From: Myxococcota bacterium
Lineage (GTDB): Bacteria > Myxococcota_A > UBA796 > GCA-2862545
Length of the DNA: 29,777 nt
Reading direction: 5' to 3'
NCBI GenBank assembly: GCA_040079715.1
Contig: JBEBJW010000001.1
Coordinates: 1-29,777 of the forward strand
The notes under the pieces were generated by a model. That model worked only from the letters and a program-made list of their open reading frames with translations, searched no databases and had not been told where the DNA came from. The number at the start of each line of letters is the position of its first letter. Within the stretch, counting starts at the first letter, position 1. Position numbers and translations under genes: made by a program. This document shows, one piece after another, positions 1 to 29,777 of this stretch.

Positions 1-11
1 ACCCCGGGATG

Positions 12-473
12 TCAGCGTCGGCGGCGCTTCGCCGGTCCGGGCGGGGAGCCGCCGGTGGCGCCGGACGCCCGGACCACCGCGTCGCGGGCGGAGCTCATCG
101 CCGAGGTGATCTGCTCGTCGCCGCCGTCGAGGACCCGCAAGTGCAGGCCGCTGATCGCGGTGAGGACCTCGACCAGCGCGGGCTCGGTCGTCGCGGCGTC
201 GAGCGCCCGCCCGAGCGCCTCGGCGGCGGCGGGATCCGCAGCGGCGATGTCTGCGAGCAGGTTCCGGGCCGCCACCCGGCGGCGGTCGACCGGCGGCTCG
301 GGCGGGGCGCGCGCGACCACCATCGACGGCGCGGGATCGCCGTCCCCGGCGGGCGTCCGCGCCCGAGCCGACGCGCGGGACCGAGTCCATCGGCGGATCC
401 CCGCGATCCCCGCCGCGGCGATCACGACCGCAGCGCCGCCCGCGACCGCCACCAGCGCGAGTGTGCCCGTCAC
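12..473 (-). CDS. Hypothetical protein with a single N-terminal transmembrane anchor (153 aa)
   Basis: GTG start after a G-rich RBS-like stretch; hydrophobic N-terminus (LALVAVAGGAAVVIAAAGIAGI) followed by RRW; divergent from the spike gene. No family recognised. Confidence 0.55.
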   Translation of the reverse strand: MTGTLALVAVAGGAAVVIAAAGIAGIRRWTRSRASARARTPAGDGDPAPSMVVARAPPEPPVDRRRVAARNLLADIAAADPAAAEALGRALDAATTEPALVEVLTAISGLHLRVLDGGDEQITSAMSSARDAVVRASGATGGSPPGPAKRRRR

Positions 474-518
474 GCGTCCCCCCGCCGGAACGTACCGCGG
501 CGCTGGGTCCTCGGGAGC

Positions 519-548
519 TTGACGATCCCGATCGCCGGTCTCTACAGT
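519..548 (+). promoter_or_regulatory. Sigma70-type promoter for the spike gene
   Basis: TTGACG (519-524), 18-bp spacer, TACAGT (543-548); GGGAGG RBS at 572-577 before ATG 585. Confidence 0.6.
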
Positions 549-584
549 GGGATACTCCTCTGTCTCTCATCGGGAGGCCCATCC

Positions 585-1469
585 ATGGCCAAGGTGACCG
601 ACGCGGGCGGGCGGCCGCACTCCGGCATCGTCCAGCAGCCCGTCATCGGCGTGGTGACCGACAACCGCGACCCACTGGGCTGGGGTCGGGTCAAGGTCAA
701 GTTCCCGACCCTCCACGGGGAGCCGCCGTCGGACTGGATCCCGCAGGTCGCCCCGAACGCCGGCAAGGAGCGCGGGTTCTACGCGCTGCCCGAGATCGAC
801 GACGAGGTGCTGGTCGTGTTCCTCCAGGGCAGCCAGGAGGCGGCGGTGGTCCTCGGCCAGCTGTGGAACGGCGAGGACATCGCGCCGAAGGAGGCGAAGG
901 ACGCCCACCCCGCACCGGGGAAGACCGACACCGGGGCCACCTGGTCGACCGACCAATTCACCGCCGGCAGCCCGAACTTCGAGAAGAACGACCGGCGGTT
1001 CTGGAAGTCGCGGTCCGGCCACCTGATCGTGTTCGACGACACCGAGGCGGCCGAGTCGATCCAGATCTGGGACAAGGATCACACGCTTTCGCTGGTGTTC
1101 GAGACGAAGGAGCAGCGGATCATCCTCGCGAACACCCAGGGCGATCTCCACATCCGGACCAAGAAGGACCTGTACCTCGAGGCCGGCCAGGACATCAAGT
1201 GGCGCGCGGGCCGCGACATCGTGGGCGAGTCCGCCCGCGACACGACCCACGAGGCCAAGCGGAACTGGTCCAGCAAGTCGACCCAGGAGTCGAAGCTCGA
1301 GGCGGGCACGAACTTCACGATCGACGCCGGCCAGAACCTCACCTGCAAGGCGTCGATGTCCACGAGCGTCGAGGGCAGCGTGAGCTACTCGGCGAAGGGC
1401 GGGTCGACCGCGAAGCTCGAGGGCGGCGCGATGACCGAGGTGAAGGGCGGGATCGTCAAGATCAACTGA
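585..1469 (+). CDS. Phage baseplate assembly protein V / Gp5-type (VgrG C-terminal) spike protein, eCIS-like, 294 aa
   Basis: Gp5 OB-fold signature (GVVTDNRDPLGWGRVKVKFP...W...GFYALPEIDDEVLVVF), KSRSGHLIVFDD motif, beta-helix repeats, C-terminal GGIVKIN. Start reassigned to ATG 585 on RBS and promoter evidence. Confidence 0.85.
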   Translation: MAKVTDAGGRPHSGIVQQPVIGVVTDNRDPLGWGRVKVKFPTLHGEPPSDWIPQVAPNAGKERGFYALPEIDDEVLVVFLQGSQEAAVVLGQLWNGEDIAPKEAKDAHPAPGKTDTGATWSTDQFTAGSPNFEKNDRRFWKSRSGHLIVFDDTEAAESIQIWDKDHTLSLVFETKEQRIILANTQGDLHIRTKKDLYLEAGQDIKWRAGRDIVGESARDTTHEAKRNWSSKSTQESKLEAGTNFTIDAGQNLTCKASMSTSVEGSVSYSAKGGSTAKLEGGAMTEVKGGIVKIN

Positions 1470-1543
1470 TCGCCGACCTCCTGCTCGCCGCGCTCGACAC
1501 AGCCGATCGTCCGGAGCGTTACGACGCGTCGGGAGGCAGCGCG

Positions 1544-2293
1544 ATGGGCCGTCCGAGCGATCCGGTGCTGAAGTGGCTCCGGGCCCTGGTCGACAGCAGG
1601 GGGCTGAACACGGCGTCGGTGGCCCAGAAGTCGGGGCTGCCGCGGGCGCGGATCCGGAAGATCCTCACCGGCGCCGAGCCGATGCTGGTCGACGAGCTGA
1701 TGGTGCTGTCGACCGCGCTGTCGATCTCGCCGAAGGACATGGGCCTGCCGGACGGGACGCCCACCGAGCTCCCGACCGACGAGCCGGCGATCGATCCGGC
1801 GCTGGCCGAGCTCGTCGGGGCGCCGAACCCGGTGGTCGACCCGTGGGGCAACCACATCGAGCAGTTGTTTCGGGTCGCGTTCGGCCTCGGATGCGACTTC
1901 TTCTTCTTCTCGGACCCAGCCGAGCTCGCGGACAGCGGGATCCCGCCGAAGGTGCTGGCGCAGTTCCGCGACGATCTCGTCCCGCTGCAGATGAAGGCCG
2001 AGTTCCACGCGTACAACAACCCGCGGTACGACGACGACGGGATCACCCTGACGATGTCGTTCGACGCCCTGTACGAATGCCGGTTCCCGTGGACCAGCGT
2101 CCGCCGGTTCATCTTCCTTCCCACACAGATCACCGCCGCCGCCGACCAGCCGGCCGGGCCCCGGGTGGTCGAGGCGCCCGCGCCCGAGGCGTCTCGATCG
2201 TCGGACGCCGGTGACGCGGTCGAACCGGAGGCGACGCCGCCCGCGGCAGACGCTCCGCGGAAGGGCAAGCCCCACCTGCGCCTGGTGGACTGA
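1544..2293 (+). CDS. XRE/Cro-type HTH fused to an SspB-like (ClpXP specificity factor) domain with acidic linker and C-terminal XB-like motif, 249 aa
   Basis: GGGAGG RBS then ATG 1544. N-terminal HTH (LRALVDSRGLNTASVAQKSGLPRARIRKILTG...ELMVLSTAL); middle resembles SspB (GIPPKV...LVPLQM...YDDDGITLTMSFD...CRFPWTSV); ends RKGKPHLRLVD. Confidence 0.7.
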   Translation: MGRPSDPVLKWLRALVDSRGLNTASVAQKSGLPRARIRKILTGAEPMLVDELMVLSTALSISPKDMGLPDGTPTELPTDEPAIDPALAELVGAPNPVVDPWGNHIEQLFRVAFGLGCDFFFFSDPAELADSGIPPKVLAQFRDDLVPLQMKAEFHAYNNPRYDDDGITLTMSFDALYECRFPWTSVRRFIFLPTQITAAADQPAGPRVVEAPAPEASRSSDAGDAVEPEATPPAADAPRKGKPHLRLVD

Positions 2294-2318
2294 CGACGGG
2301 TCCACGGGCACTCTCGGG

Positions 2319-2347
2319 CGTACGTGTGCCTCCGATGATACGTACGT
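2319..2347. promoter_or_regulatory. Candidate toxin-antitoxin operator pair
   Basis: CGTACGT at 2319-2325 and 2341-2347 (22 bp apart); second copy lies in the perfect palindrome ACGTACGT, just upstream of the antitoxin RBS GAGGAGG. Confidence 0.4.
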
Positions 2348-2361
2348 CCGAGGAGGGGCCG

Positions 2362-2580
2362 ATGAAGGCATCCGAGCTGCGTGCCGACATCTACCGGGTG
2401 TTGGACCGGGTCCTCGAGACGGGGATCCCGGTCGAGATCGAGCGGAATGGGCGGGTTCTCCGCATCGTCGCCGAGCCGCTCGGTTCGAGGCTCGATCGGC
2501 TGGTTCCCCACCCGGACGCGGTGGTCGGTGACCTGGACGAGCTGGTCCACCTCGACTGGTCGTCGGAGTGGCGCCCGTGA
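2362..2580 (+). CDS. Type II antitoxin, Phd/YefM-like (72 aa)
   Basis: MKASELRADIYRVLDRVLETGIPVEIERNGRVLRIV matches the Phd-type N-terminus; strong RBS; stop overlaps the toxin start (GTGA). Confidence 0.8.
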   Translation: MKASELRADIYRVLDRVLETGIPVEIERNGRVLRIVAEPLGSRLDRLVPHPDAVVGDLDELVHLDWSSEWRP

Positions 2581-2951
2581 TCCACCTCGACACCCACGTG
2601 GTGGTGTGGTGCTACGCCGGTGATCGCGCCCGGCTGGAGCCGGTCCGCCACGTGCTCGACGGTGCGACGCTCGGGGCCTCGCCGATGGTCCGGTTGGAGC
2701 TGCAGTACCTGTACGAGATCGGCCGGCTGCGCGTCCCGGCTTCGACCGTGGTCGCGGAGCTCGCCGACACGCTCGGTCTCGTGTCCACCGACGCTTCGTT
2801 CGGAGCGGTCACAAGCGTGGCGGCGCGGATGGCGTGGACCCGGGATCCGTTCGACCGGCTGATCGTCGCGAACGCCGTCGTGGACGGCGTGCCGCTGCTG
2901 ACGCGAGACGAGACGGTGCGGGCCCACTTCCCTGGCGCGAGGTGGGACTGA
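2577..2951 (+). CDS. vapC: PIN-domain (VapC family) toxin, 124 aa
   Basis: IHLDTHVVVW N-terminal PIN motif, SPMVRLEL, TRDPFDRLIVA, LLTRD; GTG 2577 overlaps the antitoxin stop. Confidence 0.88.
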   Translation: MIHLDTHVVVWCYAGDRARLEPVRHVLDGATLGASPMVRLELQYLYEIGRLRVPASTVVAELADTLGLVSTDASFGAVTSVAARMAWTRDPFDRLIVANAVVDGVPLLTRDETVRAHFPGARWD

Positions 2952-3024
2952 CCGAAGTGGCGTCGACGCAGGCGACCGTCCCGTGGCGGGATCTCCCACA
3001 GATGAAGCCCACACGGACCTTTCG

Positions 3025-3074
3025 CCGACGACGGTCGGCCGGCCACCCGACTGTACCGGTCGGGCGACCGTCGG
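3025..3074. terminator. Nested GC-rich stem-loop between convergent vapC and flp genes
   Basis: CGACGGTCG (3029-3037) pairs with CGACCGTCG (3065-3073); inner CCCGAC (3046-3051) pairs with GTCGGG (3059-3064). No clear U-tract. Confidence 0.35.
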
Positions 3075-3093
3075 TGATCGGCTCGACGGACGA

Positions 3094-3258
3094 TCAGGTC
3101 AGGTGGTTCGCGACCGAGTTCCACATGTTGACCGCGTTCGTCGCGAACAACGTGACGGCGCCCAGAATCGCGAGGAAGATCAGCGACGCGATCAAGGCGT
3201 ACTCGATCGCGGTCGCGCCCCGCTCGTCAATCCAAAAACGACCAAGGTGGTGGGTCAT
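3094..3258 (-). CDS. flp: Flp/Fap (type IVb, Tad) pilin, 54 aa
   Basis: Hand translation MTHHLGRFWIDERGATAIEYALIASLIFLAILGAVTLFATNAVNMWNSVANHLT; prepilin G|ATAIEY motif plus hydrophobic helix; AGGA RBS. Absent from the ORF track. Confidence 0.92.
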   Translation of the reverse strand: MTHHLGRFWIDERGATAIEYALIASLIFLAILGAVTLFATNAVNMWNSVANHLT

Positions 3259-3282
3259 GGGGATCCTGTTCGGTGTAGCAGT

Positions 3283-3450
3283 CTAACTCAGATGGGTGGC
3301 GATCGAGTTCCACATCGTGGTGACTCGGCTCGCCATCAGCGTGACCGCGCTGAAGATGATCAGGAAGATCAACGAGATGATCAACCCGTACTCGATCGCG
3401 GTTCCGCCGCGTTCGTCGGCGACGAACTCAGCCAGGGGGGAGTGGGACAT
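3283..3450 (-). CDS. flp: Flp/Fap (type IVb, Tad) pilin, 55 aa
   Basis: Hand translation MSHSPLAEFVADERGGTAIEYGLIISLIFLIIFSAVTLMASRVTTMWNSIATHLS; G|GTAIEY motif. Absent from the ORF track. Confidence 0.92.
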   Translation of the reverse strand: MSHSPLAEFVADERGGTAIEYGLIISLIFLIIFSAVTLMASRVTTMWNSIATHLS

Positions 3451-3477
3451 GGGGGGGCCTCACGCGCTCTCCCCTGA

Positions 3478-3502
3478 ACCGTAGCACGGCGAAAATTTTC
3501 GC
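3478..3502 (-). promoter_or_regulatory. flp promoter: extended -10 plus perfect 14-bp palindrome
   Basis: Minus-strand TGc-TACGGT at 3478-3486; GCGAAAATTTTCGC palindrome at 3489-3502. Confidence 0.5.
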
Positions 3503-3518
3503 GCACGCGGAGATTCGC

Positions 3519-4148
3519 TTACGGAAGGTCGTCTTCGGCCGGAGACGCCTGTGGTGGCGCGGTTACAGCCCGGTATGCGAGCCACCCGAGCCCGATCACG
3601 ACCGCGATCGCCGCGATTCCGGTGGCCCGGTGGAGCAGGCCGGCGGCGACTTCGGCGATCGGGGTCCCGAACCAGTACCCGAGCGCGACCGTCACCGGGA
3701 TCGCGATCATCAGCCCGATCCCGTCGAACAACGCGAACCCGCGCAGCGGGACCCCCATCGCGCCCGCCGCGACGAACACCGGCGCGCGGAACCCGACCAT
3801 GAACCGGCCGATCAGCACCGCCGCGGTGCCGTGACGGCCGACCAGCCGCTGGGCCCGCGCGAGCTTCTTCGACCCGACGAGCCACTTCATCCGGCCGGAC
3901 TCGAGCAGCCGGGCGACGAGGAACCGCCCGATCGCCCACGACGACAGGTCACGGATCCCGACCCCGAGCCACGCGACGAGCAGGGTGACCGGCCAGCTCC
4001 AGTCGCCGGCGGCGATCCGGTTGCCGGCGATCATCAGCGGCACGTCTTCGGGCAAGGGGACGAAGATCCCGGACCCGGCGCACACCACCCACAGCCCCGG
4101 GTACCCGGTGCTCTGGGTCAGCGCGCTCTGGATCAGCAGGTGCACCAT
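3519..4148 (-). CDS. DedA/SNARE-associated family membrane protein, 209 aa
   Basis: PLPEDVPLMIAG, G...D...W.IGR and LIGRFMVGFRAPVFVAAGAMGV motifs; several transmembrane segments. Confidence 0.88.
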   Translation of the reverse strand: MVHLLIQSALTQSTGYPGLWVVCAGSGIFVPLPEDVPLMIAGNRIAAGDWSWPVTLLVAWLGVGIRDLSSWAIGRFLVARLLESGRMKWLVGSKKLARAQRLVGRHGTAAVLIGRFMVGFRAPVFVAAGAMGVPLRGFALFDGIGLMIAIPVTVALGYWFGTPIAEVAAGLLHRATGIAAIAVVIGLGWLAYRAVTAPPQASPAEDDLP

Positions 4149-4256
4149 TCGGGATCCCCCGCGCCCGGTTCCGCGACCGGGTTCACCGTCTAGTTACCCC
4201 GGCGCGAGCCGCCGCGGGATGACCGACGATGAACCGGGGTCGACCGCCGTCCGTCG

Positions 4257-4619
4257 TCAGGCCAGCTCGAGGTGCTCCGCCATGTCGCGCAGGAGCTGGC
4301 TCGCGGGGCCGGTCCGGTGGTTGGTGATGCACTTCTTGTACGCCTTCCACAGGTCGGCGAGGAACGCGTCGTCGGTCAGGCGGTGCTCGTCCGGCACGGT
4401 GTCGTCGCACGGGAGCGCCACCCCCGCGATGCACCGCCGCGAGTGGAGCGACCGCACCGCTGACATGAACAGGCGGCTCGCCTCGGGCTCCCCCCGCTTG
4501 CGCAGCTCGATGAAGGTCTGCCAGGCCACGCTCTCCGGGAGCACACCTTCTCCGGTGGGGATCGCGCGCAGGTTGCGCACGAGCTCACGGGAGCTGCTGC
4601 CGGCGTCGACCAACGTCAT
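4257..4619 (-). CDS. Hypothetical helical protein, 120 aa
   Basis: GGAGG RBS before ATG 4619; protein-like composition (MTLVDAGSSSRELVRNLR...LADLWKAYKKC...), unlike the Arg/Pro-rich shadow portion of the same frame. Confidence 0.7.
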   Translation of the reverse strand: MTLVDAGSSSRELVRNLRAIPTGEGVLPESVAWQTFIELRKRGEPEASRLFMSAVRSLHSRRCIAGVALPCDDTVPDEHRLTDDAFLADLWKAYKKCITNHRTGPASQLLRDMAEHLELA

Positions 4620-4637
4620 GGGGCCTCCAGGGGGGAT

Positions 4638-4690
4638 GGTCCAGGCCGGCCAAAAAAAGCGCCGGACCTGGACCGCCGCGCATGTTACCA
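4638..4690 (-). promoter_or_regulatory. Extended -10 promoter and 5'-leader hairpin of the 120-aa gene
   Basis: Minus-strand TGg-TAACAT at 4682-4690; 13-bp stem (4638-4650 with 4661-4674, one bulge) around an A7/U7 loop. Confidence 0.5.
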
Positions 4691-4811
4691 CGGCCGCTGG
4701 TCCGAGCGGGCCCCGGTGGAACGTCCGATCCGTCCGTCCGGTCCAGCGCCTCCTCACCCGTCCACCAGCAGTCCTCCACGGCACGGGGTGCCCCCCCGCA
4801 GCGGAGCGCAC

Positions 4812-6194
4812 ATGAATCTTCGCTCGACCGCTCGGGGCTGGAATCGCGGAGCTGGTTCTCACGGTTTCTTGACCGCGATCGCGGCCTGGCTCCTGCTGTC
4901 CGGGGCGCCGGCCGCAGCGGGGGAGTTCCCGTACCCGGTCGCGCAGCAGACCCTCGACAACGGGCTCCGGCTGTACGTCGTGTCGATGCCGTCCACCGGT
5001 GTGGTCGCGTACGGCACTTGGATGTCGGTCGGGTCCCGCGACGAGGTCGACCTCGGGCGCACCGGGTTCGCCCACTTCTTCGAGCACCTGATGTTCCACG
5101 GCACGCCGACCGTGCCGGCGGCCGCCCGCGACCGGGAGATCCTCCGCCTCGGCGCGGACGACAACGCCTGGACCTGGCTCGACGAGACCGTGTACCACGC
5201 GATGCTGCCGTCGGCGTCGCTGCCGCGGTTCGTCGAGCTCGAGTCCGACCGGTTCGCGCACCTCGCGCTGACCCCGGAGGGCGTGAAGCGCGAGGCCGGC
5301 GCGGTGTACGGCGAGTACCGCAAGAACAGCGCCGATCCCGGCTCGGTCCTGTCGGTGGCGCTCGGGAAGGCCGCGTTCGGCGCCCACACGTACGGGCACG
5401 ACACGATCGGCCTCGAAGCAGACATCGCGGCGATGCCCACCGGTCACGAGGCTGCGCTCGCGTTCTTCGATCGGTTCTACCGGCCGGATCACGCCGCGGT
5501 GCTGGTGGTCGGCGACGTCGATCCCGCGTCGACGTTCGCGCTGCTGACCGCGGCGTACGGCGGGTGGGCGCGGTCGTCGGCGCCGCCGCCTCCGGTGCCG
5601 GTCGAGCCGCCGCAGACCGCGATCCGACGGGTGAACGTCGACTGGCCGACGCCCGCCACCGCCCAGATCGCGTTCGGGTGGAAGATCCCGGCGTTCCACG
5701 CGACCGATCCGACGGCGGCTCGCCTGGCGCTGGCCGGAGACCTGCTGCTCGCGTCGACCGGCCCGCTCGAGCGGCGGCTGGTCCGCGAGGAGGGGCTCGC
5801 GTACGCGGTGTACGGCGGCCCGGACGAGACGGTCGACCCCGGGCTGTTCCGGATCACGGTCGAGGCGCGCTCCACCGCCGACCTGCCGCGGATCGAGGCG
5901 GTGATCCGCGAGGAGCTCGCCCGGCTCGGTCAGGCGGTGGACCCGGCGGTGCTCGACGCGACCCGCGCCCACCGGCGGTACGCGTTCCTGGCCTCGCTCG
6001 ACGACCCGCTGACCGTGCTGCACGTCCTCGGCGATTCGCTCCGCCGCGATCCGGATCCGGCCGCGCTCGACGCGTACCGGGCGGCGATCGCCTCCGCGGC
6101 TGCCGACGAGGTGGCCGCGGCGATCCGCGACACGTTCGTCGACGCCCGGCTGACCGTCGCCACCCTCACCCCGCCGCCGGAGCAGACCCCGTGA
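4812..6194 (+). CDS. M16B zinc peptidase, catalytic subunit (secreted)
   Basis: Inverted zinc motif HFFEH in GRTGFAHFFEHLMFHGT, NAWT, FFDRFYRPDHA, R-x-GLAY. Start uncertain (ATG 4812 or TTG 4869). Confidence 0.9.
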   Translation: MNLRSTARGWNRGAGSHGFLTAIAAWLLLSGAPAAAGEFPYPVAQQTLDNGLRLYVVSMPSTGVVAYGTWMSVGSRDEVDLGRTGFAHFFEHLMFHGTPTVPAAARDREILRLGADDNAWTWLDETVYHAMLPSASLPRFVELESDRFAHLALTPEGVKREAGAVYGEYRKNSADPGSVLSVALGKAAFGAHTYGHDTIGLEADIAAMPTGHEAALAFFDRFYRPDHAAVLVVGDVDPASTFALLTAAYGGWARSSAPPPPVPVEPPQTAIRRVNVDWPTPATAQIAFGWKIPAFHATDPTAARLALAGDLLLASTGPLERRLVREEGLAYAVYGGPDETVDPGLFRITVEARSTADLPRIEAVIREELARLGQAVDPAVLDATRAHRRYAFLASLDDPLTVLHVLGDSLRRDPDPAALDAYRAAIASAAADEVAAAIRDTFVDARLTVATLTPPPEQTP

Positions 6195-7690
6195 TCCTCG
6201 CCGTCCTCGCCGCCGGGTGCGCCCCGAAGATCGACCCGGGCCCGGTCGCCGCCGAGGTCGCCGCCGCCCCGGTCCGGCTGGTCGCGAGGCCCGTCGCCGC
6301 CGCCCCGGACGTGTACTTCGCCGCGATCGTCGCGGCTGGCTCGGCGTACGATCCCGTGGGGAGCGAGGGGATCGCCGCGCTGACCCTCCGGGCCACGGTC
6401 GACGCCGGGGCGGGTGACCGCTCGGCGGCCGAGGTCCGCGACGCGCTGTACCCGCTCGGCGCCGCGTTCGACGTGGTGGTCGACCGCGAGTGGGCCTCGA
6501 TCCGGCTCCGGTGCCACCGGGACCACGTCGCCGCCTGCACCGCGCTGTTCGTCGACGCGCTGGTCCACCCCCGGTTCGACGACGCCGACGTGGCCAGGCT
6601 CCGCGACCGGTCGCTCGAGGCGGTGACCGACGGGATGCTCGCGGACGAGGAGACGCTCGGGCGCGAGGTCCTCGACGCCGCGCTGTACGAGGGCCACCCC
6701 TACGGGCACCCGCCCGACGGCCGGTCCGGGGTGCTGCCGCTGCTCGACGCCGCCGCCGCCCGCGCGTTCCACCACCGCCACTACGTCCGCGCGTCGATGG
6801 TGGTCGGGATCGCCGGCGGGTTCGACGACTCCGCGCAGGCCGCGCTCGCCGAGGCGCTCGACGCCGTCCCCGGGCTCCGCCCGCCCGAGCTGCCGCTGAT
6901 GCAGCCGGCGCCGGTCCTCGGCCGGTCGTTGGTCGCGGTCGACACCGACACCCCCGTGACCGGGTACTGGTTCGGCCAGCCGATCGCGCTCGATCGCACC
7001 GATCCGGACTGGGCCGCGATCCAGGTCGCGATCACCGCCCTCGGCGCGCACCGCCAGTCGTTCGGCCGGCTGTTCGAGGCCCTCCGCGGCGATCGCGGCC
7101 TGAACTACGGCGACTACGCGTACGTCGAGCCGTACATCGAGCGCGGCTCGGCGATGCCCGACCAGGGCGTGCTCCGGCGCCAGAACCGGTTCGCGGTGTG
7201 GGTCCGCCCGACGTCGCTCGACAACGGGCCGTTCGCGCTGAAGCTCGCGGTCGACGAGGTCGAGCGGTGGGTCGCCGACGGGCTGACCGCGGACGAGTTC
7301 GACGACGTCCGGTCGTACCTCCGGTCCGGGCTGCCGGTGCTCGCCGCGGATCCCGGTCGACGGCTGGTGTACGCGCTCGACGCCGTCGCGACCGGGACCC
7401 CGGACCCGTTCGACACGCTGCCCGCGGCCCTCGACGCGTTGACCGTCGAGCAGGTCAACGCCGCGATCCGCGCCCACGTCGACCCGAAGAACCTGGCCGT
7501 GGTCGCGGTGTCCGGCGAGGCTGCAGCGCTCGTGACCGCGTTGACCGAACAAACCGCGACGCCGATCGTCTACGCTGACGGTGCGGCCGATCCGTCCCGG
7601 GCCGAGCGCGACGCGCGGGTCGCGGGCGCCACGCTCGGGATCGAGGCGGATCGGGTGACGGTGATCGACGCCGAGGGAGTGTTCCGATGA
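6191..7690 (+). CDS. M16B peptidase, non-catalytic partner subunit, probable lipoprotein (499 aa)
   Basis: GTG overlaps the upstream stop; LAAGC lipobox; M16 fold motifs (HPYGHP, LRGDRGLNYG) but no HXXEH. Confidence 0.85.
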   Translation: MILAVLAAGCAPKIDPGPVAAEVAAAPVRLVARPVAAAPDVYFAAIVAAGSAYDPVGSEGIAALTLRATVDAGAGDRSAAEVRDALYPLGAAFDVVVDREWASIRLRCHRDHVAACTALFVDALVHPRFDDADVARLRDRSLEAVTDGMLADEETLGREVLDAALYEGHPYGHPPDGRSGVLPLLDAAAARAFHHRHYVRASMVVGIAGGFDDSAQAALAEALDAVPGLRPPELPLMQPAPVLGRSLVAVDTDTPVTGYWFGQPIALDRTDPDWAAIQVAITALGAHRQSFGRLFEALRGDRGLNYGDYAYVEPYIERGSAMPDQGVLRRQNRFAVWVRPTSLDNGPFALKLAVDEVERWVADGLTADEFDDVRSYLRSGLPVLAADPGRRLVYALDAVATGTPDPFDTLPAALDALTVEQVNAAIRAHVDPKNLAVVAVSGEAAALVTALTEQTATPIVYADGAADPSRAERDARVAGATLGIEADRVTVIDAEGVFR

Positions 7691-8514
7691 CGGTTCGTCC
7701 GGTGTGGTTCGTCGCGGTGATCGGGCTCGGGACGGGGTGCGAGCAGGTCGGCCAGTTCCTCCCGAAGGTCCGGTTCGACGGGCTCGACGTCCGGACGATC
7801 GACTGGGAGGAGGCCGACGTGGACTTCGTGTTCGCGATCGACAACCCGAACCCGGTGTCGATCGGCCTCGCGTCGTTCAGCTACGACCTGAACCTCGAGG
7901 AGGTCGACTTCCTGTCCGGCGACAACCCGGACGGGTTCCAGCTGAAGGCCGAGGGGTCGGCGCCGCTGGTGCTGCCGCTCGATCTGCGGTACGCCGACAT
8001 CTGGAACACGATCGAGGCGACCCGCGGCGAAGACGTGGTCGACTTCCTGCTGTCGGGCGGGATGGGGTTCGACACGCCCGCCGGCAACATCCAGCTCCCG
8101 TACAACGAAGACGGCGGGTTCCCCGCGCTCCGCACGCCGAAGTTCACGTTCCAGGCGGTCCGGGTGAACGCCCGGCGCGGGTTCGGGGTGGTCGACGTGG
8201 AGGTCGATCTCGGCGTCGACAACGAGCACGGCTCGTCGCTGTTCTTCGACGCGTTCGACTACGGGCTGTCGCTGAACGACAAGCGCGTCGCGAACGGGAT
8301 CGTCGACACGTTCTCGGTCGACGGCGCGACCACCGGCACGGTCACGCTGCCGATCGCGCTGGATCTGCTGACCGCGGGCACCGAGCTGTTCGACGTGCTG
8401 ATCAGCGGGGGCCGGGTGGACCTCGGGCTCGACGCGACGGTCGACGTGGACACGCCGTTCGGGATCGTCCCGCTGTCGATCGACGAGACCGGGAACCTGA
8501 AGGTGGAGCTGTAG
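7687..8514 (+). CDS. Lipoprotein with tandem LEA_2/WHy domains, 275 aa
   Basis: GTGC lipobox; two repeats of the pattern F.IDNPN...F.YDL.L / VDNEH...FDYGL.LN; ATGA overlap with the upstream gene. Confidence 0.8.
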   Translation: MTVRPVWFVAVIGLGTGCEQVGQFLPKVRFDGLDVRTIDWEEADVDFVFAIDNPNPVSIGLASFSYDLNLEEVDFLSGDNPDGFQLKAEGSAPLVLPLDLRYADIWNTIEATRGEDVVDFLLSGGMGFDTPAGNIQLPYNEDGGFPALRTPKFTFQAVRVNARRGFGVVDVEVDLGVDNEHGSSLFFDAFDYGLSLNDKRVANGIVDTFSVDGATTGTVTLPIALDLLTAGTELFDVLISGGRVDLGLDATVDVDTPFGIVPLSIDETGNLKVEL

Positions 8515-8644
8515 GGCTCGCACCTGCCCGGGGTGAGGGTGGGGATCCGCACGTCCACCCGCGCCCGCAGAGCGCCGGGTGGCGTCCCGTCGTCCGCGGC
8601 CTCCGGCAGGCCCGGGTGGGGTATCGTGCCGCGCGGGAGGTCCG

Positions 8645-9622
8645 ATGTCCGGGATGCGGTGGTGGCTCGCGGGCGCAGCGCTGGCCGGGTGCGGCGGTGA
8701 TCCCGCGACCGAGGTGGATCTCGGCGACGGCCCGTCCGACGGGGACACCGACACCGACACCGACGCGGACAGCGACGCCGACGCGGACAGCGACGCCGAC
8801 ACCGACACCGACGCCGACGCCGATGCGGACAGCGACACCGACGCCGACACCGCCGGGTCGACCTCCGACACCGCGCCGGACGGGCGCGACTACTCGACCG
8901 ACCGCGACCTGTTCTTCGGCGACAGCCGGTGCGGCGGGGCAGGCCTGGTCCTGTGCGACGGGTTCGAGGACGGCGCGATCGACTTCGGGCGGTGGGCGGC
9001 GCACCCGTGGGCGCCGCTCCCGACCATCGACGCGACGCAGGCGGCGCGCGGCTCGGCCTCGCTGCACTTCCACACCGACCAGAACGGGTTCGCCGCCCTG
9101 GTGCAGTCGTCGGTGTTCCCGATGCCGGGCGACGCGTACTGGGGCCGGCTGTTCGTCCGGTTCGACGCGCTGCCCACCGCGCCGTCGTGGGCCCACTGGA
9201 CGATCGTCGGCGCGACCGGACCGGACGTCCCGGGCGAGATCCGGGTCGGCGGCCAGTTCGACCCGTACTTCGGCGCGAACCGGTGGGGGGTCGGGTCAGA
9301 CGGCGGAGCGACCGGCGACTGGATGTTCCTCGACGAGGACGCAGGGCCCGCCGCGGCCGCCGACGACACCTGGTCGTGCATCGAGTGGTACCACGACGCC
9401 GGCGCCGACCTCACCACGTTCTGGTGGGACGCGGTCGAGCACCCGTCCCTCGCGACCACCGCGGCGGACCACGGCGGGAGCGGCGCGCCGTACACGCTTC
9501 CGGCGTTCGACGCGCTGTGGATCGGGTGGTGGCTGTACCAGGGGAGCCCCGACCCCGATCACTACGACGTGTGGATCGACGAGGTCGCGATCGACGGGGA
9601 GCGGATCGGCTGCGTGCTGTAG
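8645..9622 (+). CDS. Lipoprotein with Asp-rich linker and Cip1-like beta-sandwich domain
   Basis: GGGAGG RBS; LAGC lipobox; LCDGFE, IDATQAARGSASLH, EIRVGGQ, W.CIEW and terminal VWIDEVAIDGERIGC resemble the fungal Cip1 core as recalled. Confidence 0.7.
   Translation: MSGMRWWLAGAALAGCGGDPATEVDLGDGPSDGDTDTDTDADSDADADSDADTDTDADADADSDTDADTAGSTSDTAPDGRDYSTDRDLFFGDSRCGGAGLVLCDGFEDGAIDFGRWAAHPWAPLPTIDATQAARGSASLHFHTDQNGFAALVQSSVFPMPGDAYWGRLFVRFDALPTAPSWAHWTIVGATGPDVPGEIRVGGQFDPYFGANRWGVGSDGGATGDWMFLDEDAGPAAAADDTWSCIEWYHDAGADLTTFWWDAVEHPSLATTAADHGGSGAPYTLPAFDALWIGWWLYQGSPDPDHYDVWIDEVAIDGERIGCVL
8744..8851 (+). repeat. (GAC-NNN)x18 coding repeat encoding a D-[TAS] linker
   Basis: 18 consecutive Asp-X dipeptides read directly from the sequence. 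Confidence 0.9.
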
Positions 9623-9626
9623 CGGC

Positions 9627-10928
9627 TCAGCCGGCGATCAGGCCGTCGAGGATCATCCCGGGGGCGTCGACGTGGCCGATCCGGTCGGTGTCCGAGCACA
9701 CCTCGACCACCGCTCCGAGCACCGCGGTGAGGTCGCCGGTCAGCCGGAGGTTGCGGACCGCGCCGATCGGCCGGTTGCCCTCGACCACCACCCCGTGGAC
9801 CCGCGTGTCGAGCGCCCCGGTGGCGAAGTCGACGTCCCGCTCGAGGTTCGGGAGATCGTCGACGATCAGCACCTGCTGGCCGAGGTCGGCGAGGGTCGCG
9901 TTCATCGAGCGGGTGCCCGACCGGAGCAGCAGGTTGGTCGGCCGGTTCCGGTCGCCGAACACGTGCCCGGTGGGGAGCAGGTCGTGGCGGTGGGCGAGCG
10001 ACGGCCCGACGAACCGCCCGTCGACCCGGCCCTCCTTGAGCAGGGTCAGCGGGATCGGGCACACGCCGCGATCGTCGAACGAGGTGGACCGGAGTCCGCC
10101 CGGCAGCGTGCCGTCGTCCTGGAGGTGGAGGCGCGGATCGACCGCCGGGGCGCCGTCCGCCCGTCGGGTCAGGAACAACGTGGCCTCTGCGTCGAACCGC
10201 TCCGCCAGCGCCGCGAACAGCCGGGCGACCGGCAGCGGCGGGAGCATCACCCGGACCGGGCCGGCGAGGGGCACCGCGGGCTGGAGCAGGTCGACCGCCC
10301 GCCGGGCGAGGTTCGTGCCGTACGGCAGCGACGCGATCGACGCGAACGTCCGGGCGTCGACCGTGTCGGTCAGCGCGATCTCGTCGCCGTGGACCGACAC
10401 CGACACCGTGCCGGACGTGTGGTAGGTCGAGTCGGTCTCCTCGAGCAGCACCCCGCGGCTGTTCGCGAACCGCCGGACCCGCAGCCGGTCGCGGTACCCG
10501 AACCCCGACGCCGCGAGCCGCCGATCGACCTGGCGGACCGCGCGCTCGGCGGTGGTGACGACCTCGACCCGATCGTCGAGGGTGACCTGGTCGTACCGCC
10601 GATCGAGCACCCCGAGGCCGCCGAGGGTCCCGGCCTGGCGCGCGACCGGCCCGCCGTGCGGATCCTCCGGGGCGGACCCCGCGCGGGTCGAGGCGGCGTC
10701 GAGCAGCGCGTCGGCGTCGTCCGGGAGCCCGGCAGCGCCCCCGTACCGGCCGCCCTCGAGCCACAGCCGCACCTCGAGGTGCTCGCGCGGAGCGACCTCG
10801 ACCGGCGTGACCCGCCCGCGGTGGATCCCGAGCTCGTTGCCGGTCTCGCGGGACCACAGCAGCTCGACCCCGCGCACCCCTTGCTTCCGCGCGCGTTCGA
10901 TCCGTTCGCGGAGCGCCCTGCCGTCCAT
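9627..10928 (-). CDS. TldD/PmbA family protein (PmbA/TldE-like), 433 aa
   Basis: FANSRG, PVRVMLPP, DDGTLPGGLRSTSFDDRG, PTNLLLRSG, G.....VRNLRLTG motifs; no HExxxH seen. Confidence 0.82.
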   Translation of the reverse strand: MDGRALRERIERARKQGVRGVELLWSRETGNELGIHRGRVTPVEVAPREHLEVRLWLEGGRYGGAAGLPDDADALLDAASTRAGSAPEDPHGGPVARQAGTLGGLGVLDRRYDQVTLDDRVEVVTTAERAVRQVDRRLAASGFGYRDRLRVRRFANSRGVLLEETDSTYHTSGTVSVSVHGDEIALTDTVDARTFASIASLPYGTNLARRAVDLLQPAVPLAGPVRVMLPPLPVARLFAALAERFDAEATLFLTRRADGAPAVDPRLHLQDDGTLPGGLRSTSFDDRGVCPIPLTLLKEGRVDGRFVGPSLAHRHDLLPTGHVFGDRNRPTNLLLRSGTRSMNATLADLGQQVLIVDDLPNLERDVDFATGALDTRVHGVVVEGNRPIGAVRNLRLTGDLTAVLGAVVEVCSDTDRIGHVDAPGMILDGLIAG

Positions 10929-11000
10929 CGCCGACCCTCTCCCGTACCCGATCGGACTGTGCCCGATGCGGGCCGTCCGCGCCAGCGATACATCGGCGCG

Positions 11001-11990
11001 ATGTGGATCCCGCTGGTCCTCGCCTGTGTCGCCGCCCCGACTCCCCCGGAGGGCCCTGCGCCCGCGTCACCCGCGGAGGGCGCGCCGATCACCGCTGCGC
11101 CGGCCCCCTCGGCGCGCCCGCCGGACACCCCCGACGTGACCACCTCGTCGAGCCCGGCTGCCCCCGGGGGCACCGACGGCCGGGTGTACGCGATCGGCGA
11201 TCTCCACGGCGACTTCGACAACGCGATCGCCGCGCTGGCGATCACCGGGCTGGTCGACGCCACCGGCCGGTGGACCGGCGGCACCGCGACCCTGGTCCAG
11301 ACGGGCGACGTGGTGGATCGCGGCGACGAGGGCAAGCGGCTGTACGCCTGGCTCCGCGCCCTGTCCGCCGAGGCGACGGCCGCGGGGGGACGGGTGGTGC
11401 CGCTGCTCGGGAACCACGAGGTGATGAACCTCCGCGGCGACTGGCGGTACGTGTCGCCGGGCGATCTCGCGGCGTACGGCGGGGAGGAGGCGCGGAAGGC
11501 CGCGTTCTCGGCGACCGGCGAGGACGGCAAGTGGCTGCGGACCCTCGACGCGGTGGCGACGGTGGGCGACACGGTGTTCGTCCACGGCGGGGTCACCCCG
11601 GAGTGGGCGTCCCCGGACGTGAACGGACGGATCCGGGCCGCGATCGACGCGAAGGAGCCCGATCCGGCGATCGGCGACACGGGACCGCTGTGGTGGCGGG
11701 GGTACGTCACCGATCCGGAGGCGACGGCCTGCCCGACCCTCGGGACGGCGCTGGCGGCGCTCGGCGCGAAGCGGATGGTGGTCGGCCACACGACCCGGCG
11801 CGACGGCCGGGTCGAGGCGCGGTGCGGCGGCGCGCTGGTGGTGATCGACATCGGGATCAGCGACGGGTACGGCGCGCACCTCGGCGTGGTGGAGCTCCGC
11901 CCTGTGCCCGGAGCGATGGGCGGACCGGCAGCGACGACGGACCTGTGGGTCGACTACCCGACCGGACCGGAGGATCTCCCGGACCCGTAG
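11001..11990 (+). CDS. Shewanella-like PPP metallophosphoesterase, probable lipoprotein, 329 aa
   Basis: GDLHGD, GDVVDRG, GNHE, HGG, GHT and IDIG motifs; N-terminus MWIPLVLAC then a Pro/Ala linker. Confidence 0.88.
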   Translation: MWIPLVLACVAAPTPPEGPAPASPAEGAPITAAPAPSARPPDTPDVTTSSSPAAPGGTDGRVYAIGDLHGDFDNAIAALAITGLVDATGRWTGGTATLVQTGDVVDRGDEGKRLYAWLRALSAEATAAGGRVVPLLGNHEVMNLRGDWRYVSPGDLAAYGGEEARKAAFSATGEDGKWLRTLDAVATVGDTVFVHGGVTPEWASPDVNGRIRAAIDAKEPDPAIGDTGPLWWRGYVTDPEATACPTLGTALAALGAKRMVVGHTTRRDGRVEARCGGALVVIDIGISDGYGAHLGVVELRPVPGAMGGPAATTDLWVDYPTGPEDLPDP

Positions 11991-11994
11991 CCGG

Positions 11995-12417
11995 TCAGCG
12001 GAGGACGAGCGGGAACGGTCCGAGGTCGACCGACAGCGAGCCGTCGTCGAACGCGCCGATGATCTGGGGGTTCATCGGCTTCTCACCGACCAGATCCTGC
12101 GCCTCGCCGACCAGCCAGAACTGGACCGCCGTGCCCCAGCACCCCTCGACCACCGGCAGGGCGCGGGCGGTCATCGAGAACGACCCGGACCCGTCGGTCG
12201 TGGCCTCGCCGTGGACCGTGCCCGGCGACCAGTTGCGCTCCTCGAGCTGGACGTTGGCGTCGGGGATCCCGGCCCCGTCGTCGTTCACCACCCGGCCGGA
12301 GATCGTCACGTCGATCTCGGTCACGTCGCCGCACGCGCCCTGCGGGTCCGTCGTCTCGCCGGAGTCCCCGGTCTCTCCGTCGCCGCTGCACCCGATCGCC
12401 ATCGCCCACAACCACAT
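11995..12417 (-). CDS. Small lipoprotein with carboxypeptidase-regulatory-like (transthyretin-like) domain, 140 aa
   Basis: MWLWAMAIGC; ISGRVVNDDGAGIPDANVQL...ATTDGSGSFSM motif; GGAG RBS. Confidence 0.75.
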   Translation of the reverse strand: MWLWAMAIGCSGDGETGDSGETTDPQGACGDVTEIDVTISGRVVNDDGAGIPDANVQLEERNWSPGTVHGEATTDGSGSFSMTARALPVVEGCWGTAVQFWLVGEAQDLVGEKPMNPQIIGAFDDGSLSVDLGPFPLVLR

Positions 12418-12455
12418 GCGACCCGCTCCGTGGCGTCACGCTACCCGACGGGCGG

Positions 12456-12509
12456 CTGACCCGCGCGTCCGGACGACGTACCATTACCGACCGGAAACGC
12501 ACCGGAAAC
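12456..12509 (+). promoter_or_regulatory. Sigma70-like promoter and 8-bp direct repeat upstream of the 12542 gene
   Basis: CTGACC (12456-12461), 17 bp, TACCAT (12479-12484); CCGGAAAC at 12491-12498 and 12502-12509. Confidence 0.4.
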
Positions 12510-12541
12510 ATCCGCCGGTGACGATGGATCCAGGAGGCGAC

Positions 12542-13207
12542 ATGAAGACGTGGCTCGCGGTGACGGTCGGGGCGCTCGGGGCGGTCGCGATGGTCGGGTG
12601 CTTGCCGGCGACGGGGGACGACACCCTCGCGTCCACCGTGGCGTCGGACACCGAGGAGCTCGCGCGTACGGCGGAGTCGCTCGCGGCGGCGGCGGAGCTC
12701 GGCGGCGCGGAGCTGTCGATGTCCGGGGAGGTCCGCGGGGTGGGCGACTGCGTGTGGGCCTGGTCGGTGAACGGCCCGATCGCCGGAGCGGCATACGCGG
12801 CGGACGTGTCGGCGCCGTGCGGCGGTAGCGTCGGGGGCGAGCGCGTGTCGATCGACTACCAGGTCACCGCCGGGTCGATCGACGGCACGGTCGCGGCGGA
12901 CGGCGACGGGTGGACGTTCGACCTCACCGGGGTCCGCGAGGCGACGGTCGCGGTGACCACCGCCCGGCGCGGCGAGCAGACCGCGGACGGCCGGTTCGAG
13001 CTGACCGCGTTCACCGGCGCGGTGTCCGACGAGACCCTCGGCGCGTTCGACCTCGCGACCACCTACACCGGGTGGGCCGACGGGGTGTGGGACCTCGTGT
13101 TGTCCGCCGACGACGAGGGCGCGCTCGACGGCACGCTGACCGGCCCGAACGGCGGGACCTGCGCGGTCGGCGGGACCCGCGACGAGGCCGTGGTCACCTG
13201 CGAGTGA
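12542..13207 (+). CDS. Hypothetical lipoprotein, beta-rich, 221 aa
   Basis: GGAGG RBS; MKTWLAVTVGALGAVAMVGC signal and lipobox. Confidence 0.75.
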   Translation: MKTWLAVTVGALGAVAMVGCLPATGDDTLASTVASDTEELARTAESLAAAAELGGAELSMSGEVRGVGDCVWAWSVNGPIAGAAYAADVSAPCGGSVGGERVSIDYQVTAGSIDGTVAADGDGWTFDLTGVREATVAVTTARRGEQTADGRFELTAFTGAVSDETLGAFDLATTYTGWADGVWDLVLSADDEGALDGTLTGPNGGTCAVGGTRDEAVVTCE

Positions 13208-14585
13208 CCGCGCCGACCGGGACCGCCGGGCACCCCGCGACCGGATAGTCGCCGATCGTGGCCTCGACCGGCCGGATCGGGTGGTGCGGGTCGTCGAGCC
13301 AGGCGGCGAGGGCGTCGGCGTAGGTGCCCGTGACGCCGGCGTCGGTGGTGGCGGTCGCGAACAGCCCGACGTCGGTGTGGATCCCCTCGTGGTCCCCGCA
13401 CGCCGGGAAGAACCCCGACGGCGGCACCAGGGTCGCGCCGCCGTACCGGACGGTGGCCGCCCGGCGGGTGGTCCACCCGAGCGCGTCGATCTGATCGAGG
13501 GTCCAGGCGACGACGTCTTCGGCGTCCCCTCGGCAGGCGGCGTGGTCGGTCCACGGGGCGAGCCAGCAGTCGTCCTCGTCGTTCAGGTGGTTCGCGTCGA
13601 GCAAGTCCTGGCGGACGAAGAACGGCGTCTCGACCCAGTTCATCAGCACGTGGAGGACCTCGGCGCAGCCGTCGGGGTCGGCCGAGGCGAGGCAGGTCGC
13701 GTCGCCGTCCGCCCGCCACACGTCGAACAGCGAGGCCTCGGTCCGGGCCCGCCACGCGCCGAGGTCGTCGCCGGTGTCCGGGTCGAACGCCGGGTACCCG
13801 CCCGGGTAGATCGCGCCGGCGGTGACGAGCTCGGCCGACGGCTCGAACCCGCCGTCCATCACCAGCCGGACCTCGGCTCCCGCCGCGTGGCTGCGCACCC
13901 GGTCCGCGAACGCGTCGGCCAGCATCGTCGCGCCCCGGCTGCCGCCGGAGTGGCCCGCGAGCACCACCCGGTGGGCATCGGTCAGCGGCGGCAGATCGAG
14001 GACCGCCTCGGTCGCGAGCGTGTCCAGCACGGCGTCGACGATGTCGTTGCCGCGGAACGCGAGCTGCGCGACGGTGCCGGCGGGGATCACCCGGCCGTCG
14101 ACGGTGTGGTCCACCTCGGTCACGTCGACGAACCTCGGGTTCCGGCCGAGGAATCGGTCGTAGCTGCACTTGTGGACGAACACCACGTTCCAGTCCGCGA
14201 ACGGGTTGTCGGGGGAGTCCGGGTCGAACGCGCCGCGGGCGCCGATCGACGGCGGGGCCCACCGGCTCGACATCTCTCCGTACGCCACATCCCACACCTC
14301 GAGCGCCCCGTCGAGCGACGCCGTCGACCCGCCGCCCTGGAGGAACACCAACCAGTCGTCCGGGTGCGCGGACCCGACCGGCGCGCCGCGCGCGTAGAAC
14401 ACCGGGTCGGATCCATCGAGGCACGCGCCGTCCGCGAGCCCGGCCCGGACCGCAACCCGGGTGAGACCGACGCCGGCGGGCATCGAGCCGTTGTAGGCGT
14501 ACGAACCACCCTCTTCGGGCAGGAGGGCAGGGGACGCCACGTCGAACAGCCCCTGGATCAGCGGAACCAAGAAACACCCGGGCAT
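13194..14585 (-). CDS. Pectinacetylesterase/Notum-family alpha/beta hydrolase
   Basis: CLDGS..FY, WLVFLQGGG, NPFADWNVVFVHKC, nucleophile motif LAGHSGG. Start set at ATG 14585 after GGAGG; uncertain. Confidence 0.8.
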   Translation of the reverse strand: MPGCFLVPLIQGLFDVASPALLPEEGGSYAYNGSMPAGVGLTRVAVRAGLADGACLDGSDPVFYARGAPVGSAHPDDWLVFLQGGGSTASLDGALEVWDVAYGEMSSRWAPPSIGARGAFDPDSPDNPFADWNVVFVHKCSYDRFLGRNPRFVDVTEVDHTVDGRVIPAGTVAQLAFRGNDIVDAVLDTLATEAVLDLPPLTDAHRVVLAGHSGGSRGATMLADAFADRVRSHAAGAEVRLVMDGGFEPSAELVTAGAIYPGGYPAFDPDTGDDLGAWRARTEASLFDVWRADGDATCLASADPDGCAEVLHVLMNWVETPFFVRQDLLDANHLNDEDDCWLAPWTDHAACRGDAEDVVAWTLDQIDALGWTTRRAATVRYGGATLVPPSGFFPACGDHEGIHTDVGLFATATTDAGVTGTYADALAAWLDDPHHPIRPVEATIGDYPVAGCPAVPVGAVTRR

Positions 14586-14642
14586 CACGACCTCCGGGCG
14601 CCCCTCCTTCACGTCGCGTGCCGACCTCCGCCGTCGGGACAA

Positions 14643-14690
14643 CCCTCGGTTTCGAGGGGACGACCGACGTCCGTCGACCGACGTCCGTCG
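14643..14690. repeat. Hairpin plus 14-bp tandem direct repeat in the esterase/gdhB divergent intergenic region
   Basis: CCCTCG-GTTT-CGAGGG (14643-14658); CGACCGACGTCCGT x2 (14661-14688). Confidence 0.8.
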
Positions 14691-14773
14691 GTTTGCGGAT
14701 CTCGTGCCGTCCGCCCGCGGTTGGATAGACTGCGGACCCGATCGATCGAGATCGCCCCTCTGAGGACCCGTTC

Positions 14774-17700
14774 ATGGCGCTCACCACGGCCAGTTCCGCC
14801 TCCAAGACCCAGATTCGTTCGTCGCTGCCGCGGTGGCAGGGCAACATCGGCGAAGACCTCCGCCCGCTGTTCGCGGCGTTCGTCGACGAGACGCTGAACC
14901 GACTGCGCGGTCCGTTCCTCGCGCACCACCCGCCGAAGCAGGTGCTGACCTACCTCGAGGAGGCGTTCCGGTTCGCCCTCGACCGGCAGGACGGCGAGCT
15001 CCACGCCGAGCTGCGCCGCCGCTCCGGCCGCGGGGTGTCGGTGCTGATCAACATGGCGGACCAGCCGTTCATCGTCGACACCGTCCGGCTGTTCCTGCGG
15101 TCGCACGGGGCGGACAACTGGGGCGGGTTCAGCTTCGTGTTCCGGGCTCGCCGGACCGCGGACGGGCGCCTCGCCGCGGTCGGCGAGGAGGACGGCAGCC
15201 ACGAGTCGCTGGTGCTGCTCGAGGCGGACGTGGGGGATCTCGGCGATCTCGCCGCCGCAACCGCTGCGCTGCGCCAGAACCTCGAGCTCGCGCGGGCGAT
15301 GGTCCGCGACTTCAAGGCGATGACCCGCACCGCCGAGCGGTTCGGGGAGCGGTGCGAGCTGCTGGCCGACCGCCGGCCGGACCAGTCCGAGAAGATGCGC
15401 GAGACGGCCGCGTTCCTGAAGTGGCTCGGGGCCGAGAACTTCGTGTTCATGGGCGTCGACGGCGGCGAAGCCCCCCTCGGGATCCAGACCGTGCCGGGCC
15501 CGACCCACCACACCGCCGACGGGACCTGGCCGACGCCGCACTTCCCGGGCACCGTGTTCGTCCGCAAGAGCACGACCGAGTCCCCGGTGCACCGCGCCGG
15601 GCGGATCGACGAGATCCTGGTGCGGGTCAGCGACGGCACGGACACGCACCAGCTGTTCCTCCGCGGGATGTTCACCTACCGGGCGGTCACCCAGCCGTCC
15701 CGCCACGTCCCGATCCTGCGCGGCGTCCTGGCCGACATCCTGAACGACCAGACCACGACCGGCCCCGGCTCGTTCCGGTACAAGGGGATCGCCAACGTCT
15801 TCGACTCGCTGCCCACCGAGTTCCTGTTCACCGCCCCGCGGCAGGCGATCAGCGACATGGTCGAGCGGGTGTTCGAGGCCGAGCAGCAGCAGGAGGTCGG
15901 CGTCACGTTCACCCTGAACGGCCACGACAGCGGGTTCTGCCTCGTCGCGATGCCGAAGACCCAGTTCGGCGACGATCTGCGGCGCGAGCTCGAGCAGGAG
16001 ATCGTCCGCACCACCCGCGCCACCTACTGCGACCACGGGGTGTTCGTCGGTCGGTACGACACCGTGCTGCTCCACTACTTCCTCACCGGGATCCGCGACG
16101 TGGGCCCGGAGGTCATCTCCTCGCTGACCGAGCGCGTCCGCGAGCTCGCGTCTCCGTGGCTCGGGCGCCTGTGGAACGACCTGTCCGAGCGCCTCGGCGA
16201 GGAGGAGGCCGATCGGCTCGTTGACCGGTACGGCAAGGCGTTCCCGGACAGCTGGACCCGGTCGACCACCACCACCCGCGCGATCGCCGACATCCAGCTC
16301 CTCGAGCGCCTGCTCGCCGACGGGCGGGTCCAGGCGGACGTGTTCGAGGTCGGCGACGACCTGATCCTCCGGGTGTACCAGCAGAACGACGTGTACCTGT
16401 CGGATTTGATGCCGGTGCTGTCGAACTTCGGGATCAAGGTCATCGACAGCTACGCGACCGAGGTCACCGTGGCCGCGGGCGCGCTCCACGTGGACACGTT
16501 CCGGCTCGAGGGGGCAGAAGGGTGCGATCGGGCCACGCTGCTCGAGCGCGCGCCGCTGCTGGTCGAGGCGATCGCCCAGGTGTTCTCGGGCTCCCTGTCC
16601 GACGACCGGATCAACGCGCTGGTGCTGGTCGGCGGGCTGTCGTGGTCCGAGGTCGACATGCTGCGCGGCTACATGCGGTACAGCCGCCAGATCGGGATGA
16701 AGCTGTCGGTCGTCCGGATGACCGAGATCATGCTCGCCCACCCGATCATGTTCGGGAGCCTGGTGCGGCTGTTCCGGGCCCGGTTCGACCCGGACCTCGC
16801 CGGGGACCGCGCCCAGCAGATGGCCGCCGCCGGTCAGGTCGTCACCGACGAGCTCCGGTACATCCAGGCCCACGACGAGGACCTCCTGGTCTCCACCGTC
16901 CGGAACCTGATCGAGAGCACGGTCCGCACGAACTTCTACCGCGCGGACGGCCGCGGGTTCCTGTCGTTCAAGTTCGACGCGTCGAAGGTCAAGCTGATGT
17001 CGGGCAACCGCCCGATGTTCGAGATCTGGGTCCACAGCCGGGACGTCGAGGGGATCCACCTCCGGTTCGGCAAGGTCGCGCGCGGCGGGATCCGGTGGTC
17101 CGACCGAGACGACTTCCGGACCGAGGTCCTCGGCCTCGTGACCACCCAGCGGGTCAAGAACGTCGTGATCGTCCCGACCGGCAGCAAGGGCGGGTTCCTG
17201 CTGAAGAACGCGAGCCGGGATCCGGGCGAGCGCCGCCGCCAGGCCGACGAGCTGTACAAGACGTTCATCCGCGGCCTGCTCGACCTGACCGACAACAGCG
17301 TCGGCGGCAAGATCGTCCCGCCGGGTCGGGTCGTGCGCCACGACGAGGACGATCCGTACCTCGTCGTCGCCGCCGACAAGGGCACCGCCCACCTGTCCGA
17401 CACGGCGAACGCGCTGTCGATCGAGTACGGGTTCTGGCTCGGCGACGCGTTCGCGTCCGGCGGATCGAACGGGTACGACCACAAGAAGGTCGGGATCACC
17501 GCCCGCGGGGCCTGGGTGCTGGCGAAGCGCCACTTCGCCGAGATGGGGATCGACCCGTACAGCCAGGACGTCACCGTGGTCGGGATCGGTGACCTCGGCG
17601 GCGACGTGTTCGGCAACGGGCTGATCGAGTCGAAGCACCTCAAGCTGCGGGCGGCGTTCAACCACATCCACATCTTCCTCGACCCGGACCCGGATTCGGC

Positions 17701-19459
17701 GCGGTCGTACGAGGAGCGGCTGCGGCTGTTCAAGGCCGGGATGACCCCGGCCGGCGGCGGGTGGGAGAAGTACGACACCTCGCTGATCTCGAAGGGCGGC
17801 GGGGTGTTCGACCGGCGGGCGAAGAGCGTGCCGCTGTCGCCCGAGTGTCGGGTGATGCTCGGGATCGACCGCGAAGAGGCGCAGCCGGAGGAGGTGATCC
17901 ACGCGATCCTCCTGATGCAGGCGGATCTGCTGTGGAACGGCGGGATCGGCACCTACATCAAGGCCTCGACCGAGACCCACGCCGACGCCGACGATCGCAG
18001 CAACGACGCGATCCGGATCGACGCCACCGAGCTGAAGGTCAAGGTGATCGGCGAGGGCGGGAACCTCGGGCTGACCCAGAAGGCGCGGATCGAGGCCGGG
18101 CTGCTCGGGATCCGCCTGAACAACGACGCGGTCGACAACTCGGCCGGCGTTGATCTGTCGGATCACGAGGTCAACCTCAAGATCCTGCTGAACCGGGTGG
18201 TCGAGCGGGGCGAGATGACCGTCGACCAGCGCAACACGCTGCTGTCGCAGATGACGGACGAGGTCGCCGGGCTGGTGCTCGAGGACAACGACGCCCACGG
18301 TCGGCAGCTGTCGCGCGACCAGATCCGGTCGCGGGAGAACATCTTCCCGTTCGGCCGGGCGATCGCGTTCATCGAGCGCGAGTTCGGCCGGGACCGGTCG
18401 ACCCTCGATCTTCCGTCGGACAAGGAGCTCGATCGGCGCGCGGCGAACGGCCTCGGGCTGACCCGCCCGGAGCTCGCGGTGCTGTCGTCGTGGGTCAAGA
18501 TGTACGTCAAGCGCGAGCTGCTGAAGGGCGACCCGAAGCAGATCCCCGGGTACGACGTGCTCCTGCGGACCTACTTCCCGAAGGTGATCCAGGAGCGGTT
18601 CCCCGGTGACATCCAGGGCCACATGCTCGCCAACGAGATCGCCGTCACCGTCGCGATCACCCGGGTGATGGCCGACGCCGGCGCTTCGTTCTTCCCGATC
18701 GTGATCGAGTCCACCGGCTGCTCGGTGATGGAGATCATGATCGCGTACCGGAAGGCGGCGCGGATCGCCCGTCACCACGAGGTGCGCGGGTCGCTCGAGG
18801 ACCTCCGGTCCACCGTCGCGCTCGACGCGCTGTACCGGGCGTGGGTCGAGGTCGACAAGGGCACCCGCGAGGTCGCGGTGTACTGGCTGTCGTCCAGCGG
18901 GACGATCCCGGCGGACGAGGTGATCGACGAGATGCGGCACACGGTCGAGCAGGTGTACGACCTGCAGGCCAGCGAGGTCACCGCCCGGAACCGCGCGAAG
19001 CTCGAGTCGCTCCGCGCTCAGGGCCTCCCGGAGGAGATCGCGCGGCTGATCGTGAAGACCCAGTACCTGAACCTCGGGTTGACGGTGTTCGCCGAGTCGA
19101 AGCGCACCGGCACCGCGTTCGACGTGATCGCGGTCCGGCACCTGGCGATCGGCCGGGCGAGCAAGCTCCAGCAGGTGCTCGACGACCTCGCGAGCCGTCC
19201 GGCGACCGGGCGGTGGGACCCGCTGGCGATGCGGATCCTGTACACGCGGTTCCAGGGCCTGCTGCGCCAGACGGTCGCGAAGTGCCCGATCGACGTGGCG
19301 AACGCGTCGGTCGACGCCCTCGAGCCGCAGCTCGCGACCAACCGGCTCGCCGACGTGCGGACCCAGGTCGACGAGATGCTCGGGCGCGAGAACCACCCGT
19401 CGGTGGCGGCGCTGCTGGTGCTGGAAGAGCGGGTGGCGTCGGCGATCGCGCGGCTGTGA
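14774..19459 (+). CDS. gdhB: Large NAD-specific glutamate dehydrogenase (Bac_GDH), 1561 aa
   Basis: VARGGIRWSDR, VKNVVIVPTGSKGGF, DDPYLVVAADKGTAHLSD, WLGDAFASGGS.GYDHK, DLLWNGGIGTY, DNSAGVDLSDHEVNLKI. Confidence 0.97.
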   Translation: MALTTASSASKTQIRSSLPRWQGNIGEDLRPLFAAFVDETLNRLRGPFLAHHPPKQVLTYLEEAFRFALDRQDGELHAELRRRSGRGVSVLINMADQPFIVDTVRLFLRSHGADNWGGFSFVFRARRTADGRLAAVGEEDGSHESLVLLEADVGDLGDLAAATAALRQNLELARAMVRDFKAMTRTAERFGERCELLADRRPDQSEKMRETAAFLKWLGAENFVFMGVDGGEAPLGIQTVPGPTHHTADGTWPTPHFPGTVFVRKSTTESPVHRAGRIDEILVRVSDGTDTHQLFLRGMFTYRAVTQPSRHVPILRGVLADILNDQTTTGPGSFRYKGIANVFDSLPTEFLFTAPRQAISDMVERVFEAEQQQEVGVTFTLNGHDSGFCLVAMPKTQFGDDLRRELEQEIVRTTRATYCDHGVFVGRYDTVLLHYFLTGIRDVGPEVISSLTERVRELASPWLGRLWNDLSERLGEEEADRLVDRYGKAFPDSWTRSTTTTRAIADIQLLERLLADGRVQADVFEVGDDLILRVYQQNDVYLSDLMPVLSNFGIKVIDSYATEVTVAAGALHVDTFRLEGAEGCDRATLLERAPLLVEAIAQVFSGSLSDDRINALVLVGGLSWSEVDMLRGYMRYSRQIGMKLSVVRMTEIMLAHPIMFGSLVRLFRARFDPDLAGDRAQQMAAAGQVVTDELRYIQAHDEDLLVSTVRNLIESTVRTNFYRADGRGFLSFKFDASKVKLMSGNRPMFEIWVHSRDVEGIHLRFGKVARGGIRWSDRDDFRTEVLGLVTTQRVKNVVIVPTGSKGGFLLKNASRDPGERRRQADELYKTFIRGLLDLTDNSVGGKIVPPGRVVRHDEDDPYLVVAADKGTAHLSDTANALSIEYGFWLGDAFASGGSNGYDHKKVGITARGAWVLAKRHFAEMGIDPYSQDVTVVGIGDLGGDVFGNGLIESKHLKLRAAFNHIHIFLDPDPDSARSYEERLRLFKAGMTPAGGGWEKYDTSLISKGGGVFDRRAKSVPLSPECRVMLGIDREEAQPEEVIHAILLMQADLLWNGGIGTYIKASTETHADADDRSNDAIRIDATELKVKVIGEGGNLGLTQKARIEAGLLGIRLNNDAVDNSAGVDLSDHEVNLKILLNRVVERGEMTVDQRNTLLSQMTDEVAGLVLEDNDAHGRQLSRDQIRSRENIFPFGRAIAFIEREFGRDRSTLDLPSDKELDRRAANGLGLTRPELAVLSSWVKMYVKRELLKGDPKQIPGYDVLLRTYFPKVIQERFPGDIQGHMLANEIAVTVAITRVMADAGASFFPIVIESTGCSVMEIMIAYRKAARIARHHEVRGSLEDLRSTVALDALYRAWVEVDKGTREVAVYWLSSSGTIPADEVIDEMRHTVEQVYDLQASEVTARNRAKLESLRAQGLPEEIARLIVKTQYLNLGLTVFAESKRTGTAFDVIAVRHLAIGRASKLQQVLDDLASRPATGRWDPLAMRILYTRFQGLLRQTVAKCPIDVANASVDALEPQLATNRLADVRTQVDEMLGRENHPSVAALLVLEERVASAIARL

Positions 19460-19466
19460 CCACGCC

Positions 19467-20045
19467 GTGACCACCACCCGGTACTGGTTCGTGCGGCACG
19501 GCGAGTCCCTCGCGAACGCCGAGGGGTGGCTCGCAGGCCACCGCGACGTGCCGCTCACCGCGCTCGGGGTCGACCAGGCGAAGGCCGCGAAGGCCGCGCT
19601 GGTCGATGTCCGGCCGGACCGGGTGGTGTCGAGCGATCTGCGCCGCGCGGTCGACACGGCCCGGTTGGCGTGGGATCACCGGCTGCCACCGTCGCGGACC
19701 GCGGTCGAGGTCCGGGAGCGGGACCTCGGCGCGTGGGAGGGGCGGACGATCGGCGAGCTCGCCATCGACGGCGGGATGGCCACGCTGCTGTCGTGGGACC
19801 ACGGGCCGCCGGGCGGGGAGAGCCACCTGCTGCTCGGTCGGCGGGCGCTCGGGTTCCTGGCCGCGCGCGACGACGGCGCGTCGACGCTGCTGTTCGGCCA
19901 CGGCGGGTGGATCCGGACGGTGGTCGGGCTGGTGGACTGCGTGCCGTTGGCCGAGATCGGGCGGTTCAAGGTCGCGAACACCGAGGTGCTGATCCGCGAC
20001 GTCGAGCGGGGCACCTGGGCCCGGTGGTTGGAGCGCCTGAGCTGA
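19467..20045 (+). CDS. Histidine phosphatase (phosphoglycerate mutase family), 192 aa
   Basis: FVRHGES, SSDLRRA, ERDLGAWEG, PPGGES, GHGG. Confidence 0.9.
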   Translation: MTTTRYWFVRHGESLANAEGWLAGHRDVPLTALGVDQAKAAKAALVDVRPDRVVSSDLRRAVDTARLAWDHRLPPSRTAVEVRERDLGAWEGRTIGELAIDGGMATLLSWDHGPPGGESHLLLGRRALGFLAARDDGASTLLFGHGGWIRTVVGLVDCVPLAEIGRFKVANTEVLIRDVERGTWARWLERLS

Positions 20046-20066
20046 GGCCGCGCAGGTGACGCGCCG

Positions 20067-21203
20067 TCAGCTCCGCGGGGCGCCGAGCCGATCCAGGACC
20101 TGCGCGAGCTGCGCGAACCCGGTCCGCAGCAGGAACGTGGTGGCGCGCCCGTAGCTGTTCGCGCCGACCCGCACGTACCCGGGCTCGCCGGTCTCGAGGT
20201 CGTCGGGGGACACCCGCGGGACCGTCAGGCAGTCGGTGACGCCCGCCAACGCGAGGGCCAGCCGCGCGGTGCCCTCGGTGGTCGGCGCCACCTCGAGCGC
20301 CAGCTCCGACACAGGCCCGAGGTCCGGCCGGTACCCGACCAGCCCGACGATCGCGTCCACCTCGGTGACCACCCGGCCACCGGACAACCGGACCTCGCGC
20401 GGGGCGATCGCCTCGACCGTCGCGCGGCGCTCGACCCGCAGCCACGGGGGCGGGCGGGCCGCGAGCCCGTTGGCGTCACCGACGACCCGGGCCCGCTCCG
20501 GGAGCGGATCGTTCGCCACGTCCACGCACGGGCGGGTGTTGCCCGACCGGGTGGCCCAGACCACCGACGCGCCGGCGTCACCGAGCCACCGGACCGCGTG
20601 GGCGGCGGAGTGCCCGTGCCCGACCAGCACCACCCGCCGGTCGGCCAGGCGCGGGAGGGCGTCGCGGAGCCCGCCGAGGTCCCGGATCACCGGCGCAGCG
20701 GGCTCACCCGGCGCCGGCAGCCCGCCGGACCCGAGCCACTGCGGGGTGCCGTACACGCCGGTGGCGTCGAGGACCGCGTCCGCCTCGAGCCACGACCCGC
20801 GACCGTCGGCCTCGACCACCAGCCGGAACGGCCGCTCGGCCCGGATCGGGTGGTTCGGGTAGTCGCCCCGGCGCATCCCGGCGCGCCCGATCGCGACCAC
20901 CCGGTGGCCGACCCGGACCCGCTCCCCGAGGTGGGCGGCGACCGGGCGGAGCACCTGCGCGACGTGCTCGGTGCCGGTCAGCAGGGCGTCCGCGGCCGGG
21001 CAGGACCCGCCCAGGACCTCGGCGATCTCCGGGGTCAGGTTCATCGACACCGGGGAGAACAACCGGACGCCGCCCCACCGGAGCAGCGCGCCGCCGACCT
21101 GGTCGCGCTCGAGCACGGTGACGTCGTGTCCGCGGCGGACCGCGCCGAGGGCCGCGGCGAGCCCGATCGGCCCGGCGCCGACCACCACCACCCGGCGGTT
21201 CAC
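20067..21203 (-). CDS. FAD/NAD(P)-dependent oxidoreductase (flavin monooxygenase-like, ArsO-like), 378 aa
   Basis: VVVVGAGPIGL Rossmann motif, W..VRLFSP, DATG, VGHGHSA, VGANSYGRATTFLLRTG; GTG start overlaps the upstream stop. Confidence 0.8.
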   Translation of the reverse strand: MNRRVVVVGAGPIGLAAALGAVRRGHDVTVLERDQVGGALLRWGGVRLFSPVSMNLTPEIAEVLGGSCPAADALLTGTEHVAQVLRPVAAHLGERVRVGHRVVAIGRAGMRRGDYPNHPIRAERPFRLVVEADGRGSWLEADAVLDATGVYGTPQWLGSGGLPAPGEPAAPVIRDLGGLRDALPRLADRRVVLVGHGHSAAHAVRWLGDAGASVVWATRSGNTRPCVDVANDPLPERARVVGDANGLAARPPPWLRVERRATVEAIAPREVRLSGGRVVTEVDAIVGLVGYRPDLGPVSELALEVAPTTEGTARLALALAGVTDCLTVPRVSPDDLETGEPGYVRVGANSYGRATTFLLRTGFAQLAQVLDRLGAPRS

Positions 21204-21526
21204 TTGCGGGCGATCGTGTTCAGGGTCTGGGCCCAGTGCGCGATGGTCCCGCCGCCGCGGATCGCGGCCGCCACCTGGAGCGCCTCGGCCAGCTCCTCCG
21301 GGGTGATCGTGTCGTCGGAGCAAGCCGACGCATACGAGTCGATGCAGTACGGCTCCTGGATCGCGTTCGCGACGGCGTAGGCGATCAGCTTCTTGGTCTT
21401 GCCGTCGAGCGCGCCGGGCTCCATCACCGCGCGGTACCAGTTCAGGAACAGGTCGAACCGGACGGGGTCGGTCTTGCCGATCTCGCCGAACCGGGCCAGG
21501 TCTTCGGACAGGTAGTAGCTGGGCAC
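21200..21526 (-). CDS. AhpD/carboxymuconolactone decarboxylase-like protein resembling the arsenosugar-biosynthesis-associated peroxidase-like family, 108 aa
   Basis: YY...DL..FG.I, GALDGKTKKLIAYAVA, QEPYCIDSY, AAAIRGGG..AH..Q motifs; GAGG RBS before GTG 21526. Confidence 0.8.
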   Translation of the reverse strand: MPSYYLSEDLARFGEIGKTDPVRFDLFLNWYRAVMEPGALDGKTKKLIAYAVANAIQEPYCIDSYASACSDDTITPEELAEALQVAAAIRGGGTIAHWAQTLNTIARK

Positions 21527-21699
21527 GTGCACCTCGGTGGAGCAGGTGGGGGTAACCTCGGGCGGGGTCTGACGGGATACCCGGCGTGGTCCCGGATCCC
21601 CGGCTCCGGCGGGTCGCACCGGCCCGGGCGGCCGCTGCGGGCCAGGTCCCGGCACGGGAGGCCGTGCGGGGTGGTATCGTCCGGGTCCCCGGAGGTCGG

Positions 21700-23304
21700 A
21701 TGTTGCTCGCGATCGCGCTCGGATGCCAAGAACCGAAGGACACGACCGACGTCGGTCCGGACCCGACCCCGACCGACACCCCGTCGCCGTCGACCACGCC
21801 GACCCCGACCGGGCCGACGACCACGACCACGACGACCACGACGACCACGACGACCACGACGACGACCACCACCGCGCCGGATCCGTGCGCGGTCGACCCC
21901 ACCCTGACGATCTCGGCGGTGGCGTCGCAGCCGTGGCACGAGAACGAGGCGGCGTTCACGGTCGACCTCAGCGCCGCGGCGTCGGTCGCGGTCGCGTGCA
22001 CCCTGCGGGACGATCCGGCCGAGGTCCACCTGATCGAGGGGACCGAGGCGGCCGACCACCACGAGCTCCGGATGTCGGGGCTGCTGGCCGACGCGACCTA
22101 CGACTGCGTCGCCGGTGCCGTGTGCCCCCAGACCGCGGATCCCGTCGGGTTCGAGCTCGTGACCGGTCCGCCGGTCGACTACCTGCCCGCGGTCGACGTG
22201 TTCGACTACGGCGGCGCCGGCTCCGAGTACGTGCTCGCCAACCACAGCCGCGGCTGCAACGTCCCGACCCAGAAGCTGCTCGTGTTCGACCGCGCCGGGC
22301 GGATCCGCTGGTGGTACACCACCGAGGAGGCCGGTCCGTCGGTCGAGTTCCGGTACCACGGCGGCGACCAGTTCGAGTGGGGCGGCGGGTGGGCCCCGAA
22401 CAACGACGGCCGGCCGCGCCAGGTCGACCTGTACGACGGCCAGATCTACGACAGCGCCGCCGCCCTCCCCGATTGGCAGGGCAGCCTGTTCCATCACGAC
22501 GGCAAGCAGCTCCCGGACGGCCGGATCCTGACCCTCGAGGAGGTCGAGATCGACGACGGCGGCGGCGGGTTCCGCGGGTTCCGGGTCCGGCGGTTGGATC
22601 CGGCGACGAACACGGTGGACTTCGACTACCACAGCCAGCGGGCGTTCGACGAGGATCAGCTCCCGGTCCCGTTCACGTTCGACGGCGACGCCTGGCACGC
22701 CAACTGGGTCGACATCGTCGACGAGAAGCTGTATGTCAGCCTGTGCAACATCCAGGAGGTCGCGGCGATCGACGTCGCCACCGGTGACTGGCTGTGGACG
22801 TTCGGCGCGGACGGCGAGTTCGACCTGTTCGATCCGTTCGGCGACGCGCTCCCGCGGACGCAGTTCACCCAGTGCCAGCACGGCCTCGAGTACACCCCGG
22901 ACGACCACCTGCTGGTGTACGACAACGGGCGTCAGCGCGGGTTCACCCGGGTCGCCGAGTACGCGCTCGACGTCCCCGCCCGCGCCGCGACGCTGCTGTG
23001 GAGCTGGACCGAGGACGACTGGTACGAGGAGATCCTCGGCGACGCGGACTGGCTGCCGAGCGGCCACGCGCTGGTCCTCGCCGGGCACGAGGAGTGCTAC
23101 TCGTCGAACCGCGGCGACCACACCACGATCTACGAGGTGGACCCCGTCGCCGGCGACAAGGTGTGGGAGCTCCAGTACCGCGACATCGAGCGGATGGCGT
23201 ACCGCGCCGACTGGGCCGACCCGTGCGCCCTGTTCGCCAACGCCGCGTACTGTCCGGCGATCGGCGACCGCCTGGCGGCGCTGGCGGAGGTGCTGACGCC
23301 GTAG
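21700..23304 (+). CDS. Arylsulfotransferase (ASST)-like beta-propeller lipoprotein with Pro/Thr linker, 534 aa
   Basis: GGAGG RBS; MLLAIALGC; FHHD..QLPDG, HANWV, QCQHG, LLVYDNG, GDADWLPSG. Confidence 0.75.
   Translation: MLLAIALGCQEPKDTTDVGPDPTPTDTPSPSTTPTPTGPTTTTTTTTTTTTTTTTTTTAPDPCAVDPTLTISAVASQPWHENEAAFTVDLSAAASVAVACTLRDDPAEVHLIEGTEAADHHELRMSGLLADATYDCVAGAVCPQTADPVGFELVTGPPVDYLPAVDVFDYGGAGSEYVLANHSRGCNVPTQKLLVFDRAGRIRWWYTTEEAGPSVEFRYHGGDQFEWGGGWAPNNDGRPRQVDLYDGQIYDSAAALPDWQGSLFHHDGKQLPDGRILTLEEVEIDDGGGGFRGFRVRRLDPATNTVDFDYHSQRAFDEDQLPVPFTFDGDAWHANWVDIVDEKLYVSLCNIQEVAAIDVATGDWLWTFGADGEFDLFDPFGDALPRTQFTQCQHGLEYTPDDHLLVYDNGRQRGFTRVAEYALDVPARAATLLWSWTEDDWYEEILGDADWLPSGHALVLAGHEECYSSNRGDHTTIYEVDPVAGDKVWELQYRDIERMAYRADWADPCALFANAAYCPAIGDRLAALAEVLTP
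21817..21873 (+). repeat. ACG/ACC repeat encoding 19 consecutive Thr
   Basis: Read directly; largely ACGACCACG units. Confidence 0.9.
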
Positions 23305-23357
23305 CGGATGTGACGAACGTGTGGCATCGTCGGGCGTCCGTGTAACGAGGAGGTCCG

Positions 23358-24368
23358 ATGTGGCTGCTGGTCGCGTGCACCCGGACGCTGGTCCCACAGG
23401 CCAGCGGTCCCGACGACGGGTCCGACCCGACGACCGACGGCTCCACCTCCGGCACCGACGGCGCGTCGTCGACCGGCGACACCGGCCCCACGCTGCCGAC
23501 GACCGACCCGGACTGCCTCGCGCCGCGGGTCGAGGGCCCGGTGCCGTTCGGGACGATCGAGCGGATCCAGACCGAGGAGGACTTCGACTTCGATCGCGAC
23601 GGGCACCTCGTCGCGCAGCACGGCAACGATCTCCTCGGGTACCTCCGCGACGGCGGGACCGCAGTCGTCGCGCCGGGGATCGGGCCCGACGCGGCCGGGA
23701 TCCGCGCGCTCACCACCGGCGACTTCGTGGTCGCCCAGCCGGACACCGGCGTCGTGAAGCTGGTCGACGGCCTGACCGGCGGCTCGGTCAACGCGTTCAC
23801 CGATCTGCGGTCTCCGAACGGGGTCGAGGCGGGCGTCGACGGGTTCGTGTACCTGTCGGAGTTCACGCTGTCCGGCAAGCTCCGGATGGTCGAGCCGTAC
23901 ACCGGAGCCGAGCGGTTGCTGCTCGGTGACTCGCCGATCAACGCCATCGCGCTGTCTCCGGACGAGCAGGTGCTGTACGTGTCTTCGTACGGATACGGAG
24001 GCGGCGGCGCGTTCAACGGGATCGCGGCCCTGGATCGCGAGCCCGACGGGAGCTGGAACGTGTTCCCGCGCGAGGTCCTGGCGGCCGAGGCGCTGATCCA
24101 GGGCCTGGTGACCGACAAGTGCGGGAACCTGTACTCGGTCGAGTCGCAGACCGGCATCGTCCGCCGGTACAACCTCGCGGACCAGACGGTCGACGTGCTC
24201 GCGAACCTCGGCGACGCCGGCGGCTACGGGTACGGGTTCTTCTCGAGCGCCCGGTTCGGGCCGGGGATCGGCGGGTGGAACCGCACCGAGCTGTACGTCA
24301 CCGACCGGGCGCGGATCTACGTGATGGACGTGGGGATCGAGGGGCGCCACGTCCTCGCTGCGGACTGA
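23358..24368 (+). CDS. SMP-30/gluconolactonase-like beta-propeller, probable lipoprotein, 336 aa
   Basis: GAGGAGG RBS; EDFDFDRDG, SPNGVEAGVDG.VYLSE, NAIALSPDEQVLYV, GL.TD.CGNLY, ELYVTD. Confidence 0.78.
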   Translation: MWLLVACTRTLVPQASGPDDGSDPTTDGSTSGTDGASSTGDTGPTLPTTDPDCLAPRVEGPVPFGTIERIQTEEDFDFDRDGHLVAQHGNDLLGYLRDGGTAVVAPGIGPDAAGIRALTTGDFVVAQPDTGVVKLVDGLTGGSVNAFTDLRSPNGVEAGVDGFVYLSEFTLSGKLRMVEPYTGAERLLLGDSPINAIALSPDEQVLYVSSYGYGGGGAFNGIAALDREPDGSWNVFPREVLAAEALIQGLVTDKCGNLYSVESQTGIVRRYNLADQTVDVLANLGDAGGYGYGFFSSARFGPGIGGWNRTELYVTDRARIYVMDVGIEGRHVLAAD

Positions 24369-24371
24369 TCG

Positions 24372-25553
24372 CTACCGAGGCTGGGCGACCCACGCCGCGA
24401 TCGTCGCCCGCTCCTCGTCGGTCATCTTCGTCAGGTTGCCGAGCGGCATCGCGCGGGTCGACACGACCTGGACCCCGATCGCCTCGCGGAGGGCCTCGAT
24501 CGTCTCCGGGCGGTCGAGGACCACGCCCTTCGGCGGCGACGCGAGGCCGGCGAGGATCGGGCGCGCGGTGTGGCACGGCAGGCACCGCTGCGCCACGATC
24601 ATCTGGACCGTCACCAGCGGCACCGCCGGCGCCCCGTCCACCGGCGCAGGCCGCGCGGGCCGGGCGTACAGGGCGGCCGCGACGAGGGACCCCGCCGCGA
24701 TCGGCCACAGCCACGGCATCGGGCGACCGCGCTCGGCGGTGTTCAGGGCGTGCCGCACGGCGACCCCGGCGCCCGCGATCCCGAGCAGCACCAACCACCC
24801 GTGCGGATGGCCCCACGTGCTCGGCGTGTGGCCGCTGATCATCACGAACAGCACCGGGAGGGTGAAGTAGTTGTTGTGGAGGGACCGCTGCGCCCCGGCC
24901 GCGCCGCGCTCGACCGGCGGCGGCGCCCCCGCGACCATCGCGTCGACCATCGCCCGCTGGCCGGGGATGATCACGAACAGCACGTTGGCGGCCATCCAGG
25001 TCCCGAGCATCGCCCCGACGTGGAGGTACGCGGCGCGCGGGGCGAGCACCTGGAACAGCCCCACGTCCGCCGTCACCACCAGCGCGATCACCGCGGCGGC
25101 CAGGACCCGCGGGTGGCGTGCCAACGCGCGGCACGCGAGATCGTACGCGACGTACCCGCCCGCGAGGGCTGCGGCGGCGACCCCGACCGCGGCGCCGGGG
25201 CCGATCGGCGAGTCCGGGGTCACCATCGTGGCGGCCGCGTTCGACCAGTACACCAGCAGCAGCAGGAAGAACCCGGACAGCCAGGTGAGGTAGGCCTCCC
25301 ACTTGAACCAGTGGAGCTCGGCGGGGAGGGTCTCCGGGGCGCCCCCGTACTTCTGCACGCGGTAGAACGCGCCCCCGTGGACCGCCCACAGGTCGCCGGC
25401 GACCCGCGGCGACACGTCCGCGGTGAGGGGCGGGCGGACCGCGTTGTTCAGCCACACGAAGTAGAACGACGCGCCGATCCACGCGATCCCGAGGGTCAGG
25501 TGGAACCAGCGGCCCAGCAACCCGAGCCACTCCGCGAGGTATCCGTCGATCAT
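24372..25553 (-). CDS. puuD: Membrane urate hydroxylase PuuD (Urate_ox_N plus C-terminal cytochrome c), 393 aa
   Basis: RWFHL..GIAWIGASFYF, W.VHGG.FY, LHWFKWEAY.TWLSG, RS.HNNYFTLPVLF.MIS.H, CLPCH heme motif, MPLGN.T.MT.EER. Confidence 0.92.
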   Translation of the reverse strand: MIDGYLAEWLGLLGRWFHLTLGIAWIGASFYFVWLNNAVRPPLTADVSPRVAGDLWAVHGGAFYRVQKYGGAPETLPAELHWFKWEAYLTWLSGFFLLLLVYWSNAAATMVTPDSPIGPGAAVGVAAAALAGGYVAYDLACRALARHPRVLAAAVIALVVTADVGLFQVLAPRAAYLHVGAMLGTWMAANVLFVIIPGQRAMVDAMVAGAPPPVERGAAGAQRSLHNNYFTLPVLFVMISGHTPSTWGHPHGWLVLLGIAGAGVAVRHALNTAERGRPMPWLWPIAAGSLVAAALYARPARPAPVDGAPAVPLVTVQMIVAQRCLPCHTARPILAGLASPPKGVVLDRPETIEALREAIGVQVVSTRAMPLGNLTKMTDEERATIAAWVAQPR

Positions 25554-25616
25554 GGCCCGGCTCCGGACGACCGACCCCGTATCGCGTCGCGGGTCGAACG
25601 TCGTGGACCCCGCGCC

Positions 25617-26882
25617 CTACGGCTCCGACACCAGGATCCGCGCCACGCACATCTCGTCCGTCGTCTCCTCGCCCCACCACACGTCCTGGTCGGTCCGGTT
25701 GTCGTACAGACACGACAGGCGGAGCTGATCGGTCGGCCGGAGCGAGAACGGCTCCTGGAGCCAGTACTCGAGCTGCCAATCGTAGTCCCACCGCGGGATG
25801 TCGAGCAGGGTCAGCGTCTCGTCGCCGCGGATCACCTCGAGCTTCGCCGAGACTCCGGTGGTGTGCATGTGGAGCAGCACCCAGTGCACGAGCACGCCGT
25901 CTTCGTCGTGGAACTCCGGGAGCGCGTCCGTCTCGCCGGACACGGTGGTGGTCAGCGTGTGGCGCTGGCGCTCGCCCGCAGGCACCGCCACGCTGTTGTG
26001 CCGCGACCACGCCGAGGTGCCGATCTTCACGTCGGCGGCCTTGCGATCCACCTCGTCGGCCAGGGTGAACTCGACCCGCGACCAGTCCGGCGCGCCGTCG
26101 GACCCGGGGGTGAAGTAGTGGGCCTTCAGGATCACGGTGGCGTCGGCGGGCAGGTGCATCCCCACGCCGTCCGGGAACGACTCGGCCCCGCGGCCCGGGA
26201 GCCAGCCGCCGAGCTGGACGTAGTCTCCGGGGAACGACGAGCCGCCGGTCTCCTCCGGCTTGCACGCGAACCCGGGGCCGGGGTCCCCCGCGTCGGCGAG
26301 CTGAGGTGTGTTCTCGGCGTCGGTCGGGGTGACGGCCACCAGCATCATGTGATGCGCGCCGGACCCCGCGCCGGGTCGGATCCGCAGCCCGGTGACCCAC
26401 GCGTCGCCGATCGCGCTCCGGTCGAGCACGAAGCACCGGTTGTCGTCCGGGACCACCGTCGGGACGTAGCCGTCGTCCATCCGCAGGGTGACGTCCACGT
26501 CGTCGAGGGCCTGCGGCTCGGGCCCGGACAGCAGCGCGTCCGGGTCGCCGTCCCCGAGCGGCCCGTCGGCGTCGGCCCACGCGGTGACCGTCGCGATCTC
26601 GTCGTCCGTCAGCGAGGGATCGTCCAAGAACGCCACGTCGCCCGGACCGGCGCGCCACGGTGGCATCGTGCGCGACGCGACGACCGACCCGATCACCGGC
26701 GCGAACGCCTGGAACTCGCGCCAGGTCCGCAGCGGGATCGTCAGCCCGGTCCCGTCGTGGCACCCGGCGCACCGCGCGACGATCGGGGCCACCTCGACCC
26801 AGGTGGGCGGGGCGTGGCGAGGCCCGTGGGGCGCATCGGCGGCGCACCCGATCGCGAACAGCACCGGCATCCAGCGGCTCAC
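25617..26882 (-). CDS. Lipoprotein: N-terminal heme c domain plus copper type II (PHM/DBH-like) monooxygenase
   Basis: AIGC lipobox, CAGCH, MPPW, HHM, HY, HMH, WDYDWQ..Y, CLYDN, DEMC. Start GTG 26882 or ATG 26870. Confidence 0.82.
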   Translation of the reverse strand: MSRWMPVLFAIGCAADAPHGPRHAPPTWVEVAPIVARCAGCHDGTGLTIPLRTWREFQAFAPVIGSVVASRTMPPWRAGPGDVAFLDDPSLTDDEIATVTAWADADGPLGDGDPDALLSGPEPQALDDVDVTLRMDDGYVPTVVPDDNRCFVLDRSAIGDAWVTGLRIRPGAGSGAHHMMLVAVTPTDAENTPQLADAGDPGPGFACKPEETGGSSFPGDYVQLGGWLPGRGAESFPDGVGMHLPADATVILKAHYFTPGSDGAPDWSRVEFTLADEVDRKAADVKIGTSAWSRHNSVAVPAGERQRHTLTTTVSGETDALPEFHDEDGVLVHWVLLHMHTTGVSAKLEVIRGDETLTLLDIPRWDYDWQLEYWLQEPFSLRPTDQLRLSCLYDNRTDQDVWWGEETTDEMCVARILVSEP

Positions 26883-26919
26883 CCGGTGGATATACCGCGG
26901 CGACGCCCGGGCCGGGGCC

Positions 26920-28263
26920 TCACGGCGCGAACACCTCCTGGACCCACCCGCAGGTGCCGCCGTTCAGGCAAGGATGACAGGTCGACGGGTCGTCGGCGGT
27001 GCACCCGATCGCGCCGGCGCCGTCGGAGGGCGGCGTCAGCGTCGGCGCCCCGCTCGACACCACCTCGACGAACGCCCACAGCACCCCCTGCTCGTCGCGG
27101 CTGTGGAAATACGACTGGACCGCGTCGCCGTAGTGGAGCCAGTGCTTGGTCGTGCTGTTCTGGGCCCAGTACAGGTACGCCCCGTGCGGGTACACGAAGA
27201 AGAAGTCGACCTCCGCGCCGTTGTCGAGGCAGTACACGCTCGGGTCGGGCGGGGTGCGGGTCGTGCACGGGTGCGCGCCGGCGGGCCAGGTCACCGTCGC
27301 CGCGTGGGCAGACGGGGTGAGCGCGCCGCCGGAGGTCGCGCCGCACGCGGTGGACGCGCAGTCGTCGCGGCCCTCGTCGCACCGGTTGACCTCGCCGCAG
27401 GTCGGGTTCGAGCCCGCGCAGGTCGTCGGGGCGCCGCACGCCTCGTGGACCTCGTAGTCGGCGCCCGCCGGTCCGAGCGCGCACGGGTGGGTCGGATCGT
27501 CCCCGGCGTACGCGATCGACGTCGGGTCGGCGTAGATCCACCCCTGGACGTGGCTCGCTCCGCTGTACGCGTAGCCCCAGTAGTACCCGGCGATCCCCGG
27601 TCGGAGCGGCGGAGTCGAGTCCTGGCACGCCGCCTCGTCCGGATCGCCGCACCCGTCGCCGGGCCAGCACGCGGCGGACGGGTCGTAGTACGGGCCGGTC
27701 GACGACAGCGCCACGAACGCCCCGGCCGGGATCCGCTGGAGGACGACGCCCGCGGTCGTCGGCCCGGGGGTGTAGGTCGGGTCGGTGGTCGCGCCGGAGA
27801 AGTCGCCCGAGATCTGGATCGTCTCGCGCAGGACCCGGAACGGGTAGTAGCCGACGTTGATCCCGCGGGCGGTCCACGCCTGGTCGAGATCGTCGCACCG
27901 GCCACCACCGTCGGTCGACGCTTGCTCGAACGGGACGCAGTCCGCGGCGGTGCACGTGTTGGGGGTGACCGTCCCGCACGCGCTCCACGGGGCGCACCCG
28001 CCGCAGTCGAGCGTCGCGCCGCACCCGTCGTCGAGGACGCCGCAGTCGGCCCCCGCCGCGTCGCAGGTCGTCGGGACGCACCCGGTGCCCGTTCCGTCGC
28101 CGGGGGTGTCGCCGGTGTGGGTCGTGGGGGCAGCGGTGTCGCCGATCGCGGCGTCGGTCGGGCCGGTCCGGTCGGTGGCGCCGGCGTCGGTCGACGGGTC
28201 CGCGGTCGGCGGGCAGCCGAGGAGCAGGGTCCATCCCAGGGCGAGCGACCACGCGACCGACAT
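26920..28263 (-). CDS. Cys-rich lipoprotein, possibly with two SH3b-like domains, 447 aa
   Basis: LLGC lipobox; CVPTTC...CG...DGCG..LDCG.C repeat; segments ending GWIY and CGWVQ. Confidence 0.7.
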   Translation of the reverse strand: MSVAWSLALGWTLLLGCPPTADPSTDAGATDRTGPTDAAIGDTAAPTTHTGDTPGDGTGTGCVPTTCDAAGADCGVLDDGCGATLDCGGCAPWSACGTVTPNTCTAADCVPFEQASTDGGGRCDDLDQAWTARGINVGYYPFRVLRETIQISGDFSGATTDPTYTPGPTTAGVVLQRIPAGAFVALSSTGPYYDPSAACWPGDGCGDPDEAACQDSTPPLRPGIAGYYWGYAYSGASHVQGWIYADPTSIAYAGDDPTHPCALGPAGADYEVHEACGAPTTCAGSNPTCGEVNRCDEGRDDCASTACGATSGGALTPSAHAATVTWPAGAHPCTTRTPPDPSVYCLDNGAEVDFFFVYPHGAYLYWAQNSTTKHWLHYGDAVQSYFHSRDEQGVLWAFVEVVSSGAPTLTPPSDGAGAIGCTADDPSTCHPCLNGGTCGWVQEVFAP

Positions 28264-28355
28264 CGGACCCTCCGTCGCCGCACGATAGCCCGCGGACGGG
28301 TCGGGCCGGGCGTTACAGGTGCCGACGGCCGATGCCCGGCCGATGGACGGAGCGC

Positions 28356-29777
28356 ATGAGCACCGACGACCTGTGGACCGAGCTCGTGGGCGAGCTGCGC
28401 GCGGTGACGCGGCTGAACGAGATCCGGGCCGTGTTGACCTGGGACCAGCAGGTCACCCTGCCGGCAGGAGGGCACGGGGCCCGGGCCGAGCAGCTCGCGC
28501 TGTTGTACGCGCTCCACCACGCCCGGTTCGCGGCCCCCCGGGTCGGCGAGCTGCTCCACACGCTGTCCGACCGGGACGACCTCGACGACGCCCAGCGGGC
28601 GGGCGTCCGGAACATGTTGCGGGCGTGGCGGCGCGAGGCGGCGGTCCCGGCCGAGCTGGTCGAGCGGCTCGGGCGGCTGCAGGGCACCGGGCACGAGGCC
28701 TGGATGGCCGCCCGGGCGGGCAACGAGTTCGGCCTGTTCGCCCCGGTGCTCGGCGAGCTGATCGAGGTGTCACGGGCCCGCGCCGCGGCGATCGACGGGT
28801 CGAAGCCGGCGTACGACGTGTTGGTCGACGAGTTCGAGCCCGGGACCTCCGTGGCGACGCTGGTCCCGCTGTTCGCCCGCCTGCGCGACGGCCTTGTGCG
28901 GCTGATCGACGCGATCCGGGGCGTCGCGCCGATGCCCACCGCCACCGGCGACTACCCGCCCGACGCGCAGCTCGCCCTGATGCGGACCCTCGCCGCCACC
29001 GTCGGCTACGACCTCGACGCGGGGCGGGTCGACCTCGCGACCCACCCGTTCACGATCAACCTCGGGCCGGGCGACGTCCGGGTCACCACCCGCCTGGATC
29101 CGAGGGACCTGCTGATGGGGATCGGCGGGACGATGCACGAGGTCGGCCACGCAGTGTACGAGCAGGGGCTCCCGTCGCACCTCGTCGGCACCGGGCTCGA
29201 GGGACCGGCGTCGATGGGGCTCCACGAGTCGCAGAGCCGGTTCTGGGAGAACACGATCGGCCGGTCGCTGCCGTTCTTCCGGTGGCTCGAGGGGCCGCTG
29301 CGCGAGCGGTTCGGCGCCGGCGCCCCCACGGCCGACGCGCTGTTCCGGTCGGCGAACCGGGTCGTGCCGGGTCCGAACCGGGTGTCGGCCGACGAGGTGA
29401 CCTACAACCTGCACGTCGCCGTCCGGTTCGAGCTCGAGCGGGGCCTGATCGGCGGCACCCTCGCGGTCCGCGACCTGCGCGACGCGTGGAACGAGGCGTA
29501 CCGGCGAGACCTCGGGGTCGATCCGGGCGACGACCTGACCGGCGTGCTGCAGGACATCCACTGGTCGTCGGGGGCGTTCGGGTACTTCCCGACCTACACC
29601 CTCGGCAACCTGTACGCGGCCTCGATCGGGCGGACGATCGAGCGCGAGCTGCCCGCGCTGTGGGACCAGGTGGGCCGCGGGGAGCTGGCGCCGATCCTCG
29701 CCTGGCTCCGTGACCGGGTGCACCGCCACGGGCACCGGTGGGACGCGCCGGAGCTGGTCCGGCGGGTGGTTGGGGAC
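28356..29777 (+). CDS. M32 carboxypeptidase (Taq family), truncated by the window end
   Basis: Hand translation: LTWDQQVTLP, HPF, DVRVTTR, MHEVGHAVYEQG (HEXXH), HESQSRFWEN, DEVTYNLH, LQDIHW, GYFPTYTLGN; no stop before 29777. Absent from the ORF track. Confidence 0.95.
   Translation, partial: MSTDDLWTELVGELRAVTRLNEIRAVLTWDQQVTLPAGGHGARAEQLALLYALHHARFAAPRVGELLHTLSDRDDLDDAQRAGVRNMLRAWRREAAVPAELVERLGRLQGTGHEAWMAARAGNEFGLFAPVLGELIEVSRARAAAIDGSKPAYDVLVDEFEPGTSVATLVPLFARLRDGLVRLIDAIRGVAPMPTATGDYPPDAQLALMRTLAATVGYDLDAGRVDLATHPFTINLGPGDVRVTTRLDPRDLLMGIGGTMHEVGHAVYEQGLPSHLVGTGLEGPASMGLHESQSRFWENTIGRSLPFFRWLEGPLRERFGAGAPTADALFRSANRVVPGPNRVSADEVTYNLHVAVRFELERGLIGGTLAVRDLRDAWNEAYRRDLGVDPGDDLTGVLQDIHWSSGAFGYFPTYTLGNLYAASIGRTIERELPALWDQVGRGELAPILAWLRDRVHRHGHRWDAPELVRRVVGD

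What the first reader, a model, noticed from the sequence alone, without database searches (positions are those of the whole stretch)
1544..2293. Apparent XRE-HTH::SspB-like adaptor fusion with a ClpX-binding-like tail
Seen: three-part architecture of an N-terminal HTH, a ~90-aa domain (...DSGIPPKVLAQFRDDLVPLQM...YDDDGITLTMSFDALYECRFPWTSV), an acidic Ala/Pro linker and terminal RKGKPHLRLVD. Established: E. coli SspB is a dimeric adaptor that binds ssrA tags and ends in a flexible linker plus the XB motif (RGGRPALRVVK) that docks on the ClpX N-terminal domain. Inference: this is a DNA-binding protein carrying a complete SspB module. It could recruit ClpXP to DNA-bound substrates, or act as a transcription factor regulated by tagged peptides or by ClpX. 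I know of no characterised protein with this architecture.
Basis: partly seen in the sequence, partly recalled or inferred. Interest (0 to 1): 0.82.

Follow-up and report, generated by a model that had tools for sequence, protein, structure and literature searches.

The report
DNA-binding SspB-type ClpX adaptor fusion
This gene fuses a DNA-binding domain to a divergent copy of SspB, the adaptor that hands tagged proteins to the ClpXP protease, and it takes the place of ordinary SspB throughout one uncultured order of Myxococcota, which suggests protein degradation is linked to DNA there.

Summary
ORF 1544-2293 (+) encodes 249 aa.

- **Architecture:** an XRE-type HTH (res 1-66), a low-confidence linker, an SspB-fold domain (res ~100-193), an acidic Ala/Pro linker, and the tail RKGKPHLRLVD.
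- **SspB fold:** SspB structures are the only non-HTH matches (Foldseek top hit 1ou9; VIA Z 8.1-8.9). With the tail removed, a profile comparison to Pfam-positive SspBs of other Myxococcota gives 95% probability, E 3.8e-8; decoys reach at most 1.7%.
- **Tail:** 120 of 129 full-length homologues carry it. 17 of 24 canonical Myxococcota SspBs end the same way (e.g. PHLKLVE, AHLRLVK).
- **Distribution:** single copy in 38 of 41 related genomes. In 301 sampled genomes of the phylum, no genome holds both this family (43) and canonical SspB (114).
- **Possible substrate:** tmRNA tags differ between the two groups, ANNNN[aromatic] versus ANDN.

Best reading: this is the order's SspB-type adaptor, tethered to ClpX, that has gained a DNA-binding domain. 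ClpX binding, tag binding and DNA binding are inferred, not shown; the complex prediction gave no verdict. I found no paper describing this architecture, and the scan has no note of this family on other DNA. It is a new variant of a known kind.

The parts
1544..2293 (+). Whole gene: HTH-SspB-XB fusion protein, 249 aa plus stop
   Evidence: Translation. 57 close homologues and 140 clusters at 50% identity.
1518..1536 (+). Upstream elements: GTTAC (1518-1522), the 10-bp palindrome CGACGCGTCG (1522-1531) and the GGGAGG ribosome-binding site (1531-1536)
   Evidence: Sequence. GTTA[CGT] lies at -23 to -46 in 21 of 33 distinct orthologue upstream regions, against 0.7% of background windows. The palindrome is not conserved and no consensus sigma-70 promoter was found. 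The role of these elements is unresolved.
1544..1741 (+). XRE/Cro-C1-type helix-turn-helix domain (residues 1-66, five helices)
   Evidence: HTH_26 E 2e-4. Family profile against C.AhdI E 1e-3. VIA Z 10.5 to ClgR 3f51 and 10.1 to C.AhdI. R34 is invariant and R38 is at least 90% conserved in the recognition helix.
1742..1840 (+). Variable interdomain linker (residues 67-99)
   Evidence: pLDDT 55-77. Length and sequence vary across the alignment.
1841..2122 (+). Divergent SspB-fold domain (residues ~100-193): an N-terminal helix followed by a beta core
   Evidence: Foldseek and VIA hits to SspB only. hhalign against canonical Myxococcota SspB: 95%, E 3.8e-8, with decoys at most 1.7%. ESM Atlas: 86 of 100 feature hits lie in clusters where a minority of members (12-24% in the rows shown) carry PF04386.
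2123..2257 (+). Disordered acidic Ala/Pro linker (residues 194-238)
   Evidence: pLDDT 50-65. Not conserved in sequence or length.
2258..2290 (+). C-terminal tail RKGKPHLRLVD, resembling the XB (ClpX-binding) motif
   Evidence: L-R-L is invariant and V at least 90% conserved. 120 of 129 full-length homologues carry the tail. The same motif ends 17 of 24 Pfam-positive SspBs of other Myxococcota. It is unique in the assembly.

Best explanation
The gene encodes the SspB-type ClpXP adaptor of this uncultured order of Myxococcota, which has acquired an N-terminal XRE-type DNA-binding domain. Shown by computation: the domain order HTH, linker, SspB fold, disordered linker, C-terminal (P/G)-H-L-R-L-V-x tail; homology of the middle domain to canonical SspB; identity of the tail with the tails of canonical SspBs in the same phylum; and an order-wide, single-copy distribution that never overlaps with canonical SspB. 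Inferred mechanism, by analogy with E. coli SspB (PMC9963277): the SspB-like domain dimerises through its conserved N-terminal helix and binds a peptide signal, most plausibly the N-terminal part of the local ssrA tag (ANNNN-aromatic). The two flexible tails dock on the zinc-binding N-domains of ClpX, so bound cargo is tethered to ClpXP. Because the SspB domain would hold two HTH domains together, the dimer is also built like an XRE repressor and probably binds DNA. It would then act either as a transcription factor whose activity is linked to ClpXP and tag load, or as an adaptor held on the nucleoid.
For: - Fold: SspB is the top Foldseek PDB hit, and eight SspB-family entries (seven named SspB, plus 2nys) are the only non-HTH hits. 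An independent VIA-align search gives Z 8.9, 8.5 and 8.1 to 2nys, 2qaz and 8et3 over residues 99-195.
- Homology with the tail excluded: hhalign 95%, E 3.8e-8 over the shared TLSF...C..PW core. Reversed, shuffled and unrelated decoys reach at most 1.7%.
- The Pfam SspB model itself weakly hits one orthologue, G034 (18.8 bits), inside the family match.
- ESM Atlas features point to clusters in which some members carry the Pfam SspB family (PF04386), and its structure search finds a Myxococcota SspB cluster at TM 0.50.
- Tail: conserved in 120 of 129 homologues. Canonical SspBs of the phylum end ...PQLRLVK, AHLRLVK, PHLKLVE, SHLRVVK.
- Distribution: present in 38 of 41 related genomes, single copy. 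In a 301-genome sample of the phylum, 43 have this family and 114 have PF04386, with no overlap.
- A partner is available: a clpP-clpX operon whose ClpX has the zinc N-domain.
- A candidate substrate is available: tmRNA tags ANNNN(H/F/Y/N)(F/S)... in 5 of 6 genomes of the order (the sixth reads ANNNKHF), against AND(N/S)... in 4 Myxococcota with canonical SspB.
- HTH.
Against: - No direct evidence for ClpX binding; the complex prediction gave no verdict.
- Pfam PF04386 does not reach threshold on this protein and sequence identity to solved SspBs is only 9-15%.
- The last residue is usually T, E or D, whereas canonical tails mostly end in K. This could change affinity.
- The tag difference and the non-overlapping distribution both follow phylogeny and are not independent observations.
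- No conserved palindromic operator was found upstream.
- The relative orientation of the two domains is not predicted with confidence (pTM 0.51).
Confidence: 0.6

Rival explanations
1. It is primarily a transcription factor. The SspB-like domain serves only for dimerisation or ligand sensing, and the tail makes the protein itself a ClpXP-controlled substrate (as ClgR turnover is controlled by Clp proteases), not a carrier of other cargo.
For: The best structural match of the HTH is the clp gene regulator ClgR (Z 10.5). Conserved synteny includes a divergently transcribed 160-aa gene and a translationally coupled 2OG-Fe(II) oxygenase in relatives, which could be targets. A conserved upstream element exists.
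Against: The same tail sits on bona fide SspB-family proteins of the phylum, where it is a tether and not a degron (PMC9963277). The order otherwise lacks any recognisable SspB. The most conserved positions lie in the N-terminal helix and beta core. PMC9963277 states that in SspB only the dimer interface and the tag-binding groove are highly conserved; whether the conserved positions here map onto those surfaces was not tested.
Confidence: 0.22
2. It is an adaptor, but the HTH does not bind DNA. It is instead a second cargo-binding or regulatory protein-interaction domain that widens or gates substrate choice.
For: HTH_26 scores only at its cut-off. No conserved operator palindrome was found. 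P0170 carries an unrelated long N-terminal region in front of the same SspB-like module, which ends ...PHLSLVE, a variant that fails the tail pattern. This suggests the N-terminal part is exchangeable.
Against: The five-helix XRE fold is predicted at pLDDT above 94. The recognition helix keeps invariant R34 and conserved R38. Close structural matches are DNA-bound repressors.
Confidence: 0.12
3. The middle domain is an unrelated small beta-barrel (WYL- or Sm-like sensor domain of an HTH regulator) and the tail resemblance is coincidence.
For: The Atlas structure search also lists WYL and RimP clusters. Z of 8-9 is within the range that common arrangements can reach (note).
Against: The WYL matches have TM of only 0.37-0.38, against 0.47-0.50 for the SspB clusters. 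The profile-profile match to SspB is E 3.8e-8 with clean decoys. The tail is invariant and shared with canonical SspBs.
Confidence: 0.04

Closest known systems
SspB (stringent starvation protein B; ClpXP specificity-enhancing factor, Pfam PF04386; PDB 1OU8, 1OU9, 8ET3), and most closely the canonical SspBs of other Myxococcota
   Same: The same fold for the cargo-binding domain, a disordered linker, and a C-terminal hydrophobic-Arg-hydrophobic-Val tail. The tail is near-identical to those of canonical SspBs in the phylum. Both share the TLSF...C..PW core motif.
   Different: It carries an N-terminal XRE HTH of about 66 aa plus a linker. It falls below the Pfam threshold. The terminal residue is T, E or D rather than K. 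The associated ssrA tag begins ANNNN rather than ANDN or AANDENY.
SspB-alpha of Caulobacter crescentus (PDB 2QAS, 2QAZ) and Agrobacterium AGR_C_3712 (2NYS)
   Same: These are the best VIA structural matches (Z 8.5-8.9). They show that highly divergent SspB orthologues exist.
   Different: No HTH, and a different tail type. Stand-alone relatives of the present family in sister families of the same class end in ...DNVRxFRPR... and not LRLV.
ClgR (clp gene regulator of Actinobacteria; PDB 3F51, 3F52)
   Same: An XRE-type HTH, the best structural match of the N-terminal domain. From my own knowledge, ClgR is a regulator tied to Clp proteases.
   Different: ClgR has no SspB domain and no XB tail. 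The resemblance is in the fold only, and no functional link was tested.
HTH-WYL(-WCX) regulators (PafBC, DriD)
   Same: An HTH followed by a small beta-barrel domain.
   Different: The barrel here matches SspB and not WYL (TM 0.37-0.38 against 0.47-0.50; profile match to SspB). WYL regulators have no ClpX-docking tail.

Membership tests
SspB family (Pfam PF04386) | Pfam model hit above the gathering score (27 bits) | tested here: not met
   No PF04386 hit on P0001 even at E up to 10 and none in the genome. One orthologue (G034) gets 18.8 bits, E 6e-3, inside the family match.
SspB family (Pfam PF04386) | SspB fold of the substrate-binding domain | tested here: met
   Foldseek: the top hit is 1ou9_A, and all non-HTH hits are SspB entries, with TM by target 0.51-0.60. 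VIA-align wide: Z 8.9, 8.5 and 8.1 over residues 99-195. The model's pLDDT exceeds 94 in this domain.
SspB family (Pfam PF04386) | Detectable sequence homology to accepted members | tested here: met
   hhalign of the tail-less middle domain against 24 PF04386-positive Myxococcota SspBs: 95%, E 3.8e-8, 59 columns. Decoys reach at most 1.7%. Atlas features give 86 of 100 hits in clusters where a minority of members (12-24% in the rows shown) carry PF04386.
SspB family (Pfam PF04386) | Disordered linker ending in a ClpX N-domain-binding (XB) peptide | tested here: met
   This holds at the sequence level only. The linker has pLDDT 50-65. The LRLV tail is invariant, present in 120 of 129 homologues, and shared with 17 of 24 canonical SspBs of the phylum.
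SspB family (Pfam PF04386) | Physical binding of the tail to the ClpX N-domain | tested here: inconclusive
   Complex prediction of the ClpX N-domain dimer with the tail gave no verdict. A biochemical test is needed.
SspB family (Pfam PF04386) | Homodimer that binds the N-terminal part of the ssrA tag and enhances ClpXP degradation | not testable with these tools
   Only circumstantial evidence. The N-terminal helix is conserved (Q107, F113, L115 and G116 invariant). tmRNA tags of the order keep an Asn-rich stretch plus an aromatic residue.
XRE / Cro-C1 HTH family (Pfam clan HTH; HTH_26, HTH_3, HTH_31) | Five-helix HTH domain recognised by family models and by structure | tested here: met
   HTH_26 scores 22.0 bits against a cut-off of 22, and most homologues carry PF13443. 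The family profile hits C.AhdI at E 1e-3. VIA Z is 8-10.5 to many XRE repressors.
XRE / Cro-C1 HTH family | Sequence-specific DNA binding, usually to an operator at its own promoter | tested here: inconclusive
   A GTTA[CGT] element is conserved upstream (21 of 33 regions against 0.7% background). No conserved inverted repeat was found. A similar GCTAC lies upstream of clpX, so the element may simply belong to the promoter.

The most novel reading that the evidence does not exclude
The protein is a DNA-bound ClpXP adaptor and sensor that links ribosome-rescue load to gene expression. The SspB domain binds ssrA-tagged (ANNNN-aromatic) chains and the tails bind ClpX. Occupancy by cargo or by ClpX changes DNA binding by the paired HTH domains, or brings ClpXP to chromosomal sites to remove DNA-bound proteins. 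Protein quality control and transcription would then be coupled in one polypeptide across a whole bacterial order.
Probability: 0.2. Interest if true: 0.85.

Novelty: new variant of a known kind. Interest (0 to 1): 0.66.

Why it matters
SspB is the textbook tethering adaptor of AAA+ proteolysis. As far as I know, and as far as three literature searches showed, it has only been described without an accessory DNA-binding domain. Here a whole order of Myxococcota appears to have replaced it with a version welded to a DNA-binding domain. If the tail docks on ClpX and the HTH binds DNA, this would be a natural example of an adaptor that works on or from the chromosome, or of a transcription factor that reads the load of tagged proteins. 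It also gives a clean natural pair for studying adaptor-tag co-evolution: ANNNN-type tags with this domain, ANDN-type tags with canonical SspB. It further shows that Pfam-based surveys miss SspB in this lineage.

Tried and rejected
- **Complex prediction:** Complex prediction of the ClpX N-domain (2 copies, from the clpP-clpX operon) with residues 222-249 gave no verdict (score 0.16, controls not run). This counts neither for nor against binding.
- **Sequence searches of the PDB:** searches with the protein and with the family profile found only HTH proteins, not SspB.
- **NCBIfam:** nothing useful.
- **AFDB clusters:** only generic XRE regulators at low TM, so no named HTH+SspB cluster emerged.
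- **Upstream signals:** no sigma-70 consensus promoter and no inverted repeat. The CGACGCGTCG palindrome at 1522-1531 is not conserved in orthologues.
- **tmRNA:** not assembled in the window's own genome, so tags were read from relatives.
- **Window ORF 12-473 (-):** tested as a possible counterpart of the 160-aa divergent neighbour seen in relatives. It is not homologous (20% identity).
- **WYL/Sm-like reading of the middle domain:** rejected, as set out under rival explanations.
- **Terminator-like hairpin at 1872-1899:** it lies inside the coding region and I treated it as chance.

Full report
**1. Observation**

The + strand ORF from ATG 1544 to the stop at 2291-2293 encodes 249 aa. It is preceded by GGGAGG at 1531-1536. 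Pfam recognises only an N-terminal Cro/C1-type HTH: HTH_26, residues 12-65, 22 bits, exactly at the cut-off. NCBIfam gives nothing useful.

**2. A real, conserved family**

- A word-indexed search found 57 homologues of 175-252 aa (most 204-237) at 42-64% identity. All are metagenomic or from MAGs, and most are annotated at best as "XRE-family transcriptional regulator".
- An exhaustive HMMER search of 1.84 billion representatives found 140 clusters, 98 of them at E below 1e-10.
- In the alignment of 47 members (A1) three parts are conserved: the HTH, a middle block (DPWGNHxEQLFRxxFxLGCDFFF...SGVP...LPIKLDAAYHxYNxPRY..GITLTLSFDxLYxCRFPW), and the very C-terminus (G/x)-P-H-L-R-L-V-(T/E/D). The two linkers vary in length and sequence.
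- L245, R246 and L247 are invariant and V248 is at least 90% conserved.
- Among all 129 retrieved homologues of at least 190 aa, 120 end in hydrophobic-[RK]-hydrophobic-hydrophobic within five residues of the end, and 109 end in strict L[RK]L[VI].
- In the window's whole 8.7-Mb assembly, this is the only one of 12,023 ORFs of at least 100 aa that ends in LRLVx. Only 8 fit even a loose version of the tail.

**3. Fold**

- An AlphaFold2 model built on A1 has mean pLDDT 81. Values exceed 94 for residues 1-66 (five helices) and 100-192 (a helix followed by a beta core), and are 50-77 for both linkers and the tail.
- Foldseek against the PDB ranks SspB 1ou9_A first. Every hit in the top 50 that is not an HTH protein is an SspB entry: 1yfn, 1zsz, 1oul, 1ou8, 2nys, 1twb, 2qas (TM by target 0.51-0.60, about 96-101 columns).
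- VIA-align against 48,161 chains does not depend on Foldseek. It gives Z 8.9 (2nys), 8.5 (C. crescentus SspB 2qaz) and 8.1 (SspB in the ClpXP delivery complex 8et3), each over residues ~99-195. All other top rows are XRE HTH proteins aligned to residues 1-70, led by ClgR 3f51 at Z 10.5.
- Z of 8-9 alone is within the range of common arrangements, so I looked for independent evidence.

**4. Homology to SspB, independent of the tail**

- I collected 24 proteins from other Myxococcota genomes that hit Pfam PF04386.
- A profile-profile comparison used the middle domain of A1 (residues 95-196, tail removed) against the SspB domains (tails removed). It gives probability 95%, E 3.8e-8 over 59 columns, aligning GITLTLSFD-LYxCRFPWxSI with GIsxTLSFxGxxxxCxxPWxAV.
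- Controls were the HTH part against SspB, the middle domain against an unrelated alignment, a reversed SspB alignment, and 20 column-shuffled SspB alignments. All gave at most 1.7%.
- The Pfam SspB model itself gives one sub-threshold hit (18.8 bits) inside the orthologue of genome G034.
- For residues 92-249, the ESM Atlas language-model search puts 86 of 100 nearest clusters among clusters in which a minority of members carry PF04386 (12-24% in the rows shown). Its structure search finds a Myxococcota "ClpXP protease specificity-enhancing factor SspB" cluster at TM 0.50. WYL clusters score only 0.37-0.38.

**5. The tail is the phylum's XB motif**

Seventeen of the 24 canonical Myxococcota SspBs end in the same kind of peptide as this family. 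Examples are ...RGRPQLRLVK...KGAHLRLVK...PGVPHLKLVE...RPSHLRVVK and ...PPYLRVVK. This is the strongest argument that the tail here is a ClpX tether. One difference stands out: the last residue is mostly K in canonical proteins and mostly T, E or D here.

**6. Distribution**

- Record titles place the relatives in uncultured Myxococcota.
- The family is present, nearly always as one copy, in 38 of 41 genomes of the window's genus, family and order. Among high-quality genomes the count is 25 of 27.
- In an even sample of 301 high-quality genomes of the phylum, 43 have it. Forty-one of these (G000 included) are in the window's order and two are weaker stand-alone matches in sister families of the same class.
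- PF04386 is found in 114 of the same 301 genomes, and in none of the window's class. No sampled genome has both.
- The two sister-family proteins are 151-157 aa. They have no HTH, keep the LSFDxLYxCRxP core, and end in ...PDNVR(L/P)FRPR... rather than LRLV. Metagenomic stand-alone forms with LRLV tails also exist.
- The simplest history is a divergent SspB lineage that gained the HTH at the base of the order. This was not tested by a tree.

**7. Partner and possible cargo**

- The assembly holds a clpP-clpX operon whose ClpX starts with the C4 zinc N-domain. It also holds a second full ClpX, and a protein that ends in an orphan ClpX zinc domain.
- tmRNA is not assembled in this MAG.
- Six genomes of the order encode the tags ANNNNHFAARMAA, ANNNNFFAAAAA, ANNNNFFAAKAVA, ANNNKHFALAA, ANNNNYSAAVAA and ANNNNNFAVAAVA.
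- Four Myxococcota with canonical SspB encode ANDNAIALAA, ANDNVALRMAA, ANDSNYGRMALVA and ANDNALALAA.
- So the part of the tag that SspB reads in E. coli differs consistently between the two groups. This fits adaptor-tag co-divergence, but it is confounded by phylogeny (6 against 4 genomes).

**8. Context**

- Relatives share this gene order: ThyX, a small gene, a Phage_base_V spike-like gene, often a divergent 160-aa protein with a hydrophobic N-terminus (probably membrane-anchored, not tested) and no Pfam hit, HTH-SspB, a 2OG-Fe(II) oxygenase that abuts or overlaps its stop, Flp pilin(s), a DedA/VTT protein, and two M16 peptidases.
- The window keeps spike, HTH-SspB, two Flp pilins, DedA and the M16 peptidases. 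It lacks the 160-aa gene at this place. It has a Phd/YefM-PIN pair (2326-2951) where relatives have the oxygenase.
- The Phd/VapC pair is therefore a local insertion and not part of a conserved unit.
- A GTTA[CGT] element lies 23-46 nt upstream of the start in 21 of 33 distinct orthologue regions, against 0.7% of background windows.
- No conserved inverted repeat or sigma-70 consensus was found. A similar GCTAC sits upstream of clpX, so this may simply be a promoter element.

**9. Interpretation**

Shown by computation: the architecture, homology to SspB, the tail shared with canonical SspBs, and the order-wide distribution that does not overlap with canonical SspB.

Inferred: dimerisation through the conserved N-terminal helix, binding of the local ssrA tag or another peptide, docking of the tails on ClpX N-domains, and DNA binding by the paired HTH domains.

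The complex prediction gave no verdict and is not used as evidence. The main rival is that the protein is first of all a transcription factor whose own level is set by ClpXP. The two readings are not exclusive.

**10. Novelty**

Three full-text searches (SspB with helix-turn-helix, with Myxococcus, and with ClpX/LRVVK) found no description of an HTH-SspB fusion. The scan's own notes hold other proteins with XB-like tails, but not this family on other DNA. I rate it a new variant of a known kind: an SspB-family adaptor with a fused DNA-binding domain that stands in for canonical SspB in a whole order.

Noticed in passing
window 585-1469 (+): A stand-alone Phage_base_V (gp5/VgrG OB-fold) spike-like gene (E 1.8e-23) lies directly upstream. 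The same gene is a conserved neighbour of the HTH-SspB gene in relatives from several genera. It therefore looks like a stable chromosomal gene of the order, not a remnant of a mobile tail locus.
   Followed up: partly
window 2326-2951 (+): A Phd/YefM antitoxin (E 4.9e-6) and a PIN/VapC toxin (E 2.5e-8) overlap by 13 nt. Most relatives examined have a 2OG-Fe(II) oxygenase at this position, abutting or overlapping the stop of the HTH-SspB gene. The toxin-antitoxin pair therefore looks like a local insertion or replacement.
   Followed up: partly
L001:5461-5949 (-), L071:4446-4949 (-), L072:4378-4875 (-), L074:4463-4933 (-), L003:5374-5838 (-): A conserved protein of about 160 aa with a hydrophobic N-terminus (probably a membrane anchor; not tested) and no Pfam hit is transcribed divergently from the HTH-SspB gene in relatives. 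It is a candidate target or partner. It is missing at this place in the window.
   Followed up: partly
L044:472-1614 (+) = G000 contig C65: A protein of the same genome ends in an orphan ClpX-type C4 zinc-binding domain (PF06689, E 7.7e-19) with no AAA+ module, next to a sigma-factor-like gene. It could compete for XB tails.
   Followed up: no
L048, L049, L050, L081, L082, L083 against L077-L080: tmRNA tags of the order begin ANNNN (ANNNK in one of the six) followed by an aromatic residue in five of the six. Myxococcota with canonical SspB have AND(N/S) tags.
   Followed up: partly
L075:827-1300 (+), L076:800-1255 (+): Sister families of the same class carry stand-alone SspB-like proteins of 151-157 aa. 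They are closer to this family than to PF04386 and have a different basic tail...PDNVR(L/P)FRPR....
   Followed up: partly
window 1518-1522 and the orthologous upstream regions: A GTTA[CGT] element lies 23-46 nt before the start codon in 21 of 33 distinct orthologue regions (background 0.7%). It may be a promoter element or an operator half-site; this is unresolved.
   Followed up: partly
window 3094-3450 (-), 3519-4148 (-), 4716-7690 (+): Two Flp pilins, a DedA/VTT protein and an M16 peptidase gene (4716-6194; the second of the pair was not checked in the window) keep the same order as in relatives, so this is a syntenic chromosomal block.
   Followed up: partly

Follow-up and report, generated by a model that had tools for sequence, protein, structure and literature searches.

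The window (the whole stretch of DNA analysed, 29,777 nt) comes from a metagenome-assembled genome (MAG) of an uncultured drinking-water myxobacterium, with 1851 contigs and an estimated contamination of 7%. Six of its genes open with a very short leader that ends at a Cys residue. They encode a predicted M16-family peptidase lipoprotein (6191..7690, + strand; signal VILAVLAAG, Cys residue 10, codon 6218–6220), a predicted calcineurin-like metallophosphoesterase lipoprotein (11001..11990, + strand; ATG start, signal MWIPLVLA, Cys residue 9), a predicted 140-aa CarboxypepD_reg-like lipoprotein (11995..12417, − strand; ATG start, signal MWLWAMAIG, Cys residue 10), a predicted arylsulfotransferase (ASST)-like lipoprotein with a poly-Thr tether (21700..23304, + strand; ATG start, signal MLLAIALG, Cys residue 9), a predicted lipoprotein from an expanded family that matches no Pfam entry (23358..24368, + strand; ATG start, signal MWLLVA, Cys residue 7; 18 matches within the source genome) and a Cu2_monoox_C-domain protein with a CxxCH motif (25617..26870, − strand; ATG start, signal MPVLFAIG, Cys residue 9). 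These six leader peptides had been named in the original prediction and all were located, the one at 6191 reading VILAVLAAGC from a GTG start. The low-complexity tether claimed to follow each leader was present in all six and was rich in Pro, Thr, Asp, Gly and Ser. The domains behind the leaders (M16, Metallophos, CarboxypepD_reg, ASST, and Cu2_monoox_C with CxxCH) are of extracytoplasmic type. Two other predicted lipoproteins of the window have longer signals: a LEA_2-domain protein (7687..8514, + strand; signal MTVRPVWFVAVIGLGTG, Cys residue 18), whose nearly ordinary signal provides an internal contrast, and a protein with an acidic Asp/Thr/Ala/Ser repeat tether (8645..9622, + strand; signal MSGMRWWLAGAALAG, Cys residue 16, or 13 with initiation at the second Met, 8654).

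Two of the six starts are forced, as had been proposed: a TGA at 12436–12438 lies 6 codons upstream of 12417 and a TAA at 23343–23345 lies 4 codons upstream of 23358, and the ribosome-binding motifs GGAG and GAGGAGG, respectively, are present upstream. The GGAGG predicted for 21700 was found 5 nt upstream of the ATG (−10 to −6), and the start at 6191 is indeed stop-coupled, sharing a GTGA overlap with the stop codon of the upstream M16 gene.

Genome-wide, the position of the first Cys was bounded in 460 lipobox candidates by counting forced starts, with ATG, GTG and TTG allowed as start codons. In 122 candidates the Cys cannot lie past residue 14 (the short class), in 63 it cannot lie past residue 10, and in ten the distance from stop codon to Cys is at most 12 codons. 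Shine–Dalgarno (SD) motifs preceded 52–64% of the short starts, compared with 12% of internal ATGs and 46% of the well-defined starts of all genes. The pattern of Met, five to eight uncharged hydrophobic residues and Gly, Ala or Ser was followed at first start codons by Cys in 69 cases, Thr in 12, Ser in 10, Gly in 20 and Asp in one; at internal sites, the same pattern was followed by Cys in 67 cases, Ser in 197, Thr in 213 and Gly in 408. The excess of Cys at the lipobox position is thus confined to N-termini and far exceeds chance, and these residue and position controls rule out a chance occurrence of the pattern.

The signals have a distinct composition. Lys and Arg were absent from all 63 signals that have Cys at or before residue 10; these lack the positively charged n-region of a Sec/SPase II signal. 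Of the 59 signals with Cys at 11–14, 40 contained Lys or Arg. The uncharged stretch in the shortest class (Cys at 7–10) averaged 6.9 residues, and both this stretch and the Cys position fall short of the canonical values. Trp occurred at positions 2–4 in 41%, 27% and 3% of signals with Cys at 7–10, 11–14 and 15 or later, respectively, and at position 2 in 30% of the 63 shortest signals versus 1.8% in the proteome. The summed interfacial hydrophobicity per signal was constant across the Cys-position classes (about −2.4 kcal/mol). Among the 122 signals of the short class, for which the presence of a lipobox was a selection criterion, the lipobox was canonical, with Ala (64) or Gly (57) at −1, Ala, Val or Leu at −2 and Leu at −3 in 57.

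The mature proteins look exported, judging from their Pfam types, CxxCH motifs and Cys counts. CxxCH was about ninefold enriched in the mature parts (12.3% versus 1.4%; odds ratio 9.9, p = 9e-10). Their Cys count was even in 82 and odd in 28 proteins (75% even), compared with 234 even and 272 odd in cytoplasmic-like controls (46% even; p = 5e-8 for the difference). SPase-I-type signals were also short and uncharged (10–17 residues, e.g., MISLWTVASA/D and MVPWVWSVASA/A), which rules out a trait restricted to lipoproteins. BamA and TolB kept signals of ordinary length, about 21–22 residues with one Arg each.

Orthologues and paralogues with such short signals occur elsewhere in the order: four further MAGs of the genus have them, as do a closed 9.4-Mb genome (one contig) from the family and members of other families. 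The relatives' leaders include MWRWLAAC, MWLALLAC, MWMFAC (with a stop three codons upstream) and VFLLAC, placing the Cys as early as residue 6. Trait status was sampled in about seven genomes within the order and about five outside, and the genomes sampled from other orders or classes showed no ultra-short signals, the sample from other orders of the same class being small (eight candidates). From these comparisons, the predicted short, uncharged signals are an inherited feature of an entire order of uncultured Myxococcota: in the source genome and throughout the order, many putative exported and lipid-anchored proteins carry 5–9 uncharged residues ahead of the predicted lipidated Cys.

Signal peptides are expected to have a charged n-region and an h-region of at least about 7–10 residues (about 7–22), with the Cys of lipoproteins at residue 15 or later. 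The PROSITE lipoprotein rules (PS51257/PS00013) place the Cys at 15–35 and demand Lys or Arg within the first seven residues, and the order's leaders fail on both. They share with canonical Sec/SPase II signals (E. coli Lpp type; PROSITE, DOLOP) the N-terminal position, the hydrophobic stretch, the lipobox [LVI][ASTVI][GAS]C and the flexible tether, and the canonical pathway genes for Lgt, LspA, Lnt and LolA are encoded here too. In contrast to canonical signals of roughly 15–25 residues, however, only 5–9 residues precede the Cys, there is no positive n-region, and Trp is enriched at positions 2–4. In a precedent from 2007 (cited in PMC8048626), the lipoprotein pathway handles a protein whose lipobox lies very near the N-terminus and which lacks a normal signal peptide. 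That case involves one protein, which reportedly crosses the membrane by hitch-hiking on the Tat signal of a partner, whereas hundreds of unrelated proteins are involved here, among which neither Tat motifs nor partners are evident. Literature searches found no prior description of the trait.

The short forms would be artefacts of start calling if translation began at GTG or non-canonical codons lying further upstream and the signals were of normal length. The original prediction had itself allowed for this, and three of its six genes do have in-frame upstream GTGs, which it did not mention. The one at 10959 would give the 11001 gene a 22-residue signal with an Arg-rich n-region and Cys at 23. 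However, the DNA block upstream of 11001, although conserved, lies in another reading frame in one orthologue, and its distance to the short ATG varies among orthologues by non-multiples of three, which suggests that the stretch 10959–11001 is non-coding. A GTG at 21664 would set the Cys of the 21700 gene at 21, yet it is unsupported by the orthologues, which begin with MWLALLAC and, below a stop 10 codons upstream, with MHGMILAAWLGC. For the 26870 gene, NCBI uses the GTG at 26882 (signal MSRWMPVLFAIG, Cys at residue 13), an alternative that yields only 13 residues. Public gene callers picked the short start in four of the five genes checked. A search for RNA-seq runs containing the window, and for proteome data, returned nothing. 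Genome-wide, 140 of the 460 candidates offer a canonical start option besides the short one, but the 122 forced candidates, the ten with the shortest stop-to-Cys distances and the normal frequency of SD sites at short starts leave little room for upstream starts, which forced starts and orthologues rule out for most genes; we consider this explanation very improbable. Truncation of N-termini by frameshifts, chimeric contigs or sequencing errors might be suspected in so fragmented and contaminated a MAG. Its probability is negligible: the pattern recurs in the genus MAGs, the closed family genome and other families, and it is sequence-specific (Trp, lipobox) in a way that truncation does not produce. 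Independent assemblies also match the window: contigs of a second study and of other samples are identical to it over 23169–23535, and 10500–27500 showed no indels. Recurrence in relatives and the independent assemblies thus rule out an assembly artefact.

The starts could also be right and the route non-classical, through YidC or spontaneous insertion, another lipidating enzyme or an uncleaved interfacial anchor. A hydrophobic stretch of 5–8 residues does not span the bilayer, and no h-region this short is known to function in model bacteria. Furthermore, the genome encodes six Lgt-family paralogues, which could include specialised enzymes, besides three LspA, one Lnt, two LolA, one SecA and one SecY. 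Against this stand the canonical lipobox (Ala or Gly at −1 in 121 of 122, mostly Leu at −3), the alternation of short and ordinary-length signals on homologous mature domains, and mature parts that are large soluble domains of periplasmic type needing a translocon, CxxCH and even-Cys proteins among them. Genomes across the phylum, trait-negative ones included, have multiple copies of Lgt (range 1–8) and LspA (1–3), and this also rules out expansion of either enzyme as a clade-specific cause. We regard a non-classical route as unlikely.

The reading we favour is that the starts are genuine and that the leaders are minimal Sec/SPase II lipoprotein signals without a Lys/Arg n-region, an order-wide heritable trait using the classical route; overall we consider this probable, the SecY part discussed below being less certain. 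The central claim of the original prediction, minimal lipoprotein export signals in this lineage, accordingly has strong though indirect support from the forced starts, the rate of ribosome-binding sites, the Cys enrichment, the export signatures of the mature parts and the recurrence in relatives. Such a signal would consist of the initiator Met, 4–7 strongly hydrophobic residues (often with Trp at 2–4) and a lipobox [LAV][AVL][AG]C, and would belong to a wider disappearance of n-region charge among the clade's Sec signals. The short hydrophobic N-terminus would engage SecA/SecYEG, with the free alpha-amino group as its sole positive charge and Trp perhaps serving as an interfacial anchor. 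Lgt would then diacylglycerylate the Cys, LspA would remove the peptide of 5–9 residues and Lnt would N-acylate the Cys. The catalytic Asp residues of LspA lie inside the membrane (PMC9360617), a depth that fits short h-regions. Predictions of secretomes and lipoproteomes all build on signal rules, as does much of the mechanistic understanding of Sec targeting. If 5–9 uncharged residues suffice, rule-based predictors have probably missed a large share of the order's envelope proteome, and SecA/SecY, Lgt and LspA need less information than assumed. Minimal leaders could also serve the engineering of secretion or surface display.

A clade-specific difference was found in SecY. At the position matching E. 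coli I187, every one of the order's 26 genomes has Ser or Ala (Ser in the source genome), and the 39 genomes outside the order all have Ile or Met; the order's 26 also share a small residue at the F192 equivalent. Of 455 alignment columns, only two have disjoint residue sets between the order and the rest; one is the I187-equivalent and the other lies in the cytoplasmic C5 loop. The remaining five positions of the ring do not depart from Ile/Val in 65 Myxococcota. I187 is one of the isoleucines that form the ring, and altered signals pass when ring residues carry prlA alleles (PMC2171872); prl mutations destabilise the closed channel and lower the need for a signal (PMC2585858), and pore-ring substitutions give super-active translocators, proofreading being conveyed by the ring (PMC13537251). 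The unusual Sec/Lgt/LspA recognition originally proposed holds only in part: SecY has a clade-defining pore-ring substitution, but the genome encodes Lgt, LspA and Lnt, and having them in multiple copies is no peculiarity of the clade.

Weak signals may be tolerated because the ring Ile (I187) is Ser/Ala and the F192-equivalent is small, a change that could have relaxed the gating and proofreading of the channel naturally, in the manner of prlA. From the alignments, we tentatively suggest, while thinking it rather doubtful, that the order co-evolved a natural prl-like SecY with a proteome-wide collapse of signal peptides, in which n-region charge was lost and lipoprotein leaders shrank to 5–9 residues. 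The chances are about even that the ring change is unrelated and marks the clade as a neutral change or one selected for other reasons, and that tolerance stems from membrane lipids, properties of SecA or SRP, or hydrophobicity alone. The SecY correlation comes from a single clade and may therefore reflect one evolutionary event; compensation by hydrophobicity could suffice, given the constant summed interfacial energy, and the C5-loop column is equally clade-specific. Yeast Sec61 reportedly tolerates Thr in its ring. On the other hand, one of the only two columns that separate the clade perfectly is a ring residue, the other ring positions do not vary, and ring substitutions are tied to relaxed signal requirements in the three studies cited above. 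The ring change makes the short-signal oddity testable with respect to how proofreading stringency is set and evolves. Co-evolution, if true, would be the first natural case of translocon gating stringency and signal architecture evolving together, and would redefine the minimum sequence for Sec export and lipoprotein maturation.

Like the substitutions in E. coli prlA and super-active SecY, the order's change replaces a bulky ring Ile with a small or polar residue, and signals of a type defective in wild-type E. coli are predicted to be exported. A prlA-type substitution lies in the pore ring, plug or lateral gate, and this one falls in the ring. I187 is absent from the prlA sites listed in the cited papers (G69, I191, I278, S282 and I408), and, unlike the E. 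coli alleles, the order's substitution is natural and fixed in the whole order.

All six short lipoprotein signals of the original prediction were found at their positions in the window, which is the whole of contig C1 (G+C 72%) of a drinking-water metagenome MAG of 8.7 Mb in 1851 contigs. They start on the (+) strand at 6191 (GTG; VILAVLAAGC), 11001 (ATG; MWIPLVLAC), 21700 (ATG; MLLAIALGC) and 23358 (ATG; MWLLVAC), and on the (−) strand at 12417 (ATG; MWLWAMAIGC) and 26870 (ATG; MPVLFAIGC). The details predicted for four of the starts were also correct: the GTG at 6191 overlaps the stop codon of the preceding M16 peptidase gene (GTGA), 21700 has GGAGG 5 bases upstream, and the two starts proposed to lack any upstream in-frame start while having a ribosome binding site are preceded by TAA 4 codons upstream and GAGGAGG (23358) and by TGA 6 codons upstream and GGAG (12417). 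The domains recognized on the products (M16 peptidase, calcineurin-like phosphoesterase, CarboxypepD_reg, arylsulfotransferase and Cu2_monoox_C with CxxCH) are of types commonly met in the periplasm or on the cell surface. Two further lipoproteins in the window, at 7687 and 8645, have Arg-containing signals of 13–18 residues.

Three of the six genes have in-frame upstream GTGs that the prediction had not mentioned, at 10959 (+; yielding MPDAGRPRQRYIGAMWIPLVLAC for the 11001 gene), 21664 (+; MRGGIVRVPGGRMLLAIALGC for 21700) and 26882 (−; MSRWMPVLFAIGC for 26870). Public gene callers took the short starts for 23358, 12417 and 11001, and Logan also did so for 26870, for which the NCBI call is the GTG at 26882. 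The region 23169–23535, containing the stop, SD motif and start, was identical in contigs from further samples, among them some of a second study, and no indels were seen across 10500–27500 in contigs assembled from other samples.

Orthologues were informative for the three ambiguous starts. Same-genus orthologues of the 21700 gene have the N-termini MWLALLAC and MHGMILAAWLGC, the latter with a stop 10 codons upstream; since these start short, the ATG at 21700 with its GGAGG is supported. Relatives of the 26870 product begin with MWLLSLFAGC, MWTLWLGC and MWMFAC; in the last, the Cys is residue 6 and a stop codon lies 3 codons upstream of the start. The short start at 11001 is the least certain of the three. 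Two orthologues share an upstream DNA block, TGCCCGATG-N12-GCCAG..ATAC, whose frame relative to the gene differs in one of them; its distance to the short ATG varies among orthologues by lengths not divisible by three, and both orthologues have an SD immediately before the short ATG. Together, the frame shift, the spacing and the SD motifs make it more likely that the block is regulatory than coding. In the window (10940–11000) the block, extended as ATAC(AT), lies in a 72-bp divergent intergenic region, with a TldD/PmbA-like gene on one side and the gene of the metallophosphoesterase lipoprotein on the other, and it is conserved at the orthologous loci L206 and L207; three species of the genus retain it. 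The block probably serves as a promoter or operator. In the window, 8 nt separate its end from the ATG, so that the 11001 mRNA may be nearly leaderless.

Short starts were also found genome-wide. Among 5241 coding ORFs called with a GC3 heuristic, each stop-to-stop frame was scanned near its 5' end for a run of hydrophobic residues leading up to a lipobox Cys; a tether-like continuation was required as well, a weak filter in a high-GC proteome. In 122 of the 460 candidates the Cys never lay beyond residue 14 from any ATG, GTG or TTG, and in 63 never beyond residue 10; ten had an upstream stop within 12 codons of the Cys. The maximal Cys positions clustered at 8–10 and 13–17. SD motifs preceded 52% of the starts in the class with Cys at ≤10 and 64% in the 11–14 class, against 12% of internal ATGs and 46% of the well-defined starts of all genes. 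At first start codons, the pattern 'M/V + 5–8 uncharged hydrophobic + [GAS]' was followed by C in 69 cases (S 10, T 12, G 20, D 1); at internal positions, Cys was the rarest of these residues.

The mature parts of the short-signal proteins carried signatures of export. CxxCH, the c-type haem attachment motif, which is used on the periplasmic side, occurred in 15 of the 122 proteins, compared with 1.4% of other ORFs (OR 9.9, p = 9e-10). Without the lipobox Cys, their cysteine count was even in 82 and odd in 28 proteins, and in cytoplasmic-like controls even in 234 and odd in 272 (Fisher p = 5e-8). This even excess fits disulfide-bonded periplasmic proteins in which the first Cys would be used for lipidation.

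The absence of a charged n-region, as predicted, held for all 63 signals with Cys at ≤10, none of which contained Lys or Arg; of the 59 signals in the 11–14 class, 40 had one. In the shortest class, 30% of the signals had Trp as their second residue, versus 1.8% in the proteome, and the occurrence of Trp at positions 2–4 fell from 41% to 27% to 3% over three classes of rising signal length. When Wimley-White interfacial free energies were summed over each signal, all three classes came to about −2.4 kcal/mol, as would be expected if shorter signals make up for their length by greater hydrophobicity. Their lipoboxes were canonical. The short signals would work in the manner of Sec/SPase-II signal peptides, but they lack two features that define these, a charged n-region and the usual length. 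No prior description of such signals was found in literature searches.

The trait was not confined to lipoproteins. Many ORFs whose most upstream possible start has an SD motif encoded uncharged 10–17-residue signals ending in AxA-like sites (e.g. MISLWTVASA/D, MVPWVWSVASA/A, MVWLLAAVAWA/G, MWFGTFVAAHA/Q). Such signals also occurred in the genus, family and order, and were absent in an other-class control; BamA and TolB had signals of approximately 21–22 residues with a single Arg. That SPase-I-type signals are short and uncharged too argues that the n-region has been lost from signals in general, and that this loss goes furthest in SPase-II signals, the h-regions of which are shorter anyway (PMC9360617).

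In relatives, the trait was scored as the fraction of candidates with Cys necessarily at ≤14, sampling at most 400 kb per group. It was found in 6 of 21 candidates in the same genus, 8 of 26 in a closed 9.4-Mb genome of the same family (MLILLATAC, MWILTLLGC, MLWLALIAC), and 3 of 25 and 3 of 9 in other families of the order (including VFLLAC). The samples outside the order were small: 0 of 8 in other orders of the class, and 0 of 22 and 0 of 4 in other classes, where signals were ordinary (M-K/R..., 18–24 residues). Homologues of the 23358 product in the genus, family and order began with MWRWLAAC, MPFSLALLAAC, MFFVFQATLLGC and MIALLWAC, while others had short Arg-containing signals of 12–16 residues. 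This 336-aa lipoprotein (23358–24368) belongs to a strongly expanded family, with 18 matches in the genome (on contigs C94, C19, C1396, C1775 and others) and up to 14 in relatives; its members have a conserved EEDFDFD motif after the tether, and no Pfam match was found for it.

The genome encodes six Lgt-family proteins (contigs C269, C630, C620, C1777, C157 and C671), three LspA, one Lnt, two LolA, one SecA and one SecY. On C269, one Lgt gene is divergently paired with an LspA gene. Lgt/LspA multiplicity was ruled out as the cause of the trait, since multiple copies occur throughout the phylum: 1–8 Lgt copies are common across Myxococcota and multiple LspA copies are likewise phylum-wide, M. 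xanthus having four lspA genes (PMC8048626).

SecY was aligned to E. coli SecY (5abb_A), with numbering checked against residues named in PMC2171872. In the genome's SecY, the pore-ring residue I187 is replaced by Ser and F192 by Gly, whereas F67, I191, I278, F286 and I408 are conserved. Across 65 Myxococcota, the 26 members of the order all had Ser (13) or Ala (13) at position 187, and the 39 outside it all had Ile (38) or Met (1). Only two of 455 columns had such disjoint residue sets. The other corresponds to E. coli Q361 (residue 352 on C55, locus L281) in the cytoplasmic C5 loop, where SecA and the ribosome dock; here a Lys has changed to Glu/Gln, the order having Glu, Gln or Asp in 26/26 and the outside genomes mostly Lys or Arg. 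The remaining five ring positions were Ile/Val in all 65 sequences. At position 192, all 26 members of the order had a small residue, against F, M or Y in 34 of the 39 others, and F286 varied inside the order only. I187 belongs to the isoleucine ring, to whose residues prlA suppressors that let altered signals through have been mapped (PMC2171872). prl mutations destabilise the closed channel (PMC2585858), and diverse pore-ring substitutions yield super-active translocators, the ring conveying proofreading (PMC13537251). Given the ring substitution and this literature, we tentatively propose a naturally relaxed SecY channel in the order, a reading that we hold to be possible but somewhat doubtful, drawn from the co-occurrence of two clade-level traits. 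The short signals and the SecY change may represent a single evolutionary event.

Several other features of the window were observed. The tether of the ASST-like lipoprotein contains 19 consecutive Thr codons (21790–21880), and other lipoproteins of the genome have long acidic (D-[TAS])n repeat tethers, e.g. at 8700–8850 in the window. A VgrG-like gene (Phage_base_V / T6SS spike OB domain) lies at the contig edge (3–1469), and 14774–19459 encodes a large NAD-specific glutamate dehydrogenase (1561 aa), useful as a marker for taxonomy, which shares 76% identity with the enzyme of another Myxococcota MAG.
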